Part shown: piece after piece, positions 1 through 64,000 of the stretch
Layout: each line of letters begins with the position of its first letter
Numbering within the stretch: position 1 is the first letter of the stretch
Assembly (NCBI GenBank): GCA_937927675.1
Contig: CALBSG010000005.1
Coordinates: forward strand, 21,727 to 85,726
DNA: 64,000 bases
DNA from: an uncultured Rhodobacteraceae bacterium
GTDB lineage: Bacteria > Pseudomonadota > Alphaproteobacteria > Rhodobacterales > Rhodobacteraceae
Direction of reading: 5' to 3'
Translations under genes and position numbers: made by a program
The notes under the pieces: model-generated
Databases searched by the model: none
Told to the model about the DNA's origin: nothing
What the model saw: the letters and a program-made list of their open reading frames with translations, nothing else

Positions 1-27
1 TGCCCGCATCCTCAAGGATTACTTCGC

Positions 28-447
28 ATGATGCACATCGCGGAAACCCGTGACATCGCCACCTGTCGCGCCCTGCGTCGCATCGTCTTTATCCAAGAAC
101 AGGGCGTGTCCGAAGCCGATGAGCTGGACGACAAGGACGACGAGGCCATTCATCTGCTAGCAACGCTGAACGGCAAACCGGTCGGCGCAGCACGGCTGCT
201 GACCACAGGGGGCACCGGCAAAATCGGCCGGGTCTGCGTCTTGGCAGAGGCCCGCGGCACTGGCCTTGGCGCGGCCCTGATGCGGGCGGCGGTGGAGCGG
301 TTTCGGCAGGTTCCCGGCGTGACAAACGTCAAACTTGGCGCGCAAACCCATGCACTGGGATTTTACGAGCGACTGGGGTTCACCGCATACGGGCCGGAAT
401 TCGACGATGCCGGCATTCCGCACCGCGAGATGGTGCTGGCGCTTTGA
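28..447 (+). CDS. GNAT family N-acetyltransferase
   Basis: 139-aa ORF. GNAT acetyl-CoA pocket-like segment 'RVCVLAEARGTGLGAALM' (R/Q-x-x-G-x-G/A) and C-terminal 'FYERLGF'. Confidence 0.8.
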   Translation: MMHIAETRDIATCRALRRIVFIQEQGVSEADELDDKDDEAIHLLATLNGKPVGAARLLTTGGTGKIGRVCVLAEARGTGLGAALMRAAVERFRQVPGVTNVKLGAQTHALGFYERLGFTAYGPEFDDAGIPHREMVLAL

Positions 448-501
448 CGTCCATCTTTCGCTGAGGTGGCCATGGGCGGCGGGTCGTGCTAGGCATGGCC
501 C

Positions 502-2754
502 ATGAACCCGATCCCGACCAAAGACCAGATCCGCCAATGGATCGCTGAAAACCCCGGCCTGTCGGCCAAGCGCGATATTGCCAAAGCTTTTGGCATCAAG
601 GGCGATGCCAAGATCGACCTCAAGCGCATCCTGCGTGAAATGGAAGATGAGGGGGGCCTGGAAAAGAAGGCCCGCCGCTTCCGCGAGCCGGGTGTCTTGC
701 CGTCGGTGGCGGTCTTGCAGGTGCTGGCACCGGACAGCCAAGGCGATTTGTTCGCCGTACCCTTGGAAGAAGGTGTCGACAGCACGGTACGCGTGCTGAT
801 CGTGGCCCAAAAAGGTGATCCCGCCTTGGGGGCCGGAGATCGCATTCTGGGCCGCCTGACGCCCGTAAAAGCCGAAAGCCACAGCTATGAGGCACGGCTC
901 ATCCGGCGGCTGGGGTCGAACCCGCTCAAGGTTCTGGGGATTTACCGCGAAGGTCACGAAGGCGGCCGGATCGTGCCCATCGACAAAGGGCAAGACAAGG
1001 AATGGCGGGTGGCGCGCGACGCCGCGAACGGTGCGCGCGACGGCGAACTGGTTGAGGGCGAGGCGGTTGGCAATCGTCGTCTTGGGCTGCCGCAAGCGCG
1101 GATCGTGGCCCGGCTGGGCGATCCTTCGGGCGCGCGGGCCGTCAGCCTGATCGCCATTCATCAGCATGGAATTCCCGACCAATTCCCCGATGCCGTGATT
1201 GCCGAGGCAGACAAGGCGGAAGCGGTTGGCCTCAAGGGCCGCGAAGATCTGCGCGACCTGCCCTTGGTCACCATTGATCCCATCGACGCGCGCGACCGGG
1301 ACGATGCGGTTTATGCCGAGGCCGATATCGAACCGGGCAACCCCGGCGGCCATGTGATCTGGGTCGCGATTGCCGATGTGTCGCATTATGTCACGCCGGG
1401 ATCCGCTCTGGATCGCGAAGCCCGGCGGCGGGGCAACTCGACCTATTTCCCCGACCGGGTGGTGCCGATGCTGCCCGATATCCTGTCGGGCGATTTGTGC
1501 AGCTTACACGAACATGTTGACCGCGCCTGCATGGCGGTGCGGATGCGAATTGATGCGCATGGCAACAAGCTGTCGCACCGCTTTACCCGTGGGCTGATGC
1601 GGTCGAAGGCATCGCTGCATTACGGGCAGGTGCAGGGGGCCATCGACGGACAGGCGGATGAAAAAACCGCCCCCCTGCTGGAGCCGGTCCTGAAACCGCT
1701 TTACGCCGCCTATGCCGCCTTGGTGCAGGCCCGGGCGGCGCGACAGCCCTTGGACCTTGATCTGCCCGAGCGCAAGATCGTGCTGGATGACAGCGGCAAG
1801 GTGACCTCGGTCGCCTTCTACGAGCGTTTTGACGCCCATAAGCTGATTGAGGAGATGATGATCCTCGCCAATGTCGCCGCGGCCGAGGAATTGATCGGAC
1901 TGAAGCGTCCCCTGCTGTTCCGCGTGCATGAGGAACCTTCGCCCCTCAAGCTGGAATCCCTGCGTGAGGTGGCTGAGGCTTCGGGTATGACGCTGGCCAA
2001 GGGGCAAGTGTTGAAGACCGCGCATCTCAATCGGCTCTTGTCCCAAGCCGAGGGCACCGAGTTTGATGAGCTGATCAACCTGACGACGCTGCGCAGCATG
2101 ACGCAGGCCTATTACAATGCCGAAAACTTTGGCCATTTCGGGCTGGCACTGCGCAACTATGCGCATTTCACCTCGCCCATCCGGCGCTATTCCGACCTGA
2201 TCGTGCATCGCGCCCTGATTGCCGGACATGGCTGGGGCAAAGATGGGCTGTCGGCTTGGGACGTCGAAAACCTTGATGAAACCGCCAAGCTGATTTCCGA
2301 AGCCGAGCGACGGTCGATGGCGGCTGAGCGCGACACCACGGATCGCTATCTGGCCGCGTTCTTGGCCGACCGGGTCGGCAGCACCTTTACCGGGCGGATT
2401 TCCGGGGTGCAGCGTTTTGGTCTGTTCGTGAAGTTGGATGAAACCGGGGCGGATGGGCTGGTTCCAATCCGGGCGGTCGGGCGCGAGTTTTTCCATTTTG
2501 ACGATAGCAGCCAAACCCTGACAGGCGCCGATACCGGCATGACCATTGGGATCGGGCAGCGGGTCACGGTCAAACTGGCCGAAGCTATTCCCGTCACCGG
2601 TGGGCTGGTTCTGGAACTGCTGGAACTTGACGGCGCGGGTCTTCCGGCCGGCAGATCCCGCAAGGGCGGGCGGTTCAACCCGCGCAAGCCTGCGGCAGCA
2701 AAGGCCAAGGCGTCAAAGCTGGCCCGCAAGATCGTGCGCAAACGGCGGGGCTGA
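502..2754 (+). CDS. rnr: Ribonuclease R (RNB-family 3'-5' exoribonuclease)
   Basis: 750-aa ORF. RNB motifs 'IDPIDARDRDDAVYAE', 'TYFPDRVVPMLP', 'HFGLALRNYAHFTSPIRRYSDLIVHR'. C-terminal S1 fold 'GRISGVQRFGLFVKLDETGADGLVPI' and Lys/Arg-rich tail. Confidence 0.93.
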   Translation: MNPIPTKDQIRQWIAENPGLSAKRDIAKAFGIKGDAKIDLKRILREMEDEGGLEKKARRFREPGVLPSVAVLQVLAPDSQGDLFAVPLEEGVDSTVRVLIVAQKGDPALGAGDRILGRLTPVKAESHSYEARLIRRLGSNPLKVLGIYREGHEGGRIVPIDKGQDKEWRVARDAANGARDGELVEGEAVGNRRLGLPQARIVARLGDPSGARAVSLIAIHQHGIPDQFPDAVIAEADKAEAVGLKGREDLRDLPLVTIDPIDARDRDDAVYAEADIEPGNPGGHVIWVAIADVSHYVTPGSALDREARRRGNSTYFPDRVVPMLPDILSGDLCSLHEHVDRACMAVRMRIDAHGNKLSHRFTRGLMRSKASLHYGQVQGAIDGQADEKTAPLLEPVLKPLYAAYAALVQARAARQPLDLDLPERKIVLDDSGKVTSVAFYERFDAHKLIEEMMILANVAAAEELIGLKRPLLFRVHEEPSPLKLESLREVAEASGMTLAKGQVLKTAHLNRLLSQAEGTEFDELINLTTLRSMTQAYYNAENFGHFGLALRNYAHFTSPIRRYSDLIVHRALIAGHGWGKDGLSAWDVENLDETAKLISEAERRSMAAERDTTDRYLAAFLADRVGSTFTGRISGVQRFGLFVKLDETGADGLVPIRAVGREFFHFDDSSQTLTGADTGMTIGIGQRVTVKLAEAIPVTGGLVLELLELDGAGLPAGRSRKGGRFNPRKPAAAKAKASKLARKIVRKRRG

Positions 2755-2756
2755 CT

Positions 2757-4007
2757 GTGAACAAGGGGGCGCCGAGGTTTCTAGCCCTTGTGCTGGCTTT
2801 GGCCACCCCTGCCCATGCGGGCCCGCAAGACACCGAAGCCGCCATGAGCGAAACCATCGGGGAGGCGATGTTGACCGAAGGAACCGGCACGCAAGACGGG
2901 CTTGACCAATGGCTGGCGACCTTTAGCGACCGCGCTTTGGCGGCGGGTATTGCTTCGGGCACGCTAGAGGCATTGGCGGGTACGGAGTATCTGCCAAAGG
3001 TCGTCCATAATGATCGCCACCAGAATGAATTCACCAAAACCATCTGGGATTATCTGGACAAGGCCGTGTCGGACGACCGCATCACCGGTGGTGTTGCGGC
3101 CCTGGAAAAGTACAATAACACCCTGACGCGGATCGAGACGACCTATGGCGTGGACGCTGAGATTGTCACCGCCATCTGGGGATTGGAAAGCGCCTATGGC
3201 GCGGTGCGGGGCGATTTGCCGACGCTGCACGCCTTGGCAACGCTGGCCTATGACGGGCGGCGCGGCGCGTTTTTTGAGGGTGAGTTGATTGCCGCACTGA
3301 AGATCATTCAGGCGGGTGACGCCACGGTGGAAACCCTGCGCGGATCATGGGCCGGGGCGATGGGGCATACGCAGTTCATGCCATCGTCTTGGCATGCTTT
3401 TGCGGTGGATTTCACCGCTGATGGCAAGCGCGACATCTGGAGCGATGATCCGACCGATGCCTTGGCATCAACCGCCGCCTATCTGGCGGGCAAGGGATGG
3501 ATCAAGGGCGCGCCATGGGGCGTGGAAATCACCCTGCCGCCGGGCTTTAATTATGATCTGACGACCGAGCGGGTGAAAAAGCCCGTGTCGGAATGGCAGG
3601 CCATGGGGGTCAGGCTGGCCACGGGCGGCGATTTGCCGGATCATGGCGCGGCCTCGGTCCTGTTGCCCGGCGGGCATAAGGGCGCGGCGTTTCTGATTTT
3701 CCAAAACTTCCATGTGATCGAAAGCTATAACACCGCCGACGCCTATGTGATCGCCGTGGGTCATCTGGCCGACCGGCTAAAGGGCGGCGGGCCGATCCTG
3801 TCGCCGTGGCCGCGCGAAGAACGCGCGCTGTCCTTTGATGAGCGGGTCGCCCTGCAAAAAAGGCTGACAGCGGCGGGGTTTGACACCGGAGGCGTCGACG
3901 CCAAGATGGGGCCAAAGACAGTGGCCGCGCTGAAAGCGTTTCAAAAGGCCAAAGGGCTGGTCCCTGATGGCTTCCCCACACTGTCGGTGCTGCGCGCGCT
4001 AGAGTAA
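2757..4007 (+). CDS. Lytic murein transglycosylase (MltB-like) with C-terminal peptidoglycan-binding domain
   Basis: GTG start 3 nt after the rnr stop. Signal peptide ending 'ATPAHA'. Motifs 'IWGLESAYG' and 'GHTQFMPSSW'. C-terminal PG-binding repeat 'MGPKTVAALKAFQKAKGLVPDG'. Confidence 0.85.
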   Translation: MNKGAPRFLALVLALATPAHAGPQDTEAAMSETIGEAMLTEGTGTQDGLDQWLATFSDRALAAGIASGTLEALAGTEYLPKVVHNDRHQNEFTKTIWDYLDKAVSDDRITGGVAALEKYNNTLTRIETTYGVDAEIVTAIWGLESAYGAVRGDLPTLHALATLAYDGRRGAFFEGELIAALKIIQAGDATVETLRGSWAGAMGHTQFMPSSWHAFAVDFTADGKRDIWSDDPTDALASTAAYLAGKGWIKGAPWGVEITLPPGFNYDLTTERVKKPVSEWQAMGVRLATGGDLPDHGAASVLLPGGHKGAAFLIFQNFHVIESYNTADAYVIAVGHLADRLKGGGPILSPWPREERALSFDERVALQKRLTAAGFDTGGVDAKMGPKTVAALKAFQKAKGLVPDGFPTLSVLRALE

Positions 4008-4053
4008 AAACTCTGTGACCAGCGGAATCTCAGACCAAAGTCCATATCGCATG

Positions 4054-4079
4054 GTCAAAGCTTGCCAGTAGGCTTTGAC
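4054..4079. promoter_or_regulatory. Perfect 8-bp inverted repeat GTCAAAGC-N10-GCTTTGAC upstream of cytochrome c-prime (possible operator)
   Basis: Arms at 4054-4061 and 4072-4079. The right arm overlaps a TTGACA hexamer (4075-4080) followed by TAGAAT (4081-4086). It lies 27 nt upstream of the ATG at 4106. Confidence 0.3.
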
Positions 4080-4105
4080 ATAGAATCCATTCATCGACCC
4101 AGACC

Positions 4106-4558
4106 ATGGAGAGCCAGATGAAAACCTTTGCCAAAACGCTTTTGATCGGCGTGCTTCTGACCACCGGCGCCGTTTACGCCGAAACCGAGGCCACCACGCC
4201 AGAGGTGAAGGCACGTCAGGAGTTGATGAAATCCTTTGGCGGTGCAGCCAAGACACTGGGTGGCATGGCCTCGGGCGAGATGGCCTATGATGCCGCCGCT
4301 GCAGAAGCCGCGAAACAGACCCTTGTGACGGGGGCCGCCGAGATCGAGGCCAAGTTCACCGCCAATGTCGAAGACGCAGGATCTGAAGCCAAGCCCGAGG
4401 TTTGGACCGGCTGGGATGCATTCCTTGCCAAGGCCAAAGGGCTGGGCGATGCGGCCACCGGGCTGGATGTTGCCTCGGCTGAAACGATCGGCGCGGGGAT
4501 GAAGAACATCGGCGGGGCATGCAAGGCCTGCCACACCGACTATCGCGTGGCGGATTGA
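4106..4558 (+). CDS. cycP: Cytochrome c-prime (class II c-type cytochrome)
   Basis: Signal peptide (...GAVYA/ETEA), Ala-rich helical body and a single C-terminal heme motif 'CKACH'. The alternative ATG at 4118 sits closer to GGAGAG (4108-4113). Confidence 0.88.
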   Translation: MESQMKTFAKTLLIGVLLTTGAVYAETEATTPEVKARQELMKSFGGAAKTLGGMASGEMAYDAAAAEAAKQTLVTGAAEIEAKFTANVEDAGSEAKPEVWTGWDAFLAKAKGLGDAATGLDVASAETIGAGMKNIGGACKACHTDYRVAD

Positions 4559-4585
4559 AACAGAGTTCAATGGTGCAAGGTTATC

Positions 4586-4612
4586 CCCCGGCGTCACCGC
4601 CGGGGTTTTTTG
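4586..4612. terminator. Rho-independent terminator between convergent cycP and an I78-like gene
   Basis: CCCCGGCG-tcac-CGCCGGGG stem followed by TTTTTTGTTT on the plus strand. Confidence 0.8.
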
Positions 4613-4614
4613 TT

Positions 4615-4872
4615 TCAGCCACAGGCCACGCGGAAAATCGTGCCGGCCTCATCGATTTCGATGTTCAGGCGATCCTCACGGTAGTCCATGGTCACGGCCA
4701 TGCCGGGATGAGTGATCCGCACCGGGCTGCCAAATTTCATGTTCTGCAAAACCGTTTCGGACTGACCGACCAGATCTTGCAAGGCGGGCGCGCCGCAGGT
4801 TCCGGCGGTTGGGACCGTCTCATCGACGCAGGCCGCAAAGGCAAAGGGCAACAACAGGGCAAAGCGGCGCAT
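4615..4872 (-). CDS. Peptidase-inhibitor I78 family lipoprotein (copy 1)
   Basis: 85 aa. Lipobox 'FAFAAC'. 'LVGQ...', 'RITHPGMAVTMDYREDRLNIEID' and terminal '...RVACG' match my recollection of the Inhibitor_I78 pattern. Confidence 0.7.
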   Translation of the reverse strand: MRRFALLLPFAFAACVDETVPTAGTCGAPALQDLVGQSETVLQNMKFGSPVRITHPGMAVTMDYREDRLNIEIDEAGTIFRVACG

Positions 4873-4884
4873 CAGTAGGCTCCT

Positions 4885-5181
4885 TTAACCACACATCAGC
4901 CGCAGGATGCGGCCGGTCACATCAACCTCGGCGTTCAGGCGCGCGGGGATCACCTCATGTGTAATCTCTTGCCCCGGCCAAAGCACGCGCAGCGGGCCGA
5001 TCAGGCGGAAATCGGCCAGTTGGGCCATCGGCGCGCCTCGCAGATCCGGCAGCGCCGCCAATCCGCAACGGTCGGGCTGGGGCGGCAACATGTCGTCCAC
5101 CGGGCCCATGCGCATTTGCCCCGCCAACGGGAAACATCCCGCCAGCACGCCGATCACCAGACCGAGTGCGATCAGCCGCAT
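4885..5181 (-). CDS. Peptidase-inhibitor I78 family lipoprotein (copy 2, tandem paralog)
   Basis: 98 aa. Lipobox 'VLAGC'. 'RVLWPGQEITHEVIPARLNAEVD' and terminal '...RLMCG' parallel copy 1. Confidence 0.65.
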   Translation of the reverse strand: MRLIALGLVIGVLAGCFPLAGQMRMGPVDDMLPPQPDRCGLAALPDLRGAPMAQLADFRLIGPLRVLWPGQEITHEVIPARLNAEVDVTGRILRLMCG

Positions 5182-5381
5182 GACAGCCGATCAGCCCGCC
5201 ACACAGCATCGACATCGAGATCATCGACCCACATCAATTGCGGTTTACACGTGCGAGCCGAAAGGCCTTGAAACCGGCCGAAAATCGGGAGAATTGCCTT
5301 CATCAAATGTCGTTTCCTGCGTTGCAATTTCAACCGTTCTGGCACAGCCTGCGCGCGTTGATAAGGGGGAGGAATTCCATA

Positions 5382-6518
5382 ATGCGCACCCGTGCCGCCG
5401 TTGCCGTTGCTGCTGGCCAGCCTTTGCAGATCATGGAGGTCAATCTTGATGACCCCAAGGAAGGCGAGGTTCTGATTGAGATTAAGGCCACCGGAATTTG
5501 CCACACCGACGAATTCACCCTGTCGGGTGCCGACCCTGAAGGGATTTTCCCCTCGATCCTTGGCCATGAAGGTGCGGGCGTCGTGGTGAAATGCGGCCCC
5601 GGCGTGAAATCGCTGAAGCCGGGCGATCATGTGATCCCGCTTTACACCCCGGAATGCCGCGAATGCCCGTCCTGCCTGTCGCGCAAGACGAACCTCTGCA
5701 CCGCGATCCGCGCCACCCAAGGCCAAGGCCTCATGCCCGATGGCACCACGCGCTTTTCGATGCTGGATGGCACCCCGATCTATCACTACATGGGTTGCTC
5801 GACCTTTGCTCAGCACACCGTCATGCCGGAAATCGCGCTGGCCAAGGTGCGGGAAGACGCGCCCTTCGACAAGATCTGCTATATCGGCTGTGGCGTCACC
5901 ACCGGCATCGGTGCGGTTCTGAACACCGCCAAGGTCGAGCATGACGCAACCGCCGTGGTCTTCGGTCTGGGCGGCATTGGTCTGAACGTCATTCAGGGCC
6001 TGAAAATGGCCGGGGCGCGGATGATCATCGGCGTTGATCTGAACGACGACAAGGAAGAATGGGGCCGCAAGTTCGGCATGACCCACTTCATCAACCCGAA
6101 GAAACTGGCCGAAGGCACGAGCGTGGTGCAGGCGATAGTTGACCTGACCAAGACGCCTTTCGACAAGATCGGCGGCGCGGATTATTCGTTTGACTGCACC
6201 GGCAACGTCAAGGTGATGCGCGACGCGCTGGAATGCACGCACCGTGGCTGGGGCCAGTCGATCATCATCGGTGTGGCACCCGCAGGGGCCACCATCGAAA
6301 CACGGCCCTTCCAGCTGGTCACAGGCCGGGTTTGGAAAGGCACCGCATTCGGCGGCGCGCGTGGTCGGACGGATGTGCCGACGATCGTCGATTGGTACAT
6401 GGACGGCAAAATCGAGATCGACTCGATGATCACCCACATCCTGCCGCTGGAACGTATCAACGAAGGCTTCGATCTGATGCACGCCGGCAAGTCAATCCGC
6501 GCGGTCGTGGTCTACTGA
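5382..6518 (+). CDS. frmA: S-(hydroxymethyl)glutathione dehydrogenase / class III alcohol dehydrogenase
   Basis: The ATG at 5382 is preceded by AGGGGGAGG (5364-5372); the track ORF start at 5238 is an upstream extension. Zn-ADH motifs 'GICHTDEF' and 'GHEGAGVV'; NAD fold 'GLGGIGLNVIQG'. Confidence 0.92.
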   Translation: MRTRAAVAVAAGQPLQIMEVNLDDPKEGEVLIEIKATGICHTDEFTLSGADPEGIFPSILGHEGAGVVVKCGPGVKSLKPGDHVIPLYTPECRECPSCLSRKTNLCTAIRATQGQGLMPDGTTRFSMLDGTPIYHYMGCSTFAQHTVMPEIALAKVREDAPFDKICYIGCGVTTGIGAVLNTAKVEHDATAVVFGLGGIGLNVIQGLKMAGARMIIGVDLNDDKEEWGRKFGMTHFINPKKLAEGTSVVQAIVDLTKTPFDKIGGADYSFDCTGNVKVMRDALECTHRGWGQSIIIGVAPAGATIETRPFQLVTGRVWKGTAFGGARGRTDVPTIVDWYMDGKIEIDSMITHILPLERINEGFDLMHAGKSIRAVVVY

Positions 6519-6537
6519 GACCTCAGAACGAACAAAC

Positions 6538-6572
6538 AAAAAGGCCTGTGGGAAACCCCGCAGGCCTTTTTG
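6538..6572. terminator. Bidirectional terminator between frmA and rlmN
   Basis: AAAAAGGCCTG-tgggaaacccc-CAGGCCTTTTT. The stem is flanked by an A-run and a T-run, so it can terminate both convergent genes. Confidence 0.85.
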
Positions 6573-6574
6573 TT

Positions 6575-7759
6575 TTAACCGGCCTTCGTCTCGGCCTCGA
6601 TCTGCGCCTTTGACTTGCGCGACCGTTCGGTGGCCGATTTCAACTGGCCGCAAGCCGCCATGATATCCTCGCCGCGCGGGGTGCGGATGGGGGTGGCATA
6701 ACCGGCCTTATAGATGATGTCGGCAAAGGCGTGGATGCGGTTGCCGGACGACCGTTTATAGGGCGCCCCGGGCCATTCGTTGAACGGGATCAGGTTCACC
6801 TTGGCCGGGATGCCTTCCAGCAGCTTCACCAGACGGTGCGCGTCTTCCTTGGTGTCATTCACGCCGTCCAGCATGACATATTCAAAGGTGATCCGTTCCG
6901 AATTTGACAGGTTCGGATAGTCTTTCAGTGCCGCCAGCAGGGTTTCGATGTTCCACCGCTTGTTGATCGGCACCAGAACGTCGCGCACCTCATCGGTGGT
7001 CGCGTGGAAGCTGACAGCCAGCAGGCAGCCAATCTCCGTCGCGGTGCGGGCGATTTCTGGCACAACGCCGCTGGTCGACAGCGTGATGCGGCGACGGCCA
7101 AGGGCGATGCCCTCATTGTCCATCACCACCTTCATCGCGTCACGGACGTTTTCAAAATTATAAAGCGGTTCGCCCATGCCCATCAGGACGATGTTCGACA
7201 CCAGCCGCACTTCTTCTTTCGGCGCGCCCGGCACCGGCCATTCGTTCAGGTCATCACGGGCCAGCATCACCTGCCCGACAATTTCCGCTGCGGTCAGGTT
7301 ACGCACCAGTTTCTGCGTGCCGGTGTGGCAGAAGGAACAGGTCAGCGTGCAGCCGACTTGGGACGAGATGCACAGCGTGCCACGGTCAGTTTCGGGGATA
7401 TAGACCACCTCCACCTCATGCCCGCCGGCGATGCGGACCAGATATTTCCGCGTGCCATCTTCGGAAATCAGGCGGGTGACAACCTCAGGCACCTCCAGCA
7501 CAAAGTTATCGGCCAGCAGCGCGCGATAATCCTTGGCAAGGTTGGTCATGCGGTCAAACTCGCGCACGCCCCAATGGTAGACCCATTGCCAAACCTGCCC
7601 CACCCGCATCTTGGCCTGCTTTTCCGGCGTGCCAGCCGCGATCAGCGCCGCGCGCATCTGGTCGCGGGTCATGCCCACCAGATTGGCTTTGCCGCCCTCG
7701 GGCAGCTTGCGCGGCAGGGTCATAACATCTTGGGTGATCGGGGTGGTGGCGTCGGTCAT
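6575..7759 (-). CDS. rlmN: 23S rRNA/tRNA adenine-C2 methyltransferase RlmN (radical SAM)
   Basis: 394 aa. Radical-SAM cluster motif '[11 protein letters not shown]' (CX3CX2C); 'MGMGEPL'; C-terminal 'AACGQL'. Confidence 0.93.
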
Positions 7760-7804
7760 GGCAGAATCCGGGTTGGGCAGCTTTGGGCATATAGGGCATC
7801 TGGC

Positions 7805-7842
7805 CCAAAAACAAAAGCGCCCCGACCTTGCGGCGGGGCGCC
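7805..7842 (-). terminator. Rho-independent terminator of the IalB-like gene
   Basis: On the minus strand: GCGCCCCG-ccgcaaggt-CGGGGCGC followed by TTTTGTTTTT. Confidence 0.8.
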
Positions 7843-7862
7843 TGATGGAAATGCCAGAAAAA

Positions 7863-8381
7863 TTAGCCGCAGCGCTTGGCGGCGTCTTCCATCGCAGCGG
7901 TGAACCCGCGCAAGGAGAACGTGTCTTTGGTCTGGGTGCCTTTGCCTGATTTCGCGGTCAGCACAGCCGTGGTGCCTTTTTTCAAGGCCGACAAGATCGC
8001 CGCATCGTCATCCTTGGTGCCCGGCCAAGCCCATTCGCCATCGGTGATCAGGTCATAGGTCGTGCCATCGACATCCAGCTTGACGGTAGAACCGCCCGCA
8101 AACGGATAGCCGCCCGCAAAGGAAATCTCGCCCGAGGCACTGGGACGGAAGGTGACAAACAACAAAATGTCGCCGCGTCGCACCTGAACCGGGTTGCCGT
8201 CCTTGGTGTTGACGGTTTCCTTGGGGCTGGACACGCCCCAGCACTCTTTCGGGCTTTCTTCGACAAAGACGCTCCAATCGGTCATCGTCGCCACAACGTT
8301 GCTCGACTCTTGCGCCTGAAGCGCGGTCGCGCCCAATGCAAGGGTCATCCCCAGAAGGGTGCGGGTCATCCAGCTTGCCAT
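7863..8381 (-). CDS. Invasion-associated locus B (IalB)-like periplasmic protein
   Basis: 172 aa from the ATG at 8381. Signal peptide '[12 protein letters not shown]'. The long upstream part of track ORF 7863..9173 is Arg/Pro-rich and non-genic. The size and two-Cys pattern fit the IalB family (from memory). Confidence 0.65.
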
Positions 8382-8551
8382 GTCAACAGCCTCCAAGCTG
8401 CGGTTGCCTCTGCCCTGCCAAGCCCGCTTTATGATGCGGTTTTTCCTGTGGCGTAGGGCCATTTCACTCGATATCCCATTCATTACCGAAAATGACCAAT
8501 CCGCGAAAGCCCCTTGGGCATAAAATCGCGCATCCGTGACGGGAGAAGACG

Positions 8552-9544
8552 ATGGCTGAAGCGGCTGAGATGGTAGAACTGTGGCGTGGCGGGCTTTTGG
8601 AAAGCACACATCGCGGCCATGCAGTTTTATGCGATGAAACCGGGCAGATTGTTGAGGCTTGGGGCGATCCGGGCCGCGTGGTCTTCCCGCGCTCATCCTG
8701 CAAGATGTTGCAGGCGCTGCCCTTGGTCGAAAGCGGGGCCGCCGATGCTTTTGGCCTGACCGAGGCGCATCTGGCCTTGTCCTGCGCCAGCCATCAGGGG
8801 GCCGCGCTGCATGTGAACATGGCGCGCGACTGGTTGGCGGGACTGGGCCTTGGCGAGCCTGATCTACGCTGCGGATCGCACGAGCCCTATGACCGGGCCG
8901 AACGCGACCGGCTGATCTGCGACCACGAAGGGCCGTGCCAACTGCACAACAACTGCTCGGGCAAACATTCGGGGTTTTTGACGACGACAAAGCACCTGAA
9001 AGCCGGTCCGGAATATGTGGAACTGGACCATCCCTTGCAAAAGGCAATCCGCGCCGCGACCGAGGAGGTGACGGGTGAAACCGCGGCCGGATACGGCATC
9101 GACGGCTGTTCCGCACCGAATTTCGCGATGTCCATCGCCGGTCTTGCACGCGGGATGGCGAAATTTGCGGCAACCGACGGCAGCGGCACGCGCGGCCGGG
9201 CCATGCAACGTTTGACGCGGGCCATGGCGACCTACCCAGAACTGGTCGCAGGCGAGGGCCGTGCCTGCACAGAGTTGATGCGGGCGATGGGCGGTCGGGT
9301 GTCGATCAAGACGGGGGCCGAGGCGGTGTTTGTGGCCATCATCCCGGAAAAGAAACTGGGATTGGCGCTGAAGATCGAAGACGGCAATTCGCGTGCCTCT
9401 GAGGCGGCTTTGGTCGGAATTCTGACCCGCCTTGGCGTGCTGGATATCGCGCATCCGATGGCGCAAAAACGGCTTCCAGCACCGCAAACCAATTGCCGAG
9501 GCCTGACCGTCGGCGAGTTGCGGCTGTCAGAAGGGTTCCTTTAA
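8552..9544 (+). CDS. Asparaginase-II (Rhizobium-type) family protein
   Basis: 330 aa. N-terminal 'ESTHRGHAVLCDETGQIVEAWGDPGRVVFPRSSCKMLQALPLVESGA' resembles the PF06089-type family pattern as I recall it. Confidence 0.7.
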   Translation: MAEAAEMVELWRGGLLESTHRGHAVLCDETGQIVEAWGDPGRVVFPRSSCKMLQALPLVESGAADAFGLTEAHLALSCASHQGAALHVNMARDWLAGLGLGEPDLRCGSHEPYDRAERDRLICDHEGPCQLHNNCSGKHSGFLTTTKHLKAGPEYVELDHPLQKAIRAATEEVTGETAAGYGIDGCSAPNFAMSIAGLARGMAKFAATDGSGTRGRAMQRLTRAMATYPELVAGEGRACTELMRAMGGRVSIKTGAEAVFVAIIPEKKLGLALKIEDGNSRASEAALVGILTRLGVLDIAHPMAQKRLPAPQTNCRGLTVGELRLSEGFL

Positions 9545-9568
9545 CCCGCCCCACGACGGGCTTGATTC

Positions 9569-9928
9569 ATGACATATCTGCGATACAGTTTTGTCATGAA
9601 CGCGCCGGTGCCCTTTCCGCATGCCCCTGCCGAGGTCGTCAGTTTTGGCCGCGTCGAGTTGGGGTTGATCCTGTCGCTTTACGGCCGGATGGTCGCGGCA
9701 GGCGAATGGCGCGACTATGCGATGAGCTTTCAGCCCGAGGTCGCCACGTTCTCAATCTTTCGCCGCACCGCTGAAGTGCCGCTTTACAGGATTGAAAAGC
9801 GCCCCAAACTGCGGATGCGACAAGGGATCTATGCGGTTTTGGGCGGCGAAGGGCAGGTTTTGCGGCGCGGCCAAGATCTGGCCGCTGCGCTGCGTGTGCT
9901 GGAAAAACCTTTGCGGCCGATCGACTAA
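9569..9928 (+). CDS. DUF2794-like small conserved protein
   Basis: 119 aa. 'VSFGRVELGLILSLYGRMVAAGEWRDYA' matches my recollection of the DUF2794 family. An alternative start is at 9596 (MNAPV). Confidence 0.55.
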   Translation: MTYLRYSFVMNAPVPFPHAPAEVVSFGRVELGLILSLYGRMVAAGEWRDYAMSFQPEVATFSIFRRTAEVPLYRIEKRPKLRMRQGIYAVLGGEGQVLRRGQDLAAALRVLEKPLRPID

Positions 9929-9950
9929 AGCGTGTCAGATTTGAATGGAA

Positions 9951-9984
9951 TCGAAAAGCGCTGCCTCTCGCATGCGCTTTTCGA
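9951..9984. terminator. Bidirectional hairpin between convergent genes
   Basis: Perfect 11-nt arms TCGAAAAGCGC (9951-9961) and GCGCTTTTCGA (9974-9984), nested in an outer repeat GTCAGATTT/AAATCTGAC. Confidence 0.75.
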
Positions 9985-10014
9985 TAAGATATGATCCAAG
10001 TAAAATCTGACCCG

Positions 10015-10836
10015 CTAAAGCAAACGGCGGCGATGCGTAACCGGGCGGCCTTCTTGCGCTATGATCCGGTCGATGCAGGCCTGCACCGGCTCATACGCGA
10101 CCGACATGGTGTGACCGTTGGCATGGATCAACCGCGCCGCATCAACGATCAGCGCGACATGGCCCTTCCAAAAGATCAGATCCCCGCGTTGCAAGGGCGC
10201 ATCTGCGGGAACCTCTTGGCCAGCACCTTCTTGCAGATCGCTGTCACCTGGAATGGCGATCCCGCAAGCCCAATAGGACAGTTGCGCCAGGCCCGAACAA
10301 TCAATCCCACCGCGCGAATTGCCACCCCACAGATAGGGCGTGCCAAGAAGGCTTTCCGCCACGCTGACCGCATCGGTCCGCCAATCGCCCAATGGCCGCA
10401 GATGCGGGGCCGGGATAAAGCCTTGGGTGGTTTCCAACCATTTTCCGTGATCGGCGGTAATCGCCACCTGCGCCCCCAATGGCAGGGCGCAAACCTCGGG
10501 CGCCTGCACACGGGGTTCGGGATAAAGATGCGTGCCGGGTGTTGCGACCCAATGGGTCGGCGTCGGGCCGCGCGACAGGGCCGCATCGGGCAGCCAACCG
10601 CAATAGCCGTCTTTGCCCGCAAAACCAAAAGCGTGACCTTCGTTGCGGTCAATCACGGTAAAGGCCTCGCCCAACAAAAGTTGCCGCTCCCGTGCGCCAT
10701 TCGGGGCGCGCAGCAGATCTACCACGGGCTGCGCTACATGCATTGGCGTGCCATCGGTAAAGACAGGAACCTCGATCCGGCCCTTCATCGAAGAATGGGC
10801 GATGCGCGGCGTGGCAGGGGTCAGGCGGCGATCCAT
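10015..10836 (-). CDS. NlpC/P60 (C40) cell-wall peptidase with N-terminal SH3-like region
   Basis: 273 aa. Catalytic Cys context 'GGIDCSGLAQLSY' and His context 'GDLIFWKGHVALIV'. Confidence 0.85.
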   Translation of the reverse strand: MDRRLTPATPRIAHSSMKGRIEVPVFTDGTPMHVAQPVVDLLRAPNGARERQLLLGEAFTVIDRNEGHAFGFAGKDGYCGWLPDAALSRGPTPTHWVATPGTHLYPEPRVQAPEVCALPLGAQVAITADHGKWLETTQGFIPAPHLRPLGDWRTDAVSVAESLLGTPYLWGGNSRGGIDCSGLAQLSYWACGIAIPGDSDLQEGAGQEVPADAPLQRGDLIFWKGHVALIVDAARLIHANGHTMSVAYEPVQACIDRIIAQEGRPVTHRRRLL

Positions 10837-12246
10837 TTACAGCCCCAAAATGGCAGGAAGTGCGTGCAAAACCGCGCGCGCGCCTTGGCCTGCACCGCCC
10901 TTGGGCCGGGCAGGCAGGTCGGCAGGTGTGTGGCCGTAAATATCAAAGTGCATATAGCGCGGCCCTTCAACAAAGCGACGCAGGAACAGCGCGGCAGTGA
11001 CAGAGCCAGCAAAGCCCCAACCCGGCGCGTTATCAAGATCGGCGATGCCCGGCTCAATGATATGTTCATAAGGCGTCCAGAAGGGCAGCCGCCAGACCGG
11101 ATCAAAGCCCTGCTTCGCACCATTTTCCAAGGCCAAAGCCATCGGGTCGTCATCGCAGTAATAGGGCGCAAGATCGGGGCCAACGGCGATACGGGCCGCC
11201 CCTGTCAGCGTGGCCATAGAGATCACCGCATCGGTGGGCGTCTCGCAGGCATAGGCCAGCGCATCCCCCAGTACCAAGCGGCCTTCGGCGTCGGTGTCGT
11301 TCACCTCAACCGTCAGGCCCTTGCGGCTGGTCAGGATATCCTTTGGTCGTTGGGCGTCGCCTGCGATCACGTTTTCGACCGCTGGCACCAGAACCCGCAG
11401 GCGCAAGGGCAGGCCCAACCGCATGATCATATGGGCAAGCCCCATGACGGTCGCAGCCCCGCCCATATCTTTCTTCATCAAAAGCATGCCCGAGGACGGC
11501 TTGATGTTCAGCCCACCAGTATCAAAGCACACGCCCTTGCCGACCAGCGTCAGATGCGGGCCGGTGCTGCCCCAGTTCATCTCCAACAGGCGCGGCGCGC
11601 GGGTCGAGGCGCGGCCAACCGCATGGATCATCTGGAAGTTTTGCTCCAATAGGTCATCCCCCCGAATGACCTTGGCCTTCGCACCAAAACTGTCGGCCAG
11701 CGTCAGGAAGGCGGCCTCCAATTCTGCAGGCCCCATATCCAACGCCGGAGTGTTGATAAGGTCGCGGGTCAGAAATTCGCCCTCCACCATGGCAAGCAGC
11801 CGGAGGGCGTCAATGCCCTCGGGGGCTTTCAGCACGGCAGGCGTGGCGGGTGGTTTTCCGGGGCGATAGCGGTCGAAACGATAGGCTTGCAGCAAAAAGG
11901 CGAGCGCCGCTTCGGTCTTGTCTGCCGCGCTGAGATCACCCTCAAGGTGCCAAGCACCGTCGGGCAGTCCTGCCGCCGCGCGGGCCAGATGAAAGCGCCC
12001 CCGCGCGCGGGCCTTGGCGCTGCCCAAGCCCGCAACGGCGGCCAGCACTGTCCCATCCGCGCCGGGGATCAGACGCAGATCACCCGGTCCGGCCTCGAAC
12101 CCCGTCGCCTTCAGCCATGCCGTCATGGCAGAGGGTTCCCCCGCAAGAAAGGCGTCCAGCCCATCAGGCGTGACAACATGCAAAGGGCGCGAGGGGGCAT
12201 CGGGGGCGGCAAAGGCGGGCGTGGGCATGGCATCCTGCGGCATCAT
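10837..12246 (-). CDS. M17 leucyl aminopeptidase family protein
   Basis: 'VGKGVCFDTGGLNIKP' and 'NDTDAEGRLVLGDAL' metal-site motifs. The start was chosen at the internal ATG (MMPQD); the track start at 12300 is possible. Confidence 0.88.
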   Translation of the reverse strand: MMPQDAMPTPAFAAPDAPSRPLHVVTPDGLDAFLAGEPSAMTAWLKATGFEAGPGDLRLIPGADGTVLAAVAGLGSAKARARGRFHLARAAAGLPDGAWHLEGDLSAADKTEAALAFLLQAYRFDRYRPGKPPATPAVLKAPEGIDALRLLAMVEGEFLTRDLINTPALDMGPAELEAAFLTLADSFGAKAKVIRGDDLLEQNFQMIHAVGRASTRAPRLLEMNWGSTGPHLTLVGKGVCFDTGGLNIKPSSGMLLMKKDMGGAATVMGLAHMIMRLGLPLRLRVLVPAVENVIAGDAQRPKDILTSRKGLTVEVNDTDAEGRLVLGDALAYACETPTDAVISMATLTGAARIAVGPDLAPYYCDDDPMALALENGAKQGFDPVWRLPFWTPYEHIIEPGIADLDNAPGWGFAGSVTAALFLRRFVEGPRYMHFDIYGHTPADLPARPKGGAGQGARAVLHALPAILGL

Positions 12247-12407
12247 GGAATTGATACGGCCAAGCCTAACCCATCCCGCGCGACCCGCAAGGGCGCGCAA
12301 TGCACCCGAACGCCAGTCAGGTTTGAGCTGACCCGAAAAGCGCGGCCTTTCGCACAGGCTCGAACGCGCTTTTTGATGCGGTCTCTTTCAGAAACCCCCG
12401 ACAGGCC

Positions 12408-12797
12408 CTAGCTGAAAGTCTGGTCCAAAAGCGCCTTGTCCGGCGCGAGAGAGCGCTCCGCGACCCGCACCAGCCGCGCCCACACGGCAGAAAAGGCCGT
12501 TACATCGCTACGCTCAAGGCAAGTGCGCACATCGCCTGCGACCAGCCCCAGACTGACCATGCCAAGATTTTCCGACATGCGCTGCAAGCGGCGCAATTGA
12601 CGCGACAAATCCTGCATTTCGCGTTCGCGCACCTGTGCGGCCAGCCCGGCCATGGTCAGCGCAAGTTCGCCCAGCGCCCGTGTGACTACCTGTTCCGCAG
12701 ACGAGGTTCCCAAATTCCGATAAATCGTGGCAATCGGTTCGGAATCTTGCCGAACCCGTTCCTTGACCCGCAAGGCCACCAAATTTTCACCCAACAT
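12408..12797 (-). CDS. Hypothetical helical protein (129 aa)
   Basis: ORF with good GC3 bias, divergent from the carbonic anhydrase gene. I recognise no motif. Confidence 0.45.
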   Translation of the reverse strand: MLGENLVALRVKERVRQDSEPIATIYRNLGTSSAEQVVTRALGELALTMAGLAAQVREREMQDLSRQLRRLQRMSENLGMVSLGLVAGDVRTCLERSDVTAFSAVWARLVRVAERSLAPDKALLDQTFS

Positions 12798-12957
12798 GAC
12801 ACACCCTTTCTTCTACACCCAAGACCGATCATCGCGGATCGTGCTGAAGAAAAGGTTCACCCCAACGCAGAAAAGCGAGGATGCGGCGCATAAACCCCCT
12901 CGCATTTTCTGCGAATGCAGCCTAACTCGTGACCAGCATCACAGAAGGAAGCCGACG

Positions 12958-13608
12958 ATGACCGTCACCGCCCGCCCCCTTCCCGCCTATCTGGTCAGCC
13001 GCTTCAATGGATGGCGCGCCACCAGCTATCAGGACAACAAGGCCTGGTATCGCCGTCTGGCCGAAAGCGGCCAGCACCCCCGCGCCATGGTGATTTCCTG
13101 CTGCGACAGCCGCGTGCATGTCACCTCGATCTTTGGGGCCGATGAGGGCGAATTCTTCATCCACCGCAACATCGCCAATCTGGTGCCGCCCTATAACCCG
13201 GACGGCGAACGCCATGGCACCTCGGCCGCGGTGGAATATGCAGTCACCTCGCTGGGCGTGGCGCATATCATCGTGCTGGGCCATTCGGGCTGCGGCGGGG
13301 TCAAAGGTTGCCATGACATGTGCGCTGGCCATTCGCCGGAGCTGGAAGAAAAGACCAGCTTCGTCGGCCGTTGGCTGGACATTCTGAAGCCCGGCTATCA
13401 ACGGGTGTCTGCGCTACCGCAAGCCGACATCCTACGCGCGCTTGAAAAACAGGCCGTGCTGGTATCGCTGGAAAATCTGATGACCTTCCCCTTTGTCCGC
13501 GATGCGGTGGCCGATGACCGGCTGACGCTGCATGGGCTGTGGAACAACATTGGCGCGGGCGAGCTGGAGCAATATGATCCGGCCCGCGACGACTTCTCCC
13601 CGATCTGA
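12958..13608 (+). CDS. can: Beta-class carbonic anhydrase
   Basis: ATG at 12958 after AGGAAG. Zn ligand motifs 'SCCDSRV' and 'GHSGCGGV'. Confidence 0.9.
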   Translation: MTVTARPLPAYLVSRFNGWRATSYQDNKAWYRRLAESGQHPRAMVISCCDSRVHVTSIFGADEGEFFIHRNIANLVPPYNPDGERHGTSAAVEYAVTSLGVAHIIVLGHSGCGGVKGCHDMCAGHSPELEEKTSFVGRWLDILKPGYQRVSALPQADILRALEKQAVLVSLENLMTFPFVRDAVADDRLTLHGLWNNIGAGELEQYDPARDDFSPI

Positions 13609-13620
13609 CAGGAGCCTGCG

Positions 13621-13983
13621 ATGACGCCCGATTTCGCCACCCACCTTGCACTGGCCCAGATGGACATCGGCGCGTTCGTCCCCAAGGCAACGTCGTTTGA
13701 GGGGGCCCAGAAAGAGGCCTCGGTCGATCTGTGGGTTTCGGCCGATGGAAGGGTGTCCTTGGGGGTCTGGGAATGCACGCCGGGCCGCTTCACCGCTGAC
13801 CGCTCCGGCTCGACCGAGTTTTGCCATTTCCTGTCGGGCAAGGTCGAGATGACCCATCCGGATGGCACGGTTCAGGTCTTTGGGCCGGGCGATGCGATCA
13901 CCCTGCCGCAAGGCTGGAAGGGCATCTGGCATGTGGTGGAACACGTCCGCAAAATCTATGTCATTACGCTGAAAGACGTCTAG
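13621..13983 (+). CDS. Cupin domain protein (DUF861/EutQ-like)
   Basis: 120 aa. 'GVWECTPGRF...EFCHFLSGKVEMTHPDG...GDAITLPQGWKGIW' cupin beta-barrel pattern. Confidence 0.7.
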   Translation: MTPDFATHLALAQMDIGAFVPKATSFEGAQKEASVDLWVSADGRVSLGVWECTPGRFTADRSGSTEFCHFLSGKVEMTHPDGTVQVFGPGDAITLPQGWKGIWHVVEHVRKIYVITLKDV

Positions 13984-14047
13984 GCACGGCGACCGGTGGC
14001 CCTGCCGCCGTGTGATGTAAACTTGTGTTGTAAAGAGGACCAAGGTT

Positions 14048-15868
14048 ATGCCCCCCTTTGCCGTCAGCGTCGTTCATCGCAAACATGTCTGGATCGCTGG
14101 GGCTTTGCTCATTGCCTTGCTTGGCCTGTCGATGTTCGCCCTTGCCCCCCATGCCAGAACGCTGCTGGTGCAGGGCGACAATGACGACATCATGCGCTGG
14201 ATGTCCGTCAAGGCTTGGTTGGCTGGTCAAAGCTGGTTTGACATGACCCAATACCGCGTCGAGCCGCCCTTGGGGCTGTCGATGCACTGGTCGCGCTATC
14301 TGGATGCCGCCCTTGCCGGGCTTTACAGCCTGCTTGCCTTGGGGCTGTCGCCCGAGGCGGCAGAGCGGTGGACCTTTGCCCTTTGGCCCAATCTGTTGCT
14401 TTTGGCCCTGCTCGGCTTGGTTGCCAAAGGCACAGGGCGGCTTTTGGGGGCGGGAGCGGCCCTTTTTGCGATGGCGCTGGTCATGACTTGGATGCCGATC
14501 CGCGGCATCACCTTTGCCACCGGCCGGATTGACCATCACAATGTGCAAATTCTGCTGACCACGATCATGGCGATGGCGATGATCCTGCCCGGCCGGGCTT
14601 GGCTGATGGGCGCTGCAGCGGGGCTTGCGGCAGCGCTGTCGCTGGCGATCGGGCTGGAAACGCTGGTCTTTGTGGCAGCGGGCGGCCTTGTCCTTGTCGC
14701 ACGGGCCGCCGTTGAGGCCGAAGGCGCAAGGGGGCGGCTAATTGGGTTTTGCAATGCCTTACCGGTTGGCGCGCTGGTGTTTTTTGCCGGACAAACCGCC
14801 CCGCAGGATTGGCTTGTCCCCCATTGCGATGCGCTCGCGACGCCGATTCTGGCGATCCTTGTGATTGCCAGCACCAGCAGCCTTGCCCCGCTGGCGCTTT
14901 ACAGCCGCGTGTCCTCCCCCGTAGCGCGGCTGGCTGCTGTTGCGGGGCTTGCCCTGTTCGGCGTCTGGATGTTTGTGCCGCTGCTTACGCCCTGTCTTGC
15001 CGGACCCTATGGCATGCTCCCGCCCGAGGCACAGGACTTCATCACCTCGCGCATTTCCGAAGCCCTACCGGCGTTGGCCTTCGCCACCCTTCGGCCTTTG
15101 ACCTTTGCCAATGTGCTTTTGCCAATCCTTGTCATAACCGCACTGAGTTCGCTGTTTTGGCTGCGCAATCGCGGCAGCTATGACAAAGCGCAACGCGCGG
15201 CGGTTGGGCAAATGCTGATCTTCGGCTGGCTTGGGCTGATCGGCAGCCTTGTGCAGGTGCGGATGAACATCATTGCCGCCCCCGCCCTGCCATTTTTGGC
15301 GGGCCATGTCGGGGCAGAGCTGTTGCGCCGCTGGACCACCCGACGCAGCCTTGCCGCGTTTCTGACCGCGGCGGTTGTCGGGCTTGCTGCCTTTGGCACG
15401 CAGTATCTGAACCGCCCCGCCATGACGCTGGCCAGCCGTCTGGCCGGAACCGATCTGTCACAACGGTTCGAGCAACCCTCGTTCGATCACGGTTGCCGCA
15501 CAGAAAAAGCGCTTGCCGAGCTGAATACCCTGACAAAAGCGCGGCTTTTGACCACGCTGAACCTTGGCGCGCCATTGCTCCTTGTGACTCATCACGACGC
15601 GCTGTCCGTGCCCTATCAACGCGGCGCGCACACCTTCTGGAACGGCTCTTTCCCCTTCCGTTCAGAGGCGCTGATGCTGCAAGCCATCCGGCAAAGCGCA
15701 CCGGACTACGTGGTGATCTGCCGAGAGGCCACCTATGACGCCGAACATGGCTTTGCACGGGCGCTGAACGAAGGGCGCCTGCCCGGCTGGCTGATCCCGG
15801 CAGACATCGGATCGACGCGTTGGCTGGTGCTGGCCCTGCGGCCAGAGGCGATGCCTCCCAGCCCCTAA
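14048..15868 (+). CDS. Polytopic membrane protein, GT-C-like (ArnT/STT3-style) candidate glycosyltransferase
   Basis: 606 aa with at least 10 hydrophobic segments. Acidic 'GDNDD' loop directly after TM1. Soluble C-terminal ~130 aa. Converges on a GT2/GtrA operon. Confidence 0.5.
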   Translation: MPPFAVSVVHRKHVWIAGALLIALLGLSMFALAPHARTLLVQGDNDDIMRWMSVKAWLAGQSWFDMTQYRVEPPLGLSMHWSRYLDAALAGLYSLLALGLSPEAAERWTFALWPNLLLLALLGLVAKGTGRLLGAGAALFAMALVMTWMPIRGITFATGRIDHHNVQILLTTIMAMAMILPGRAWLMGAAAGLAAALSLAIGLETLVFVAAGGLVLVARAAVEAEGARGRLIGFCNALPVGALVFFAGQTAPQDWLVPHCDALATPILAILVIASTSSLAPLALYSRVSSPVARLAAVAGLALFGVWMFVPLLTPCLAGPYGMLPPEAQDFITSRISEALPALAFATLRPLTFANVLLPILVITALSSLFWLRNRGSYDKAQRAAVGQMLIFGWLGLIGSLVQVRMNIIAAPALPFLAGHVGAELLRRWTTRRSLAAFLTAAVVGLAAFGTQYLNRPAMTLASRLAGTDLSQRFEQPSFDHGCRTEKALAELNTLTKARLLTTLNLGAPLLLVTHHDALSVPYQRGAHTFWNGSFPFRSEALMLQAIRQSAPDYVVICREATYDAEHGFARALNEGRLPGWLIPADIGSTRWLVLALRPEAMPPSP

Positions 15869-16668
15869 GGCGCAAACCGGCCAAAGGCGGCGGCAAAGGT
15901 TTGGCGCAAGATGGACAGCTTGCCGCCAAATCCGGCAATCTTGGTCGGCGTCGCCTCTTGCCGGGGATAGCTGCGCCGCACCGGGACATGCGCCACCTTC
16001 ATGCCGATCTGGCCGGCGCGAACCGTCAGATAGAACAGCAATTCATAACGCATGAAGATCGCACGAAATGGCTGCACCCGCGCGTCCAAGAGATAACGCC
16101 GCGAATAGGCCCGAAAGCCGTTGGTCGTGTCTGTAAACCAATGACGACCCGCAAGGCTAAGCACCGGGGCATGGATCAGCCGGTTCGCCACGGTCCGCTC
16201 CAGCGGGGTGTTTTCCGCCTGCCCGCCGGGCAAATAGCGCGAGCCCTGCACATAGTCACAACCGCGATCCAGCTCGGCAACCATGGCATCAATCGCGTCA
16301 ATGCCATCCTTGCCATTGCCATCCATGGTGACAATGCCCTCATAGCCTTGGCGCAGACACCACGCATAGGCCATGCGCAATTGCGCGCTGAGTTTGCCCG
16401 GCCCGCGCCTTGTCAAAAGCGCCCGTAGATCGCAATTGCGCAGAAAGTCGGGATCCAACGAGCCGTCGGTTGATCCGCCATCGGCAATGACAACGTCGAC
16501 CGCAGGCCGTGCGGCCGCGATCTTTTGCAACTGCCCCCGGATACGGTCGCCTTCGTTGATGACCGGAATGACAAGGGCATAGCGCGCGGCGGCATCGCGC
16601 AGCACCAGTTCGGAAAACTCTGGCACCTCCCACGCGGCCGTGGGATCCAGATTGTCTGGCCCGGTCAT
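15865..16668 (-). CDS. Family-2 glycosyltransferase, polyprenyl-phosphate sugar synthase-like
   Basis: 'ALVIPVINEGDRI', 'ADGGSTDGS', 'IVTMDGNGKD' GT-A motifs. The ATG at 16668 overlaps the GtrA stop (ATGA). Confidence 0.75.
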   Translation of the reverse strand: MTGPDNLDPTAAWEVPEFSELVLRDAAARYALVIPVINEGDRIRGQLQKIAAARPAVDVVIADGGSTDGSLDPDFLRNCDLRALLTRRGPGKLSAQLRMAYAWCLRQGYEGIVTMDGNGKDGIDAIDAMVAELDRGCDYVQGSRYLPGGQAENTPLERTVANRLIHAPVLSLAGRHWFTDTTNGFRAYSRRYLLDARVQPFRAIFMRYELLFYLTVRAGQIGMKVAHVPVRRSYPRQEATPTKIAGFGGKLSILRQTFAAAFGRFAP

Positions 16669-17066
16669 CGCCCCTCTCCCTGATCTGCGGGCTCGGCAAA
16701 GACCCATGATCTGGCCAAAAGAAAACTTGCGCAGAACGACAGCGCCACGCTGGGCAGCAGCACCGCCAACGCACCCTGCCCCGCACCAAACAACCGTTCA
16801 AACCCAAGGATCGCCAAAAGCCGGACCGCCGCCGTCAGCCCCAGCGACATCAGATAGCGGCCAAACCGACCAAAAGAGCGGCGGTTCTGGCCACCCCAAA
16901 AGGTCCATGCCTCATGCAAGAGATAATTCAAGAGCGCCGCCGCCAAGAACCCCAAGGCCCCCGCCAGCCACAAGGACAGGCCAAGGCCCGTCGCCAGAGA
17001 CCAGGCCAGCCCGATATCCAGCGCGACCCCGACCCCCGACACCGCCAAAAAGCGCACAGATTGCAT
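16665..17066 (-). CDS. GtrA family membrane protein (lipid-linked sugar translocation-associated)
   Basis: 133 aa with 4 TM segments. 'LLNYLLHEAWTF' GtrA-type signature. Confidence 0.8.
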   Translation of the reverse strand: MQSVRFLAVSGVGVALDIGLAWSLATGLGLSLWLAGALGFLAAALLNYLLHEAWTFWGGQNRRSFGRFGRYLMSLGLTAAVRLLAILGFERLFGAGQGALAVLLPSVALSFCASFLLARSWVFAEPADQGEGR

Positions 17067-18211
17067 CAGACAGCCCGCCCCACCACAAACCCATCGTGGG
17101 CGGCCGCAAACTCTGGCTCGGTCTGCCGCACCAGATCAAAGAGGTCATAGATATTGTCGATCTTCGCCCCAAGGATCGAAATGACCCGGCTTTCACGCGG
17201 ACGGCGCTGAAACAGGATGGGCCGACCATCGTCCCGCTCATTCTTCAACAGCACAGCCTTCACCTCGAAAAGCGAGGAGCGATAGCTGGCGCGGCCCAGC
17301 GCCGGCACATAGCGTTTACCGTCCAGCAGCATATGCATCACTTGGGTTGCCTGTGCAGATTGATCCAAGCGTGCATAGGGTGGCGTTCCGCCGTCGCCCG
17401 TCCAACTGTCTTGCGGCGTATAGCGCACATGGGTCAGTGAATGGAGACCGGCTGCGGGATAAGGCATGCAGGAAAAGAAAGGCCCGTCCATCACGGTGAT
17501 GCCAAAGGGGCGCAACTCCTCGGGTGGCTCGATCAGGGCGAGTTCGGCCAGTTCGTATTTCAACTGTGCAGGTGGCAGCCCGGCCGATTTCAGAACGTCA
17601 TTGATCTGGGCATAGGTGACGTTAAAGGCATAACGCGCCGGAATTTCGGCCCCATCCGCAAGCTGCACCACCACCGTATCCGGGCGGTCGAAAACACCCA
17701 AGACCCGCGCGCCAAGTCGCATCTCGACGCCCGCCGCTTGCAACCGGTCCAGCATCAGCCGTTGCAACACCGAATAGTCGAAAGCCACCTCGCGGCAGGC
17801 AAAGGCCGCTTCGATCAGATCGCCGTCAAACAGCGCCGCCTGACTGGCCGATGCGGGTTGAATAGGCGCGCCAAGATCCCGAAAGATTCGGTAAAACCGC
17901 TTGGCCGACACTTTGGACCGCCGCGCGGCGATGGCATAAAGCATCTGGAAATCGCTGCAGATCGCTTCGGGGAAATCCTTGGCAAAGCGGTCGTGCAGGA
18001 TCAGCGACTTTACCGCTGTCAACGCCGAGCGAGGATAGTGAAAGCCGGTATGAACCCGCGCCTGATTGACCCGCGAGGCACGGGACAACAGCCGATCCTC
18101 CGCCTCAATCAGCAGCACCTTGCGAGAGATGGAGCGTAAGAACAGCGCCAGACAGCAGCCGTAAAAGCCGCCCCCGATGATGATATGGTCAAAGCGAACG
18201 CCTGCCGTCAT
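17066..18211 (-). CDS. FAD-dependent oxidoreductase (DAO-like)
   Basis: 381 aa. N-terminal dinucleotide fold 'HIIIGGGFYGCCLA...LLIEAE'. Start and stop overlap the neighbouring genes. Confidence 0.75.
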   Translation of the reverse strand: MTAGVRFDHIIIGGGFYGCCLALFLRSISRKVLLIEAEDRLLSRASRVNQARVHTGFHYPRSALTAVKSLILHDRFAKDFPEAICSDFQMLYAIAARRSKVSAKRFYRIFRDLGAPIQPASASQAALFDGDLIEAAFACREVAFDYSVLQRLMLDRLQAAGVEMRLGARVLGVFDRPDTVVVQLADGAEIPARYAFNVTYAQINDVLKSAGLPPAQLKYELAELALIEPPEELRPFGITVMDGPFFSCMPYPAAGLHSLTHVRYTPQDSWTGDGGTPPYARLDQSAQATQVMHMLLDGKRYVPALGRASYRSSLFEVKAVLLKNERDDGRPILFQRRPRESRVISILGAKIDNIYDLFDLVRQTEPEFAAAHDGFVVGRAV

Positions 18212-19209
18212 TGCCCGGAACTTATGGTGCGGGTGCCATCAACTTCGACATTCAGATCACGCGCGACGCTGCCGAACAGATCCACCCGGTTAACCTCGGC
18301 AGAAACATCGTCAAAGCTGCTGCGGTCAACCCGGCTGAGAATATATTGCATGCCAAGACACAGGCCGCTGGACACACAGCCCAGCATGAAGCCGGTCGCA
18401 CTCAGCATGCCAGACAGCGTCAGCCAGCCCGGCGCAATCACCGGCTTAAAGGCCCAGACACCCACAACATAAACGGCATAAAGCAGCGACAAGAGCGCGA
18501 TCATCATCGAAATCAGCGTCACCGATTGCAGAAGTCGCGGGGCCAGATTGATAAGCAGCAACTGCGCCAGCGTCACCCGCCGGCCGAAATCACGCAGCGC
18601 CCGTGCCTTGCGGGTTCCGGTCTGCGCGGCAAAGGGCACCTGCCCAAGCCCCTCATCCCGAGGCAGAAAACGCAAGGCAAGTTCCTTGGCCGGGTGGGCC
18701 AGAATCTGGTTCAGCAGGGTTCGCGGAAAGGCAATCGTCTGCATCTCACGCCCGCTGACCTGAAACCCGGCCCAATGGCCAAAGGCAACCCAAGGCCCGG
18801 CCAAAAGCCGGTCCAAGGCCGGAGGGTCCGTAAGGCGGCCCACAACAACCACCTCTTGCGCCGCCGCCTGTTCGATCATCGCCATGATGTCCAACGCCCC
18901 GATCTCATCAATCGAGGTCAGCACCGCCACATCGCCAATCGCCTCGGCGGCGGCAATGGCGCGGCGGCGATAGTATTCGGCGCCACTGCGCACCGAAATC
19001 AGCCGCAAGTTGGGAATGTCGCGGACCAACGCCAGCAGGGGTGTCACCTCATCCGACAGGCTGACAACAATGATTTCCCAAAACCGATACCCCCCCGCCA
19101 ACCGGGCCGCGGTCTGACGCAAGGCGTCAAAGGCGGCAGGGGTGTTCGGCACCTCGCCAAAGCAGACCGAGACAAGGATGTTTTCGCGCAAGGTGGCGGC
19201 AGCGGTCAT
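18208..19209 (-). CDS. Membrane protein with N-terminal GT-A-like (possibly degenerate) domain and two C-terminal TM helices (GtrB-like architecture)
   Basis: 333 aa. Soluble N-terminal ~220 aa, then two long hydrophobic helices ('LLINLAPRLLQSVTLISMMIALLSLLYAVYVVG', 'WLTLSGMLSATGFMLGCVSSGLCLG'). Translationally coupled on both sides. Confidence 0.5.
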   Translation of the reverse strand: MTAAATLRENILVSVCFGEVPNTPAAFDALRQTAARLAGGYRFWEIIVVSLSDEVTPLLALVRDIPNLRLISVRSGAEYYRRRAIAAAEAIGDVAVLTSIDEIGALDIMAMIEQAAAQEVVVVGRLTDPPALDRLLAGPWVAFGHWAGFQVSGREMQTIAFPRTLLNQILAHPAKELALRFLPRDEGLGQVPFAAQTGTRKARALRDFGRRVTLAQLLLINLAPRLLQSVTLISMMIALLSLLYAVYVVGVWAFKPVIAPGWLTLSGMLSATGFMLGCVSSGLCLGMQYILSRVDRSSFDDVSAEVNRVDLFGSVARDLNVEVDGTRTISSGQ

Positions 19210-20036
19210 TGGGCAAGGCCCGCCTTTGCCTGTGCCGCCAATACCACAGAAAGCCGCCCCTCAAGCGCCACCAGCCCCGCCGCATCCCGCTTCATTTCAA
19301 TGGAAACCGCGCCCGGATAGCCCGCCCGCGCAAGGCCCTGCAAAAGTGCGGCCGTCGGCGCCACTTCGGCCGGTGCGGGCGCAAGATAGGGTTCGCTCAG
19401 ATGCACATGACCCAACCAGGGGGAAAGAAGGGCAAGATCAACAACATCTTGGTTCATACGCACTGCACCGGTATCCAACACAACTCTGACTGCAGGCTCT
19501 GCCAAGCGGTCCACAAAGTCTAGCGTTTCGCCAAGCGTGTTCAGAAAATTCGTCCCATAACCGGCGGGGTTTGCCTCGACCGACAGGGTCGTTCCGTTGG
19601 CCTGTGCCGCGTTGCCCCATGCCCTGAACCGTTCCAGCGCCAGATCCCACGCCTGCGCTTGCGGCATGTCCTGTGGCACCACACGCTGACGCGGCGCGCC
19701 GAACACCAGATTGGGAATTCCAAAGCGGCCCGCAAAATTGATGGCGCGACGCATGGCGTTTTCAAAGCGCGCTCGCTCTTCAGCGGTGCCGAACAGCGCG
19801 GCCCCCTCGACGCCGAACAAAACCGCCTGCATCGAGGTCAATTGCAACCCTGCCGCCGCGATTTCTTGCAACGCCTGCCGGGCCACGGCGGGGGCAGGGT
19901 CGAACACATCTGCCTGCCCGGCGAAAAGGACACCCGGTGCAATTTCCAGCCCGGAGATCCCGAAGCGCTGCAAAAGGGCATAGGCCTCCAGCCGTTCGCC
20001 ATGGGTCCAGGCGATATTCGACACCGACAGCTTCAT
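19206..20036 (-). CDS. Xylose-isomerase-fold TIM-barrel protein (sugar phosphate isomerase/epimerase family)
   Basis: 276 aa. 'GISGLEIAP', 'VHLSEPYL', 'YPGAVSIEM' pattern typical of the AP_endonuc_2 fold. Confidence 0.65.
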   Translation of the reverse strand: MKLSVSNIAWTHGERLEAYALLQRFGISGLEIAPGVLFAGQADVFDPAPAVARQALQEIAAAGLQLTSMQAVLFGVEGAALFGTAEERARFENAMRRAINFAGRFGIPNLVFGAPRQRVVPQDMPQAQAWDLALERFRAWGNAAQANGTTLSVEANPAGYGTNFLNTLGETLDFVDRLAEPAVRVVLDTGAVRMNQDVVDLALLSPWLGHVHLSEPYLAPAPAEVAPTAALLQGLARAGYPGAVSIEMKRDAAGLVALEGRLSVVLAAQAKAGLAQ

Positions 20037-21004
20037 GCGGTCGCCTCGGCATAGAACCGCCGCAGACGCGTCAGGCAGTCAGCCTTGTCCATCAGATAGG
20101 GGCCGGACCTTGACCAAAGCCCGGTATGGGCGGACCGCATATCCTCGTGGTGCAGCCTTGCCTCCGAGGCGGGCATCGGCCCCCCGGTCAGCGCTTGATG
20201 CACCGCGCCTGCCACAAGCGGTTCGGGGGCAAGATGGATCACCGAAAGCCCGGCCGCCTGCGCCACCTGCACATCAGCCCAAAGCCGGGTCATGTCGTAA
20301 AACTGAAATCGGCTTTCAGGATGGGTAAAGCCCAGCGCCGAAAATCCCGCCGCTGTGACACAGCGCTCCAACGCGGGGCGCAGGGTGGATTGGTTCAGCG
20401 CAGGCCGGTCCAGCACATACATGCCTAAGGCAGGATCATGGGCAAAGACCGCCACCGCCAAGGACTGCAAGGGCTGCGGCAGCACGGCGATCAAAGCGTC
20501 GTATCGCGTCGCCGGCAGCATGGAAGGCACGGGGTTCAAGAGATCAAAGAGGAAGTTCTTGCGCAAGCCCGGACCGAATAGCGCAGGCAACCGCACGATC
20601 AGGCAGTCCGCAAAATGCGCCGCGCAGAAGGTTTCCAGTCGACGGCGGTTCACACCATAGGCAATCCCGGTCTGAAACGCGGTCGTTGTCTCGGTCGCCT
20701 GCCCGTCAAAACGATCCAGCACCGCAATGGTCGAGATCAGCACAAAACGCCCTGCGCGCACCCCCGACAGCCGGTTGATCAGCCGATCAATCGCCTGTGC
20801 ATCCCGGTCGGGAAAGCGGTTTGCCTCGAACATTGAGCCGGGCGCGGCCGCGCAAACGACCGTCGCGTAATCTTGGTCAGTGGCGCTGTGGATGTTTGCC
20901 GAATTGAACCGTGATGCAAAATGATGCTGGCGCGACAGGGTTTGACCGACAAAACCGGTGTGCCCGATCAAGGCATCCTGCATGGGCGTCCTCATAATAA
21001 TCAA
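20033..21004 (-). CDS. NAD(P)-dependent epimerase/dehydratase-like (extended SDR) protein
   Basis: 'ALIGHTGFVG' Rossmann motif near the N-terminus. First gene of the operon. An alternative start is at 20983. Confidence 0.6.
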   Translation of the reverse strand: MIIMRTPMQDALIGHTGFVGQTLSRQHHFASRFNSANIHSATDQDYATVVCAAAPGSMFEANRFPDRDAQAIDRLINRLSGVRAGRFVLISTIAVLDRFDGQATETTTAFQTGIAYGVNRRRLETFCAAHFADCLIVRLPALFGPGLRKNFLFDLLNPVPSMLPATRYDALIAVLPQPLQSLAVAVFAHDPALGMYVLDRPALNQSTLRPALERCVTAAGFSALGFTHPESRFQFYDMTRLWADVQVAQAAGLSVIHLAPEPLVAGAVHQALTGGPMPASEARLHHEDMRSAHTGLWSRSGPYLMDKADCLTRLRRFYAEATA

Positions 21005-21194
21005 ACCAATATGGCACGATCACTAACAGGATTTGCCGGCTCTGCCATCGGTTTTCTCGCATATGGTAAGCGCAACCTTGTTGGGCACCTTCCAAACCCG
21101 CGCCGGTTCTGACGGATTCCACGCGCGCGTTCAGGAGAGACTGGCCGGGAACCTTGGCCACCTTATCCCGGTCTTGCTGGCCGGTCGGCCATGG

Positions 21195-21216
21195 AAAAGG
21201 GGGGCCGCAGCCCCCC
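21195..21216 (-). terminator. Rho-independent terminator of the 66-aa stress protein gene
   Basis: On the minus strand: GGGGGGC-tgcg-GCCCCCC followed by TTTT. Confidence 0.75.
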
Positions 21217-21239
21217 GATCCGGCATAGCGATCGGTCAG

Positions 21240-21440
21240 TCACTTTTGGCCGTCGCCCTGCTGCTGATCGGTGCGGCCCGCTGGCTTTTCAGTGCCCATC
21301 TGGCCCGGACGATCCTTGGCCCCGGCACCCTGTTTCGGGTCGCCCTGCGTGGCTTGTGCAGTGCCACGGTCATTGGCCAGTTCTGTTTCCTTGGTCTGCC
21401 CCGTCTTTGATCCGGGACCCTGCTTGTTTTCCATGGTCAT
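21240..21440 (-). CDS. Small hydrophilic, Gly/Gln/Lys-rich stress-type protein (66 aa)
   Basis: ATG at 21440 preceded by AAGGAGAA. Low-complexity hydrophilic sequence 'MTMENKQGPGSKTGQTKE...'. EcfG-type motif upstream and its own terminator. Confidence 0.7.
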   Translation of the reverse strand: MTMENKQGPGSKTGQTKETELANDRGTAQATQGDPKQGAGAKDRPGQMGTEKPAGRTDQQQGDGQK

Positions 21441-21483
21441 GATGTTCTCCTTCATGCGGCGGCCAATCCGCCGATGCAGACAG

Positions 21484-21508
21484 AACCTGCCAAACACCGC
21501 AATGTTCC
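21484..21508 (-). promoter_or_regulatory. EcfG-type promoter motif GGAAC-N16-GGTT (minus strand) for the 66-aa gene
   Basis: Plus-strand GTTCC at 21504-21508 and AACC at 21484-21487, with a 16-nt spacer. It lies ~45 nt upstream of the ATG at 21440. Confidence 0.45.
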
Positions 21509-21514
21509 CGCCAC

Positions 21515-21539
21515 GGAACCCAAACTCCCGACCCACGTT
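21515..21539 (+). promoter_or_regulatory. EcfG-type promoter, perfect GGAAC-N16-CGTT
   Basis: GGAAC at 21515-21519 and CGTT at 21536-21539. It lies ~48 nt upstream of the ATG at 21587. Confidence 0.6.
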
Positions 21540-21586
21540 TAGATTCTGCAGCAAAGGGGCTGCATGATCTGAGATGAGGGATACTT

Positions 21587-21661
21587 ATGCGCAGCATCAT
21601 CTATCTTGTCGGTCTGGTGGTGGTCGTCATGGCGATCCTGTCCCTGTTCGGATTGCGGTGA
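21587..21661 (+). CDS. Unannotated 24-codon single-TM peptide MRSIIYLVGLVVVVMAILSLFGLR
   Basis: ATG at 21587 is 6 nt after GAGGGA (21575-21580); TGA at 21659-21661. Basic-hydrophobic-basic topology. A perfect EcfG motif lies upstream. It is below the 60-aa cutoff of the ORF track. Confidence 0.5.
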   Translation: MRSIIYLVGLVVVVMAILSLFGLR

Positions 21662-21854
21662 GGGCAGGATATGGCACATGTGGCAACCTTGGCGCCGCCC
21701 GCCGCACCGATCGATCTTGCGGGTGCGGTATGGGATCTTATCCTGATTGGGCGGTCTTGGGGCTGACGGTCAATTTGCGTCGCATCCGGCGCAATCAGGA
21801 AGCGGTTTTGCAAACCTTTGGTCAAAAGAGATCGCGCGCCCTTCGGGGGCATCG

Positions 21855-21879
21855 GGAACCAAATGGGGACGCCTGCGTT
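21855..21879 (+). promoter_or_regulatory. EcfG-type promoter, perfect GGAAC-N16-CGTT
   Basis: GGAAC at 21855-21859 and CGTT at 21876-21879, 33 nt upstream of the ATG at 21912. Confidence 0.6.
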
Positions 21880-21911
21880 GTCTCGGGAAGCCTTTGCCAC
21901 AGGAGACCATC

Positions 21912-22169
21912 ATGAAATCCATCGTTCTGCTTCTTGGCCTTATTGCGGCCCTTCCAGCCTGCATGCCGACCACGGATCCCGTCGTCGGCGGCGCCCTGAC
22001 CGGAGCAGTCCTCGGCGCAGCCGTCTCAGATGACGGCGACCGCGTTGAGGGTGCGCTAATTGGCGCGGGTGTGGGCGGCATTGCGGGCTCGCTCATCGGT
22101 CAATCCAGCCGGCCCGGCTATTGTGTCTATCGCGACATCAACGGCAACCGCTACACCGCGCGCTGCTAA
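21912..22169 (+). CDS. Glycine-zipper outer-membrane lipoprotein (17-kDa antigen / YMGG-like)
   Basis: ATG at 21912 after AGGAG (21901-21905). Lipobox 'LPAC'. Glycine zipper 'GGALTGAVLGAAV...GALIGAGVGGIAGSLIG'. Confidence 0.8.
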   Translation: MKSIVLLLGLIAALPACMPTTDPVVGGALTGAVLGAAVSDDGDRVEGALIGAGVGGIAGSLIGQSSRPGYCVYRDINGNRYTARC

Positions 22170-22322
22170 GGCGCGGGGTCGGGCAAATCTGGCCCAAAGC
22201 AAAAAGCGCCCAAATGCCGCATTGTGACAGGCAGCCCAACCTCCTGCGGGGTTGATCCCGAGGCGGCAGGGCCGGATCTGCGCGCATCGCAAAAGGGCAA
22301 TGGTCACATTGAAGCGAGGGCC

Positions 22323-22508
22323 TTACCGGCGCGGTGGGGCCTGATCACCGCAGGGCCGTTCGGCCTCGCTTGATTTGCCCACACCGTCTGGTCCGGCCTT
22401 TGCCAAACGCAGCAAGGCCCGGTCGAGCTTGTCCGAACCGCCCACAGGGATTGGGTAGGCCTGGGACAAAGGCCCCTGCAGATCCGTGACGAAATCTTGC
22501 GGGTTCAT
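22323..22508 (-). CDS. Hypothetical small protein (61 aa)
   Basis: ATG at 22508 preceded by AAAGGAAAAG. Reasonable GC3. EcfG-like motif ~80 nt upstream. No recognisable domain. Confidence 0.4.
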   Translation of the reverse strand: MNPQDFVTDLQGPLSQAYPIPVGGSDKLDRALLRLAKAGPDGVGKSSEAERPCGDQAPPRR

Positions 22509-22586
22509 GGCTTTTCCTTTCGTACCCGGATCGCGGCGCAATGCCGGGCCAATGCCTGTCATCGAAATCAAAAGCTTGCCCCTATG

Positions 22587-22611
22587 AACCCGGACCGTCC
22601 GAGATGGTTCC
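22587..22611 (-). promoter_or_regulatory. EcfG-type promoter motif GGAAC-N16-GGTT (minus strand)
   Basis: Plus-strand GTTCC at 22607-22611 and AACC at 22587-22590, with a 16-nt spacer. Confidence 0.4.
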
Positions 22612-22770
22612 TGCCGACCCGACCAGACCACACAGCGAGGGTCCCGCTGTTGCTAAAAGGGAACAGCACCCTGCGTCGGCGGCTCCCTGCCAAACCCTTT
22701 TGACGCTCGCGGAGCGCCCGTCATGGCGCCGCGTTTTTTCCACGATCCCATAAAGAAACCGGAGGCCCGT

Positions 22771-23340
22771 ATGGCGGCCGAGACTTTTTCGACTGAACTT
22801 GTCGACGTCATCCCCAGCCTGCGCGCCTATGCCCGCGCACTGACCCGCAATGCGGCTGATTGTGACGATCTGGTCCAAGAAACCTTGGCCAAGGCGCTGA
22901 AGAACCAGAGCCGATTTGAACACGGCACGCGGCTGAAATCTTGGCTGTTCACCATCATGCGCAACACCTTTTACACCGCCGCAAAGAAGTCTGCGCGGGA
23001 ACGGCCGGGGCTGGAGGACTGCGTGTCCGCCAGCGTGCTGGTGGAACCCGTGCATGATGCTGTCATCACCCACAAACGCCTGTTGGCGGCCATCGAACGC
23101 CTGCCGCAACAGTATCGCGAGATGCTGATCCTCGTCGTGATGCTGGGAGAAACCTATGAAGACGCCGCCCGCATATGCGGTTGTGCGGTCGGCACGGTCA
23201 AAAGCCGGGTCAACCGGGCGCGCAGGATGGTGATGCAAGAGATGGAGGAGGGGTCGCCAGCGCAGCCGCGAAACAAAGTGATACTTGCGAATCAACAAAT
23301 TGGCGCCGTGCCTCGGCAGGTCCAAATGCGACGGCCCTGA
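22771..23340 (+). CDS. ECF sigma factor, EcfG-like paralog (second copy)
   Basis: ATG at 22771 after GGAGG. 'LRAYARALTRNAADCDDLVQETLAKAL', 'WLFTIMRNTFY' and 'GTVKSRVNRARR' align by eye with the sigma at 31492. No adjacent NepR-like gene. Confidence 0.85.
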   Translation: MAAETFSTELVDVIPSLRAYARALTRNAADCDDLVQETLAKALKNQSRFEHGTRLKSWLFTIMRNTFYTAAKKSARERPGLEDCVSASVLVEPVHDAVITHKRLLAAIERLPQQYREMLILVVMLGETYEDAARICGCAVGTVKSRVNRARRMVMQEMEEGSPAQPRNKVILANQQIGAVPRQVQMRRP

Positions 23341-23360
23341 CACACGGCGCAATTTGGTGA

Positions 23361-23385
23361 AACGCGGTTGTCGCCGAATGGTTCC
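23361..23385 (-). promoter_or_regulatory. EcfG-type promoter, perfect GGAAC-N16-CGTT on the minus strand, pointing into the 3-prime end of the sigma gene
   Basis: Plus-strand AACG at 23361-23364 and GTTCC at 23381-23385, with a 16-nt spacer. It lies 21 nt downstream of the sigma stop codon. Confidence 0.45.
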
Positions 23386-23562
23386 CCCGAAAACGTCGCC
23401 CGCGCGGTATAAGGATTGGGCCACGACGTTGCGGGCGTCCTCATGGTGCGAAAACGGCGTTTTGCCGCTGGCCTATCGCGGGAAGGTTGTGACCCGAAGC
23501 GGATTTCACGCTAACGTGAGCCGAAGGTCCGTCTCAGGGCCTGCGAAGGGCGGAAAGTCAGA

Positions 23563-26500
23563 TTGGACAGCAATGCCATGATGGACGAGCCGGGTCTTGG
23601 GCGCGCGGATACCCCTGTGCGGCTGTTACAAGAGCGACTGTATCGCGCAGGTCAAGCAGCGCAGATGTTCCTATGGGAACATGACATGCGGACGGGGCGC
23701 CAAACTTGGGATGGGGCAGCTGCGGCCGTGATCGGCTGCGCCGAGGTGGATCTGCCCGACAGCGCGGCGGCGGCGTTGTTCTTTGTAGATCCTGCGGATC
23801 ACGGCCGGCTGACGGCCTTGTTCGCGGCCGCTATGGCCAAGCACCTTTCCAGTTTTGCCGCCGAGTTTCGCGGCATCGATGGGCGAATTTTCCACTCCGA
23901 GGCGCGGATTGAGTATGACGACACCGGCACGGCGATCCGCACCACCGGCGTGACGCGCGATATCACCGCCGAGGCAGAGGCACGACGCCGCCTTGCAGAA
24001 AGCGAAGCGCGGGCCCACCAACAGGCGGACGAGCTTCGCACGATTTACGAAGCGGCTCCGATCGGGCTTTGTGTGCTTGACCGTGACTTGCGGATCTTGC
24101 GGGTCAATGAGGCGATGCTGCACATGCATGGCCGGACCGCAGACGATTTCGTGGGACTGGGCCTTGCCGACGCGATGCCTGAAATCGCGCACGCGGCGGG
24201 TGACCGTATTGGACGGGTGCTGCAAGGCGAAAGCCTTCGCGGCCAGATCATCGCCTTGTCTTTACCGGACGATACGATTGGCGCGGCGGTGCCCGCCACC
24301 GTTCGCGTCAACTGGGTGCCGCTGCACGACGCCGCCGGGTGCGTACAAGGTGCTGTACTGACCACGGAAAACCTGACCTTGGAACGCAGCGCCGAGCAGG
24401 CGCTTGCCAATCGCGAGGCATTGCTGGCGGCCGTGGGCGACAGTTCCCCCGAAATCATCTATGCCAAAAACACCGAAGGCCGGATGCTTTATGCCAATGC
24501 CGCAACCTTGGCGATGGTCGGCCTGCCGCTCGATCAGGTGCTGGGCCGTACCAGCTATGAATTGATGCCGAATTCCGGCGGCAAGACACGGCTGATGTCC
24601 GATATGAAGGTGATGGCCACCGGACGCACCACCCGGCGAGATGAATCTGTCACCACGATAGACGGGCGTCACATGGTGCTGCACACCATCCGCGCGCCCT
24701 TGCGTGACGCCCAAGGCAAGCTCATCGGCCTTGTCGGCCTTTCCAGCGATGTAACCGCCCAGCGCGCCGCCGAAGCGCGGCAAGTGTTTTTGCTGCAACT
24801 GGCCGATCAGTTGCGCAGTGATCGTCGCGCTGCCTGGGTAACAGTACGCGCCTTGGGGCGGTTTTTTGGCGTGACGCGGGCGGGCTTTGCCAGCCATTCG
24901 GCCGATCATTCTGGCGAGCCAACCCTCTCAGATGCCTTTTTTGAAGAATGGAGTGACGGGATTGCCCGCAGCCTGACCCCGACCCAGGGGCTGACCAATC
25001 TGGGAGATTGGATCCGGGGCGAGCTGGCCCAAGGTCGCATCATCGAAATCGCCGATGTGCTGCACGACAATCGCATCAAAACCCCCGCTGCCTTTTTGGA
25101 ACATGGAACCCGCGCGGCCTTGATTGTGCCTTTGCTGCGCGATGGCGTCGTGGTCGCAACCTTGTATCTGGCCGATGCGCAGCCGCGCGACTGGCAGGCA
25201 GCAGACATCGCACTTGTGCGCGATGTGGCCGAGCGCAGTTGGGCCGCCGTGGAACGGGAACGCAGCGAACGGGCATTGCGCCAAGCCGAAGCCCGTCATC
25301 GCACGGTTCTGGAGGCCTCCGCTGCGGTGGTTTGGTCCACCGACACTGCGGGCGGTTTTGCGACACCGCAACCCAGTTGGGCCGCCTATACCGGGCAGAA
25401 CTGGCCGGACCATGCCGGACAGGGTTGGACCCGAATGATCCACCCCGATGACCTGCCGCGCCTGATGGACGACTGGCAGGCCGCGCTGGTCAAGGGCGGC
25501 GGGCATTACCAGTCGGGGGGCCGGATCTGGCACGGCCCAAGCGGGCGCTGGCGGCATTTTGTGGTGCGAGGTGCACCACTTGTCAGCCCGCTTGATGGCA
25601 AAGTGCAGGAATGGATTGGCGCGGTCACCGACATCGATGACCAGCGCAGAGCCGAAGATGACCTGCGCCTGAGTGAAACCCGGCTGCGGCTGGCGAAGGA
25701 GGCGGCTGGGCTGGGCATCTTCGAACTGGACCTTGGCAGCGGAGAACTCAGCTGGGATGCGGCCAGTCTGGCCATCTTGCGTGACAGCGGCAAAGGTCCG
25801 CCAACGCTGAATAGTTTTCTGCAACGTATTCACCCAAACGACCGCGCGGCGCTGCGTTCCGGCCTCGAAGGGGCGTTAAACGCACCCGCCGAAGGCCGCA
25901 TGTCGATTGAAATCCGCATTGACAGCGGGATGAACCTGCGGCCGATCTGGCTTTCGGTGATGGCGCAGGTCAGCCCTTGGCCCGCCCCAGAGCGCGGCCA
26001 AACCTCTGGCCCGGATCAGCCGCGGCAACCCAACAGTCCGCAGCGCAGAGATATCCGTCGGCTGGTTGGCTCTCTGCGTGACATCACCGCCCGCAAGCAC
26101 AAAGAAATCGCCTTGCAATCGCTGAACCGTCGCTTGGCCGACCGCATGGAACAGGCCGCGGCCGAGCGCGATCGGTTGTGGTCGGTGACAGACGACTTTC
26201 TGGCCACCACCGACAGCGCGGGCGTGTTGCACGAAGTCAGCGACAGTTGGGCGCGGATGCTGGGCCGCGCGCCCGGACAGCTGATCGGCAGGCCCTATGC
26301 CGCGATTTTTCACCCCGACGATCTGCCCCGGATCGAAGCGGCGCAGCACGAACTTTTCAAGCACGGCGGCTCTGCCTTTGTCGAGGCGCGGATACAGGCC
26401 GCTGATGGCGAATGGCGGCCCGTCAACTGGCGGCTCACGTCAGAACCTGATGTGGATCGGCTTTACGCGGTTGGTCGCGACATGACGGCCGACCATGCCC

Positions 26501-27687
26501 AAGCCCGCGCGCTGTCCGAGGCGCAGGCGCAGTTGCACGAGGCACAGAAGATTGAAACCATCGGCCAGCTGACAGGTGGTGTGGCGCATGATTTCAACAA
26601 CCTACTGGCCGCGATTCTGTCCAATCTTCGGGCGGCGCAGACCCGCACGACCGACCCGCGGCTGGCCCGTCTGGTTGCTGGCGCGATGGAGGCCGCAGAA
26701 CGCGGCGCCCTGCTGACAGGTCGGCTCTTGGCGTTTGCCCGGCGGCAAGAACTGTCCTCCACCGTGATTGACCTTGCCGCCATGATTGCGGGGCTGCACG
26801 ACCTTTTGGAAGGATCTCTTGGGCCGCAGATCACACTCTGCGATCAATTACCGGCCGATCTGCCACCGATCCGTGGCGATCTGAACCAGTTGGAACTTGC
26901 GCTTTTGAACCTTGCGGTGAACGCCCGCGACGCGATGCCCCAAGGTGGCACGCTGACGATCACGGCCCGCGCTGTCTCCATCTCGGCCAATGCAGCGCCC
27001 CTTTCGGACGCTGGCGATCTTCGGTTGGCACCCGGCGCCTATGTGGTTCTGGCGGTCACCGATACCGGCAGCGGCATGGATGAAACCACCCGTCGCCGCG
27101 CCACGGAACCCTTCTTCACCACCAAGGGGGTCGGCAAGGGCACCGGTCTTGGTTTATCGATGGTTTACGGGCTTGCCGTGCAATTGGGCGGCACAATGCT
27201 GCTGGAAAGCTTGCCGGGCCAAGGCACAACTGTTGCGCTTTGGTTGCCCGTGAATACCGAAGGCACGCAGGCCCCCGGCCCGGCACCATCCGGCACCCAG
27301 ACAGAAAATGACCAGCCTGCCGCCAGCCGGTTGTGCATCATGGTGGTCGACGATGATCCGCTGGTCGCGATGGGCACAAGTGCCATGCTGGAAGACTTGG
27401 GCCACCAGGTCGTCGAGGTGAACTCAGCGGCGGCTGCGTTGGATTTTCTGGCGAGCGCAGATCAGGTTGATCTGGTGCTGACCGACCATGCCATGCCCGG
27501 CATGACCGGCACCCAACTTGCCGCCGAGATGCGGGCTCGGGGCTGGCAGATCCCGGTCGCCCTTGCCACCGGCTATGCGGAGTTGCCGCAAAGCGAAGAC
27601 GATGTGCTGCCCCGGCTGGCCAAGCCCTTTGGCCATCAGGATCTGGTGCAGCTGATCCAGCGGCTCTGCGGTGCCAGTCGGGGCTGA
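23563..27687 (+). CDS. Multi-PAS/GAF hybrid sensor histidine kinase with C-terminal receiver
   Basis: 1374 aa with several PAS-like repeats and a GAF-like segment. H-box 'GGVAHDFNNLLAAI'. ATPase boxes 'NLAVNARDAM', 'DTGSGMD', 'GTGLGLSMV'. Receiver 'IMVVDDDPLV...DLVLTDHAMPGMTG...LAKPF'. Confidence 0.9.
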   Translation: MDSNAMMDEPGLGRADTPVRLLQERLYRAGQAAQMFLWEHDMRTGRQTWDGAAAAVIGCAEVDLPDSAAAALFFVDPADHGRLTALFAAAMAKHLSSFAAEFRGIDGRIFHSEARIEYDDTGTAIRTTGVTRDITAEAEARRRLAESEARAHQQADELRTIYEAAPIGLCVLDRDLRILRVNEAMLHMHGRTADDFVGLGLADAMPEIAHAAGDRIGRVLQGESLRGQIIALSLPDDTIGAAVPATVRVNWVPLHDAAGCVQGAVLTTENLTLERSAEQALANREALLAAVGDSSPEIIYAKNTEGRMLYANAATLAMVGLPLDQVLGRTSYELMPNSGGKTRLMSDMKVMATGRTTRRDESVTTIDGRHMVLHTIRAPLRDAQGKLIGLVGLSSDVTAQRAAEARQVFLLQLADQLRSDRRAAWVTVRALGRFFGVTRAGFASHSADHSGEPTLSDAFFEEWSDGIARSLTPTQGLTNLGDWIRGELAQGRIIEIADVLHDNRIKTPAAFLEHGTRAALIVPLLRDGVVVATLYLADAQPRDWQAADIALVRDVAERSWAAVERERSERALRQAEARHRTVLEASAAVVWSTDTAGGFATPQPSWAAYTGQNWPDHAGQGWTRMIHPDDLPRLMDDWQAALVKGGGHYQSGGRIWHGPSGRWRHFVVRGAPLVSPLDGKVQEWIGAVTDIDDQRRAEDDLRLSETRLRLAKEAAGLGIFELDLGSGELSWDAASLAILRDSGKGPPTLNSFLQRIHPNDRAALRSGLEGALNAPAEGRMSIEIRIDSGMNLRPIWLSVMAQVSPWPAPERGQTSGPDQPRQPNSPQRRDIRRLVGSLRDITARKHKEIALQSLNRRLADRMEQAAAERDRLWSVTDDFLATTDSAGVLHEVSDSWARMLGRAPGQLIGRPYAAIFHPDDLPRIEAAQHELFKHGGSAFVEARIQAADGEWRPVNWRLTSEPDVDRLYAVGRDMTADHAQARALSEAQAQLHEAQKIETIGQLTGGVAHDFNNLLAAILSNLRAAQTRTTDPRLARLVAGAMEAAERGALLTGRLLAFARRQELSSTVIDLAAMIAGLHDLLEGSLGPQITLCDQLPADLPPIRGDLNQLELALLNLAVNARDAMPQGGTLTITARAVSISANAAPLSDAGDLRLAPGAYVVLAVTDTGSGMDETTRRRATEPFFTTKGVGKGTGLGLSMVYGLAVQLGGTMLLESLPGQGTTVALWLPVNTEGTQAPGPAPSGTQTENDQPAASRLCIMVVDDDPLVAMGTSAMLEDLGHQVVEVNSAAAALDFLASADQVDLVLTDHAMPGMTGTQLAAEMRARGWQIPVALATGYAELPQSEDDVLPRLAKPFGHQDLVQLIQRLCGASRG

Positions 27688-27733
27688 GCCTGCAGCACTC
27701 TGCACACCTCCGCGGCGGCGTGCCCGGCTGAAG

Positions 27734-27759
27734 GGAACCCGACCGTGCATCCGGGCGTT
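27734..27759 (+). promoter_or_regulatory. EcfG-type promoter, perfect GGAAC-N17-CGTT
   Basis: GGAAC at 27734-27738 and CGTT at 27756-27759, 40 nt upstream of the ATG at 27799. Confidence 0.6.
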
Positions 27760-27798
27760 TCCTGATGGCTGACCATAGCACAACAGCAGGAGTGCAGC

Positions 27799-28278
27799 AT
27801 GACCAACACACCATTGAAAACCAAAATCGCCGAAACGGCAGAGTTGGCGGCCGGGAAGGCGCGTGAGGGTCTGGGCGCGGCGGCCGACAGGACAAAAGAT
27901 GCCGCAAAAACCATCAAGCAAGAGGCCTCTGCGCGGGTCACCAACACTGCAGAGGCGCTGCGCGAAGCAACCTCGGCGCGCGTCGACGACGCCCGCGAGA
28001 CCTTGGTGACCACCGGCGAACGTCTGGCGCGCAGTTTGCAAGACAGCGCCGAAGATCTGGATGGTCTGCAATCGCGGGTGCTATCGGGTTTGGCAGATGG
28101 CGTCACAGGCGCAACGGATCGCCTGCGACGCCACAGCCCCGGCGATCTCTTGTCGCGGACCCGCCGCCTTGCGCGCGACAATCCTGGTCTCTTTGCGGCA
28201 GGCGCGGCTTTGGCCGGATTTGCCTTGGCCCGGTTCCTGCGATCATCAGCTGAAGGCAAGGGTGGACCCTCGCCATGA
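27799..28278 (+). CDS. Tail-anchored helical stress protein (ElaB/YqjD/DUF883-like architecture)
   Basis: 159 aa. Ala/Glu/Arg-rich helical repeats with a C-terminal TM 'GLFAAGAALAGFALARFL'. First gene of a 3-gene unit. Confidence 0.55.
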   Translation: MTNTPLKTKIAETAELAAGKAREGLGAAADRTKDAAKTIKQEASARVTNTAEALREATSARVDDARETLVTTGERLARSLQDSAEDLDGLQSRVLSGLADGVTGATDRLRRHSPGDLLSRTRRLARDNPGLFAAGAALAGFALARFLRSSAEGKGGPSP

Positions 28279-28691
28279 CAACGGCCGACCACCATGATCG
28301 CCCCGACACCCTCACCGAGATTCTGGGCGAGGTGATGGCCGGGATAATGCGCTTGATCCGAGGAGAAGTTGCTTTGGCACAGGCCGAGGCGGCGGCAAGT
28401 GCCCATAAGGCGGCCTCTGCGCTGGTGCTGTTGGGCGTTGCGGCGATCTTTATCATGGCCGGGATCACCTGCCTTGCCGCTGGGGCGGTGTTGGGGCTGG
28501 TCACCGCCGGGCTGGCCCCGGTCTGGGCGACCTTGCTGGTCGGCGCGCTGCTTGCGCTTTTGGGTTGCGGCTATGGCCAGCATGCCCGCCGCTTGCTTTT
28601 GGATGCGACACGGGGCGCCCGCCGCCCGGCACGCAACCTTCAGCAAGATCTGGAAACCTTGCAAACCAGGGGGAAATCCGATGGCCTATGA
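28275..28691 (+). CDS. Holin-X / YqjE-like two-TM membrane protein
   Basis: 138 aa. 'RLIRGEVALAQAE' amphipathic N-terminus followed by two TM helices. Start overlaps the upstream stop. Confidence 0.55.
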   Translation: MTTADHHDRPDTLTEILGEVMAGIMRLIRGEVALAQAEAAASAHKAASALVLLGVAAIFIMAGITCLAAGAVLGLVTAGLAPVWATLLVGALLALLGCGYGQHARRLLLDATRGARRPARNLQQDLETLQTRGKSDGL

Positions 28692-29562
28692 CACGGACGA
28701 CATTGAACGCGAATTGCAAGCAGAGCGCGCGCGCCTTGGCGATAACCTTGGGAAGCTGAGGGATCGCTTGACCGCCAACGCGCTGCTGGAGGAGCTGAGC
28801 TGTACCTTGCGTGCGCACCTTGGCCCTCTGGCGCGGGGCGCCGACCAAGCGATCCGCGACAATCCCTTTGCGGCCGCGTTGACGGCTGCGGGACTGGCCT
28901 GGCTGGTCTTTGGCCGCACGCCCCGCCCCATCGTGCGAAGCGGCGAGATTTTGGCGGGGACAAAATACGAAGCCCTATCGCGCTGGGAAGACGAGGGTGG
29001 CCCGGTTGCGCCCTTGAAAGACCCCGATCTGAATTGGATCAGCGAAACCGACAGTCTGCGCGCCAAGGCAAGCGCGGCGCTTCGCCGTCTCGATCGCAAT
29101 GTTCGGGGCAAATCGACCACGGCCGCAGATGCACAGGCCCAGCGGGACCGCATCCTGAAAGAGCTTGCCCGCGACGCGAATACCGCATTTCGGCAGGGGC
29201 TGGAAACCTTGCCGCCCGAGGCCCAGACCCGCATCGCAACCGCCCGCGAGACGGCTTATCTTGCAGGGCAAAGCTTGGGGCGCAGGGCGGTTGCCACCGT
29301 TGAAGAAAGCCCCCTTTTGACGGGCTGTCTGGCACTGGGTCTGGGGGCCGCGCTGGCATCTGTCTTGCCGCAAAGTCAGATCGAGAACCGGGTTTTGGGG
29401 GCAGAGCGGGACCGATTGATGAAACAGGCCGATGATCTGCTGCGCAGCGAAAAGGCCCGTGCGGCCGACGTTCTCAGCGGTCTGGCCAATGCCATGCGCG
29501 AGGATTTTTCCGAAGCAACCACAACTCTGACCAAGGGCAATACCCAAGGTCGCACCGGTTAG
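28681..29562 (+). CDS. DUF3618-like protein
   Basis: The ATG at 28681 overlaps the upstream stop. N-terminal 'DTDDIERELQAERARLGDNLGKLRDRL' is typical of DUF3618 as I recall it. The track ORF start at 28369 is an out-of-context extension. Confidence 0.6.
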   Translation: MAYDTDDIERELQAERARLGDNLGKLRDRLTANALLEELSCTLRAHLGPLARGADQAIRDNPFAAALTAAGLAWLVFGRTPRPIVRSGEILAGTKYEALSRWEDEGGPVAPLKDPDLNWISETDSLRAKASAALRRLDRNVRGKSTTAADAQAQRDRILKELARDANTAFRQGLETLPPEAQTRIATARETAYLAGQSLGRRAVATVEESPLLTGCLALGLGAALASVLPQSQIENRVLGAERDRLMKQADDLLRSEKARAADVLSGLANAMREDFSEATTTLTKGNTQGRTG

Positions 29563-29591
29563 GCGGGTCGCAAAAAAGTTCCTCCAAGGTG

Positions 29592-29616
29592 GGAACCCAT
29601 CTGTGGTCTGAAGGTT
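29592..29616 (+). promoter_or_regulatory. EcfG-type promoter motif GGAAC-N16-GGTT in a non-coding gap
   Basis: GGAAC at 29592-29596 and GGTT at 29613-29616. No credible CDS lies downstream before the terminator at 29689-29732. Confidence 0.4.
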
Positions 29617-29622
29617 TCTCCG

Positions 29623-29732
29623 GCAGACGGTTGCAAGAAAGTCCCTGTCCTGCCGTCTGCAAAGGGTGCTTCCCTTCCCCCTTGCTCTGGCGCCGACAGT
29701 CTACCCTGGGGGTCGATGTCGGCGCCTTTTTT
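29623..29732 (+). ncRNA. Candidate GSR-dependent small RNA (~110 nt)
   Basis: Predicted architecture: 5-prime hairpin GCAGACGG (29623-29630) / CCGTCTGC (29653-29660); single-stranded C/U-rich linker 'CTTCCCTTCCCCCTT' (29670-29684); GC-rich terminator plus T6. The 5-prime end is inferred from promoter motif spacing only. Confidence 0.4.
29689..29732 (+). terminator. Rho-independent terminator
   Basis: GGCGCCGACA (29689-29698) / TGTCGGCGCC (29717-29726) followed by TTTTTT (29727-29732). Confidence 0.85.
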
Positions 29733-29781
29733 ATGCTCGCACACAGACGGCGTGGCGCCGGCCAGCGACGGGCGCCCAGCG

Positions 29782-30270
29782 CTATTCCAGCTTGCTGACA
29801 ATCGCTTGGGCAAAGGCTGCAATCATCGCATCATAGTAGACGCGGGTATCGGCTGGCAGGGTTTCCAGACTGACATCTGATGAGATCATCGGCTTGGCCT
29901 GATTGACGTCCACCAACAATTGATAAAAGCGGTTTTGCGATTTGTCGTCGTCGTTGCGCATGGTCACATCGCCGATGATCCGGGTGTCGGCCAGACCGAT
30001 TGCATCGGTAAAGCCGTTCGACAATTCAACCTCGGCAATGTCGATACTGATGTCGACGCCCTTTGTGGCAATCCTGTCGCCCAGCCGCGATGCAATCGCG
30101 CCCTCCAAGTCTTCATCCAGACGTGCCCAATAGGTGGCGGCGGTCGGGTTGGCGACAGCGGCAAGGTCGGTTGTCACATCAACCGATTTCACAGTCCAAG
30201 GGTCGGCCGCAAAGGCCATCGGAACCACAGCGAGGTTCACCGTGACAGCAAAGATCATGGAACGCAGCAT
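29782..30270 (-). CDS. Secreted hypothetical protein (162 aa)
   Basis: Signal peptide 'AVTVNLAVVPMAFA/ADP', acidic mature part, own perfect EcfG motif upstream. No recognisable domain. Confidence 0.65.
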   Translation of the reverse strand: MLRSMIFAVTVNLAVVPMAFAADPWTVKSVDVTTDLAAVANPTAATYWARLDEDLEGAIASRLGDRIATKGVDISIDIAEVELSNGFTDAIGLADTRIIGDVTMRNDDDKSQNRFYQLLVDVNQAKPMISSDVSLETLPADTRVYYDAMIAAFAQAIVSKLE

Positions 30271-30317
30271 AAGAAGCTCTCCTGTGTCATCGGGGGCCTC
30301 TGCCCCCTCGACAGGTT

Positions 30318-30342
30318 AACGCCGCTTGAGCGCAAGGGTTCC
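30318..30342 (-). promoter_or_regulatory. EcfG-type promoter, perfect GGAAC-N16-CGTT (minus strand)
   Basis: Plus-strand AACG at 30318-30321 and GTTCC at 30338-30342. It sits between the phyR stop (30361) and the 162-aa gene start (30270). Confidence 0.6.
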
Positions 30343-30360
30343 CCTTTGTACCCCGCGAGA

Positions 30361-31212
30361 TCAGGCGGTCAGCGTCTCGGTGCTGGCAAAGAACATCGCC
30401 TGTGACACGGCAGAATAGATCTGCTCTTCGGTAAAAGGCTTGGTGATAAGAAACGTCGGTTCCGGGCGCGTGCCGGTCAACAGTCGTTCAGGGAACGCGG
30501 TGATAAAGATCACCGGCAGCGCATTGAATTGCGACAGGATGTCATTGACAGCATCAATCCCCGAGGAGCGGTCCGCAAGCTGAATATCGGCGAGGATGAG
30601 ATCGGGGCGATCGCGAAGCGCCAGACTGACGGCTTCGCTGCGGGTGGCGGCAATGCCGGTCACTGCATGGCCCATTTCCTGCACGATGGTCGACAGGTTC
30701 ATCGCAATGATGGCTTCGTCCTCGATGACAAGCACCTTGCCCGCAACCGAGGCCTCCATTTCCTGCAAGGCGACCTGAATCAAATGGGCGACGTCCTTGG
30801 TTCCAATCTGCATGATCGCCGCGATTTCTGGCTGCGCAAACCCCTCGATCACATTCAAGAGCAAGGCTTCGCGTGTGTTCGGGGTCAGCATCGCCATATG
30901 GGCCTGCGCTCTGGCCGACAGCGGGGTGTCGGCATCGCCCACGGGCGCACCGGCACTGGCCCAGACCAGATGAAAAGCATGAAACAACCCGACCTTGGGA
31001 TCATCACCGGCACGCAGCACAGACGGATCTTCCAGAACGGCTTCAAGCGTGGCGGCGGCAAAGGAATCACCGCTGGTCTGACTGCCGGTCAAGGCACGGG
31101 CATAGCGGCGCAGATAGGGAAGATGGCCTGCGACAAGGCTGGCCAGATCAAGCCGCGGGCGCGTCGGCATCCCCTGCGCAGCCGATGACCCGGTTTGCGG
31201 CGCTGACGTCAT
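30361..31212 (-). CDS. phyR: PhyR anti-anti-sigma factor (sigma-like domain + receiver)
   Basis: ATG at 31212 after GGGAGAA. N-terminal ECF-sigma-like region ('LPYLRRYARALTGSQ...', 'REALLLNVIEGF') plus C-terminal receiver ('VLVIEDEAIIA...DLILADIQLAD...ITA'). Divergent from nepR-ecfG. Confidence 0.9.
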   Translation of the reverse strand: MTSAPQTGSSAAQGMPTRPRLDLASLVAGHLPYLRRYARALTGSQTSGDSFAAATLEAVLEDPSVLRAGDDPKVGLFHAFHLVWASAGAPVGDADTPLSARAQAHMAMLTPNTREALLLNVIEGFAQPEIAAIMQIGTKDVAHLIQVALQEMEASVAGKVLVIEDEAIIAMNLSTIVQEMGHAVTGIAATRSEAVSLALRDRPDLILADIQLADRSSGIDAVNDILSQFNALPVIFITAFPERLLTGTRPEPTFLITKPFTEEQIYSAVSQAMFFASTETLTA

Positions 31213-31239
31213 GATTTTCTCCCTTGGCGAACTTTTCTG

Positions 31240-31272
31240 GGAACCAAACACTGGGAAGATGAGTTTGGTTCC
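31240..31272. promoter_or_regulatory. Divergent, interlocked EcfG-type promoters of phyR and nepR-ecfG within the palindrome GGGAACCAAAC-N11-GTTTGGTTCCC
   Basis: Plus: GGAAC 31240-31244, N17, AGTT 31262-31265. Minus: GGAAC (plus-strand GTTCC 31268-31272), N17, TGTT (plus-strand AACA 31247-31250). Confidence 0.6.
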
Positions 31273-31297
31273 CTATAGTTAGAAAGATGCGTGAAAA

Positions 31298-31495
31298 ATG
31301 ATGGACACTGACATGTCTGACAAAGCGCCCAGATCCAGAATCAAGGATCAGATCGACGCGAACCTGAAGCGCATCTATGACGATATCACGAAAGAAGAAG
31401 TGCCGGAACGGTTCCGGCTTTTGCTGGACCAACTGCGCACAAAATCGCTGGAGGAACCTGCCCCGCCGCCCCACAGGACTGGGGATGAGCCATGA
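31298..31495 (+). CDS. nepR: NepR anti-sigma factor
   Basis: 65 aa. Core 'QIDANLKRIYDDITKEEVPERFRLLLDQL' matches the conserved NepR helix pair. Stop overlaps the ecfG start. Confidence 0.85.
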   Translation: MMDTDMSDKAPRSRIKDQIDANLKRIYDDITKEEVPERFRLLLDQLRTKSLEEPAPPPHRTGDEP

Positions 31496-32106
31496 CAAGG
31501 CAGCGGAACGACGCCGTATGTGACCCCGCTGCCGCGGCAGCCGACAAACCGGTGGAAGATTTCCGCGATCATCTGGTTGACCATCTTGGGCCGCTGCGGG
31601 CCTTTGCGCTCAGCCTGACACGCAGCAGGCCGGCCGCCGATGATCTGGTGCAGGATACCATCGTAAAAGCGTGGACCAATGCCGAGAAATTTGCGCCGGG
31701 CAGCAACCTTCAGGCTTGGCTTTTCACCATCCTGCGGAACACTTATTTCTCGACGATCCGCAAGCGCCGCCGCGAAGTGAGCGATCCCGATGGCAGCTAT
31801 GCCCTGCGCCTTTCCGTCAAACCCGATCATGATGGTCGTCTGGCCTACAGTGATTTTGAACGTGCCTTTGCCAAGCTTTCGGACGAACATCGCGAAGTGT
31901 TGATGCTGGTCGGTGCCTCCGGTTTTTCCTGTGAAGAGGCTGCCGAGATGATGGGCGTCGCCGTGGGCACCGTGAAAAGCCGGGCAAGCCGAGCCCGGTC
32001 GCGGCTGGCAAGATTGATGGGGCTGGCAGAGGGCGAAAGCGTGCTGACCGATGCGGATCAAACCACGATGGCGGTGACAGGACGACCCGGGGCGCATGCG
32101 GCATGA
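31492..32106 (+). CDS. ecfG: ECF sigma factor EcfG (general stress response)
   Basis: 204 aa. 'DLVQDTIVKAW', 'WLFTILRNTYFS', 'GTVKSRASRARSRL'. Synteny: phyR / nepR-ecfG-kinase. Confidence 0.9.
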   Translation: MTRQRNDAVCDPAAAAADKPVEDFRDHLVDHLGPLRAFALSLTRSRPAADDLVQDTIVKAWTNAEKFAPGSNLQAWLFTILRNTYFSTIRKRRREVSDPDGSYALRLSVKPDHDGRLAYSDFERAFAKLSDEHREVLMLVGASGFSCEEAAEMMGVAVGTVKSRASRARSRLARLMGLAEGESVLTDADQTTMAVTGRPGAHAA

Positions 32107-33857
32107 CGGCCGGGCGGGGGTCACGCGCGCAACCGGGCCAAGGCCGCCTTGCCTCGCGTTTTGCCGTGATCCTTGCGCTGGCACTGTTGCCGATCGGCGC
32201 GGCATCGGTGATGCAGACCCGCACACTGGAAGACGAATTGCGCAATCGGGCCGAAAGCGGATTGCTTGGTGCAACGCTGCAGGTCGCAGAACACGAAACC
32301 AGCATGATCCGCGCCGCGCAGGGCATGGTGGCCGCTTTGGCCCAAGCGCTGCCTGACGTTGCGGGCGACGCGGCACGCTGCCAGGATTTGATGCGGCGGC
32401 TGAAGGGAGAGATGCCACAAGCCACCCTGATCGCCTTTGTGCCGATGGACGGGCAGATGCGGTGTTCTTCTGTTGGGCGTGCCCATGACTTCACCGACAA
32501 TCCGAATTTCCTGTTTTTACGCGATCAGGAAAAGCCGTCGCTGCGGGTCAGCCGCAAGGGCAGCATCTCGCAGACCTCGATTCTGGCGGTGACCCATCCG
32601 GTGCGCGATGCGGCAGGGAAAAAGACCGGATACGCCGTCATTTCGCTGCCTCATAGCGCGTTGGAGGCCCAGCACGGTCACCTGTCACCAGACCCTCAGG
32701 GGCAACAGGACTTGCTGTTTTTCTGGAGCTTTGATCGCACTGGCGAGGTGATGACCGCCAACATTGATCTTGATGAGGCCGCCCGCCGTCTGCCGGCAGA
32801 ACCGCCGCTTGCCGAATTGGTTGGCCAGTCACGGCAGGTCTTTCAAGCACTGTCTCGGCTGGGAAACCTGCGCACCTATGCTGTCGCCCCGGTCATTAAG
32901 GGCGAACTTTACTTGATGAGCAGTTGGCGCAACGACGATAATCGGTTGATCGCGCAGGTGCGGCTGGCAAATTATCTGACCCCGCTCCTGATGTGGAGTG
33001 TCGGGCTTTTGGTGGCCGCTTGGGCCGCAGAACGGCTGGTCACGCGCCATGTGCGCACGTTGCACCGGGCGATCACCCGCTTTGCCCAAGGTGACAGGCG
33101 GTTGGAGCCGCCCCGGCTGCGCAGCGCCCCTGCTGAATTGCGCGATCTGGGTGCGGCTTACCGGCTGATGACCGAAAACATCACCCGCGGCGAGGCGGAA
33201 CTGGAAGACCTTTTGCACCAAAAGGAAGTCCTGCTGCGCGAGGTGCATCATCGGGTGAAGAACAACCTGCAACTGATCGCCTCGATCATGAATATCCAGA
33301 TTCGCAAAACCACCAGCCAAGAGGCCAAGTCGCTGCTGAAAGATCTCCGCGACAGGGTGATGAGCCTCGCCACCATCCACCGCGGCCTGTATCAGACCTC
33401 GGGGCAAGCCGACGTCACCGTGCGTGAATTATTTTCTGAAATCATTCGGCAAATCAGCGGCTTGCAATCCCCCGCCGGTGCGGCCGTCCATGTCGCGCTG
33501 GATGTTGACGAGCTGCGGCTTGCGCCGGAACAGGCGGTGCCCTTGGCGCTTTTGATGACCGAGGCCGTATCGGCAGCGCTGAATCAGCCCAACCGGCCAG
33601 AGCGGATCAGCGTGGCGCTGCACCAGTTGGACGAAAGCACGGCCAAACTTGAAGTAAACGCCGAGTATCCCGATGGCGTCGGGTCGGCGCAAAATGCGGA
33701 TACCGGGATTGGCCTGCAACTTATGACGGCGTTTGCACAACAACTGGGTGCAACACCAATGATCGAGGACCGACCGACACAAAGGGCAACCTGCGTGACG
33801 TTCCACCTTCAGGCCCTGCGGCGGCAAACGACACCTGACGAGCACCCCATAAAATAA
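32103..33857 (+). CDS. HWE/HisKA_2-type sensor histidine kinase (PhyK-like)
   Basis: 584 aa. TM, periplasmic domain, TM and HAMP-like linker. H-box 'HHRVKNNLQLIASIMNIQ'. ATG overlaps the ecfG stop. Confidence 0.85.
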   Translation: MTAGRGSRAQPGQGRLASRFAVILALALLPIGAASVMQTRTLEDELRNRAESGLLGATLQVAEHETSMIRAAQGMVAALAQALPDVAGDAARCQDLMRRLKGEMPQATLIAFVPMDGQMRCSSVGRAHDFTDNPNFLFLRDQEKPSLRVSRKGSISQTSILAVTHPVRDAAGKKTGYAVISLPHSALEAQHGHLSPDPQGQQDLLFFWSFDRTGEVMTANIDLDEAARRLPAEPPLAELVGQSRQVFQALSRLGNLRTYAVAPVIKGELYLMSSWRNDDNRLIAQVRLANYLTPLLMWSVGLLVAAWAAERLVTRHVRTLHRAITRFAQGDRRLEPPRLRSAPAELRDLGAAYRLMTENITRGEAELEDLLHQKEVLLREVHHRVKNNLQLIASIMNIQIRKTTSQEAKSLLKDLRDRVMSLATIHRGLYQTSGQADVTVRELFSEIIRQISGLQSPAGAAVHVALDVDELRLAPEQAVPLALLMTEAVSAALNQPNRPERISVALHQLDESTAKLEVNAEYPDGVGSAQNADTGIGLQLMTAFAQQLGATPMIEDRPTQRATCVTFHLQALRRQTTPDEHPIK

Positions 33858-34028
33858 GTTTTCAAAACCGGGAACCTTTCGCCGCGTTGAGGCATTTCCT
33901 CGTCACCTAACACAAGTCAAGAACCGCGGAATTCGTTCGGGCTAACGTAGCTTGGCGGCCCACCTGCCGATTTGAGGAATGAACGCTCCGGGACTGCGGG
34001 GGACGCCGCGGGATAGCTCGATCAAAGG

Positions 34029-34499
34029 TTGGAAATGCGCCTTCGCTTTCTGCTTTGGATATTTCTGTCGATGGCCCTGGGTCTGGCGGGGGCGGCGCGA
34101 TCTTCCATGCTTGCGACAGCGGGCTTCCATCAGATTCAGATCTGCGCGAATGGCCAAGAACAGGACCTTTTGCTGGATGCCGCTGGCAAGCCCGCCGCGG
34201 ATCGGCCCGCCTGCGGGCATTGCCCGGACTGTGTGCCCAGCCCACTTGCCTTGACCGAAACCCTTCCCGGCCTTTCACCTGTCACCACCGTCCGCGCGCT
34301 GCGCCCCCTGCGCCGTCAGCCACAGCCACCCAAGCAACACCGGGCGCCGCAACCACGCGGCCCCCCAACGCCATCCAACATCCGGCGAGTTTTCAACCGT
34401 CGCTGCGGGTATTCCCTGTCCCACCTGACTTTGGTCAAGTGGGATGCGGCACAGCCGTGGCAAAGCTCCGGGTGTATCCATTTGGACACCCGCCGATGA
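34029..34499 (+). CDS. NosC-like small Cys-motif protein
   Basis: 156-aa ORF with an N-terminal hydrophobic segment and a 'CGHCPDC' cluster. Stop overlaps the nosR ATG (ATGA, 34496-34499). Its position equals nosC in Paracoccus-type clusters. The C-terminal half is Pro/Arg-rich, so the extent is uncertain. Confidence 0.45.
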   Translation: MEMRLRFLLWIFLSMALGLAGAARSSMLATAGFHQIQICANGQEQDLLLDAAGKPAADRPACGHCPDCVPSPLALTETLPGLSPVTTVRALRPLRRQPQPPKQHRAPQPRGPPTPSNIRRVFNRRCGYSLSHLTLVKWDAAQPWQSSGCIHLDTRR

Positions 34500-36718
34500 C
34501 CTATGCCTTGCCCCAACTTCGCCGTCTTGCCCGGATTTTCGCAGCCCTTGCAGCGCTTTGGCTGACAACGCTTCCGGTGCAGGCCGAAAGTGTGCTGGAA
34601 AAATTCCTGACCGAAGTTGCCGCCGCGGATCTGGTGCCGGGCGCAGATGGCTATGGTCCGTTGCGCGATGACGTTCCGGTTGCACCCGTTCTGAAGGGCG
34701 GCGAAACAATCGGCTGGGCCTTTGTCACCTCGGATTTCGTGGGCACGACCGGCTATTCCGGCAAACCGATTCACACGCTGGTCGCCCTAGACCCGCAGGC
34801 GCATGTCATGGGCGTGCGGTTGGTCAAACATTCCGAACCCATCGTGCTGATCGGGATCCCCGAAGCCAAGGTGAAAGCCATGGTCGAAGGCTATATTGGT
34901 CTTGATCTGGTGGCCGAAGCACAGTCAGGCGGCGAAAGCCATGATGTAGATATCATCTCGGGTGCGACCGTTACGGTGATGGTGATTGACGACAGCATCG
35001 TGCGCTCGGGGCTGAAGGTGGCGCGCGCACTGGGGCTGGGTGGGCTGAAGGTAGAGAACACCGCTGCTGGCCCGGCCTTTGAAATCAATCCCGACGCCGT
35101 GGCACCTAAAGACTGGACCGCGATGGAAGGCGACGGGACGCTGCGGCGTCTGGCGTTGGATGTCGGACAGGTGAACACCGCCTTTGCCGGCTTGGAAGAC
35201 AAACGCGCCGCCGAACGCGCCCTGACCGAGCCGCCCGAAACCAATTTCATCGAAATGCAAACCGCGCTCGTATCGGTTCCGGCCATCGGCAAGGCGGTTC
35301 TGGGTGAGGCAGAGCAGGCCAATCTGGCTGCATGGTTGCAACCGGGGGATCACGCCATCGTGGTCGTCGGGCGGGGGATCTATTCGTTCAAAGGCTCGGG
35401 CTATGTGCGCGGCGGCATCTTTGACCGCATCGTGCTTATTCAGGACGACGTCTCGGTGCGGTTCCGTGACCGGATGCACAAGCGACTGGTTTCGGTTGTC
35501 GCCAATGGCGCCCCAGAGTTTACCGAGGCTGATCTGTTCAAGATCCCGGCCGATACCGGTTTTGACCCCACAAAACCCTTTCGCCTGCAGCTGTTGGTGC
35601 AGCGGGAGGTCGGGCCGATTGAAAAGCTGTTCACCACCTTTGATCTTGGCTACCAACTGCCGCAAAGCTATCTGCGGGCGGTTCCCAAAGCCTCACCTGC
35701 CGAGCCCAGCGCCGCAGAAACGCTGGCCGATGCCGACGAAGACAGCGCGCAAGCCGCCCTGTGGAAAAAGATCTGGGCCGACAGCAAGCCCGAGATCATT
35801 GGCCTTGGCCTCATGCTGTTCGTCCTGACAGCGGTGTTCTTTTTCCAAGGCATCGCGACCCGCAATGCCCGCGCCTTTTTCTGGTTCCGCATGGGGTTCC
35901 TGACTGTCACGCTGGTCTTTCTTGGCTTTTGGGCCAATGCGCAGCTTTCTGTCGTCAACCTGATGGCGCTGTTTGGGGCGCTGATGAACGGGTTCAGCTG
36001 GCAAGCCTTCCTGTTGGACCCGCTGACCTTTATCCTGTGGTTCTCGGTGGCCGCCGCGCTGCTGTTCTGGGGCCGCGGCGCCTATTGCGGCTGGCTGTGC
36101 CCCTTTGGCGCGTTGCAAGAGCTGACCAACCGCATCGCCCGCGCGCTCCACATTCCGCAATGGACTCTGCCTTGGGGCCTGCACGAGCGGCTTTGGCCCT
36201 TGAAATACATGATTTTCCTTGGCCTGTTCGGTGTCAGCCTGATGAGCATCGAACAAGCCGAACATCTGGCCGAGGTCGAACCGTTCAAGACCGCCATCAT
36301 CCTGAAATTCGTGCGCGCTTGGCCCTTTGTTGCCTATGTGGCGGCACTTCTGATCGCCGGGCTGTTCGTCGAACGGTTCTACTGCCGCTACCTGTGCCCG
36401 CTTGGCGCGGCGCTGGCCATCCCGGCCCGGATCCGCATGTTCGACTGGCTGAAGCGCTATAACGAATGTGGCAGCCCCTGCCAGACCTGCGCGAACCAAT
36501 GCCCCGTTCAGGCGATCCATCCGACGGGCGAGATCAACCCGAACGAATGCGTGAACTGCCTGCATTGTCAGGTGCTCTACCAGTCCAAGACCCTGTGTCC
36601 TGTGGTCATCAAGAAACTGAAGCGGCGCGACGCCGTTGCAGCCAGTCCGGCGCGCGATCTGTCGAACCATCCCAATATCGCGGCCAAGCTTGCCACCCCT
36701 CCAAACCTTACTCATTAA
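34496..36718 (+). CDS. nosR: NosR, membrane FMN/Fe-S regulator and electron donor for N2O reductase
   Basis: 740 aa from ATG 34496 (signal 'LWLTTLPVQA'). FMN-binding region 'ISGATVT'. TM block with 'CGWLCPFGALQE' and 'CRYLCPLGAALA'. C-terminal ferredoxin motifs 'CGSPCQTCANQCP' and 'CVNCLHCQVLYQSKTLCP'. Confidence 0.93.
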   Translation: MTYALPQLRRLARIFAALAALWLTTLPVQAESVLEKFLTEVAAADLVPGADGYGPLRDDVPVAPVLKGGETIGWAFVTSDFVGTTGYSGKPIHTLVALDPQAHVMGVRLVKHSEPIVLIGIPEAKVKAMVEGYIGLDLVAEAQSGGESHDVDIISGATVTVMVIDDSIVRSGLKVARALGLGGLKVENTAAGPAFEINPDAVAPKDWTAMEGDGTLRRLALDVGQVNTAFAGLEDKRAAERALTEPPETNFIEMQTALVSVPAIGKAVLGEAEQANLAAWLQPGDHAIVVVGRGIYSFKGSGYVRGGIFDRIVLIQDDVSVRFRDRMHKRLVSVVANGAPEFTEADLFKIPADTGFDPTKPFRLQLLVQREVGPIEKLFTTFDLGYQLPQSYLRAVPKASPAEPSAAETLADADEDSAQAALWKKIWADSKPEIIGLGLMLFVLTAVFFFQGIATRNARAFFWFRMGFLTVTLVFLGFWANAQLSVVNLMALFGALMNGFSWQAFLLDPLTFILWFSVAAALLFWGRGAYCGWLCPFGALQELTNRIARALHIPQWTLPWGLHERLWPLKYMIFLGLFGVSLMSIEQAEHLAEVEPFKTAIILKFVRAWPFVAYVAALLIAGLFVERFYCRYLCPLGAALAIPARIRMFDWLKRYNECGSPCQTCANQCPVQAIHPTGEINPNECVNCLHCQVLYQSKTLCPVVIKKLKRRDAVAASPARDLSNHPNIAAKLATPPNLTH

Positions 36719-36730
36719 AGGAGATTAAAC

Positions 36731-38689
36731 ATGTCAGACGATCCTAAACCCGGCCTGTCCCGCCGCGCGCTTCTGGGGGCAACCGCTGGCGGCGCTGCCG
36801 CGGCAGGTGCCTTTGGCGGCGGCCGTTTGGCGCTGACCGGGGGGCTTTTTGGCCTTGGCGGTAGCTTGGCAACAGCGGGAGCCGCACAGGCCGCCACGGC
36901 CGAGGGATTCGAAGTGGCCCCCGGCCAATTGGACACCCATTATGGCTTTTGGTCGTCGGGTCAGACCGGCGAGATGCGCATCCTTGGTATCCCGTCGATG
37001 CGCGAATTGATGCGGGTTCCGGTGTTCAACCGCTGTTCGGCGACTGGCTGGGGGCAAACCGATGAATCGGTGCGCATCCATCAGCGCACGATGACCGAAA
37101 AGACCAAGAAACATCTGGCTGCCAACGGCAAGAAGATCCACGACAACGGCGATTTGCACCACGTTCACATGTCGTTCACCGACGGCAAATATGACGGGCA
37201 ATACCTGTTCATGAATGACAAGGCGAACACCCGCGTCGCCCGTGTGCGCGCTGATGTGATGAAGTGCGACGCCATTCTGGAAGTTCCCAACGCCAAGGCC
37301 ATTCACGGCATGCGGCCGCAGAAATTCCCGAAGACCACCTATGTCTTCTGCAACGGCGAGGATGAGGCCCCGCTGGTCAACGATGGCTCGACCATGAATG
37401 ATGTGTCGACCTATGTGAACATCTTCACCGCCGTCGATGCCGACAAATGGCTGCCGGCTTGGCAGGTGATGGTGTCGGGCAACCTCGACAACTGCGATGC
37501 CGATTACGAAGGCAAATGGGCCTTTTCGACCAGCTACAACTCGGAAATGGGCATGACGCTGGCGGACATGACCGCCGCCGAGATGGACCATGTGGTGATC
37601 TTCAACATCGCCGCGATTGAGGCCGCCGTTGCAGCCGGCGAAGGGCAAGAGTTGAACGGTGTGCAGGTTCTGGATGGCCGCAAGGACGCCAACAGCAACT
37701 TCACCCGCTATATCCCGATCGCCAACAACCCGCATGGTTGCAACATGGCACCGGACAAAAAGCACCTGTGCATCGGCGGCAAGCTGTCGCCCACCGTCAC
37801 CGTGCTGGATGTGACCAAGTTCGACGCGCTGTTTGAAAAGCCCGCTGCCGAGGTTGACCTGCGCAGCCCCGTGGTTGCCGAGCCGGAACTGGGTCTTGGC
37901 CCGTTGCACACCGCCTTTGACGGCAAAGGCAATGCCTATACATCGCTCTTCCTCGACAGTCAGGTGGTGAAGTGGAACATCGAGGACGCGATCAAGGCCT
38001 ATGCCGGCGAAAAGATCGACCCGATCAAGGACAAGCTGGACGTGCAATACCAGCCCGGCCACCTGAAAACCGTGATGGGCGAGACGCTGGAAGCCGAAAG
38101 CAAATGGCTGGTCTGTCTGTGCAAATTCTCGAAAGACCGCTTCTTGAACGTTGGTCCGCTGAAGCCTGAGAACGATCAGCTGATCGACATTTCCGGCGAC
38201 AAGATGGTTGTGGTGCATGACGGCCCGAACTTTGCCGAACCGCACGACGCCATTGCCGTAGCTGCCGCCAAGATGACCAACATCCGTTCGGCATGGGACC
38301 GGCAGGATCCGATGTGGGCAGAAACCCGCAAGCAAGCCGAAGCCGACGGCGTCAATCTGGACGAATGGGCCGACAAGGTTGTGCGCGATGGCAACAAGGT
38401 GCGGGTCTATATGACCAGCCAAGCGCCGTCCTTCAGTCTGGAAAGCTTCACCGTCAAGGAAGGCGACGAGGTCACGGTCATCATCACCAACCTTGATGAC
38501 ATCGACGATCTGACCCACGGCTTCACCATGGGCAACCATGGCGTGGCGATGGAAATCGGGCCGCAGGCGACCAGCTCGATCACCTTCGTTGCGGCCAATG
38601 CCGGGGTTTACTGGTACTATTGCCAGTGGTTCTGCCACGCCCTGCATATGGAGATGCGCGGCCGGATGTTCGTTGAGCCAAAAGCCTGA
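36731..38689 (+). CDS. nosZ: Nitrous-oxide reductase (clade I, Tat-exported)
   Basis: 652 aa. Tat signal '[12 protein letters not shown]', seven-bladed propeller His ligands, CuA motif '[12 protein letters not shown]'. Confidence 0.97.
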
Positions 38690-38692
38690 TCC

Positions 38693-40021
38693 ATGTGGAA
38701 ATCTCTGGCCCCCTTGCTGATTGCTCTTGCCGCGCCGGTTTCGGCGGCGGATGTGGCCGTGCAGCCGGGGGCCGGAAGCCTTGCCAATGCCATCGCCGGG
38801 GCAGCCCCCGGCGATGTGCTGACCCTTTCTGACGGAATTTATGACGGCCCCATCACCATCGACCGCACACTGACCCTAACCGGCACTGCCGGCACGGTGA
38901 TTGACGGCGGACACAAGGGCACGGTTGTCACCATCACCGGCGATGATGTGGTCTTGCGCGGGGTGACCGTGACAGGATCGGGTGGGGTGAACGCCGATCT
39001 CGACTCCGGCATCAAGATTGTGAAAGGCGCCGACCGCAGCCTGATCGAGGGCAACCGGCTGACCGACAATATGCACGGCATTGATGTGCATGGCGGGCTG
39101 GACAGCATCGTGCGCCACAATGTCATCGAAGGCCGCCAGAACGCCCGCATGAACGAGCGCGGCAACGGCATCTACATCTGGAACGCGCCGGGCACCGTGG
39201 TTGAAGAAAACACGGTGCGCTGGGGGCGGGATGGCATCTTCTCCAACGCCTCACGCAAAGGCACCTACCGCAACAACCTGTTCCGCGACCTGCGGTTTGC
39301 GGTGCATTACATGTATACCCACGACAGCGAAGTTTCGGGCAACATCTCGATCGGCAACCATCTGGGCTTTGCCATTATGTATTCCAATCGGGTGATCGTC
39401 GCCGACAACCTGTCCTTGGGTGACCGCGAACATGGGGTCATGCTGAACTATGCCAACAATGCCGAGGTGCATGACAATCTGGTGCGCGGCGGCACGAAGA
39501 AATGCACCTTCATCTATAACGCCCACAAGAACCTGATCTACCGCAACCGCTTTGAAGGCTGTGGCATCGGCATCCATTTTACCGCCGGGTCTGAGCGCAA
39601 TGTGCTGACCGAAAACGCGTTCATCGGAAACCGTGAGCAGGTGAAATATGTCGGCACCAAGCATATCGAATGGAGCTTTGAGGGGCGCGGCAACTTCTGG
39701 TCTGACCATCCAGCCTTTGATCTGAACGGCGATGGCATCGCCGATGCGGTATTCCGCCCCAATGACCTGATGGACCATATCCTGTGGTCGCAACCCGCAG
39801 CCGCCCTTTTGACCGGCGCACCCGCCGTGCAACTGGTGCGTTGGAGCCAAAAGAGCTTTCCCGCCACCCTGCCCGGTGGGGTGTTGGACAGCTTTCCGTT
39901 GATGAGCCCGGTCGACAAGACCGTCCCGCCCGACATTGCCGCGATGGAGGCCGAAGTGGCCGGTCGCTGGGCAACAGGAAATTATGATGACATCGACCCT
40001 GACGATCTCGAATCTCACTAA
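38693..40021 (+). CDS. nosD: NosD periplasmic beta-helix copper-centre maturation protein
   Basis: 442 aa, signal peptide, repeated 'N.I..N..GI' parallel beta-helix repeats. Synteny after nosZ. Confidence 0.92.
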   Translation: MWKSLAPLLIALAAPVSAADVAVQPGAGSLANAIAGAAPGDVLTLSDGIYDGPITIDRTLTLTGTAGTVIDGGHKGTVVTITGDDVVLRGVTVTGSGGVNADLDSGIKIVKGADRSLIEGNRLTDNMHGIDVHGGLDSIVRHNVIEGRQNARMNERGNGIYIWNAPGTVVEENTVRWGRDGIFSNASRKGTYRNNLFRDLRFAVHYMYTHDSEVSGNISIGNHLGFAIMYSNRVIVADNLSLGDREHGVMLNYANNAEVHDNLVRGGTKKCTFIYNAHKNLIYRNRFEGCGIGIHFTAGSERNVLTENAFIGNREQVKYVGTKHIEWSFEGRGNFWSDHPAFDLNGDGIADAVFRPNDLMDHILWSQPAAALLTGAPAVQLVRWSQKSFPATLPGGVLDSFPLMSPVDKTVPPDIAAMEAEVAGRWATGNYDDIDPDDLESH

Positions 40022-40883
40022 GACCTTTGACAGCTTCACCGCGCTGGACGCGGTGTCGTTGTCGGTCGCCCCCGGCGCACGGGTGGCGCTCTTGGGCCAT
40101 AACGGGGCTGGCAAGTCGACGATGATGAAGATCATCCTTGGCCTCATTCCCTATGACAGCGGAGAGGTCACCGTTTGCGGTGCGCAACCGGGATCGGCAC
40201 AGGCGCGGGCGCAGGTGGCCTATCTGCCGGAAAACGCCGCCTTTCACCCCGCGCTGACCGGATTGGAGCAGATTGGGCATTACCTGTCGCTGCGCGGTGA
40301 AAACCCACGTCTGGCGATGGAGTTGTTGGAGCGCGTCGGCCTGCATGGCGCGGCGCGGCGACGGATTGGCACCTATTCCAAAGGGATGCGCCAACGTGTC
40401 GGTCTGGCGCAGGCGCTGATCGGCAAACCGCGGCTTTTGGTGCTGGATGAACCCACCAGTGGGCTTGATCCGGTGTCGCGGCGCGATTTCTACGCGCTTC
40501 TGGATGGGCTGGCGGCCGAGGGCGCCTCAATCCTCTTGTCCAGTCATGCCCTGACCGAGGTGGAGGCGCGGACCGACCGCATCTTGATCCTGTCAGGTGG
40601 GCGCATGGTGGCCAGCGGCAGCTTGGCCGACCTGCGGCAAGGTGCGGCCCTGCCGGTGGCGCTGCATGTCACGGCGCGCAACGGCTATGCCAGCGACATC
40701 GCCGCCGCCCTGCCCGGCGCTATCCGGGTGGACGGCGAATTGCGCCTGACCTGTGCCCAAGAGGACAAGCTGCCACTCTTAGCTCGGATTACAGGGTTTG
40801 GTGACAAAGTGGCCGATATCGAAGTGCTGCCGCCCAGTCTGGAAGATATTTACAGCCATTTCAGCCGGAGGGACGGGCAATGA
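39984..40883 (+). CDS. nosF: NosF ABC ATPase
   Basis: Walker A 'GHNGAGKST', signature 'YSKGMRQR', Walker B 'LLVLDEPTSGLD'. The start at 39984 overlaps the nosD end by 38 nt. Confidence 0.9.
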   Translation: MMTSTLTISNLTKTFDSFTALDAVSLSVAPGARVALLGHNGAGKSTMMKIILGLIPYDSGEVTVCGAQPGSAQARAQVAYLPENAAFHPALTGLEQIGHYLSLRGENPRLAMELLERVGLHGAARRRIGTYSKGMRQRVGLAQALIGKPRLLVLDEPTSGLDPVSRRDFYALLDGLAAEGASILLSSHALTEVEARTDRILILSGGRMVASGSLADLRQGAALPVALHVTARNGYASDIAAALPGAIRVDGELRLTCAQEDKLPLLARITGFGDKVADIEVLPPSLEDIYSHFSRRDGQ

Positions 40884-41704
40884 TGACCCGAATTCTTGCC
40901 ACCGCGGGTACCGAATTTCGCATCGCGCTGCGCAACCGCTGGGTGGCGATTGCGGTGGTGCTGATGGCGCTGTTTTCGCTGGTTTTGTCGGCGGCCGGTT
41001 CTGCGCCGACCGGGGATCTGGGGGTAGATCGGCTCTCGGTCACGGTGGCCTCGCTCACCTCTTTGGCGGTCTATCTGGTGCCACTGGTCGCGCTGTTGAT
41101 GAGCTTTGATGCCATCGCAGGTGAGGTGGAGCGCGGCACGCTGCCCTTGTTGCTGACCTATCCGGTGGGGCGGGTTGAAATCCTGCTCGGCAAGCTCTTG
41201 GCGCATCTGGCCGTGCTGACGCTCGCGGTTGCGGTGGGCTATGGGTTGGCCGCGCTCGCCGCTTTTTGGGCGGACGGCGATGCGCTGTCGGGCCTGCCTG
41301 CACTGCTGCGGTTGACGTGGACCTCGATCCTTTTGGGCGCCACCTTCCTTGGCGCGGGCTATGCGCTGTCGTCGTTGGCGCGGCGGCCCTCTGGGGCGGC
41401 AGGGCTGGCGATGGGGCTGTGGCTGGGGGCGGTGGTGCTTTATGACCTTGGCCTTTTGGCTGCCGTGGTTGCCGACAATGGCGGCTGGTTCACCACCTCG
41501 GTCTTTCCTTTTGCGTTGTTGGCCAATCCGGCCGATGCCTTCCGTCTGTTCAACCTTGCCGCATCTGAGGCGACCGCGGCTGCGGCGGGCGTCGCCGGGG
41601 CCGCAAATTCGATCCCGCTTTGGCAATCGGCCGCTTCGGTTCTGCTTTGGCCACTTCTGGCACTGGCACTGGCCACCGCCGCCTTCCGAAAGGTGTCGCC
41701 ATGA
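40880..41704 (+). CDS. nosY: NosY ABC-2 type permease
   Basis: 274 aa with 6 hydrophobic segments, translationally coupled to nosF and nosL. Confidence 0.9.
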   Translation: MMTRILATAGTEFRIALRNRWVAIAVVLMALFSLVLSAAGSAPTGDLGVDRLSVTVASLTSLAVYLVPLVALLMSFDAIAGEVERGTLPLLLTYPVGRVEILLGKLLAHLAVLTLAVAVGYGLAALAAFWADGDALSGLPALLRLTWTSILLGATFLGAGYALSSLARRPSGAAGLAMGLWLGAVVLYDLGLLAAVVADNGGWFTTSVFPFALLANPADAFRLFNLAASEATAAAAGVAGAANSIPLWQSAASVLLWPLLALALATAAFRKVSP

Positions 41705-42279
41705 AACGCGTTCTGCTTTTGGTTTTGGCCCTTGCCGCGTGCAAAGAGGAAACCCAAGACCTTTCCCCCATTGCTTTGACGCCGGAATCCACCGGGCATT
41801 ACTGCCAGATGAACCTTTTGGAGCACCCCGGCCCCAAGGCACAGGTGCATCTGGAGGGGCTGCCCGGCATGCCGCTGTTCTTTTCTCAGGTCCGGGATGC
41901 CGTGGCCTATGCCCGTCTGCCGGAACAGGATGGCGTGATTTTGGCCACCTATGTCAGTGACATGGGCGCGCCCGGCGCCACATGGGAGGAACCCGGCGCA
42001 ACCAACTGGATCGCTGCCGAATCCGCCACCTATGTGATGGGTTCAAGTGCCGAGGGTGGCATGGGTGCGCCAGAACTGGTGCCCTTTGCCGATCCCGCCG
42101 CCGCGGCCGCCTTTGCCGCCGAAAAGGGGGGGAAAGTGGTGCAACTGGCGCAGGTGCCGGACCGTGAAGTGATCGCCCCCGTGGCGCTGGAAGGCGACAT
42201 CGGGGCCGAGGATGACACGGATTACGACGACCGGCTCAAGGGTCTGTCGCGCAGTCTGAATGACCAGACCGGAGGATGA
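41701..42279 (+). CDS. nosL: NosL copper-chaperone lipoprotein
   Basis: The ATG at 41701 overlaps the nosY stop. Lipobox 'LALAAC'. 'HYCQMNL' motif. Confidence 0.88.
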   Translation: MKRVLLLVLALAACKEETQDLSPIALTPESTGHYCQMNLLEHPGPKAQVHLEGLPGMPLFFSQVRDAVAYARLPEQDGVILATYVSDMGAPGATWEEPGATNWIAAESATYVMGSSAEGGMGAPELVPFADPAAAAAFAAEKGGKVVQLAQVPDREVIAPVALEGDIGAEDDTDYDDRLKGLSRSLNDQTGG

Positions 42280-42280
42280 C

Positions 42281-43195
42281 ATGCTGACGCGTCGCCGCTT
42301 TATGACAATCACCGCCACCGCGCTTGCGCTGGGGGCGACCCGCGCCGGGGCAACCCCGCGGCAGGTCTGGGCAGGCCAAGCCTTGGGCGCGCGCGCCTCG
42401 ATCCGGCTTGACCATCCTGACGCGGCCGCAATTGCCGCCCGCGCCGCGAATGAGATCAGCCGTCTGAGCAGAATCTTCAGCCTTTATGAGCCGACCTCGC
42501 AATTGGTGCAGTTGAACCAGACCGGGCGGCTTGACGGCCCCGCGCCGGAATTGCTGGAATGTCTGACCTTGGCCGGCGCGGTGCATGATGCCTCGGGCGG
42601 GTTGTTCGACCCCACGATACAACCGCTTTGGGCGCTTTGGGCAGAGCGGGTGAGTATGGGCCTCCAACCGACAGCGGCAGAGCTGGCCGAAGCGCGCGGT
42701 AGGGGCGGCTGGTCTGATCTGCGGCTGGACGCTGCGGCGATCACGCTGCGCCCCGGCATGGGCCTGACACTGAACGGCATTGCGCAGGGCTATATCGCCG
42801 ACCGCATCGCCGCTTTGCTAAGTGAAGAGGGTCTGACCAACATCCTGATCGACACTGGCGAGCATCGGGCGCTTGGCCAGATGCCCGAAGGCAGACCTTG
42901 GCCCGTGACCTTGGCGCAAGGCGGCAGCGTCCCGTTGCGAGACCGCGCCTTGGCAACGTCGGCGCCCTTGGGCACTGTTTTTGATGCCGAGGGCCGGTTT
43001 GGCCATATCCTGCACCCCGCAACCGGCGCACCTGCAACGGTGCGCTGGTCAGGGATCAGCATCAGCGCCCCGCGCGCGGGGCTGGCGGATGCGCTGTCAA
43101 CGGCGGCCTGCCTTGCGGCAGACCGAAGGGCGATAGACGCCATCCTTGCGGCCTTTCCAGAGGCCACCTGCCTATCGGCGCGTCAGGCTGCCTGA
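42281..43195 (+). CDS. nosX: NosX / ApbE-family FAD:protein FMN transferase
   Basis: ATG at 42281 after GGAGGA. Tat signal 'TRRRFMTITATALALGA'. ApbE motifs 'LTLNGIAQGY' and 'ILIDTGE'. Confidence 0.88.
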   Translation: MLTRRRFMTITATALALGATRAGATPRQVWAGQALGARASIRLDHPDAAAIAARAANEISRLSRIFSLYEPTSQLVQLNQTGRLDGPAPELLECLTLAGAVHDASGGLFDPTIQPLWALWAERVSMGLQPTAAELAEARGRGGWSDLRLDAAAITLRPGMGLTLNGIAQGYIADRIAALLSEEGLTNILIDTGEHRALGQMPEGRPWPVTLAQGGSVPLRDRALATSAPLGTVFDAEGRFGHILHPATGAPATVRWSGISISAPRAGLADALSTAACLAADRRAIDAILAAFPEATCLSARQAA

Positions 43196-43199
43196 GGCC

Positions 43200-44198
43200 T
43201 TAAAGCAGGCTGGCAAGCCGAACGGGCGCGCCGGTTTTGGCCGATTGGGTTGCGGCTTCGGCCATGGCCAAGGCGGCGACGCCATCGGCCAAGGTCACCG
43301 GCAAGGCGGAACCCGAATTGACGGCCTGCACAAAGGCCGCCCATTCTGCCGCATAGGCGGGCATGTAGCGTTCAAGGAAGAAATAGGTGGGCTTCGCACC
43401 GGTCACACCGGCCGTCGTCGATTTCACGACGGTATTTTCCAGCATGTTCTGCGCCTGCAAGAGCCCTTCCGAGCCCAAAAGCTCCAGTCGCTGGTCATAG
43501 CCGTAGACCGCGCGGCGCGAATTCTTGATGACCGCGATGCGCCCGTCGGCATAGGTCAGCGTCACCACGGCAGTATCCACATCGCCCGCCGCCCCGATCT
43601 CTGGATCGACGATGGAGGTGCCGACAGCTGACACCGTAACGGGGGCCGCGCCCATGATGAAATTGGCCATGTCAAAGTCGTGGATCATCATGTCGCGGAA
43701 CAGACCACCCGACACCTTGATATAGGCGACCGGCGGCGGCGCGGGGTCGAAAGAGGTGATCGACAGAAGCTCGGTCTTGCCAATCTCGCCTTTGTCGGCG
43801 GCGGCTTTCAGGGCGGCAAAGTTCGGGTCAAACCGGCGGTTGAAGCCGATCATCACAGGTTTGCCGTTCTGCGCGACGGCCTTTTGGCAGGCTTGCGCAC
43901 GGGCCAGCGACAGATCCACCGGCTTTTCGCACAGCACCGCCTTGCCCGCCGCCGTTGCCCGTTCGATCAGGTCGGAATGGGTGTCGGTCGAGGTGGCGAT
44001 CAGGACCGCGTCAATCGTGGGGTCGGACAGGATAGCGTCGGTGGCCCGCGCTTCGGCCCCGTATTGCGCGGCAAGTTTGGCAGCCGCTTCGGTGTTGATG
44101 TCACTGACCGCAACAAGGCGCGATCCGGGGTTGGTGGAAATGGCGGTGGCATGCACGCCCGCAATGCGGCCTGCGCCAAGAAGTCCGACGTTCAGCAT
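43200..44198 (-). CDS. Gfo/Idh/MocA family dehydrogenase (inositol 2-dehydrogenase-like)
   Basis: 332 aa. 'VGLLGAGRIAGVHA' Rossmann fold, 'VLCEKPV' and 'GFNRRFDP' family motifs. Confidence 0.85.
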   Translation of the reverse strand: MLNVGLLGAGRIAGVHATAISTNPGSRLVAVSDINTEAAAKLAAQYGAEARATDAILSDPTIDAVLIATSTDTHSDLIERATAAGKAVLCEKPVDLSLARAQACQKAVAQNGKPVMIGFNRRFDPNFAALKAAADKGEIGKTELLSITSFDPAPPPVAYIKVSGGLFRDMMIHDFDMANFIMGAAPVTVSAVGTSIVDPEIGAAGDVDTAVVTLTYADGRIAVIKNSRRAVYGYDQRLELLGSEGLLQAQNMLENTVVKSTTAGVTGAKPTYFFLERYMPAYAAEWAAFVQAVNSGSALPVTLADGVAALAMAEAATQSAKTGAPVRLASLL

Positions 44199-44212
44199 GG
44201 GTCTGATCCTGA

Positions 44213-45022
44213 TTATTGGCCGAGAGCGGCCTTGAAGGTGGAAAATTCATCATCGCTCATCGCGACGTTGTGGCGAGGTTCGGGATAGGCGGCGCTGTCA
44301 ACATCGCTGCGGAATTCGCGGAAGGCGGCGATGCGTTCGGCCTGCAACCGGGCGAATTCGGCGGCGAAATTGCGATAGGTCTTGGCATGGCGCGGTTTGT
44401 GGCCATCGGTGCAGCCCAGCACATCTTCGGCAAACAGATATTGCGCATCGGCACCGGGGCCAGCCCCCATGCCCAACATCAGCATCGGAGTATTGGCACT
44501 GATGAAGGCACCCAATTGGTCCGGCACACATTCCAATTCGGCCCCGAAGGCGCCGATGGCTTCCAGCGTTTTGACATGGTCCCAGACCACGCGGGCCTCG
44601 GTCGCGGTTTTGCCGACAGCGCGCCATCCAGTCCAGGTGATGTAACTGGGGATCAACCCGACATGGGCCACGATCGGCACATGGTTGTCACAAAGGGTCT
44701 TCTGGATGTCGAGCGACGCCGCGCAGTAAAAGCAGTCGCCCCCCATGGCCGTAAAGTGAAAGGCGGCGCGCAGGTAATCTTCGGCGGTCGCCAGCTTGCC
44801 GTAAGGACCATAGGGCAGACCGACCTGCACAAAGCAGTTGCCAGCCGCCTCACGCATTTCTGGGCTGAAAAAGCGCCCCTCAATCGACAGCATATGAATG
44901 CCCGCCGCATCGGCCGCCGCCGCTTCGTCCAGCGTGGTGACGTAAAGCATCGAAATCTTTTGCCCGCGCGCCTTCATGGCGCGCATATCATGGACAGAGG
45001 GGCGAGCGTTCTTGTGGACCAT
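44213..45022 (-). CDS. PanB-like (3-methyl-2-oxobutanoate hydroxymethyltransferase family) enzyme, copy A
   Basis: 269 aa. 'HVGLIPSYITWTGWRAVGKT', 'ELECVP' and 'GMGAGPGADAQYLF' parallel the PanB active-site regions. Embedded in a catabolic operon, not a pan operon. Confidence 0.75.
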   Translation of the reverse strand: MVHKNARPSVHDMRAMKARGQKISMLYVTTLDEAAAADAAGIHMLSIEGRFFSPEMREAAGNCFVQVGLPYGPYGKLATAEDYLRAAFHFTAMGGDCFYCAASLDIQKTLCDNHVPIVAHVGLIPSYITWTGWRAVGKTATEARVVWDHVKTLEAIGAFGAELECVPDQLGAFISANTPMLMLGMGAGPGADAQYLFAEDVLGCTDGHKPRHAKTYRNFAAEFARLQAERIAAFREFRSDVDSAAYPEPRHNVAMSDDEFSTFKAALGQ

Positions 45023-45024
45023 GA

Positions 45025-45798
45025 TTACACCGTGAAGGCCGTGCGGAAGGCTTCAAGGGCAGCCTCCTCATCGCCCTTGGCGAAGGCTTCCATGCCGACG
45101 GGGCCGCTGTAGCCCATGCCCTTCAAGGCGCGGGCAACGCCGGCATAGTTGATCTCGCCGGTTCCCGGTTCGCAGCGACCGGGGTTGTCCGCAACCTGCA
45201 CTTCGCCGATCCACGGCAGGCAGGCCTCGGTCCAGCGGATCAGGTCACCCTCGCCGATCTGGGTGTGGTAAAGGTCCAGATTGATGCGCAACTCGGGCCG
45301 GTTCACCGACGATACCAACGCCAACACATCGGCGGTCGCACCAAAGGGGCAGCCGGGATGGTCGATCGGGTTCAGGTTTTCCAGCGTGAATTGAACACCC
45401 TCCGACGCAGCCAGATCGCAAATCCGGTGCAGGGTATCGCGGGCGCGGGTCACCATGCCGGGGGCAAATGACCCGATCTGCGGGATCGGCACGCCCATGT
45501 CGCCCAACCCCGTGCCATGCAGATTCAGCCGCTGCACGCCCAGACGCTTGCCGACCTGAACCGTCTCACGCGCCGAGGCGAGCAGCATGTCGGCCCCTTC
45601 GGCATCGGTCAGGCGACCCTGAAGATAGCCGTTCATGATGGTAAAGGTTGCCCCGGTCTTCACCAGCGCATCCACATCCCAAGCGGGCCAGTTCCACAGG
45701 CCAACGCCAAAGCCCATTTCTTTCAGGCGCGCGGCGCGCCAATCCATTGGGCGGTCGCGCCACAGCATTTCGGCGCAGGCGGCAAGTTGAAAGCTCAT
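45025..45798 (-). CDS. Hydroxypyruvate-isomerase-like TIM-barrel protein
   Basis: 257 aa from the ATG at 45798 (MSFQLAACAEMLW). 'LNLHGTG', 'FTLENLN', 'INLDLYHTQI', 'GEVQVAD' are xylose-isomerase-fold metal motifs. Confidence 0.8.
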   Translation of the reverse strand: MSFQLAACAEMLWRDRPMDWRAARLKEMGFGVGLWNWPAWDVDALVKTGATFTIMNGYLQGRLTDAEGADMLLASARETVQVGKRLGVQRLNLHGTGLGDMGVPIPQIGSFAPGMVTRARDTLHRICDLAASEGVQFTLENLNPIDHPGCPFGATADVLALVSSVNRPELRINLDLYHTQIGEGDLIRWTEACLPWIGEVQVADNPGRCEPGTGEINYAGVARALKGMGYSGPVGMEAFAKGDEEAALEAFRTAFTV

Positions 45799-45799
45799 G

Positions 45800-46111
45800 T
45801 CAGATCTCGATGTAAACCGCACCGTCTTCCACTTTTACGGGAAAGGTGCGGAGGTTGACGCAGGCGGGCGCGCGTTTGGCCTCGCCGGTTTTGTAGCAGA
45901 AGGTGGCGTTGTGCTTGGGACATTCGACAGTGCCGTCCATCACGAGACCATCGCAGAGATGCACCTTTTCATGGCTGCAAATGCCGTCCATGGCGTGGAA
46001 GGTGTCATCCTCTGAGCGTACGATGATGAAGGTCTGGCTCCCGTGGTCAAAGCGGATCAGGTCATCCAGTTCGATGTCGTCCGGGGCGCAGGCGCGTATC
46101 CAGTTGGGCAT
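45800..46111 (-). CDS. Rieske [2Fe-2S] ferredoxin (MocE-like), copy A
   Basis: 103 aa. 'CSHEKVHLCDG...ECPKHN' = CxH...CxxH Rieske ligands. ~60% identical by eye to the 57630 copy. Confidence 0.88.
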   Translation of the reverse strand: MPNWIRACAPDDIELDDLIRFDHGSQTFIIVRSEDDTFHAMDGICSHEKVHLCDGLVMDGTVECPKHNATFCYKTGEAKRAPACVNLRTFPVKVEDGAVYIEI

Positions 46112-46125
46112 GGGTATCAGGTCCG

Positions 46126-46944
46126 TTATGCAGCAGGGGGAGGCGGGTGGCCGTTGTGGCTGGCCATGTACCCTTCGATTTCGGCTTCAAGGCTGGCCAT
46201 CGAGGCACCGCCCGCCATCAGGTCGGTGATCTCTTCGCGGGTCTTTTCGCCCTTTTTGAAATCCGCCGCGACGGCGCCGCGGATCAACACGGCAAAATGG
46301 TCGCCCACCGCCATGGCATGCATCACCTGATGGGTGATGAAGATCACAGCCAGACCCCGGCGCTTGGCCTCGTTCACGATGCGCAAAACGTGTGTCGCCT
46401 GTTTGACGCCCAAAGCGGCCGTCGGTTCATCCAAAATCAGCACCCGCGCCCCGAAATGCACCGCGCGGGCAATGGCGAGCGATTGCCGCTCCCCGCCTGA
46501 CAGCCCGCCGACCAGACGGTCGCCGTCGGTGATCCGGGTAATGCCCATGTCCTGCACGGCCTTTACCGCAATCGCATTGGCGCGTTTCCGGTCATAGACC
46601 CGGAACGGCCCCCAGCCCTTGGTCGGCTCAACGCCGACGAAAAAGCTGCGCCCGATGGACATCAGGGGAAAGGTGCCGCCGAACTGGTGAACGGTGGAGA
46701 TGCCTGCCTCGGCCGCCACGCGGGGCGTGGGGAAGCTGACGGGTTGGCCATCCATCTCGATCACGCCGCTGGAAGGCTGATGCACCCCCGACATGATCTT
46801 GATGAGGGTCGATTTCCCCGCGCCATTGTCACCCAGAAGGCAGAGCACTTCGCCGGGCTTCACCTCCAAGGTGATGTCATGCAGCACATCAATCGGACCA
46901 AAGGATTTGTTCACACCCCGCAGGGCCAGGATCGGGGCGGTCAT
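46126..46944 (-). CDS. Sugar-type ABC transporter ATPase (single ABC domain)
   Basis: Walker A 'GDNGAGKST', signature 'LSGGERQS', Walker B 'VLILDEPTAAL'. Confidence 0.9.
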   Translation of the reverse strand: MTAPILALRGVNKSFGPIDVLHDITLEVKPGEVLCLLGDNGAGKSTLIKIMSGVHQPSSGVIEMDGQPVSFPTPRVAAEAGISTVHQFGGTFPLMSIGRSFFVGVEPTKGWGPFRVYDRKRANAIAVKAVQDMGITRITDGDRLVGGLSGGERQSLAIARAVHFGARVLILDEPTAALGVKQATHVLRIVNEAKRRGLAVIFITHQVMHAMAVGDHFAVLIRGAVAADFKKGEKTREEITDLMAGGASMASLEAEIEGYMASHNGHPPPPAA

Positions 46945-47951
46945 GCTTTGGCGCCTTTCTTCTTGGTTGTGGCCGACAGCGCCATCTTGCGGAAGGTGTT
47001 GTTCATCAAAACGGCACCCAACAGCAGGACACCGATGATGAGCGAGGACCAGTTCCGATCAAAATCGGTGTAGTAGATGCCTTGGGTCACGATGGCGAAG
47101 GTGATGGTGCCAAAGAAGATGCCGACAACCGACCCAAAACCCCCTGTCAGCAAGACCCCCCCGACCACGACCGAGATGATGGCGTTGAAGATGAACGATT
47201 GCCCACCGGCAACCTGGGCCGAGTTGTAAAGGATCGCCTGCGACATGCCGACAAAAGCAGCAGAGGTGGCCGACAAGACGAACAGGATGATGGTCAGCCG
47301 GTCCGTCGGAATTCCGGCATTGCGCGCCGAAACCTTGTCGCCGCCCATGGCAAAAATCCAGTTTCCGAAGGGCGAGAAGTGGACAAAGAAGATGTAAAGC
47401 GCAGTCAGTCCCAGCCACCACAGGGCCATGACCTGCAACTGCCCCCCAAAGAGGAAATCGCCGAACATCGCCTTGGCCGGGCCTTCCACACTCAACGCGA
47501 CAGAGGTGGATTTGGTGATAAGGACCGTCAGGCCCAGCACGACACCTTGCACCGCAAACAGGCTGCCCAGCGTCACGATCAGCGAGGGAACGGCGGTTTT
47601 CACCACAAGGATGCCATTCACCAGCCCAACGATCACACCAAAGGACAGGGCCATCGCGACGCCCAGCCAGATCGGCATATCGTAATGGCCCGAGACCACA
47701 GCGACGGTCATCGCGCCAAAGGGCACCATGGCACCCACGGAAATATCAAGTTCGCCGGCAATCATCAAAAGACCCAGCGGGATAGCGATCACCCCCAAGT
47801 TCGCCGCGACATTCAGCCAGCTGGCCATGCCTGCGGGTTTCAGAAAGGTAACCCCGCCGAAGAAGGCGAAGAAGATCAGGACGGCAATCAGGCCAAGGGC
47901 GGCCCCGGCTTCGGGGCGGCGCAAGAGGCCACCTAAGGAAGTGCTGGACAT
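46941..47951 (-). CDS. Sugar-type ABC transporter permease (RbsC/FrcC-like)
   Basis: 336 aa with ~9-10 TM segments. Stop overlaps the ATPase start. Confidence 0.88.
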   Translation of the reverse strand: MSSTSLGGLLRRPEAGAALGLIAVLIFFAFFGGVTFLKPAGMASWLNVAANLGVIAIPLGLLMIAGELDISVGAMVPFGAMTVAVVSGHYDMPIWLGVAMALSFGVIVGLVNGILVVKTAVPSLIVTLGSLFAVQGVVLGLTVLITKSTSVALSVEGPAKAMFGDFLFGGQLQVMALWWLGLTALYIFFVHFSPFGNWIFAMGGDKVSARNAGIPTDRLTIILFVLSATSAAFVGMSQAILYNSAQVAGGQSFIFNAIISVVVGGVLLTGGFGSVVGIFFGTITFAIVTQGIYYTDFDRNWSSLIIGVLLLGAVLMNNTFRKMALSATTKKKGAKA

Positions 47952-47975
47952 GGGTCAGCCCCGTATCATGTGAGG

Positions 47976-48010
47976 AAAAAAGGAGGGGACCAGCGGCAAA
48001 GCCGGTCCCC
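47976..48010 (-). terminator. Intercistronic hairpin/attenuator after the SBP gene
   Basis: On the minus strand: GGGGACC-ggctttgccgct-GGTCCCC followed by TCCTTTTTTCC. Confidence 0.6.
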
Positions 48011-48018
48011 GATCAGGT

Positions 48019-48990
48019 TTAGCGCGCGCCGAGCTTTACGCCCGCAAGCGTGGCGTCGATGTTGGACGCATCTACGATCCCCGGGCCCGTCAGGACCGGG
48101 AAGACCGGCAAGTCGGTGCCAAAGTCGATGCTCGAGGCCAGAAGGCTGACGGCAAGATAGGATTGCAGATAGGGCTGCTGGTCGATGGCAAAGGCTTGGG
48201 TGCCCGCCTTGATCCGATCAAGCCCAGCCTGGTTCATGTCGAACGACCCCAGTTTCGTCGCCCCGGTCTTGCCAGCCTGCTCGACGGCAATCGCGGCGCT
48301 GTCGGCGTCGCCTGCCGAGATGGTGATGACACCGTCAATGGTCTCATCTTTCAGCAGTTCCGCCTTGATCGCTTCGGCCACGGCCGTCGCATCGCCGAAA
48401 GAGGTCGACGGCAGCGGCAGTTGCGCGCCCTTGCCACCCTTGCCGGTGACGCCATCGATCACGCCTTTGCAGCGCGCTTCGATGTTGGCGGTGCCGGGCA
48501 GGGTGTTGATGCACAACACGTTCTTTTGGCCAGCGCCGGCGAAATATTCGCCGCCCGCAACACCGGCGACATATTCATCCGAGCCGACATAGTTGATGGC
48601 GCCCAGTTCAGTGGCTTTGTCCGCGCCGCCTGCGTTCATCAAGATCACCTTGATGCCGGCCGCCATCGCGTCTTTGATCGCCGGATCTTCCGCCTCGGGC
48701 ACCCAGTTCGGGATCACCAGACCGTCAACTTCCATGGAAATGGCGGTGCGGATCAGCTGCACAACGTCGGGCGCGAAGTTGTCGTAGTTTACCAGACGCA
48801 GATAAGTCACAGTGCCGCCATTGGCCTCGACCGCCGGGGTGGCATCGTCGATGCCCTTCTTGATGATGTTCCAAAAGGCGTCATCGTTCGACCCGCCGAC
48901 CACCGCGATATCTGCCGCCATTGCGGCCGAACCTGCGGCGACCAGTGCTGTCGTTGCCAGTGCTTTGGCCATGGATTTCAGAAATGCCAT
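48019..48990 (-). CDS. Periplasmic sugar/polyol-binding protein (RbsB/MocB-like), module A
   Basis: ATG at 48990 after GGGAGGA. Signal 'ALVAAGSAAMA/ADI'. Periplasmic binding protein type I pattern. Confidence 0.85.
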   Translation of the reverse strand: MAFLKSMAKALATTALVAAGSAAMAADIAVVGGSNDDAFWNIIKKGIDDATPAVEANGGTVTYLRLVNYDNFAPDVVQLIRTAISMEVDGLVIPNWVPEAEDPAIKDAMAAGIKVILMNAGGADKATELGAINYVGSDEYVAGVAGGEYFAGAGQKNVLCINTLPGTANIEARCKGVIDGVTGKGGKGAQLPLPSTSFGDATAVAEAIKAELLKDETIDGVITISAGDADSAAIAVEQAGKTGATKLGSFDMNQAGLDRIKAGTQAFAIDQQPYLQSYLAVSLLASSIDFGTDLPVFPVLTGPGIVDASNIDATLAGVKLGAR

Positions 48991-49091
48991 TCGTCGTTTC
49001 CTCCCTTGGTCCGCCTCTCCCGGCGGGTTGTTGAACTTTGGTCTTCCCCTCCGCCCGGCCTCCTCTGCCGTGCGAAGGGCGATCGTTTGCG

Positions 49092-50105
49092 TCAAGCGCT
49101 GGATTTTGCGTTCATCCGGGCTTTCTTCTTTTCAAAACGCGCATTCATCCGCGCGTCGCCTTCTTTCGAGCCATCGTGCCAGTAGCCGAACCACTTATCC
49201 AAAGGGATCAACCCGTCGCCGCCGTAGTTCACCTCGAAGTATTTGTGATGCAGGTAGTGGGCGTAGGCATGGCTATCGAGCGTGCGGTCCTCGGTCAGTT
49301 CCAGCTTGTCAAAACCGATGTGCCCATTCACCGCGCCAAATCCTGCAAGGTGCAGCTGGAACATCGCCACAATCGGGTTTGACGGGATCACAAGGTGCCA
49401 AAGCGCTACGGCGTGATAGAGGAACCCTTCCACCGGATGCATCGAAAGCGACGACCACGGCGATGGGTTGACCGAGTTGTGGTGGACCGAATGGATCCAC
49501 TTATAGAGGATCGGCACATGGATCAGCCGGTGGATCAGGAAGAAATGCACCTCATGGATGGCCGGGCAAAGCAGCGTCAGCACAACCAGCCACAGCCAAT
49601 TGTCCGACCATGAAAGCCACGGCACATAACCCGAGGCAAAAGCATGCAGAAAGATCACCTGCACCAGCGTCCACAGCGGGATCGAGATGAAGAAAGATCG
49701 CAGGAAGTTGTCGATGTTCTGGCTTTTGAACCAGAACACGTCAGATGGCTGCTCGGCCGGGAATTTCCCGTTGTATTTGAACCGCGAGCCCTGCTTTTTC
49801 TTCACATACCAGAACAGTTCAATTGCGCCGTAAAAGACAAAGATCGCTGCGGCATTGACTGCGTATAGCCACAGCGCCCAGCCCCAGCTCAGGGTTTTCA
49901 GAACCTCGACATCGGGAACCACATAGGCCCACCACAGAAGCGCTGTTGCCATGTGAAAGGCGTTCCACGGCCAGAGATATTCCGGAATCCATGCCAGAAC
50001 CTTGGGCAGGCTCAACGGTTTTTGCCAAAACGGCGGCAGGGACAGATGGGCAAACGGGGCCCAGTCACCGCGCTTGTTGCGGGTTCCGAACTTGAGATCA
50101 TCCAT
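49092..50105 (-). CDS. Fatty-acid-hydroxylase/sterol-desaturase superfamily membrane di-iron oxygenase
   Basis: ATG at 50105 after AGGAGG. His boxes 'HEVHFFLIHRLIH', 'HSVHH', 'HYLHHKY'. Several TM segments. Confidence 0.85.
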   Translation of the reverse strand: MDDLKFGTRNKRGDWAPFAHLSLPPFWQKPLSLPKVLAWIPEYLWPWNAFHMATALLWWAYVVPDVEVLKTLSWGWALWLYAVNAAAIFVFYGAIELFWYVKKKQGSRFKYNGKFPAEQPSDVFWFKSQNIDNFLRSFFISIPLWTLVQVIFLHAFASGYVPWLSWSDNWLWLVVLTLLCPAIHEVHFFLIHRLIHVPILYKWIHSVHHNSVNPSPWSSLSMHPVEGFLYHAVALWHLVIPSNPIVAMFQLHLAGFGAVNGHIGFDKLELTEDRTLDSHAYAHYLHHKYFEVNYGGDGLIPLDKWFGYWHDGSKEGDARMNARFEKKKARMNAKSSA

Positions 50106-50377
50106 CTGCGCCTCCTGTGTTTCACCGTCCACGGGGCAGAAAGACACCGGCACCTACGGGCCACACCCGCAGATACCGCCCCCCCCCGCGCGGGAGCCGC
50201 CTTTTGCCTGTTGGACGTCTGTTGCTGTGGGCAGGAGGTCAAACTCCGATCCTGCCGCGATGTCTGCAGATAAGCGCCTTGACGCAGATCAAATCAAGCG
50301 CCCATGATAGCGTAAACATGAATTCGTCTCATTCGTATCAGTATTGGTTCTGAATGATATGAAAAGGATCAAATCGC

Positions 50378-51400
50378 ATGCACCGCCCCACCATCCCCGA
50401 CCTTGCCAAAACCGCAGGCGTCTCGGTCGCCACTGTAAACCGCGTCCTGTCCGGGGCGGCCAATGTCCGGCTGGCAACGCGAGAGCGGGTTCAAAAGGCG
50501 GCCGAGGAAATCGGTTTTTACGGCGTGGGCAGCATCCAAGCCCGCGTTGCGGCGGCCCGTCCGCGCCTACGCTTTGGGGTCTTGTTGCTGCAACCCCATC
50601 GCCCCTTTTATCAAAACGTCGCGCAGGCGTTGGAAGACGCCGCCGCCAATGCCGTGGGGGCTGACATTGATCTGCGCGTTGAATTTCTTGAAGATCTCTC
50701 GCCCCAGAATGTGGCCAACCGTGCCCTTGATCTGGCGGAAACCTGCAATGCCATCTGCGTGACCTCTGCCGTGCACCCGGTCGTCACCGAAGCACTGGAG
50801 CAAATTCAGGCACGGGGGATTCCGGTGTTCGCCCTGATCTCGCAGATTTCGGTGACGGGGCAGATGTCTTACGTCGGCCTCGACAACTGGAAAGTCGGCC
50901 GCACCTCCGGCTGGGCCTTTGCACACATCTGCAAGAAACCGGGCAAGATCGGCATCCTGATGGGCAACCCGCGCTATCGGAATCAGGAAATGAACGAGAC
51001 AGGCTTTCGGTCATTCTTCCGCGAATGCGCGCCGGATTTCACCCTGCTGGAACCGATCACCACCTTCGAATCAGCCGCCGTTGCGCAGGAGTTGACGGAA
51101 AAGCTGCTGGCCGAGCACCCCGACCTTGCCGGACTTTACATCTCGGGCGGTGGCATCAGCGGGGCGCTTGCCGCACTGCGCGCCACAGGAAGGGCCGGGT
51201 CGCTGGTGGTGGTCGGCTATGATTTGACCGACGTCACCCGTGCCGCCCTGCTGGACGGCACGATGACGCTGCTGCTGTCGCACCCGCTGGCACGGCTTGC
51301 CCGCGACGCGATTGATGGAATGATTCGCGCCTGCGGTAACCCGAGCAGCAATCAAACCAGCATCGCCCCGTTTGAAATCTACACCCGCGAAAACATCTGA
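50378..51400 (+). CDS. LacI family transcriptional regulator (module A)
   Basis: N-terminal HTH 'TIPDLAKTAGVSVATVNRVLSG' plus a periplasmic-binding-fold effector domain. Confidence 0.9.
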   Translation: MHRPTIPDLAKTAGVSVATVNRVLSGAANVRLATRERVQKAAEEIGFYGVGSIQARVAAARPRLRFGVLLLQPHRPFYQNVAQALEDAAANAVGADIDLRVEFLEDLSPQNVANRALDLAETCNAICVTSAVHPVVTEALEQIQARGIPVFALISQISVTGQMSYVGLDNWKVGRTSGWAFAHICKKPGKIGILMGNPRYRNQEMNETGFRSFFRECAPDFTLLEPITTFESAAVAQELTEKLLAEHPDLAGLYISGGGISGALAALRATGRAGSLVVVGYDLTDVTRAALLDGTMTLLLSHPLARLARDAIDGMIRACGNPSSNQTSIAPFEIYTRENI

Positions 51401-51413
51401 CGCGCCGCCTATT

Positions 51414-52178
51414 TCACGCGGCCGCCTCAGCATTTCCTTTGACGCCGGTGATATAGCTGACGATGTCATTTCCGTCGGTTTCGTCCTTGCGCAAGGAGGC
51501 GACGATGCGGCCGCGGCGGAAGACGACGATGCGGTCCACGAGGTCGAAGACCTGCCGCAGGTTATGGCTGATGAGGATCATCGGGATGCCGCGGTCTTTC
51601 AGGCCGCGGATGATGTTTTCCACCTGCGCGGTTTCCTGCACGCCCAAGGCCGCCGTCGGTTCGTCCATGATGACCAGTTTCGAGGCAAAGGCCGCCGTCC
51701 GCGCGATGGACACGCATTGCCGTTGGCCTCCGCTCATGTTGCGGATCGGGTTGTCGACGTTGGGGATCTTCACCGCCGTGGTCTTCAACGCCTCCAGCGT
51801 GCGGTCGCGCATCGCCTTGCGGTCCAGCCAGGAAAACGGACCAAGGCGGAACTTGAAGAGCTCGCGGCCCAAAAACAGGTTCGACGGCACATCCAGATCA
51901 TCGGCCAAGGCCAGCGTCTGGAACACCGTCTCGATGCCCGCCTCGCGCGCCTCGAGCGGCCCTGCGAAGTTGACCGGCTGGCCGTCGAAAAACACCTCCC
52001 CGGCCGAGCGCTGCTCCACTGCCGTCACCTGCCGCACAAAGGTCGATTTGCCCGCGCCATTGTCGCCCACAACGGCCACATGCTCGCCCTCATGCAGGAT
52101 GAAATTGGCATCCTCCAGCGCATGCACCCCGCCATAGCGTTTGGTCAGCCCGCGCGTTTCCAGAATGATCTTGCTCAT
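51414..52178 (-). CDS. Sugar-type ABC transporter ATPase (single ABC domain), module B
   Basis: Walker A 'GDNGAGKST', signature 'MSGGQRQ', Walker B 'LVIMDEPTAAL'. Start at 52178 (MSKIILE). Confidence 0.9.
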   Translation of the reverse strand: MSKIILETRGLTKRYGGVHALEDANFILHEGEHVAVVGDNGAGKSTFVRQVTAVEQRSAGEVFFDGQPVNFAGPLEAREAGIETVFQTLALADDLDVPSNLFLGRELFKFRLGPFSWLDRKAMRDRTLEALKTTAVKIPNVDNPIRNMSGGQRQCVSIARTAAFASKLVIMDEPTAALGVQETAQVENIIRGLKDRGIPMILISHNLRQVFDLVDRIVVFRRGRIVASLRKDETDGNDIVSYITGVKGNAEAAA

Positions 52179-52183
52179 GGCCG

Positions 52184-53296
52184 TTACCCCCGCGCCCGCT
52201 TGCCTTGCCGCCACTGGTCCAAGACGACCGCGCCGACGATGATCACGCCCTTCACCATCTCTTGGTAATAGGCGTCGAGTTGGATCGAGGTGAACCCCGA
52301 GATGATGACCGAAAAAATCATCGCCCCGAGAACCGTGCCAAGGATCGAGCCACGCCCGCCGGTCAGCGACACCCCGCCGATCACCGCCATGGCGATGGCG
52401 TCGAGTTCATACATCATCCCCATACCTGCCTGCGCGGTCAGGTTTTTGGAGGTGAGCAGCACCGCCGATACCCCGGCCAAGAGGCCCGCGATGCTATAGA
52501 CCAGCACCTTGTGACGGTCGGTGTTGATCCCCGACATCCGCGCCGCCGCCTCGTTCGAGCCGATGGCATAGGTGCGCTTGCCGTACAGCGTGAAGCTCAT
52601 CAGCACCCAAAAGAGCAGCGCCAACAGGATGAACACCACCGCCGGGTTCTGGCCCTTCCAGCTGAGCAGGCCAAAGCTCAGGCTGCCCAGCACATCGCCA
52701 TTCGACAGCGCGCCATAGCTTTCTGTCGGGAAGCTGACCGGCTGGCCATTCGACCACCAGCGCGAGGCGCCGCGCGCCGCCACCATCATGCCCAGCGTGG
52801 CAATGAAGGGCGGGATGCGGGTGTAGGCGATCAGCAATCCATTGATAAGGCCAGCAAACGCCCCGCAGGCAAGGCCGATGACGATCGGCACCAGCACCGG
52901 CAGATCCATCGCCCAGGCCCCAAAGATCGCCTTGGGGTTGGGGTTGCCATTCACCAGCGCAGTTTGTGCAAAGCTCATCGCCACCATCGCCGTGACGCCC
53001 ACAACCGAGCCAGACGACAGATCAATCCCACCGATGATGATGACCTGCGTCACCCCCAGCGCGATAATGCCCACGATGGCGACCTGCAGCATCATGATGT
53101 CCAGCCGCTGCATGTTGAACAGGCTGTCCACCCCGTCGCGCATGTTGAACAAAAACGACCCGCCCTGCAGACGGTTCAACCCCTCAAAGACCACAACCAT
53201 GATCACCAGCGCCAAAAACACATTCCACTCCGGCGCCCGCGCGCGACGCGCAGGATCATACTTCAGACCTCCAAGGCCATGTGCTTCTTGTGACAT
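52184..53296 (-). CDS. Sugar-type ABC transporter permease, module B
   Basis: 370 aa from the ATG at 53296; multiple TM segments. Confidence 0.88.
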   Translation of the reverse strand: MSQEAHGLGGLKYDPARRARAPEWNVFLALVIMVVVFEGLNRLQGGSFLFNMRDGVDSLFNMQRLDIMMLQVAIVGIIALGVTQVIIIGGIDLSSGSVVGVTAMVAMSFAQTALVNGNPNPKAIFGAWAMDLPVLVPIVIGLACGAFAGLINGLLIAYTRIPPFIATLGMMVAARGASRWWSNGQPVSFPTESYGALSNGDVLGSLSFGLLSWKGQNPAVVFILLALLFWVLMSFTLYGKRTYAIGSNEAAARMSGINTDRHKVLVYSIAGLLAGVSAVLLTSKNLTAQAGMGMMYELDAIAMAVIGGVSLTGGRGSILGTVLGAMIFSVIISGFTSIQLDAYYQEMVKGVIIVGAVVLDQWRQGKRARG

Positions 53297-53321
53297 CCGC
53301 TTGCCTTCACCCAAATCGACC

Positions 53322-53350
53322 AAAAGGCCCGGCCATGGGAGAGGCCGGGC
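53322..53350 (-). terminator. Intercistronic hairpin/attenuator after the SBP gene
   Basis: On the minus strand: GCCCGGCC-tctcccat-GGCCGGGC followed by TTTTGG. Confidence 0.6.
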
Positions 53351-53389
53351 AAGGGGGCGGCAGCACCGCCCGGATGACTGATCTTCAGA

Positions 53390-54331
53390 TCAGTTCTTGG
53401 CCAGATAGTCTGCGACGTTGGCCGGGGTGACAAGTTCGAACGGCACATAGACCTTTTGATCCACCGCCTCGCCTGCAGCGAGTTTGGTCGCCGCATCCAG
53501 CGCGCCCGACCCTTGCGCGGCCGCGTTCTGGAACACCGTCACATCCAGATCGCCTGCCTGCATGGCGGCAAGCGCGTCTTGCGTCGCATCCACACCGCCG
53601 ACCTGAACGGTGGCCATGTCGATGTTCGCAGCCTTCATCGCCTGAATGGCACCGATCGCCATTTCGTCGTTATTGGCAATCACACCGTCAAAGGCTTTGC
53701 CGGTCGACAGCCAGTTGGTCATCAAGGTCTGAGCCTGATCGCGGCTCCAGTTGGCGGTCTGTTGGTCGATCACGTTGACTTTGACCTTGCACTTGCCGGC
53801 CTCGATCACGTCATAGATGTCTTGGGTCCGCTGCACAGCGGCTTGGTTGGAAAGCTCGCCCTGCATGACAAAGACGTTGACGTCGGTCTTGCCCTCAGCC
53901 GCCCAGTTGTCGCACATCTGAATGGTTTCCAGCGTGCCAGATTCCACTTCATTCGAAGCAACGAAGGCCTGATTGTCGGGCAGCGTATCAACATTCACCG
54001 GCTGGCGGTTGACATAGACCAGCGGGATATTGGCAGCAGCCGCGGCATCCGACATGGCTTGGGTCGCGCTGGTGTCAACCGGGTTGACGATGATCGCCGT
54101 AACACCCGAGGCGATGAAATTGTTGATCTGATCCAATTGCTTGGCCACATCGTTCTGTGCGTCTTCAATCTGCACTTTCAACCCGCCGGCATCGGCCTGA
54201 GCCTGAATGCCGTTGCGCAGAACCGTCAGGAAGTTGTCGTCAAACAGCGCCATCGACACGCCAATGCCGTCGGCCATCGCGGTGGTGGTCATCAGTGCGG
54301 AAAAGCCCGCAACCAGAAGTGCCTTTTTCAT
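53390..54331 (-). CDS. Periplasmic sugar/polyol-binding protein, module B
   Basis: ATG at 54331 after GGGAGAG. Signal 'LMTTTAMA/DGI'. RbsB-like fold pattern. Confidence 0.85.
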   Translation of the reverse strand: MKKALLVAGFSALMTTTAMADGIGVSMALFDDNFLTVLRNGIQAQADAGGLKVQIEDAQNDVAKQLDQINNFIASGVTAIIVNPVDTSATQAMSDAAAAANIPLVYVNRQPVNVDTLPDNQAFVASNEVESGTLETIQMCDNWAAEGKTDVNVFVMQGELSNQAAVQRTQDIYDVIEAGKCKVKVNVIDQQTANWSRDQAQTLMTNWLSTGKAFDGVIANNDEMAIGAIQAMKAANIDMATVQVGGVDATQDALAAMQAGDLDVTVFQNAAAQGSGALDAATKLAAGEAVDQKVYVPFELVTPANVADYLAKN

Positions 54332-54410
54332 GTCTCTCTCCCTTGTTGGATGCCGGCTCATCCGTTCTGTTGGCCGGGGGCTCTCTCCCAGAGCCCGCAT
54401 CACACACAGA

Positions 54411-55229
54411 TCAGGCGGCCTTGCGGGCCAACCCGTCGCGGATGAATTGCATAGAGGCGGCAAGCTGCGCCTTGGGGTCGGCAAAGCCGTGAACCTGCGG
54501 CGCAAACGCCTCGAAGCTGACGGGGCCGTTCCAGCCAAGCCCTTGAAGATCGGCAATCTGCGCGATGTTGCCCAGCCGGTCGCCTTCGGTCACCAGAACA
54601 CGGTGGGCGTCCTGCATCTCGGCAACACTGACGCCGGGATCGGTGACACCCGAGATGTGAACGATGCCGGTATGGTCGGGGAAATACGGCCCCCCATGCG
54701 CCAGCGTGTGGTGGAACGTGTCATGCACCAGCTTAAAGCGCCCCTTGGCGCCCAGCGCCTCGATGGCCTCGACCGCTTCGGCTTTGTAGCGCAACGCACA
54801 GATTTCAAAGCCCAAAGGTTCGACCATGCCGATCAGACCGTGATCTTCCAGCATCGGGCTCAGGGCCTTCAGGGCCACCCGCAGGGCCGCCTGTCGTTCG
54901 CCATTGCCCATGCCAAGATTGTCATTGCGGGGGATCAGACTGACGGCCTCGGCACCGGCGGCTTTGGCGATCTTCATCAGCGCCAGCGCCTCGGCGGCCT
55001 TATCATCGGACCAGTCGTTGAAGCGCTTTACCTCGGCCACGGCCAACAGACGCAAGCCTTTGGCGCGGATCATCTCGCCTGCCGTGACCGGGTCCAACCC
55101 GTCAAACAGCGGTTGCGGCAGGTCGTTACGGACCTCGATCCCGACGCAGCCCAGATCCGCTGCAAGAGCGACAAGCTCGGCAAAGCCAAGCCGCGCCACC
55201 GTCATGTGGTTGAGTGCAAACTGGACCAT
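54411..55229 (-). CDS. IolI-like TIM-barrel inosose isomerase / sugar phosphate isomerase-epimerase
   Basis: 272 aa from the ATG at 55229 after GGGAGG. 'GIEVRND', 'MVEPLGF', 'LVHDTFHH', 'VSFEAF' metal-site pattern. Confidence 0.75.
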   Translation of the reverse strand: MVQFALNHMTVARLGFAELVALAADLGCVGIEVRNDLPQPLFDGLDPVTAGEMIRAKGLRLLAVAEVKRFNDWSDDKAAEALALMKIAKAAGAEAVSLIPRNDNLGMGNGERQAALRVALKALSPMLEDHGLIGMVEPLGFEICALRYKAEAVEAIEALGAKGRFKLVHDTFHHTLAHGGPYFPDHTGIVHISGVTDPGVSVAEMQDAHRVLVTEGDRLGNIAQIADLQGLGWNGPVSFEAFAPQVHGFADPKAQLAASMQFIRDGLARKAA

Positions 55230-55357
55230 GTGAAACCTCCCGAGCCGTGTTGCCATTGCGGTCGGACCCTGCGGCGGCGGGGTGATTCCGTCAATTGCAG
55301 GGCGCGGCTTTTCGTCACAGATGACGAAATAGCGCAGGAAGTTTTGATGGCTTTACG

Positions 55358-56395
55358 TCAAACTGACTCGGGCAAATAGAGATCGGGGGGCAGGAAATGC
55401 TGCCCCTGAACCGACGTGATACCCTGTGCGACGGCCTCGGCCGAAAGGGTCACCAGATCAGCGCAAAGCCGTGGCAGCGGGGTGGCGATGGCCATGGTGA
55501 CATAGCGTGAAATCAGCGCGGCCCGGCTTTCCGGCGTCAATTCGTTGACCACCAAGGCCACCTCACCGGGTGGGCGCGCCTCGCGGAGAGCGGCAATCGC
55601 CCCCTCCATCCCACCACCCGCGCAGTAGATCCCGCGTAAATCTTTGTGACGGTTTAATAAATCTAGCGTCGCCTCATAGGTCAATTGCCGGGTTTCCAAG
55701 TTTACCAGCGTATCCAGCACCTGAAATTGCGGGCCGTGTTCGCGAAAGTAGCTGCGGACCCCGGTTTCGCGTAATTCGTGCCCATGCCAGCGATAGCCGC
55801 CGACAAAAATCGCAATCTTCCCAGCATGATGCGTAGCGGTTGCGATCATATGGGCAGCAATCCGACCAACTTTCAGATTGTTCAAACCAAGATAGTTTTG
55901 CCGCACACCCTGACCAAAGTCGTTCAGCAAGGCAAAGACCGGAATTCCCTTGGCATTCAAACGAATAACGGCCTCCGTGACCTCGGGATGCGTCACCGCC
56001 GTGGCCGCAATTGCATCGACACGGCCCACCAAAGCCTCCATCTGCGCAACAAAATCGCCGGGGCTTTGCGATGGCGCAAAGACCACCGTGACGCTGGCCC
56101 GGACACCGCTGGCCTGAGCCACCGCACGCTCAATCTCGGTTTTGAAATTCTGGTAAAACGCCTGCTTTTCCTTGTGCAGAACGACCCCCAATCGCAGGCG
56201 CGGCAGATCGGCCTGCATGCGTTGGCCAATCAGTGAGGCAGCGTGATAGCCAATCGCCCTTGCCGCCTCATAGACCTTGCGCGCCGTTTCCTCGCGCACC
56301 GCTTCGCGGCCGTTCAGCACCCGATCAACGGTGGCCGTCGAAAGCCCCGCCGCGCGGGCGACATCTTGAATGGTGGGTCTGCCTGCCATCTTCAT
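55358..56395 (-). CDS. LacI family transcriptional regulator (module B)
   Basis: HTH 'TIQDVARAAGLSTATVDRVLNG'. Start chosen at 56395 (MKMAGRP). Confidence 0.9.
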   Translation of the reverse strand: MKMAGRPTIQDVARAAGLSTATVDRVLNGREAVREETARKVYEAARAIGYHAASLIGQRMQADLPRLRLGVVLHKEKQAFYQNFKTEIERAVAQASGVRASVTVVFAPSQSPGDFVAQMEALVGRVDAIAATAVTHPEVTEAVIRLNAKGIPVFALLNDFGQGVRQNYLGLNNLKVGRIAAHMIATATHHAGKIAIFVGGYRWHGHELRETGVRSYFREHGPQFQVLDTLVNLETRQLTYEATLDLLNRHKDLRGIYCAGGGMEGAIAALREARPPGEVALVVNELTPESRAALISRYVTMAIATPLPRLCADLVTLSAEAVAQGITSVQGQHFLPPDLYLPESV

Positions 56396-56534
56396 TCCTG
56401 ACGAAAAAACATCAATACACGCCTTCATCGTGACGATTTTTGATGCGTTCTGCAAGCTCCCCTCTTTGTAACCAGAGCAAGCTGTGGCTATCGACAGAAA
56501 AGGCCCGATGCGCCCCAGAACAAAGGAGACCCCC

Positions 56535-57626
56535 ATGGCCAAACGCGATTACAGCCCGTTCGGCGCCGATGCCCGGCAGGCAGTGGAAAGCGGCCTGACG
56601 GCGGCGGAATGGTATCATACCGAGGTGCCGCGCAAGGTGATGAAGGATCTGATGGCCCGGTCCGATAGCCCGGCCATTCGCGATACGATCCTGCTTTACG
56701 GGCTGATGATTGTTTTTGCCATCGGCGGGATTGCGACGTGGGGCAGCGTGTGGGCCGTACCCTTCTGGCTGGCGTACGGCGTGCTTTACGGTTCGGCCAG
56801 TGACTCGCGCTGGCATGAATGTAGCCACGGCACCGCCTTTCGCACGCCTTGGATGAACAATGCGGTCTATCAGATCGCCAGCTTCATGATCATGCGCAAT
56901 TCAGCCACCTGGCGCTGGAGCCATACGCGCCACCATTCAGAAACCTATTTCGTCGGTCGCGACCCCGAGATTGCGGTGATGCGACCGCCAGAATTGGCCA
57001 AGTTGATTCTGAATTTCTTTGGCGTGATCGACGTTCTGAAGTTCTTTCCGAACCTGATCCAGAACGCCCTTTTCGGACCGACGAAAACCGAGAAAACCTT
57101 TGTGCCACAGTCGGAATGGGGCAAGGTGCAGCGAGTCGCTCTGGTGCATCTGGCGATCTATCTGGCCACGATTGCCCTTGCCGTCTGGATGGGGTCGATC
57201 CTGCCCTTGATGGTGATCGGTCTGCCGCGGATGTTTGGGGCATGGCATCACATCATGACTGGGCTTTTGCAGCACGGCGGCCTTGCGGACAATGTCATCG
57301 ATCACCGGCTGAATTCGCGCACGGTCTACATGAACCCGATCAGCCGTTTCATTTATTGGAACATGAACTACCACGTTGAACATCACATGTTCCCGATGGT
57401 GCCATACCATGCGCTGCCGCGGCTGCATGAGGCGATCAAGGCCGATCTGCCAGCACCCAATCGCTCTATCGCCGAAGGCTTTGCCGAAATGTGGCCCGCG
57501 TTGAAGCATCAGCTCGCCTATGAGGACTATTTCCTCAAGCGCGCCTTGCCTGCCAGCGCCAAACCCTATCGCGAAGATTTCCACCACTATGTGCCGGGCA
57601 TGACGCCCCCGAAAGCTGCGGAGTAA
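56535..57626 (+). CDS. Fatty-acid-desaturase/AlkB-type membrane di-iron oxygenase (MocD-like)
   Basis: ATG at 56535 after AAAGGAG. His boxes 'HECSH', 'HTRHH', 'HVEHH'. TM segments. Confidence 0.85.
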   Translation: MAKRDYSPFGADARQAVESGLTAAEWYHTEVPRKVMKDLMARSDSPAIRDTILLYGLMIVFAIGGIATWGSVWAVPFWLAYGVLYGSASDSRWHECSHGTAFRTPWMNNAVYQIASFMIMRNSATWRWSHTRHHSETYFVGRDPEIAVMRPPELAKLILNFFGVIDVLKFFPNLIQNALFGPTKTEKTFVPQSEWGKVQRVALVHLAIYLATIALAVWMGSILPLMVIGLPRMFGAWHHIMTGLLQHGGLADNVIDHRLNSRTVYMNPISRFIYWNMNYHVEHHMFPMVPYHALPRLHEAIKADLPAPNRSIAEGFAEMWPALKHQLAYEDYFLKRALPASAKPYREDFHHYVPGMTPPKAAE

Positions 57627-57629
57627 GAC

Positions 57630-57941
57630 ATGCCCTGGATCGACGCCTGCGCCACCGATGACATCGACCCCGAAGACCTGATCCGCTTTGACCATGCGGA
57701 CCAGACCTTTGCGATCTATCACGCCCCCGATGGCACGTTTTACTGCACCGAAGGCATGTGCAGCCATGAAAACGTTCATCTGTGCGACGGGCTGGTGATG
57801 GATCACCTGATCGAATGCCCCAAGCACAATGGCCAGTTTGATTACCGCACGGGCGAGGCGATGCGTGCGCCGGTCTGCGTGAACCTGAAGACCTTCCCCG
57901 TAAAGGTTGACGGCGACCGCGTGTTCATCGAGGTGGCCTAA
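57630..57941 (+). CDS. Rieske [2Fe-2S] ferredoxin (MocE-like), copy B
   Basis: 103 aa. 'CSHENVHLCDG...ECPKHN'. Starts 3 nt after the oxygenase stop. Confidence 0.88.
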   Translation: MPWIDACATDDIDPEDLIRFDHADQTFAIYHAPDGTFYCTEGMCSHENVHLCDGLVMDHLIECPKHNGQFDYRTGEAMRAPVCVNLKTFPVKVDGDRVFIEVA

Positions 57942-57942
57942 G

Positions 57943-58740
57943 ATGGCACGGCTGACGGTCAAAGATCTTTTGGATCAACGCGGCAAGCACCAGTTTGCCA
58001 TGCTGCGAGTCGAAACCCTTGAGGAGGCCGAAGCCGCCGCCCGCGCCGGGGTAGAGCTTTTGTCGGTGCCGCCGACCATGGTCTATGATCGATGTTTCCG
58101 CGAGGTGGCCCCCGACGCCTTTATCTTCCCCGGTGACAATTTCTATGAAATCGGCACCACCGATGATTTTCTGCACTGGGCCTTTCCGCTCTATAAACAC
58201 GGAGCGGATGCGTTTTATTGCTCGGGCTCATTGGCGACGATCCGCGCGATGGCCGACCACGGGCTGCCAGTTTGCGGCCATGTCGGGCTGATCCCGTCGA
58301 AACGCACTTGGACAGGCGGGTTCAAGGCCGTGGGCAAGACGCTTGAAACGGCGCAACTGGTTTGGCAGCAGGTCAAGGCTGCGGAGCAGGCCGGCGCCTT
58401 TGCCGTCGAGATTGAGGTGGTGCCGCATTCGATCACCCAAGCCATCGCCGAGAAGACCAACCTTTTCCTGATCTCGATGGGGGCCGGGGCGGCGGGCCAT
58501 GCGCAGTATCTGTTCAGCGATGACGTACTGGGCCAGAACCGCGGCCGTGTCCCCCGCCACGCCAAGGTCTATGCCGATTTCGCGGCAGAACAAGACCGCC
58601 TGCAAACCCTGCGGATCGAGGCGATGGGCCGCTTTGCCCGCGATGTGCATCGGGGCGATTACCCTGCCCCGCAATACCTGGTGGATTGCGACAGCGAGGT
58701 TGTCCAAGCATTCCGTGATTGGCTGGACGGAACTGGCTGA
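57943..58740 (+). CDS. PanB-like enzyme, copy B
   Basis: 265 aa. The ATG at 57943 is 1 nt after the Rieske stop. 'HVGLIPSKRTWTGGFKAVGKT', 'EIEVVP', 'SMGAGAAGHAQYLF'. Confidence 0.75.
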   Translation: MARLTVKDLLDQRGKHQFAMLRVETLEEAEAAARAGVELLSVPPTMVYDRCFREVAPDAFIFPGDNFYEIGTTDDFLHWAFPLYKHGADAFYCSGSLATIRAMADHGLPVCGHVGLIPSKRTWTGGFKAVGKTLETAQLVWQQVKAAEQAGAFAVEIEVVPHSITQAIAEKTNLFLISMGAGAAGHAQYLFSDDVLGQNRGRVPRHAKVYADFAAEQDRLQTLRIEAMGRFARDVHRGDYPAPQYLVDCDSEVVQAFRDWLDGTG

Positions 58741-58759
58741 CCTGCGACAGCCGCACAAC

Positions 58760-58790
58760 GGGGCGCACGTCGCCCCATTGTTTGCGCTTT
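58760..58790 (+). terminator. Rho-independent terminator of the oxygenase-Rieske-PanB-like operon
   Basis: GGGGCG-cacgt-CGCCCC followed by the T-rich ATTGTTTGCGCTTTT. Confidence 0.7.
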
Positions 58791-58958
58791 TGCTGCAAAT
58801 CAGCCTCAAGAAGGCCGATCGAAGCGGATCCGGATGCAGTCACTGTGCGATCCTTGAATTTAAACGTAAAATGATGCTATCGCGGGACATTACCGCAAAG
58901 CGCACCCGTCTTTCTGGACACGGTGCCCAAGATAGCTTTTTACGCCACTGAGGATCAG

Positions 58959-59528
58959 ATGCAGCTAGAACCGACCGCCCTGCCCGACGTTCTGGTTTTG
59001 ACGCCGCGCCGGTTTGGTGATGCGCGGGGGTGGTTCAGCGAAAGCTGGAACGCCCAGACCTTTGCCGCAGCCGGGATCACCTTGGATTTCGTGCAGGACA
59101 ATCATTCCTATTCGGCACAGAAAGGCACGCTGCGGGGGCTGCACTACCAATCCGCACCGCATGCACAAGACAAGCTGGTGCGTTGCACGCGGGGTGCGAT
59201 TTTCGATGTCGCCGTGGATTACCGGGTGGGTTCCCCCCATTTCGGCCAATGGGTCGGGGTGGAGCTGACGGCGGACACCGGCAAACAATTGCTGGTGCCA
59301 AAGGGCTTTCTGCACGGCTTCCTGACCCTGACACCGGACACAGAGGTGCAGTACAAATGCACTGATGTTTATGCGCCGGCCTGCGATGGCGCGGTGCGCT
59401 GGGATGATCCTGATCTTGCGATCGACTGGCCCTTGGGCGGCGCGACGCCCCACCTGTCAGACAAGGATGCGGCGGCCCCCTTTGTTGCCCAGACCAAATC
59501 CCCATTCCTGTGGGAGCGCCGGGTATGA
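58959..59528 (+). CDS. rfbC: dTDP-4-dehydrorhamnose 3,5-epimerase
   Basis: ATG at 58959 after GAGGA. '[10 protein letters not shown]', 'LRGLHYQ', '[16 protein letters not shown]'. Confidence 0.93.
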
Positions 59529-60565
59529 AACTTCTGGTCACGGGAGGAGCGGGGTTTATTGGGTCTGCCGTGGTCCGCTTGGCGATTGGCCGCGGGCATG
59601 AGGTGGTCAACCTTGATGCGCTGACCTATGCCGCCTGTCTGGAGAACGTCGCCAGCGTGGCAGGGTCGAACCTTTATTCTTTTGAACACGCCGATATCCG
59701 TGACCGGGCTGCACTGGACCGCATCTTTGCCGCCCACAAACCCGACGCGGTGATGCATCTGGCCGCGGAAAGCCATGTCGATCGGTCGATCGACGGCCCT
59801 GCGGATTTCATTGCAACGAATATCCTTGGCACCTTCAACATGCTGGAGGCCGCGCGCAGCTATTGGGCGACCGCGGGCCGGCCCGCCGGGTTCCGTTTTC
59901 ACCACATCTCGACAGATGAGGTGTTTGGCTCGCTTGGCCCCACAGGCCAGTTCACCGAAACCACGCCCTACGATCCGCGCAGTCCCTATTCCGCCAGCAA
60001 AGCCTCGTCCGACCATCTGGTGCGGGCTTGGGCCGAAACCTATGGCCTGCCGGTCGTGATGACCAATTGCTCCAACAATTACGGCCCGTTCCACTTTCCG
60101 GAAAAGCTGGTGCCGGTGGTCATTCTGAACGCGCTGGCCGGGCGGCCAATCCCGGTTTACGGCGCGGGCGACAATGTGCGCGATTGGCTTTATGTCGAAG
60201 ATCATGCCGACGCGCTGCTCTTGGTCCTGCAAAAGGGCGTTCTGGGGCGCAGCTATAACATCGGCGGCGAGAATGAGCGCAGCAACATTGATCTGGTGCG
60301 CACAATCTGCGCGGTGCTGGACCGGCTCCGCCCCAAGACAACGCCCTATGCCGACCAGATCACCTTCGTGACAGACCGACCGGGCCATGATGCCCGTTAT
60401 GCCATCGACCCGACCCGCATCCGCACCGAACTCGGTTGGCGCCCGTCGGTCACGGTAGAGCAAGGTCTGGAGCGCACGGTGCAATGGTATCTCGACAATG
60501 AGGCGTGGTGGAAACCGCTGTTGTCGCGCGCAGGCGTCGGCACCCGGTTGGGAACCAAGGCATGA
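59525..60565 (+). CDS. rfbB: dTDP-glucose 4,6-dehydratase
   Basis: '[10 protein letters not shown]', '[10 protein letters not shown]'. The ATG overlaps the rfbC stop. Confidence 0.95.
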
Positions 60566-61407
60566 CGGCGCTGGTCTTTGGCTCCACGGGTCAGGTGGCG
60601 TTGGAGTTGCAGCGGCGGCTGCCCGATGCTGTGTTTCTGCCCCGCGCTGCGGCTGATCTTGCGGACCCGGCCGCCTGCGCCGCTGCGATCCGGGCGCAGC
60701 GGCCCAGCCATGTCATCAATGCGGCCGCGTGGACGGCCGTCGATCGCGCGGAAACCGAAGAGGCGGCGGCGACCGTGGTGAATGCCGATGCGCCTGCGGC
60801 CATGGCCCAAGCCTGCGCCGATTTGGGTATCCCGTTTTTGCACATCTCGACCGATTATGTCTTTGACGGCAGCGGCACCCGGCCCTTTACCCCCACTGAC
60901 CCCACCGCCCCGATTGGGGCCTATGGCCGCTCCAAGGCCAAGGGCGAGGCGGGAGTTCGCGCCGCGGGTGGGGCGCATCTGATCCTGCGCACCAGTTGGG
61001 TCGTTTCGGCGCATGGGACGAATTTCGTCAAGACGATGCTGCGGCTGGGGGCGACCCGCGAAACGCTGTCCGTGGTCGCGGACCAGATCGGCGGGCCAAC
61101 CCCGGCGGCGGATATCGCCCAGACCCTGATCGCGGCAGCCCAAGCCATGCGGCAAGGCCATGTCGGCGGCACCCACCACCTCAGCGGTGCGCCCGATACC
61201 TCTTGGGCCGATTTCGCCCGGGAGATCATGGCGCGGGCCGCCCTGCCCTGCCAGATCCTTGATATTCCGACCAGTGCCTATCCCACCCCCGCCCGCAGAC
61301 CGCTGAACAGCCGTATGGATTGCAGTAGCCTGCACGCCGCCTTTGGGGTCAGCCGACCCGACTGGCAGCAGGGACTTGACCGCATTCTCAAGGAGCTTTC
61401 GATATGA
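60562..61407 (+). CDS. rfbD: dTDP-4-dehydrorhamnose reductase
   Basis: '[10 protein letters not shown]', 'YGRSKAKGE'. ATGA overlap with rfbB. Confidence 0.92.
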
Positions 61408-62294
61408 CACGCAAGGGCATCATTTTGGCCGGCGGCTCTGGTACCCGGCTTTATCCCATCACCTTTGGCGTCTCGAAACAGCTTCTGCCGGTCTATGACA
61501 AACCGATGATCTATTATCCGCTGTCGGTGCTGATGCTGGCCGGCATCCGCGAGGTCGCGATCATCACCACACCCCATGATCAGGACCAGTTCCGCCGCGC
61601 GCTTGGCGATGGGTCGCAATGGGGAATGTCCTTCACTTTCATCGCCCAACCCTCGCCCGATGGGCTGGCACAGGCTTTTATCCTCGCCGAGGATTTTCTG
61701 GACGGCGCGCCATCGGTGCTTGTCTTGGGCGACAACATCTTCTTCGGCCATGGCTTGCCCGAAATCCTGCAGATGGCGGATCAACAAGACACCGGCGGCA
61801 CCGTCTTTGCCTATCGCGTCAGCGAGCCGGAACGCTATGGCGTGGTGGGGTTTGACGCCGAAAACAAAGTCACCAAGATCGTGGAAAAGCCGGTAAACCC
61901 ACCGTCCAACTATGCAGTGACCGGGCTGTACTTTGTCGATGGCACAGCCCCCGCCCGCGCCAAAACCATCAAACCATCGCCCCGCGGCGAGGTCGAGATC
62001 GTCGATCTTCTGCAATCTTACCTGGATGAAGGCACGCTGACGGTCCGCCAGATGGGGCGCGGCTATGCCTGGCTTGACACCGGCACCCACGGCAGCCTGC
62101 TGGACGCCGGAAACTTCGTCCGCACGCTGCAATCACGGCAGGGTCTGCAAGTCGGTTGCCCCGAAGAAATCGCCTTCCATGCAGGCTGGATCACCCGCGA
62201 CGAGTTCGAAAAATGCGCAACCGTCGCGGCGAAATCGACCTATGGCCAGCACCTGATGAGCCTGCTGGCCGACGACAAACATCTGGAGCGTTAA
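61404..62294 (+). CDS. rfbA: Glucose-1-phosphate thymidylyltransferase
   Basis: 'GIILAGGSGTRLYPIT', 'KQLLPVYDKPMIYYPLS'. Confidence 0.95.
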   Translation: MTRKGIILAGGSGTRLYPITFGVSKQLLPVYDKPMIYYPLSVLMLAGIREVAIITTPHDQDQFRRALGDGSQWGMSFTFIAQPSPDGLAQAFILAEDFLDGAPSVLVLGDNIFFGHGLPEILQMADQQDTGGTVFAYRVSEPERYGVVGFDAENKVTKIVEKPVNPPSNYAVTGLYFVDGTAPARAKTIKPSPRGEVEIVDLLQSYLDEGTLTVRQMGRGYAWLDTGTHGSLLDAGNFVRTLQSRQGLQVGCPEEIAFHAGWITRDEFEKCATVAAKSTYGQHLMSLLADDKHLER

Positions 62295-62599
62295 GCAGCC
62301 CTATCGCGCGATGCCCGTTCTTGGATCATCGCCAGAACAGGATGATTACGGCGAGAGGCGCGACCAAACGGAAGGCATTAAGACACCCAAACTGACCACG
62401 AATGGGTTTCGAGGGGGGTATCGGGGGCGTCGTGTTTAGCGGGGCTACACCTGATCTTCAGCCAGAGGGCATGGGGTATTGCCCTTTCCTCCAAACCAGT
62501 CTGCCGCGTCGTGGCAGTCGATCATCAACATTCGTGAAGGCATGCCGTTTGGTACGCATGTCACATTTGGTCCATCCGATCCGCGGGTTCCATCTTGTT

Positions 62600-63256
62600 T
62601 CACCCGCGATGCGCCAACCTTGTCACCAGACGGTCACCAATCCACTGGATGCTGCAGACAAGCGCGATCAGCACCGCGACCACGGCCAGCATGGTGGCGG
62701 TCTCGAACCGTTGATAGCCGTAGCGGATGGCAATATCGCCAAGCCCGCCAGATCCCACCGCCCCGGCCATGGCCGAGGCGCCGATCAGCGTCACGATGGT
62801 GACGGTAAAGCCCGAGACCAGCCCCGGCAGGCTTTCCGGAATCAGCACTTCGCGGATGATTTGCAGGCGTGACGCCCCCATGGCGCGGGCGGCGTCGATC
62901 AGCGCCGCGTCCACTTCGCGCAGGGACACTTCGGCGATGCGGGCGAAATAGGGGGTGGCAGCGATGGTCAAAGGCACAATCGCCGCCGCCATGCCAATGG
63001 CGCTGCCCACCAATAGCCGCGTTAACGGGATCACCGCGACCAACAGGATGACAAAGGGCAAAGAGCGCAGGCCGTTCACTACAGCACCAAGGATGCGGTT
63101 CAGCGCGAGGTTTTCGTAAATTCCGCCCCGGTCGGTGGTCACCAGCACCAGCCCCAAAGGCAGACCGAAGGCAAAGGACAAGGCCCCGGAAACGCCGGTC
63201 ATCAGCACGGTTTCCCAAAGCCCCTTGCCAATCAGTTCAATGAGTTGTGCGGACAT
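62600..63256 (-). CDS. metI: Methionine ABC transporter permease
   Basis: 218 aa from the ATG at 63256, 5 TM segments. EAA-type loop 'IDAARAMGASRLQIIREVLIPESLPG'. Confidence 0.88.
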   Translation of the reverse strand: MSAQLIELIGKGLWETVLMTGVSGALSFAFGLPLGLVLVTTDRGGIYENLALNRILGAVVNGLRSLPFVILLVAVIPLTRLLVGSAIGMAAAIVPLTIAATPYFARIAEVSLREVDAALIDAARAMGASRLQIIREVLIPESLPGLVSGFTVTIVTLIGASAMAGAVGSGGLGDIAIRYGYQRFETATMLAVVAVLIALVCSIQWIGDRLVTRLAHRG

Positions 63257-64000
63257 GACCCACCACCTTTGCATCCAAAGTTTCCGCCCGCAGCCGCGCC
63301 AAAACGGCCTGCACGCGGGTTTGATCCACTGGCCCCAGCGCCAGAAACAGCCGCCCGAAGGGCTGGCCCTGCACATCCGACAAACCGCCATGCAGCAGGC
63401 GTGGGGCCTGTCCGGTGGCGGCCTGCACCCAGGCCAGCACCGGCGCGCGGGCCAGATCGCCCACCAGATCAAGCTGCAAGATCGGCTCGGTTCCCTGCCC
63501 CGGCTGCACCAGTGCCGCCCGAAGATCGGCAGGCAGTTCCGGCACCAGCCCGCGGATCAGGCTTTCGGTCACGGCGTGGCGCGGGGCAAGCAGCACCCGC
63601 GCCACGTCGCCCTGTTCGACAATCCGCCCCGCATCCAGCACGGCAACCCGGTGGGCGATGCGGCGGACCACCTCCATCTCATGCGTGATCATCAGAATGG
63701 TCAGGCCAAGCTGGCGGTTCAGCCGCTGCAACAGGTCCAGAATGGACGCCGTGGTTTCAGGGTCCAAGGCCGAGGTCGCCTCATCCGACAACAGAAGAAC
63801 AGGATCGGTCGCCAAAGCCCGCGCGATACCGACGCGCTGCTTTTGCCCGCCCGACAGCCGCTGCGGATAGGCGGCGGCCTTGTCCGAAAGGCCGACAAGC
63901 TCCAACAACTCCGCCACCCGGTCCCGCCGCCGGGCCAGTGGCACCCCGGCAATCTTCAACGGCAGGCCGACGTTTTCCGCCACAGTGCGCGACGACAAAA
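63237..64000 (-). CDS. metN: Methionine ABC transporter ATPase (5-prime end outside the window)
   Basis: The frame is open to the window edge. 'LSGGQKQRVGIARALA', 'LLLSDEATSALDP' and a C-terminal NIL-type domain. The N-terminal ~85 aa, including Walker A, are missing. Confidence 0.88.
   Translation of the reverse strand, partial: LSSRTVAENVGLPLKIAGVPLARRRDRVAELLELVGLSDKAAAYPQRLSGGQKQRVGIARALATDPVLLLSDEATSALDPETTASILDLLQRLNRQLGLTILMITHEMEVVRRIAHRVAVLDAGRIVEQGDVARVLLAPRHAVTESLIRGLVPELPADLRAALVQPGQGTEPILQLDLVGDLARAPVLAWVQAATGQAPRLLHGGLSDVQGQPFGRLFLALGPVDQTRVQAVLARLRAETLDAKVVGHVRTTH

Follow-up and report, generated by a model that had tools for sequence, protein, structure and literature searches.

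[quoted passage not shown] The system itself is already known and the locus adds a new case of it; its parts (EcfG sites read in both directions, sRNAs linked to the GSR, and EcfG paralogs) are of known kinds.

Promoter motifs and the regulatory core

The published EcfG motif is GGAAC-N16-17-C/GGTT, located within approximately 100 nt of start codons (PMC11580852; PMC6599016). In the window (the whole stretch of DNA analysed, 64 kb), GGAAC-N16/17-NGTT was matched ten times, always within 21484-31272, and no match with canonical spacing was found in the remaining 51 kb. All ten sites fall in the 1,584 non-coding bases that make up 12.5% of the island, in agreement with the first-pass annotation, whose motif coordinates and strands were all reproduced by the scan: five perfect GGAAC-N16/17-CGTT sites (21515(+), 21855(+), 23385(-), 27734(+), and 30342(-)), three GGAAC-N16-GGTT sites (21508(-), 22611(-), and 29592(+)), and an interlocked pair at phyR/nepR. 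Its hand estimate of about one perfect match per window by chance was also right (0.81 computed), and the observed five were reached in none of 100 shuffles. When the island was shuffled (n = 500), 0.60 +/- 0.79 canonical matches were obtained, with a maximum of 4. It had further been claimed that all motifs but one face a downstream gene; indeed, eight lie 32-80 nt before start codons with a Shine-Dalgarno (AGGAG-like) sequence, on the correct strand, one precedes a candidate sRNA, and 23385(-) is antisense to ecfG2. The list had missed an eleventh, degenerate site before ecfG2, which brings the set to ten canonical and one degenerate EcfG-type promoters within 10 kb. None of these promoters is a copy of a repeat element, and no repeat element carries them.

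The proposed phyR / nepR-ecfG-HWE-kinase core was confirmed by Pfam and NCBIfam (Table 1). The start of ecfG overlaps the nepR stop codon, and the kinase that forms the right edge of the cluster is followed by nosR. Both promoters in the phyR/nepR palindrome have non-consensus -10 elements, and 79 of 81 Paracoccaceae loci have a 31-33-bp GGAAC...GTTCC palindrome between the two genes. In comparison with a sister species (whose ecfG2 is 89% identical), 1 of 64 positions is changed in the -35/-10 elements, as against 30 of 122 in the spacers (Fisher p = 1.6e-5), suggesting that the -35/-10 bases are under selection while the spacers diverge.

Table 1. Features of the cluster (positions are those of the window)
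Feature	Position	Strand	Description
Terminator-like hairpin	21199-21216	-	GGGGGGCTGCGGCCCCCC + TTTT; ends gene B; left cluster edge
Gene B	21240-21440	-	66 aa, highly hydrophilic, Gly/Gln/Lys-rich (MTMENKQGPG...); AAGGAG 7 nt before ATG
B promoter	21484-21508	-	GGAAC-N16-GGTT, 43 nt before ATG
C promoter	21515-21539	+	Perfect GGAAC-N16-CGTT, 47 nt before ATG
Gene C	21587-21661	+	24-aa single-helix hydrophobic peptide MRSIIYLVGLVVVVMAILSLFGLR; GAGGGA ribosome-binding site
D promoter	21855-21879	+	Perfect GGAAC-N16-CGTT, 32 nt before ATG
Gene D	21912-22169	+	85-aa lipoprotein, glycine-zipper domain (Gly-zipper_YMGG, Rick_17kDa_Anti)
Gene E	22323-22508	-	61-aa orphan protein, divergent from ecfG2
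E promoter	22587-22611	-	GGAAC-N16-GGTT, 78 nt before ATG
ecfG2 promoter	22711-22735	+	Degenerate GGAGC-N16-CGTT, 35 nt before ATG at 22771
ecfG2	22771-23340	+	EcfG-like ECF sigma paralog, 42% identical to EcfG1
Antisense motif	23361-23385	-	Perfect EcfG-type, 21 nt past ecfG2 stop, points into ecfG2 3' end
Hybrid histidine kinase	23578-27687	+	1369-1374 aa; several PAS, GAF, HisKA, HATPase_c, receiver
H-I-J operon promoter	27734-27759	+	Perfect GGAAC-N17-CGTT, 39 nt before ATG
Gene H	27799-28278	+	159 aa; hydrophilic helical N-terminal part, C-terminal hydrophobic anchor
Gene I	28275-28691	+	138-aa membrane protein; Pfam Phage_holin_3_6 (Holin-X), 55 bits
Gene J	28681-29562	+	293 aa; weak DUF3618 N-terminus; overlaps end of I
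sRNA promoter	29592-29616	+	GGAAC-N16-GGTT; core conserved in sister species
Candidate GsrN-like sRNA	29623-29732	+	~110 nt, terminator-ended, without ORF
Gene K	29782-30270	-	162-aa secreted protein, directly downstream of phyR
K promoter	30318-30342	-	Perfect GGAAC-N16-CGTT, 47 nt before ATG
phyR	30361-31212	-	Anti-anti-sigma response regulator; PhyR_sigma2, PhyR_sigma-like, Response_reg (Pfam)
phyR/nepR palindrome	31239-31273	both	GGGAACCAAAC-N13-GTTTGGTTCCC; two fully overlapping divergent EcfG-type promoters
nepR promoter	31240-31265	+	EcfG-type, -10 AGTT
phyR promoter	31247-31272	-	EcfG-type, -10 TGTT
nepR	31298-31495	+	Anti-sigma factor; Pfam NepR, 47 bits
ecfG (EcfG1)	31492-32106	+	ECF sigma; NCBIfam PRK12546, 278 bits (cut-off 270)
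HisKA_2/HWE-family sensor histidine kinase	32103-33857	+	584 aa; start overlaps ecfG stop

Genes and RNAs of the cluster

The B and C promoters stand back-to-back, with their -35 elements 6 nt apart. Gene B, which had no family match in Pfam or NCBIfam, is annotated with a length of 66 aa in metagenome contigs; gene C was missed by gene finders and is present only in this species; and a search of 1.8 billion representative proteins gave only 6 relatives of gene E. Because no homologues of B, C, and E were detected outside the species or its sister, they may be young ORFs or ORFs without function. The sister species retains the D promoter, with an N17 spacer, and the E promoter core, with 8 of 17 spacer bases changed.

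The sister-species homologue of the ecfG2 promoter is a perfect GGAAC-N16-CGTT, and more distant ecfG2 orthologues also have a canonical-pattern site upstream. The best-scoring families of ecfG2 are those of EcfG1, yet they remain below cut-off; gene callers chose an upstream ATG at 22723 as its start. No plausible ORF was found downstream of the antisense motif; the sister species keeps the core and orientation of this motif, with changes at 4 of 17 spacer positions. The large hybrid kinase had previously been counted in the regulon. Its location within the cluster holds, but no canonical EcfG motif was found for it, and its linkage to ecfG2 is limited to this species and its sister; it appears to belong to the cluster by location only, with no sign of regulon membership.

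Genes H, I, and J had been described as a tail-anchored/holin-like/DUF3618 triad, which stands for the Holin-X protein I, while the DUF3618 match of J (21.7 bits) is below the Pfam gathering cut-off of 24.9. The start of I overlaps the H stop codon, and H matched no family above cut-off in Pfam or NCBIfam. Among relatives, only 5 of 17 loci show a motif 250 nt or less from the extrapolated start of the H homologue. In Escherichia coli, yqjCDEK and elaB encode stationary-phase membrane proteins of the RpoS regulon; the general stress sigma factor there drives one operon for a hydrophilic tail-anchored protein, a membrane protein of the DUF1469/Holin-X type, and a further small protein. H-I-J may resemble this group in function and architecture, homology not being demonstrated; unlike in E. 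coli, H has no DUF883 match above cut-off, and J matches DUF3618 alone, weakly.

The candidate sRNA is predicted to fold into a 5' stem-loop whose loop is C/U-rich (GUCCCUGUCCU) and a small hairpin, followed by a single-stranded CUUCCCCCUUGCUC stretch, a strong terminator hairpin, and U6. It had no Rfam match at E <= 1. In Caulobacter, the sRNA GsrN depends on sigma-T (EcfG); GsrN-like RNAs beside GSR loci have been predicted for other orders as well (Tien et al. 2018, PMC5869019), the main text of that paper containing no word beginning with 'Rhodobacter'. Like GsrN, the RNA here is intergenic, terminator-ended, and located beside a phyR/ecfG locus, with an EcfG-type promoter and a predicted exposed C-rich loop in its 5' stem-loop. 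This is a likeness without demonstrated sequence homology, the loop here being GUCCCU..CCUG with further CCCU stretches.

Gene K matched no known family, and its homologues have a same-strand motif upstream in 38 of 38 related loci.

Related loci and known systems

Across 80 related Paracoccaceae phyR loci, the motif occurs on average 7 times per 20 kb, at a density of 0.2-0.6 per kb compared with 0.039 in shuffles (5-15 times the shuffle expectation). The recurrent motif-preceded neighbours, including DUF1328/YtjA-like short membrane, CsbD-like, Dps-like, and PRC-barrel-like proteins, look like classic GSR cargo as judged by sequence. Because motif density, the palindrome, and the K motif recur in related phyR loci, clustering of the GSR regulon around phyR is, on this comparative evidence, a family trait of Paracoccaceae with variable cargo and not peculiar to this genome. 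The physically clustered regulon proposed by the first-pass annotation is therefore supported by enrichment, intergenic siting, orientation and distance, core conservation, and recurrence before orthologues; synteny across relatives, which it had put forward as a check, extends to the core and K family-wide, with recurring motif clusters and changing cargo.

The arrangement is similar to that of other alphaproteobacterial PhyR-NepR-sigma-EcfG loci (Methylobacterium extorquens, Caulobacter crescentus sigT-nepR/phyR, Sphingomonas melonis, and Sinorhizobium meliloti rpoE2), in which phyR is divergent from nepR-ecfG, an HWE/HisKA_2 kinase is adjacent, EcfG-type promoters precede both regulatory units, and the same motif is used, with small and mostly uncharacterised proteins of the envelope or of hydrophilic character as targets. 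In those model organisms the regulon is described genome-wide, whereas here 10-11 promoters lie in 10 kb beside the regulators, and the cargo (K, H-I-J, B, C, and E) is largely without named families and known from sequence alone. Within the same order, Rhodobacter sphaeroides RSP_1271-1274 shows the same core layout, with phyR facing away from a nepR-like gene, ecfG, and a kinase; there, unlike here, phyR is followed by a Crp/Fnr-family gene, and a target-promoter cluster is not described (PMC5830050).

A palindromic bidirectional EcfG site, GGAAC-N17-GTTCC, has been reported between nepR-ecfG and gsrP in Erythrobacter litoralis (bioRxiv 10.1101/641647), a preprint that attributes the idea of such sites first to Staron et al. 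2009. As in that case, one short symmetric element between divergent GSR genes would be read on both strands here. However, the E. litoralis element is a single 27-bp site serving nepR and a kinase, and phyR there has no EcfG motif, whereas the element here (GGAACCnAACG...CGTTnGGTTCC, 31-33 bp) consists of two offset, fully overlapping promoters serving phyR and nepR.

Proposed mechanism and alternative readings

The PhyR-NepR-EcfG partner switch is established in Alphaproteobacteria and forms the basis of the mechanism proposed here. Stress-sensing HWE/HisKA_2 kinases, including the one in the core, would phosphorylate PhyR, which would then capture NepR and free EcfG to guide RNA polymerase to GGAAC-N16/17-[C/G]GTT promoters. 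The palindromic promoter pair would auto-activate phyR and nepR-ecfG-kinase, and all motif-preceded units would presumably fire together upon EcfG release. The cluster products may protect the envelope and membrane, with the sRNA as a possible post-transcriptional arm and ecfG2 as a possible second sigma tier, which the antisense site at its 3' end may temper. In R. sphaeroides, the only Rhodobacterales species studied genetically, the role of PhyR is narrow and membrane-stress-centred (PMC5830050); therefore, a broad 'general' response here is an assumption.

Other groups of ECF sigma factors also recognise GGAAC...GTT-type motifs, and Caulobacter sigU is an EcfG paralog under sigT. It is conceivable, if rather unlikely, that the promoters are read mainly by EcfG2 or an ECF sigma of similar specificity instead of EcfG1, making the cluster a second-tier sub-regulon. 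The position of ecfG2 in mid-cluster behind its own EcfG-type promoter and the extended GGAACC shared by 9 of 10 sites agree with this, as do accounts from Sphingopyxis granuli TFA (EcfG1/EcfG2; PMC7083833) and Rhizobium etli (PMC3892343) of hierarchical EcfG paralogs whose promoter specificities overlap. However, the K and phyR/nepR promoters share the motif even where the phyR locus has no nearby ecfG2, the cluster has no other ECF sigma gene, and the specificities of EcfG1 and EcfG2 are inseparable by sequence alone. Compared with these hierarchical paralogs, which resemble ecfG2 in being preceded by an EcfG-type promoter, ecfG2 differs in its conserved antisense motif, the lack of a recognisable NepR2, and the species-restricted link to the large kinase.

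Somewhat less probable is that 23361-23385 is not an antisense promoter but a near-palindromic bidirectional site whose plus reading (GAAAC-N16-GGTT, 23359-23383) drives the large kinase. Only one mismatch separates the plus strand from the motif, palindromic EcfG sites reportedly fire both ways in E. litoralis (bioRxiv 10.1101/641647), and the kinase otherwise has no recognisable promoter. Nevertheless, the sister species keeps the minus motif perfect while its plus reading has two mismatches (AAAAC), the kinase start lies at approximately 195 nt, a long distance for a promoter of this class, and the H and sRNA promoters show similar one-mismatch mirrors, an apparent by-product of the extended consensus.

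A horizontally acquired or mobile genomic island is highly improbable: cargo differs in the sister species (one contig lacks H-I-J, the sRNA, and K, with other cargo upstream), but GC is flat (0.59-0.64) across cluster and flanks, no tRNA gene or flanking repeats were found, no integrase or transposase is among the genes annotated from 18208 to 38689, and the core and K are syntenic throughout the family. Finally, an origin of the motif cluster by chance or from the composition of GC-rich intergenic DNA, which could account for about three matches to the loose GGAAC-N16/17-NGTT pattern per 64 kb and for the other GGAAC...GTT matches in the window (N15-spaced, within long ORFs only), is effectively refuted by the shuffles (more than 4 matches in 0 of 500), the ten gene-oriented canonical matches in 9.8 kb, the conservation of core bases over spacers, and the same upstream motif before orthologues in dozens of genomes.

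Regulatory core and EcfG-type promoter motifs

The phyR / nepR-ecfG-HWE-kinase core that the first-pass annotation had recognized in the island was confirmed by matches to Pfam and NCBIfam (see table). The nepR, ecfG and kinase genes are joined by overlapping stop and start codons (the nepR stop against the ecfG start at 31492-31495, and the kinase start over the ecfG stop), and the ecfG product also contains Sigma70_r2, r4_2 and PhyR_sigma2-like region 2. As nosR and nosZ lie directly after the kinase gene and sugar-metabolism genes on the other side, the boundaries previously drawn for the island (21195-33857) are sound.

Features of the island, with positions in the window and the basis for each description
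Feature	Position	Strand	Description
B	21240-21440	-	66-aa hydrophilic protein
C	21587-21661	+	24-aa hydrophobic peptide
D	21912-22169	+	glycine-zipper lipoprotein
E	22323-22508	-	61-aa orphan
ecfG2 upstream site	22711-22735		GGAGC-N16-CGTT
ecfG2	22771-23340		EcfG-like paralog
Motif behind ecfG2	23361-23385	-	perfect motif
Big hybrid kinase	23578-27687	+	1369-1374 aa
H-I-J	27799-29562	+	operon
Candidate sRNA promoter	29592-29616	+	EcfG-type motif
K	29782-30270	-	162-aa secreted protein
phyR	30361-31212	-	PF22029 91.8 bits, PF22233 46.3 bits, PF00072 52.9 bits; N-terminal sigma-like and C-terminal receiver regions
phyR/nepR palindrome	31239-31273		overlapping promoter pair
nepR	31298-31495	+	PF18557 NepR 47.3 bits; upstream of ecfG, same orientation
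ecfG	31492-32106	+	NCBIfam PRK12546 278.4 bits (cut-off 270); EcfG-type (ECF15)
HisKA_2/HWE kinase	32103-33857	+	PF07568 HisKA_2 79.5 bits, PF07536 HWE_HK 36 bits

Five matches to the perfect motif GGAAC-N16/17-CGTT could be detected in the 64-kb window (21515+, 21855+, 23385-, 27734+ and 30342-), exactly reproducing the positions and strands reported earlier, against an expectation of 0.81; five or more occurred in 0 of 100 dinucleotide-preserving shuffles. When the first base of the -10 element was relaxed, ten matches with canonical spacing were found in the window, every one within 21484-31272, while shuffles of the island only gave 0.60 +/- 0.79 matches (maximum 4, n=500). All ten are located in non-coding DNA, which amounts to 1,584 bases or 12.5% of the island, and the four remaining GGAAC...GTT matches in the window have N15 spacing and fall within long ORFs. 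Thus, the earlier inventory of ten canonical sites stood, and what it had overlooked was a degenerate eleventh site before ecfG2, the gene for an EcfG-like paralog. The promoter criterion GGAAC-N16-17-[C/G]GTT is matched exactly by eight sites; the deviating ones are those of phyR (-10 TGTT), nepR (-10 AGTT) and ecfG2 (GGAGC).

With regard to geometry, 8 of the 10 canonical sites are intergenic, lie on the same strand as their target and precede, by 32-80 nt, a start codon with an AGGAG-type Shine-Dalgarno sequence, the targets being B, C, D, E, the H-I-J operon, K, phyR and nepR. The other two comprise one site before a candidate small RNA (sRNA) and one in antisense orientation. Independent gene calls, from metagenome contigs encoding an identical ecfG2 protein, match these ORFs except for the 24-aa peptide; such contigs also place this uncultured organism in many metagenomes. 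Among the eight promoters common to the window and its sister species (ecfG2 89% identical), 1 of 64 GGAAC/GTT positions has changed, against 30 of 122 in the spacers (Fisher p = 1.6e-5), and the motifs are probably under selection.

Several real sites can also be read on the opposite strand with one mismatch (22660-22684(+), 27736-27761(-), 29594-29618(-), 22585-22609(+) and 23359-23383(+)), seemingly because the extended consensus GGAACC...GGTTTC is nearly self-complementary. One of these, GGAAC-N16-GGCT at 22660-22684, was discounted as a promoter, its -10 element being non-canonical in both the window species and the sister.

Clustering and cargo across Paracoccaceae

A comparison with 80 phyR loci of Paracoccaceae, in which PhyR identity reaches at most 76%, revealed a mean of seven motifs per 20 kb. 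Motif density reaches 0.2-0.6 per kb and extends 8-10 kb on the kinase side, compared with 0.039 per kb in shuffles, and it falls to background by about 7 kb on the other side of phyR. When the ORFs downstream of all motifs were clustered, recurrent families, whose identities were judged by eye from representative sequences, included a 57-aa membrane protein like DUF1328/YtjA (47 loci), CsbD-like proteins (36 loci), a PLDc_N-like peptide (25 loci), Dps-like proteins (20 loci) and a protein of ~296 aa that may be PRC-barrel-like (15 loci). In the sister species, 12 motifs lie within 15.8 kb and the cargo differs in part (DUF2934, alpha-amylases, a PRC-barrel protein and a short-chain dehydrogenase). 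Therefore, the clustering of predicted EcfG targets around phyR is characteristic of the family, the set of clustered genes changing rapidly, and the earlier proposal of a physically clustered general stress response (GSR) regulon, for which a synteny comparison had been suggested, is supported. A mobile or horizontally acquired island was rejected: there is no compositional anomaly and no tRNA gene, and the promoters are not copies of a repeat.

The kinase-side flank varies. In the window, nosR (FMN_bind, Fer4_5) and nosZ (nitrous-oxide reductase propeller, cupredoxin) occupy 34055-38689(+), 200 nt past the GSR kinase, whereas the 80 relatives usually have more EcfG-motif genes there. In many of them the HWE kinase gene is directly followed by a conserved EcfG motif on the minus strand, some 2.6 kb upstream of phyR (at 7395-, 7425- and 7407- in comparison loci L001, L002 and L011, among others), and the motif precedes a ~520-aa protein (21 loci). 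This motif is missing from the window, and nosR occupies its place.

K is the most consistently phyR-linked of the putative EcfG targets in Paracoccaceae. It carries a signal peptide and belongs to no family in either Pfam or NCBIfam. Of the 80 loci, 38 have a K homologue after phyR (around 10930-11450 in L001, L007, L013, L053 and others), and all 38 homologues have a same-strand motif within 250 nt. Its AlphaFold model (pLDDT 78.7) gave weak PDB matches to LptE/PelC/DUF330-type envelope lipoproteins; with TM-scores of just 0.3-0.45, no assignment to this type was made.

The H-I-J operon is linked to phyR in ~20 loci, on the opposite side, and only 5 of 17 loci had a detectable motif close to where H is extrapolated to start. 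H is predicted to be tail-anchored and scores above the cut-off for no family in Pfam or NCBIfam, I matches PF07332 (Holin-X) at 55.4 bits (cut-off 28.4), and J shows a weak DUF3618 match. The YqjD/ElaB-YqjE stress membrane operon likewise has a Holin-X/DUF1469-type membrane partner, corresponding to I, but its tail-anchored protein contains DUF883, which is not found above cut-off in H.

A tblastn search of the 80 phyR loci with B, C, D and E found nothing, and a regular-expression search recovered the 24-aa peptide C in this species only. Gene E is a possible NepR2; it had no match to Pfam NepR even at E <= 10, and an hhalign comparison of E, which has only six relatives, with 70 NepR sequences was not significant. 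Small ORFs divergent from distant ecfG2 orthologues, in a position equal to that of E, contain a NepR-like 'EPxPxxLxxLAxxL' stretch, for which hhalign gave an in-register alignment (P = 0.018); they lie at 7631-7804 in L097, at 5579-5878 in L096, and upstream of ecfG2 in L081 and L095.

The ecfG2 gene and candidate non-coding RNAs

The ecfG2 product, of which orthologues are common in Paracoccaceae, is 42% identical to EcfG1. Its PRK12546 score of 170.6 bits is below the cut-off of 270, and it is therefore described as EcfG-like only. A metagenome scan with ecfG2 retrieved only six contigs, short and distant. In the sister species a perfect motif precedes the gene by 36 nt, a site of canonical pattern occupies the same position in more distant orthologues, and the homologous site in the window reads as an eleventh, slightly degenerate promoter, predicted to serve ecfG2. 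What resembles a terminator hairpin at 22714-22729 is actually the spacer of this promoter.

A perfect motif lies 21 nt past the ecfG2 stop codon and faces back into the gene, and no credible ORF was found after it. It could drive an antisense transcript or, if bidirectional, also the big hybrid kinase, towards which its mirror reading has one mismatch in the window. In the sister, both the -35 and -10 elements are unchanged with 4 of 17 spacer bases different, and the mirror reading has degraded to two mismatches. An EcfG-dependent antisense transcript at the 3' end of ecfG2 is therefore considered more likely than a bidirectional promoter of the kinase. An imperfect 15-bp inverted repeat (CAAATTGGCGCCGTG ... 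CACGGCGCAATTTGG) brackets the ecfG2 stop codon at 23296-23358; a hairpin is predicted from it in both the 3' end of the ecfG2 mRNA and the putative antisense RNA (z = -2.4), with no clear conservation in the sister species.

The big kinase itself is without a canonical motif and is found beside ecfG2 only in the window species and the sister; its proposed membership of the GSR regulon is unsupported. On a sister contig (L093, 12931-13703), an EcfG motif directly after the big kinase faces a 229-aa phyR without a receiver domain, and H-I-J, the sRNA and K are all missing. This arrangement reflects a natural deletion or, alternatively, an error of assembly.

The canonical site between H-I-J and K has no ORF downstream and is 745 nt from the phyR stop codon. 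It is followed by a candidate sRNA of ~110 nt with a 5' stem-loop, a small hairpin and a strong terminator ending in U6 (MFE -51.6 kcal/mol, z = -3.84); the C/U-rich loop of the first stem-loop (SL1), GUCCCUGUCCU, is exposed and C-rich in the predicted fold. The whole element is >90% identical in the sister species, where the 5' stem differs by a single substitution that replaces an A-U pair by G-U, and a three-hairpin layout likewise follows an EcfG motif on a sister contig (L094). In L003, L007, L013 and L027, an EcfG-type promoter precedes a predicted three-hairpin RNA with the GUCCCU..CCUG loop motif in common and stems unrelated in sequence; in L010 the loop motif after an EcfG promoter was detected by motif search alone. 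The sRNA promoter is convergent on the 3' end of K in four of these loci (L007, L010, L013 and L027). Across all comparison loci, 6 of 18 occurrences of the loop motif lie <=90 nt downstream of an EcfG motif.

No sequence or covariance homology of the candidate to a described RNA family was found: Rfam 15 at E <= 1 returned no relevant family for 20000-35000, the sole match being a spurious partial raiA within ecfG2. By blastn, the sRNA region had no match in any of the 80 loci. From a poorly registered MAFFT alignment of six sRNA candidates, RNAalifold predicted no shared structure beyond the terminator and part of SL1. GsrN-like RNAs have been defined by an EcfG-type promoter and proximity to the GSR locus, which their genes typically adjoin (Tien et al. 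2018, PMC5869019; the main text contains no word beginning 'Rhodobacter'). The candidate shares with them the promoter type, GSR proximity, lack of coding capacity, structure, terminator and a predicted exposed C-rich 5' loop.

Proposed circuit and known counterparts

The window thus has every part of a partner-switch module, together with 10-11 promoter-like sites that are conserved and correct in geometry. By analogy with established PhyR-NepR-EcfG knowledge, the kinase would phosphorylate PhyR and EcfG would be freed; EcfG could then auto-activate the module through the overlapping phyR/nepR pair and co-induce the neighbouring genes, the sRNA and ecfG2. A broader reading, which we hold tentatively (probability roughly 0.3), is that Paracoccaceae combine a fluid phyR 'regulon neighbourhood', a GsrN-like CCCU-loop sRNA family and an EcfG-driven ecfG2 antisense RNA that forms an incoherent feed-forward loop. 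Under such a scheme, the upstream promoter would switch ecfG2 on and the convergent antisense promoter would restrain it, the loop being made of two copies of one promoter motif, and both RNAs would be previously undescribed.

Every component has a known counterpart, including autoregulatory GSR loci, palindromic bidirectional sites, GSR-linked sRNAs and EcfG paralogs under EcfG. The density of the cluster and its Paracoccaceae-wide generality, the sRNA family, and the conserved antisense site behind ecfG2 appear to be undescribed in the literature searched. The GSR of Rhodobacterales is barely characterised; the sole genetic study found, from 2018 in R. sphaeroides (PMC5830050), stated that other Rhodobacterales had not been studied in this respect and did not define a regulon. 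The understanding of how the system works is unchanged. The locus and its 80 relatives provide a compact set of candidate EcfG targets (a phyR-adjacent secreted protein, a membrane operon, a small RNA, and a second sigma factor that may be subject to antisense restraint) and an efficient entry to a poorly studied regulon, with cultured relatives such as Tabrizicola, Gemmobacter, Rhodobacter capsulatus and Thioclava. Given the clustering, the phyR neighbourhood is a practical place for the discovery of GSR cargo by comparative genomics.

The predicted auto-regulatory promoters of phyR and nepR share one palindrome, GGGAACCAAAC-N13-GTTTGGTTCCC, in which each half is the -35 element of one promoter and abuts the -10 element of the other. 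Of the 81 loci (the 80 relatives and the window), 79 have a 31-33-bp GGAACCnAACG...CGTTnGGTTCC element between the two genes. Palindromic, bidirectionally active EcfG sites were proposed by Staron et al. 2009 (as cited in bioRxiv 10.1101/641647), and RNA-seq data from Erythrobacter litoralis support them (same preprint); the phyR/nepR pair is a variant of this known arrangement and is not new. At 8390-8417 of the sister contig L094, a fully overlapping palindromic pair (GGAACCAGACCGCGTGGCCAGACGTTCC) precedes the H operon and would also face a divergent 128-aa gene, as a second example of such a bidirectional EcfG site.

Follow-up and report, generated by a model that had tools for sequence, protein, structure and literature searches.

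The element described herein is located in a genuine general-stress-response (GSR) locus of the analyzed window, a stretch of 64,000 nucleotides from an uncultured Rhodobacteraceae bacterium. Genes for the core GSR regulators were identified by Pfam: phyR (30364-31251, minus strand), nepR (31298-31495), ecfG (31492-32106), and a HWE/HisKA_2 kinase gene (32103-33857). All four lie 0.6-4 kb from the element, phyR starting 0.6 kb and ecfG 1.8 kb away. Canonical GGAAC-N16/17-CGTT sites were found ahead of the upstream operon (27734) and ahead of the convergent gene for a 162-aa protein, with more such sites at 21515, 21855, and 23361. The 159-aa protein of the upstream operon is apolipoprotein-like according to Pfam, and the real start of the DUF3618 gene is at 28681, with the stop at 29562. 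For the 162-aa gene product, no Pfam match was found; this gene is the syntenic anchor of the element across Paracoccaceae. Linkage to the GSR locus is kept in the related loci L001-L007, L011, L013, L017-L023, and L025.

The DUF3618 gene stops at 29562 and the convergent 162-aa gene at 29782, which leaves a gap of 219 nt. A preliminary description, made from the sequence of the window, had seen no credible coding sequence here, and indeed the gap holds only unconserved ORFs that cross a terminator. The features of the gap and its surroundings are listed in Table 1.

Table 1. Genes and predicted RNA features at the analyzed locus
Feature	Positions	Strand	Basis
Upstream EcfG-type operon: promoter 27734-27759, then 159-aa, holin-X-like, and DUF3618 genes	27734..29562	+	
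-35 of predicted EcfG-type promoter, GGAACC	29592..29597	+	Sequence; invariant in alignment A1 despite varying flanks
-10 of predicted promoter, GGTT, 16 nt past GGAAC	29613..29616	+	Invariant in five distinct clade-A sequences, spacer varying
Predicted sRNA, ~110 nt	29623..29732	+	Conserved block in A1, match of clade-B model, fold z=-4.1
Predicted hairpin 1, outer stem GCAGACGG/CCGTCTGC	29623..29660	+	Sequence, fold z=-3.9, aligned to clade-B hairpin 1
C/U loop motif 1, GUCCCUGUCCUG, candidate seed	29641..29652	+	In hairpin-1 loop; invariant columns of A3, unpaired probability
Predicted hairpin 2, weak in the window, GGUGC (29665-29669)/GCUCU (29684-29688)	29665..29688	+	MFE structures of relatives, A1
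C/U motif 2, CUUCCCUUCCCCCUU, candidate seed	29669..29683	+	Single strand or 14-nt loop; UCCC core invariant in A3
Predicted Rho-independent terminator, 10-bp G+C stem plus inner stem, T6	29689..29732	+	z=-5.85; compensatory changes; conservation stops at T-run
Convergent 162-aa gene	29782-30270	-	Own canonical EcfG-type site 30342-30318
Core GSR regulators	30361..33857	mixed	Pfam: phyR (-), nepR (+), ecfG (+), HWE/HisKA_2 kinase (+)

A GGAAC-N16-GGTT motif had been reported at 29592-29616, and direct reading of the sequence finds GGAAC at 29592-29596 and GGTT at 29613-29616. The predicted promoter, GGAACC-N15-GGTT, has one deviation from the consensus GGAAC-N16-CGTT and is intergenic, 30 nt past the DUF3618 stop codon. 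Its GGAACC -35 is also found in the canonical EcfG-type sites of the window, and its -10 is GGTT, versus the consensus CGTT, throughout the clade to which the window belongs. By itself, GGAAC-N15-18-GGTT is no rarer in the window than chance would have it (5 matches versus 1.98 expected; at least 5 in 7 of 100 shuffles), so the promoter was called on context and conservation. An excess was seen for the extended motif GGAACC-N14-17-NGTT, with 10 matches versus 1.96 expected (0 of 100 shuffles), and eight of the ten are inside the GSR island (21.5-31.3 kb). That the element is more than chance is supported decisively by its conservation in the relatives and not by the number of motif matches. 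The overlapping nepR and phyR promoters of the window have AGTT and TGTT as their -10, and another GGTT site (22611-22587, minus strand) lies ahead of a 61-aa ORF adjoining a second EcfG-like sigma gene (22723-23340); thus, a base other than C at the first position of the -10 looks tolerated. In distant homologues of the element, the -10 is CGTT or TGTT. The GGTT variant is plausible in this genome, judging from the nepR, phyR, and second GGTT sites of the window. An inverted repeat formed by GTTCC (29578-29582) and GGAAC is without conservation in the relatives and was taken as a chance occurrence.

Syntenic contigs of close relatives (L001-L007, herein referred to as clade A) were reached via DUF3618 homologues of 83-91% identity and represent five distinct sequences. 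In the alignment of their intergenic regions (A1), the -35 and -10 are invariant, including the stretch GGGAACCC (29591-29598) that spans the -35, while the 16-nt spacer, the upstream DNA, and the +1 region diverge. The RNA body is nearly invariant and reads AGACGGTTGCA.GA...TCCCTGTCCT.CCGTCTGCAA.GGGTGC.TCCCTTCCC..TTGC.CTGGCGCCGACA. The terminator loop varies with compensation, and directly past the T-run the sequences are unalignable. This pattern shows what appears to be a promoter footprint followed by a conserved transcript. Identity to the relatives is 81-91% in the RNA body, versus 44-69% in the intergenic flanks and 59-85% at the third codon positions of the DUF3618 gene, the 162-aa gene, and phyR. 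By the comparison with third codon positions, the putative RNA body is under purifying selection. The hairpins and the C/U stretch, for which conservation in related genomes had been proposed as a check, are conserved in these syntenic relatives and are also matched by a covariance model built from more distant homologues (clade B, see below). Weighing against the sRNA reading, no double compensatory change was found within clade A in the stem of hairpin 1, where a single C-to-U change keeps a U-G pair (L001). The outermost pair of this hairpin is lost in L005-L007.

For the transcript itself, we infer a start 6-9 nt past the -10, and its predicted end is the T6 tract. The whole predicted RNA folds better than dinucleotide shuffles (z=-4.1), with z=-3.96 for the 5' part without the terminator, -3.9 for hairpin 1 alone, and -5.85 for the terminator. 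The 8-bp hairpin noticed earlier where transcription should start is present as a perfect inverted repeat of GCAGACGG (29623-29630) and CCGTCTGC (29653-29660), and a possible inner helix is formed by GCAAG (29633-29637) and CCUGC (29649-29653). The stem of hairpin 2 contains a U-U mismatch in the window and is a 5-bp GGUGC/GCACU stem in close relatives, as found in the MFE structures of L001 and L004-L007 and in alignment A1. By nhmmer profile search, the element is present in a single copy in the window. An RNA from the minus strand was considered and rejected: no T-run follows the stem there, and the promoter footprint is on the plus strand.

Two C/U-rich motifs are exposed in the predicted structure. 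The first, in the loop of hairpin 1, has a UCCCUG core that is invariant across clades A and B (invariant columns T21 C22 C23 T25 G26 of the joint alignment A3), and it begins 24-25 nt past the -10 in both clades alike. On average, this motif is unpaired with a probability of 0.63 in the window, and of 0.57-1.0 in the homologues. The second is the C/U stretch of the preliminary description: CTTCCCTTCCCCCTT is present, at 29669-29683, so that the earlier coordinates 29670-29684 were off by one. That this stretch is unpaired holds for the window, where it is nearly single-stranded (unpaired probability 0.67); in close relatives (0.74-0.92), it forms the 14-nt loop of the short GGUGC/GCACU hairpin. 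Its RNA form, CUUCCCUUCCCCC, is thus a hairpin loop in the relatives. In each of the 15 homologues, the C/U motifs tend to be unpaired, at 0.57-1.0 versus 0.30-0.50 for the whole 5' part. The C-run is 3-5 C long among close relatives, and these 1-nt length differences exclude a coding constraint. An anti-Shine-Dalgarno function of the C/U motifs may be proposed by analogy with known C-rich-loop sRNAs.

The strong terminator described earlier is found as a stem of GGCGCCGACA (29689-29698) and TGTCGGCGCC (29717-29726), followed by T6 at 29727-29732. Across the homologues, compensatory changes were found in 6 of its 12 pairs. Between the DUF3618 stop (29562) and the sRNA promoter, the window has no terminator. 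Read-through from the operon must therefore also end at the sRNA terminator, and this predicted terminator must be common to the sRNA and to the DUF3618-operon read-through.

For the wider family, the scan covered loci around distant DUF3618 homologues and 32 genome loci of Paracoccaceae that were located by means of the 162-aa protein. Units of like design were found in L011, L013, L016-L019, L021-L023, L025, and L116. Their promoter is GGAACC-N15/16-CGTT, with TGTT instead in Tabrizicola sp. BL-A-41-H6, and it is followed by two hairpins that have loops of the UCCCU type and by a terminator. GAUGUCCCUCCCUG is part of the hairpin-1 loop and (A)UCUUUCCCUGUCC of the hairpin-2 loop, and the 5' arm of the terminator, GCCGCCGAUG, resembles the GGCGCCGACA of the window. 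The C/U motif of clade B is GUCCCUCCCUG. In the MAFFT alignment of clades A and B (A3), the invariant blocks are UCCCUG, UCCC, CGCCGA, and CGGCG.

A covariance model (R1) was built from 9 clade-B sequences, with clade A left out, and the window was searched with filters off. The model matches positions 29621-29731 at full length (model 1-119 of 119) with 25.2 bits and E=2.4e-4; the next best match in the window has E=0.21. Every clade-A orthologue is matched at the orthologous place, with E-values from 6e-4 to 1e-2. The E-value for homology to the distant clade (2.4e-4) is modest. In the alignment to R1, the six outer pairs of hairpin 1 of the window are all standard, and on either side most of their bases are not those of the clade-B consensus.

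RNAalifold on the mixed MAFFT alignment of clades A and B recovered the terminator only, with the hairpin arms misaligned, and in an alignment made by the covariance model (A5) the clade-A rows were inconsistently placed. For these reasons, covariation was counted on an unfitted clade-B alignment (A4). Here the covariation check came out positive: hairpin 1 has compensatory changes in 8 of 11 pairs, a number reached in 0 of 500 shuffles, and 82.8% of its cells are paired versus 73.8% in the shuffles and 33-48% in slid controls.

A third subfamily (clade C) was found in Defluviimonas denitrificans DSM 18921 and in three MAGs, one of them Albidovulum. Its units have a CGTT promoter, a hairpin-1 loop with UUGUCCCCUUG, a second hairpin, and a terminator, and they are grouped by design and not by the model. 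In L008-L010 (48% DUF3618 identity), only a plain bidirectional terminator was found at the position of the unit; thus, the family is patchy. A metagenome scan with the pattern TCCCTSYYY-N-SCGCCGAYR-N-YRTCGGCGS gave mostly random G+C-rich sequences, L116 being the only true member among the matches listed. No match to Rfam 15 was found at the gathering threshold in the window or in 8 homologous loci. At E<=10, a search of the element region and L019 gave only noise (nhaA-II, E=1.9, on the other strand; SorY, 14 bits versus a threshold of 111). Judged by sequence and predicted structure, the element and its homologues form an RNA family of Paracoccaceae that is new but of a kind known before, the putative GSR-sigma-driven C-rich-loop sRNAs.

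The segment 29592-29732 of the plus strand is probably an independently promoted EcfG-type sRNA gene. The EcfG-dependent sRNA suggested by the preliminary description is supported by the invariant -35 and -10, the conserved body, the match of the clade-B model, and independence from the upstream operon. The same description had also offered the alternative that nothing more than the 3' UTR and terminator of the upstream operon is present here. In this reading, the operon is the EcfG-driven 159-aa/holin-X/DUF3618 operon, the promoter match is fortuitous, and any small RNA comes solely from processing of the operon transcript, if one is made at all. We consider this unlikely, although several observations speak for it: read-through into the element is expected from the missing terminator behind the DUF3618 gene, the -10 is not CGTT and the motif by itself shows no enrichment, and about 60% of the rpoE2-dependent intergenic signals of Sinorhizobium meliloti were attributed to UTRs of neighboring genes (PMC3616915). 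An invariant -35 and -10 amid a diverging spacer and surroundings are, however, not expected of a UTR. In L004 (GCA_032155125.1), an IS110-family element immediately past the DUF3618 stop severs the unit from the operon but leaves the promoter and RNA intact at a distance of 1.2 kb. In L011, L012, and L015, a separate hairpin plus T5 terminator lies between the DUF3618 stop and the canonical CGTT promoter of the homologous RNA, and in L013, L020, and L116 the unit is found between a PRC-domain gene and a crp-like gene, away from DUF3618. Taken together, the insertion, the separate upstream terminator, and the other positions indicate that the unit stands alone, and they argue that the putative sRNA behaves as independent of DUF3618. 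They weaken the UTR-only alternative; what stands of it is that read-through would also carry the sequence as a 3' end. Far less probable still is a small protein encoded here (for example, by the ORFs 29589-29798 or 29666-29836) or a functionless chance combination of motifs. Mechanical ORFs of 56-69 aa do span the region, but they run through the terminator, and among close relatives the C-run has 1-nt indels, the terminator loop changes in length, and the sequence is unalignable past the T-run. The small-ORF reading was rejected on the indels and on the ORFs crossing the terminator, and a chance combination is excluded by the conservation together with the match of a covariance model built from clade B only.

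The sRNA gene would most likely encode a trans-acting, sigma-EcfG-driven RNA functionally analogous to GsrN of Caulobacter. RNA polymerase with sigma-EcfG would bind GGAACC-N15-GGTT and start transcription near 29623, and the transcript of ~110 nt is predicted, from sequence and folding, to stop at the intrinsic terminator with a U6 tail. The 5' hairpin loop would display GUCCCUGUCCUG, with the second C/U stretch CUUCCCUUCCCCC next and the terminator hairpin last. GsrN and other C-rich-loop sRNAs suggest, by analogy, that the exposed C/U motifs may pair in trans with G-rich or Shine-Dalgarno-like sites in mRNA leaders, and this pairing may alter the translation or stability of the targets under stress. 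Hfq would probably bind the U-tail of the terminator. By a possible second route, the EcfG-driven transcript of the DUF3618 operon would also end in the sRNA sequence; since the DUF3618 stop and the promoter have no terminator between them, the RNA may arise both by primary transcription and by processing.

A base-pairing mechanism of this kind is plausible by analogy. Target prediction, which had been proposed with the C/U stretch as seed, was performed for both seeds in the window with RNAduplex and did not bear fruit: many G-rich matches were found, none of them outstanding near a start codon. The translation-initiation regions of neighboring genes gave modest energies, for example -18.7 for loop 1 versus ecfG and -20.9 for motif 2 versus the 162-aa gene. 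Feedback on ecfG was dropped as a candidate after the cross-species pairing of the sRNA with the ecfG start gave z ~0, in a methodologically weak test. The lack of a convincing target in the window speaks for another reading, in which a real EcfG-driven RNA acts otherwise, as a sponge or decoy of RNA or protein or by cis interference with, or termination on, the 162-aa gene. The linkage to this gene is conserved, and the RNA is convergent with it at a distance of 50-80 nt in the window, L017, and L018. Nevertheless, such a role is rather improbable: the exposed UCCCU cores are the most conserved positions, as is characteristic of base-pairing seeds, the strong terminator keeps the RNA from reaching into the 162-aa gene, and other genomes have 1-2 kb and other genes between the two. 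Within the base-pairing reading, a broader and doubtful proposal is that the conserved UCCCU loops mimic the 16S anti-Shine-Dalgarno and broadly damp or re-programme Shine-Dalgarno-led mRNA initiation under stress, possibly that of its own regulon, the hairpin modules being swapped or remodelled between lineages with the seed core and the promoter distance fixed.

The PhyR-NepR-EcfG system is the main stress switch of Alphaproteobacteria, and GsrN of Caulobacter is one sRNA arm of it that has been characterised functionally. In Caulobacter crescentus, GsrN, an sRNA of ~100 nt that depends on sigma-T, uses its C-rich 5' loop to pair with G-rich sites in mRNAs (Tien et al., 2018, PMC5869019). 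EcfG-regulated sRNAs that have a C-rich 5' loop plus an EcfG site and adjoin ecfG/nepR/phyR have been predicted in Caulobacteraceae, Rhizobiaceae, Brucella, and Bradyrhizobiaceae, while BLASTn matches of GsrN are limited to Caulobacteraceae and the word "Rhodobacter" is absent from that paper (Tien et al., 2018, PMC5869019). Among the features considered there, the element has the EcfG promoter motif (the motif alone), proximity to the locus, and a C-rich 5' loop (C/U-mixed). Like GsrN and GsrN-like RNAs, it combines an EcfG-type promoter, a predicted length of ~100-110 nt, a position beside ecfG, nepR, and phyR, a 5' hairpin with an exposed C-rich loop, and an intrinsic terminator. Unlike GsrN, its loops are mixed C/U (UCCCU) and not C-tracts, it has two C/U modules, and its -10 is GGTT. 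The likeness considered here is one of features and locus.

In the literature searched, no EcfG-dependent sRNA was found described for Rhodobacterales. The locus and its homologues provide a testable candidate with a family alignment and two conserved candidate seed motifs, and hosts that are culturable or have complete genomes include Tabrizicola sp. BL-A-41-H6 and Defluviimonas denitrificans DSM 18921. Among the complete genomes with a member of clade A, B, or C is NZ_CP192600.1. If the candidate is confirmed, the design of a GSR sigma factor plus a C-rich-loop sRNA would extend to another order, and Rfam would gain a family. Current views would not be overturned, since such RNAs were already predicted to be widespread by Tien et al. 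In S. meliloti, predicted sigma-E2 motifs lie upstream of 23 sRNAs (Schlueter et al., 2013, PMC3616915). The element is similar to these RpoE2 sRNAs in having a general-stress sigma motif ahead of a putative sRNA gene, which would form a post-transcriptional arm of the GSR. The RpoE2 sRNAs were defined by TSS mapping and microarrays, and no sequence relationship between them and the element is expected.

Other sRNAs with a related layout are the CcsR1-4 or "cuckoo" RNAs (alpha-r14-type) of Rhodobacter sphaeroides and other Alphaproteobacteria, which carry the cuckoo motif CCUCCUCCC. Expression of the CcsR RNAs depends on RpoHI/HII, and they share a transcript with a DUF1127 gene. The element shares with them the alphaproteobacterial origin (stress-induced in the case of CcsR), the presence of several hairpins with pyrimidine-rich anti-Shine-Dalgarno-like loops, and the same order. 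It differs in its motifs, GUCCCUGUCCUG and CUUCCCUUCCCCC (GUCCCUCCCUG in clade B), and in its EcfG-type promoter beside phyR. CCUCCUCCC was not found in 29623-29732, so the two or more hairpin loops that bear it in this group are missing there. Membership in this group was rejected because of this missing motif, because the promoter is EcfG-type and not RpoH-type, and because the upstream genes are apolipoprotein-like, holin-X-like, and DUF3618 genes and not a DUF1127 gene.

MicL and DapZ of enterobacteria are sRNAs that have their own promoter and a terminator in common with the upstream mRNA. The element would resemble them as an alternative-sigma sRNA using the terminator of the upstream mRNA, and with this common terminator both primary and processed forms are possible, as for MicL and DapZ. 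In contrast to these sRNAs, the promoter of the element is intergenic and not inside a coding sequence, and in other genomes the unit is fully detached from the mRNA.

Canonical EcfG-type sites (GGAAC-N16-CGTT) were found at 21515, 21855, and 23385-23361, and the general stress response (GSR) island therefore covers at least 21.5-34 kb of the window. The genes in this part include a second EcfG-like sigma factor gene and, divergent from it, a 61-aa ORF without a Pfam match. Together, these two genes may constitute another anti-sigma/sigma pair, one whose promoter is of the GGTT type.

Features in the window and in related loci
Feature	Location	Strand	Remarks
Canonical GGAAC-N16-CGTT site	window 21515-21539	+	
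Canonical GGAAC-N16-CGTT site	window 21855-21879	+	upstream of glycine-zipper lipoprotein gene
Glycine-zipper lipoprotein gene	window 21912-22169		preceded by CGTT site at 21855
61-aa ORF with preceding GGAACC-N15-GGTT	window 22611-22326	-	sequence motif
Second EcfG-like sigma factor gene	window 22723-23340	+	PhyR_sigma2, Sigma70_r2 and r4 hits
Canonical GGAAC-N16-CGTT site	window 23385-23361	-	
162-aa protein gene	window 29782-30270	-	own canonical EcfG-type site
Two additional genes in close relatives	L001:862-2058 (and L002-L007)	+; -	150 aa on +, 117-136 aa on -
Third-subfamily sRNA	L040:7715-7830	-	
Third-subfamily sRNA	L041:3680-3795	-	
Third-subfamily sRNA	L043:7685-7777	-	
Third-subfamily sRNA	L045:7715-7825	-	

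The promoters of phyR and nepR-ecfG overlap on opposite strands (31240-31272), forming the near-palindromic sequence GGAACCAAAC...GTTTGGTTCC; instead of CGTT, these promoters have AGTT and TGTT as -10 elements. Within nepR, the perfect palindrome GCCGGAACGGTTCCGGC (31402-31418) was flagged on both strands by the terminator scan; its occurrence in the coding sequence is probably a coincidence.

The 162-aa protein gene adjoins phyR, is kept across Paracoccaceae, and is the best syntenic marker of the sRNA. Its product has a signal-like segment at the N-terminus and no Pfam match. Defluviimonas denitrificans DSM 18921, Albidovulum, and MAGs have a third sRNA subfamily, which also adjoins the homologue of the 162-aa protein gene, in another arrangement. 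Besides a CGTT promoter and a terminator, its layout comprises two hairpins, the first of which has the loop UUGUCCCCUUG.

An A-tract (AAAA/AAAAAA) lies 13-18 nt upstream of the sRNA -35 element, at 29573-29578 in the window and columns 48-52 of the intergenic alignment of close relatives (A1). This tract does not vary within the close clade, and several distant homologues also have it; it may be an UP-like element. In one close relative (GCA_032155125.1, L004:3868-5075), an IS110-family element encoding a 329-aa protein (DEDD_Tnp_IS110/Transposase_20) is inserted directly after the DUF3618 stop codon, approximately 45 nt upstream of the -35 element.

All close relatives (L001-L007) carry two additional genes between the large PAS/GAF hybrid kinase gene and the 159-aa gene, an interval of just 111 nt (27688-27798) in the window. 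This difference reflects either a deletion in the window or an insertion in the relatives.

Follow-up and report, generated by a model that had tools for sequence, protein, structure and literature searches.

The closest described relatives of the locus analysed here are the mocCABRDEF genes of S. meliloti L5-30 and R. leguminosarum, of which mocDEF were assigned by genetics to the catabolism of rhizopine (3-O-methyl-scyllo-inosamine), with a 'ferredoxin oxygenase complex' as the model (Bahar 1998, as cited in PMC10107442). The published description of mocCABRDEF contains no PanB-like gene. Pinitol (145 uM) dominates the root exudate of Mimosa, and in R. mesoamericanum this exudate induces iol genes together with mocDEF-like genes and a mocB-like ABC operon; the induction of mocDEF was modest (1.5-2.1-fold) and was read by the authors as rhizopine use (PMC5789663). 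Classical inositol (iol) clusters, which encode IolG and an inosose isomerase, such as that on plasmid pP24_b of Phaeobacter inhibens P24, are a second point of reference. Two groups of enzymes are relevant in addition: membrane di-iron hydroxylases of the AlkB/XylM type, in which a small soluble iron-sulfur protein supplies the electrons for attack on a terminal methyl group, and sarcosine/dimethylglycine oxidase systems, which cleave an N-methyl bond and have their tetrahydrofolate (THF) site within the flavoprotein.

Gene content and organization of the two modules

The window, i.e., the whole 64-kb stretch of DNA that was analysed, contains two adjacent gene modules, A and B (Table 1). All 17 genes were found by profile search at the places noted in the preliminary description and matched the Pfam families given there, and their GC3 values of 0.72-0.83 are of the coding type, which bears out the earlier inventory, although the true starts of several genes are internal to the longest ORFs. 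The histidine motifs named before are legible in the translations of oxygenase A (HEVHFFLIH, HSVHH, HYLHH) and oxygenase B (HECSH, HTRHH, HVEHH). The start of the substrate-binding protein (SBP) of module A is accompanied by a Shine-Dalgarno sequence and a signal peptide; in module B, homologues of the oxygenase have 363 aa, and the orthologues of the permease and of LacI in locus L092 comprise 345 and 343 aa, respectively. Hairpins are located 3' of SBP A (47985-48010) and of SBP B (53327-53350), and a terminator-like hairpin lies past the PanB-like gene of module B (58760-58776). The perfect palindrome TTTCGTCACAGATGACGAAA, a candidate operator of LacI B, is matched at two places in the window (0.11 expected); the second copy (56387-56406, three mismatches) is located in the divergent region between LacI B and the oxygenase gene. 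The divergent placement of LacI A is kept in related loci.

Table 1 Features of modules A and B (positions refer to the window)
Feature	Position	Strand	Family and remarks
Module A	43200-51400		9 genes: eight-gene operon and divergent LacI
IolG, inositol 2-dehydrogenase	43200..44198	-	TIGR04380 equivalog; final gene of module A operon
PanB-like protein A	44213..45022	-	PF02548; proposed THF-dependent C1 acceptor
TIM-barrel isomerase/epimerase A	45025..45798	-	AP_endonuc_2; Hyi/OtnI/ketose-3-epimerase-like; start refined
Rieske [2Fe-2S] ferredoxin A	45800..46111	-	TIGR02377, MocE family; 103 aa
ABC ATPase A	46126..46944	-	PF00005; single domain
ABC permease A	46941..47951	-	PF02653 (BPD_transp_2)
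Periplasmic substrate-binding protein A (SBP A)	48019..48990	-	PF13407 (Peripla_BP_4)
Membrane di-iron oxygenase A	49092..50105	-	PF04116, FA_hydroxylase/sterol-desaturase family; opens module A operon
LacI-family regulator A	50378..51400	+	PF00356 + PF13407; divergent from module A operon
Module B	51414-58740		Importer, TIM barrel, LacI, and divergent oxygenase/Rieske/PanB-like operon
ABC ATPase B	51414..52178	-	PF00005; start refined
ABC permease B	52184..53296	-	PF02653; start uncertain
Substrate-binding protein B (SBP B)	53390..54331	-	PF13407; MocB-like
TIM barrel B	54411..55229	-	PF01261 (AP_endonuc_2); opens importer operon
Palindrome TTTCGTCACAGATGACGAAA	55310..55329	.	Perfect, 20 bp; candidate LacI B operator upstream of TIM barrel B-importer operon
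LacI-family regulator B	55358..56389	-	PF00356 + PF13407
Membrane di-iron oxygenase B	56535..57626	+	PF00487, FA_desaturase/AlkB family; MocD type
Rieske ferredoxin B	57630..57941	+	TIGR02377, MocE family
PanB-like protein B	57943..58740	+	PF02548

The cassette is widespread: a scan of 185,579 species genomes gave at least 552 DNA stretches that match it. Our literature search found no paper that characterises it.

Relationship between modules A and B

The Rieske and PanB-like proteins, described earlier as paralogs between the modules, are indeed homologous, with identities of 65 % and 41 %, respectively, and the LacI regulators share 39 %. The wider claim of a duplicated, paralogous module did not hold. 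Because only five components (Rieske, PanB-like, LacI, and two transporter proteins; 28-65 % identity) are homologous and each module also occurs alone, A and B were brought together rather than duplicated: the TIM barrels, SBPs, and oxygenases of the two modules show no significant similarity to each other, module A is found by itself on plasmids, and a 95 %-identical relative lacks module A and has module B next to rml as in the window.

Resemblance to rhizopine and inositol loci

As reference for a genuine moc locus we used L088, which is defined by an equivalog-level MocR (739 vs. a cutoff of 650). Module B shares with it the MocD-type oxygenase (68 % identity), the MocE-type Rieske ferredoxin (63 %), and SBP B, whose counterpart MocB, encoded divergently from mocR, is 60 % identical to it; the PanB-like protein of module B is 56 % identical to the one encoded downstream of mocF. 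Both Rieske proteins exceed the cutoff of the MocE family model TIGR02377 (136 bits), with 154 bits for A, which is 58 % identical to MocE of L088, and 162 bits for B. The likeness to moc proposed earlier is thus real and significant. In module A, a PF04116 oxygenase takes the place of MocD, and the dehydrogenase qualifies as a true IolG (TIGR04380, 430 bits vs. a cutoff of 355) with only 29 % identity to MocA; IolG orthologues of 86-92 % identity occupy the same operon position in loci L001, L005, and L010. That one or both modules are rhizopine loci is very unlikely and was rejected, despite the MocB, MocD, and MocE homologues and a PanB-like gene common to moc loci: the regulators are of the LacI type and MocR is absent from both modules, as are an IolE-like MocC, a MocA orthologue, MocF, and the aminotransferase or other deaminating, nitrogen-handling enzyme, and the nearest relatives are Tabrizicola, Rhodobacter, and Gemmobacter rather than nodule bacteria.

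The iol clusters share with the modules the families of SBP, permease, and single-domain ATPase, as well as IolG, a divergent LacI gene, and a TIM-barrel gene directly preceding iolG, the likeness of the latter to TIM barrel A being by annotation only. Neither the oxygenase nor the Rieske ferredoxin nor the PanB-like protein is part of these clusters, whereas the modules lack iolB, iolC, iolD, and iolE, none of which, nor any reductase gene, was found within the window. Homologues of SBP A (54-71 % identity; closest solved structure 4ru1) are located in iolG/iolC/iolD clusters. Because of the likeness to moc, the presence of IolG in module A, and the occurrence of the SBP A family in iol clusters, the earlier suggestion that inositol catabolism is fed by a substituted cyclitol is retained as the best reading.

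TIM barrel A, labelled Hyi-like before, belongs to the AP_endonuc_2 family and resembles Hyi/OtnI in its C-terminal half only; the label IolI-like for TIM barrel B stands at family level only, as this protein has no match among the NCBIfam models and its closest solved structures, 2q02 and 4hgx, are both without functional name. It is 51 % identical to a barrel adjoining a mocDE-like operon of R. etli. SBP B (closest solved structure 4yo7) belongs to the MglB/RbsB group, which binds sugars too, and scores best with the MglB and RbsB models and with galactose- and ribose-binding structures. Together with the resemblance of the TIM barrels to ketose epimerases and the P450-based demethylation of 6-O-methyl-galactose in marine bacteria, this would fit O-methylated sugars (methyl-hexoses or methyl-pentoses) of plant or algal polysaccharides as substrates, degraded by the same demethylation logic. 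We consider such substrates unlikely in view of the equivalog-level IolG, the SBP A family within iol clusters, and the 60 % identity of SBP B to the SBP of a rhizopine locus, and neither module contains sugar kinase or aldolase genes.

The PanB-like proteins

The PanB-like proteins align with ketopantoate hydroxymethyltransferase (PanB, EC 2.1.2.11; E. coli structure 1m3u) over the C-terminal two-thirds of the barrel (hhalign probability 99.5 %), and H136, E181, and the GxGAG loop are common to both; the use of methylene-THF is presumed. The PF02548 match of PanB-like A is confined to residues 59-248, and its scores of 80-105 bits remain below the PanB cutoffs of 207 and 272. D45/S46 are not alignable, and the Mg/keto-acid ligands of PanB are lost in 86 of 86 PanB-like proteins: D84 is replaced by G, K112 by Y, and E114 by A, S, or T (A in PanB-like A), with H136 and E181 invariant. 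A panB mutant was not rescued by the R. etli orthologue (PMC3082293). PanB-like A is thus probably not a ketopantoate hydroxymethyltransferase, and we propose a role as C1 acceptor. Product names in public annotation, taken at face value, would imply pantothenate synthesis and lipid or sterol desaturation placed beside sugar transporters by chance, a reading that is hardly credible and is contradicted by the scores, the ligand loss, the failed complementation, and an operon with Rieske ferredoxin and importer conserved across orders.

The preliminary description regarded the PanB-like protein as an addition to the moc scheme. Three MocR loci, each from a different genus, have the gene order mocD-mocE-mocF-PanB-like-purU, i.e., the same PanB-like gene directly follows the ferredoxin and reductase genes of genuine moc loci, so that this view had to be abandoned. 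Among 49 PanB-like loci with full flanks, a Rieske gene and a di-iron oxygenase gene are each present in 45 (40 with an oxygenase of the PF04116 type) and the SBP A-type importer in 43. By its neighbours, the PanB-like gene therefore appears tied to MocDEF-type chemistry. FolD and PurU are additionally encoded in some A-type loci, as in Neotabrizicola with the order MocE-TIM-reductase-PanB-like-FolD-PurU-IolG; PurU or FolD occurs in only 7 of the 49 loci (about 14 % of A-type loci).

The reaction of PanB forms or cleaves a C-C bond adjacent to a ketone, and PF04116 takes in sterol C4-methyl oxidases. C-methyl or C-hydroxymethyl branched cyclitols (laminitol, mytilitol, C7 cyclitols) could accordingly be envisaged as substrates: the oxygenase would hydroxylate the C-methyl group, IolG would create the neighbouring ketone, and the PanB-like protein would catalyze a retro-aldol step transferring the hydroxymethyl group to THF. 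IolG directly adjoining the PanB-like gene, the linkage of the cassette to FolD and PurU, and the many carriers among aquatic or algae-associated Rhodobacterales speak for this route, which we nevertheless regard as quite unlikely, given that the same PanB-like gene occurs in genuine moc loci, whose substrate is O-methylated and has no carbon branch, and that the enolate-stabilising ligands of PanB are lost in every member.

Proposed pathway

On balance, we consider it somewhat probable that the modules represent two separately regulated, LacI-repressed pathways for O-methyl-inositols, with import, oxidative demethylation, and transfer of the C1 unit to THF; a comparable logic of cyclitol ether import, methyl removal, and entry into the inositol pathway may underlie moc. 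The most likely substrates would be methylated plant or algal cyclitols, with pinitol, ononitol, and related ethers of inositol as examples. The modest induction of moc-like and iol genes by the Mimosa exudate speaks for such substrates. The substrate would be taken up by the CUT2-type ABC importer and its methyl group hydroxylated by the membrane di-iron monooxygenase, of the PF04116 type in A and of the MocD type (PF00487) in B, with electrons supplied via the MocE-family Rieske ferredoxin by an NAD(P)H-ferredoxin reductase (MocF type) encoded outside the window. The module oxygenases have the eight-histidine di-iron motif in common with AlkB/XylM-type hydroxylases; they would differ in acting on a polar cyclitol instead of a hydrocarbon, and in receiving electrons from a Rieske-type ferredoxin, not from a rubredoxin or a fused ferredoxin-reductase. 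A point against the proposal is that PF04116 enzymes are not otherwise known as partners of Rieske ferredoxins.

The resulting C1 unit at the level of formaldehyde would be transferred to THF via the PanB-like protein, yielding 5,10-methylene-THF. In sarcosine/dimethylglycine oxidase operons, purU and folD are likewise located beside a demethylating oxidase, from which we infer that the C1 unit may leave as methylene-THF and be oxidised to formate by FolD and PurU; the modules differ from these systems in their membrane di-iron oxidant and in a separate PanB homologue as the presumed THF protein. The proposal has to be weighed against the fact that a formaldehyde hemiacetal breaks down spontaneously, which makes enzymatic C1 capture chemically unnecessary, and we know of no PanB homologue that captures C1 units from demethylation. 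Finally, IolG would oxidise the freed inositol, and isomerisation by the TIM-barrel enzyme would give an inosose that enters the iol pathway. If the proposal is correct, a C1-to-folate step catalyzed by the PanB-like protein would also be present, hitherto unnoticed, in genuine rhizopine clusters.

Gene organization and genomic setting

Modules A and B together comprise 17 genes with coding-type codon bias and a GC3 of 0.72-0.83. The proteins include an importer with its substrate-binding protein (SBP) in each module, and a PF02548 protein in each that is likened to ketopantoate hydroxymethyltransferase (PanB) and is termed PanB-like here. The assignment of both oxygenases to the membrane di-iron enzymes, made in the preliminary description, is borne out by three histidine boxes (HX3-4H, HX2-3HH, HX2-3HH) and by matches to PF04116 (module A) and PF00487 (module B). 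The dehydrogenase of module A is IolG at the equivalog level, with a full-length match of 430 bits to TIGR04380 (cutoff 355), and the Rieske ferredoxins of modules A and B reach 154 and 162 bits, respectively, on the MocE family model TIGR02377 (cutoff 136). For the TIM barrel of module B, which had been called IolI-like, PF01261 is the sole family match, no NCBIfam model is matched at 1e-5, and solved relatives below E = 0.01 are limited to 2q02 and 4hgx, neither of them functionally named.

Features of the window
Feature	Position	Strand	Remarks
606-aa ORF	14048-15868	plus	Coding-type codon bias; no Pfam match at 1e-8
Hybrid sensor kinase, 1374 aa	23563-27687	plus	Several PAS and GAF domains, HATPase_c, receiver domain
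Nitrous-oxide reductase (nos) cluster	34055-43195		Directly upstream of module A; NosR-like (FMN_bind and Fer4_5), NosZ, NosD, NosF, NosY, ApbE-family gene
Module A operon	50105 to 43200	minus	Single operon, junctions tight or overlapping
Module A gene 1		minus	Membrane oxygenase, PF04116 (FA_hydroxylase/sterol-desaturase)
Module A genes 2-4		minus	SBP (Peripla_BP_4), permease (BPD_transp_2), single-domain ABC ATPase
Module A gene 5		minus	Rieske ferredoxin, 103 aa
Module A gene 6		minus	TIM barrel, AP_endonuc_2
Module A gene 7		minus	PanB-like protein
Module A gene 8 (last)		minus	Gfo/Idh/MocA dehydrogenase
Hairpin, module A	47985-48010	minus	Directly 3' of SBP gene, within operon
LacI A gene	50378-51400		Divergent from module A operon
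Module B importer operon	55229 to 51414	minus	TIM barrel, SBP, permease, ATPase
Hairpin, module B	53327-53350	minus	Directly 3' of SBP gene, within operon
Perfect palindrome	55310-55329		20 bp; 54 bp upstream of module B importer operon
LacI B gene	56389 to 55358	minus	
Degenerate palindrome copy	56387-56406		3 mismatches; divergent promoter region, overlaps LacI B start region
Module B divergent operon	56535-58740	plus	PF00487 (FA_desaturase/AlkB-type) oxygenase, Rieske ferredoxin, PanB-like protein
rmlC, rmlB, rmlD, rmlA	58923-62294		dTDP-rhamnose genes, directly downstream of module B

The setting is chromosomal, because the rest of the window carries housekeeping genes, and the nearest relatives among the matches listed are Tabrizicola-, Rhodobacter-, and Gemmobacter-like Paracoccaceae. 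The junction of module B with the rml genes is also found in L092, a relative that carries module B without module A.

Relationship between modules A and B

The two modules had been regarded as paralogous, which holds for the Rieske ferredoxins (65% identity), the PanB-like proteins (41%), the LacI regulators (39%), the ATPases (36%), and the permeases (28%), but not for the TIM barrels, SBPs, and oxygenases, for which pairwise comparison gave no significant similarity. Module A occurs on its own, in identical order and with IS elements on both sides, on a Gemmobacter fulvus plasmid. In L092, the MocD-type oxygenase is 95% identical to that of module B, the latter module lies at the same rml-adjacent site, and the position of module A is taken by CbiMNQ with an ABC ATPase and a FAD_binding_4/ALO-type oxidase (L092:3437-4708). 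A tandem duplication is ruled out by the identity values and by this relative without module A; since A occurs alone, and B alone in L092, their adjacency represents a juxtaposition. Since L092 has other genes there, module A was acquired or relocated recently, perhaps with the nos cluster. In three further loci (L022, L067, L080) A- and B-type sets are also neighbours, arranged otherwise, and three others (L033, L043, L079) have one cluster with both oxygenase types; this co-neighbouring suggests that the two sets work together.

A-type cassettes were also observed on mobilizable plasmids: on p3 of G. fulvus (L001) the cassette lies between IS5 and IS110 transposases, and on a plasmid of Neotabrizicola shimadae (L002) it adjoins type IV secretion genes. 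These settings suggest that A-type cassettes spread horizontally.

Comparison with rhizopine loci

With the oxygenase of module B as query, a search for homologues yielded near-identical, unnamed proteins only, none of them labelled MocD. Rhizopine (moc) loci were identified via their regulator, by plasmid tblastn and the MocR equivalog model NF052281 (cutoff 650). PLP-fold regulators scoring 739-765 bits on this model were found in Rhizobium indicum (L088), Sinorhizobium meliloti RCAM1115 (L090), and Phyllobacterium zundukense Tri-48 (L091), where the gene order is the published one, mocC, mocA, mocB, mocR, mocD, mocE, mocF, and the divergence of mocB and mocR is consistent with the literature (PMC6668481). 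Compared with L088, identities in module B amount to 68% for the oxygenase (to MocD), 63% for the Rieske ferredoxin (to MocE), and 60% for the SBP (to MocB); the Rieske ferredoxin of module A shares 58% identity with the same MocE. The similarity to MocD and MocE, which had been posed as a test of the moc-like reading, is therefore significant, also in view of the TIGR02377 scores. The oxygenase of the moc locus is of the PF00487 type, however, and is matched by module B only, module A having a PF04116 protein instead, and the moc regulator is the GntR/PLP-fold protein MocR, encoded divergently from mocB, whereas both regulators in the window belong to the LacI family.

Several further constituents of moc loci were not found. 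For MocF, the FAD-dependent ferredoxin reductase encoded next to mocE, a tblastn search of the 64-kb window with two queries of this type gave no match anywhere; neither module encodes an aminotransferase or a MocA orthologue (IolG is just 29% identical to MocA), and neither TIM barrel matches the IolE model TIGR04379, on which the gene at the MocC position of L088 scores 395 (cutoff 290). The likeness to MocD and MocE, and in sequence to MocB, stands, but neither module is a rhizopine locus, as MocR, an IolE-like MocC, a MocA orthologue, MocF, and an aminotransferase are missing; with these features lacking, rhizopine use proper is very improbable.

The NCBIfam model for rhizopine SBPs, NF052284 (cutoff 420), gave 38 bits for the SBP of module B and at most about 45 bits for the SBPs encoded divergently from mocR (L088:7291-8220, L090:7890-8819, L091:7888-8817); members of another SBP family, the SBP of module A and L088:17499-18512, scored 138-158 bits. 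The model appears to describe a protein other than the syntenic MocB, and since it leaves the latter unmatched, it was dropped as a test for MocB.

The PanB-like protein and its neighbourhood

The PanB-like gene had been considered an addition to the moc scheme. We found no mention of it or of purU in published descriptions of mocCABRDEF, but in all three MocR loci, representing three genera, a PanB-like gene and then purU lie downstream of mocF in the same direction (L088:12753-14489; L090:13346-15084; L091:13355-15096), with gaps in L088 of about 40 bp between mocF and the PanB-like gene and about 10 bp between the latter and purU. In the generic mocDE-like operons of R. etli p42e and of S. 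meliloti pSymB, too, the last gene is the PanB-like one.

When 185,579 species genomes were scanned for the pattern, at least 552 confirmed PanB-like stretches were obtained, the best 80 of which were mapped by tblastn; counts refer to the 49 loci flanked by 8 kb or more on each side. A Rieske ferredoxin gene was present in 45/49 of these loci. A di-iron oxygenase was equally frequent (45/49; 40 PF04116, 10 PF00487, 5 with both), followed by an importer of the module A SBP type (43/49), a MocF-type reductase (14/49), and PurU or FolD (7/49). The dominant order is LacI, divergent PF04116 oxygenase, SBP, permease, ATPase, (second dehydrogenase), Rieske ferredoxin, TIM barrel, PanB-like protein, and IolG, sometimes extended by reductase, PurU, and FolD; in N. 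shimadae, a single operon encodes SBP, permease, ATPase, MocE, TIM barrel, reductase, PanB-like protein, FolD, PurU, and IolG. With 14% of the 49 loci and 3/3 moc loci, compared with about 1% expected by chance in a 20-kb neighbourhood (a rough estimate), the presence of purU or folD is clearly enriched.

In many A-type cassettes a second, distant Gfo/Idh/MocA dehydrogenase, sharing 26-31% identity with IolG, is encoded between ATPase and Rieske ferredoxin, often together with a second permease or SBP (L012, L026, L035-L037, L045, L052, L068, L071, L074, and others). Such extra genes may point to cassette versions that serve other isomers or doubly methylated inositols; the window has neither the second dehydrogenase nor the second permease or SBP.

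Against PanB models, the PanB-like proteins reach 80-85 bits where 207.55 are required (TIGR00222) and about 105 bits versus 272 (NF001452), and in a profile comparison residues 52-252 align to PanB residues 68-262, and no further. Among 86 members, the ligands of Mg2+ and the keto acid (E. coli numbering) are replaced, D84 by G and K112 by Y in 86/86 and E114 by A, S, or T, and the D45-S46 motif has no counterpart in a region that cannot be aligned; H136, E181, Q211, D217, and the glycine loops are invariant. Thus, of the PanB active site the family retains one half, whereas the half for alpha-keto acid binding has been lost. In the literature, we found nothing on the function of the cassette or its PanB-like member beyond a complementation test of the R. 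etli orthologue RHE_PE00443, which neither protected from panB auxotrophy nor complemented it from a plasmid, and for which the authors counted 5/12 active-site residues as conserved (PMC3082293). We infer that the PanB-like protein still handles a folate-bound C1 unit and no longer makes ketopantoate, which fits its PurU and FolD neighbours; the specific role of passing the C1 unit to tetrahydrofolate (THF) we put at slightly below an even chance. Retro-aldol cleavage of a branched cyclitol by this protein would be consistent with PanB chemistry, but the enolate-stabilising site has been lost and moc loci contain this gene as well, both of which conflict with such a reading.

Substrate class

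A cyclitol as substrate is pointed to by IolG, the context of the module A SBP, the MocB-like SBP of module B, and the fit to a pathway. Proteins sharing 54-71% identity with the module A SBP serve as binding proteins in clusters that run on into iol genes: that of Phaeobacter inhibens contains iolG, iolC, and iolD, with a TIM-barrel gene directly before iolG, and that of Rhizobium beringeri runs into iolD. Methyl sugars as substrates in place of cyclitols would agree with the family of the module B SBP but would be at odds with IolG and the iol-cluster context. The best solved relatives of the SBPs of modules A and B, 4RU1 and 4YO7, presumably both contain myo-inositol, which carries no weight in the argument.

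Among cyclitols, pinitol (3-O-methyl-D-chiro-inositol) yields D-chiro-inositol on demethylation, which in the B. subtilis scheme is converted by IolG to the 1-keto compound and by inosose isomerase to scyllo-inosose. Module A, with importer, oxygenase system, IolG, and TIM-barrel isomerase, comprises exactly the set that pinitol use needs. Circumstantial support comes from Rhizobium mesoamericanum, in which homologues of mocDEF, an ABC operon of mocB type, and iol genes were induced by root exudate of Mimosa pudica, with pinitol as its most concentrated component (145 uM); the authors read the induction as rhizopine use (PMC5789663). Since the list of exudate components does not contain rhizopine, pinitol is the likelier inducer.

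Proposed pathway and regulation

In the proposed scheme, the substrate or its product would relieve LacI repression and the ABC importer would take the substrate up. The di-iron oxygenase would hydroxylate the methyl group; NAD(P)H would supply the electrons, which would reach the Rieske ferredoxin via a reductase whose gene lies elsewhere. The PanB-like protein would then transfer the C1 unit to THF for oxidation by FolD and PurU; once freed, the inositol would be oxidised by IolG, and the TIM barrel would isomerise the product into the iol pathway. Gene content, homologies, synteny, and ligand loss are observed facts. Taken as a whole, with a methylated substrate, its hydroxylation, and the THF role all presumed, we consider this scheme slightly more probable than not.

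The perfect 20-bp palindrome ahead of the importer operon of module B, TTTCGTCACAGATGACGAAA, is a putative operator; with its degenerate copy it gives 2 matches in the window versus 0.11 expected. No exact copy was found in the 91 fetched loci, inverted repeats in the promoter region of module A were limited to a weak pair of 12 nt, and a scan for sigma-70-type promoters found no more sites than in shuffled controls. G+C-rich hairpins with T-rich tails follow both SBP genes; they probably terminate transcription in part or stabilise the RNA, so that the SBPs exceed the membrane components, in keeping with the usual excess of binding proteins.

Implications

The oxygenase-ferredoxin core is of the mocDEF kind, known from genetics only. 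New are the PanB-derived protein as constant partner, often with PurU and FolD and in genuine moc loci included; the second oxygenase family, PF04116, which replaces MocD in the commonest version of the cassette; and the wide distribution of the cassette in Rhodobacterales and Hyphomicrobiales (among at least 552 stretches), with outliers, among the matches listed, on contigs labelled Chloroflexi, Actinomycetota, and Comamonadaceae. The names that the cassette genes carry in public annotation, as enzymes of pantothenate, sterol, or fatty-acid metabolism, are contradicted, which flags a systematic misannotation.

In legumes, conifers, and their exudates, few soluble carbon compounds are more abundant than methyl-inositols such as pinitol and ononitol, and in the literature we found no bacterial enzyme described for the removal of the methyl group from methyl-inositols. 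More tentatively than for the THF role itself, we suggest that the PanB-like proteins might be new folate-dependent acceptors of the PanB/isocitrate-lyase superfamily taking C1 units from membrane di-iron O-demethylases, that two unrelated oxygenase families might have been recruited independently to one ferredoxin and C1 partner, and that the cassette might be the missing widespread bacterial route for demethylation of plant and algal methyl-inositols and a step overlooked in rhizopine catabolism. For the latter process, which is in use for engineered plant-microbe signalling, two unrecognised genes are suggested, the PanB-like gene and purU. The locus and the hundreds like it represent a concrete, testable candidate pathway for methyl-inositol demethylation.
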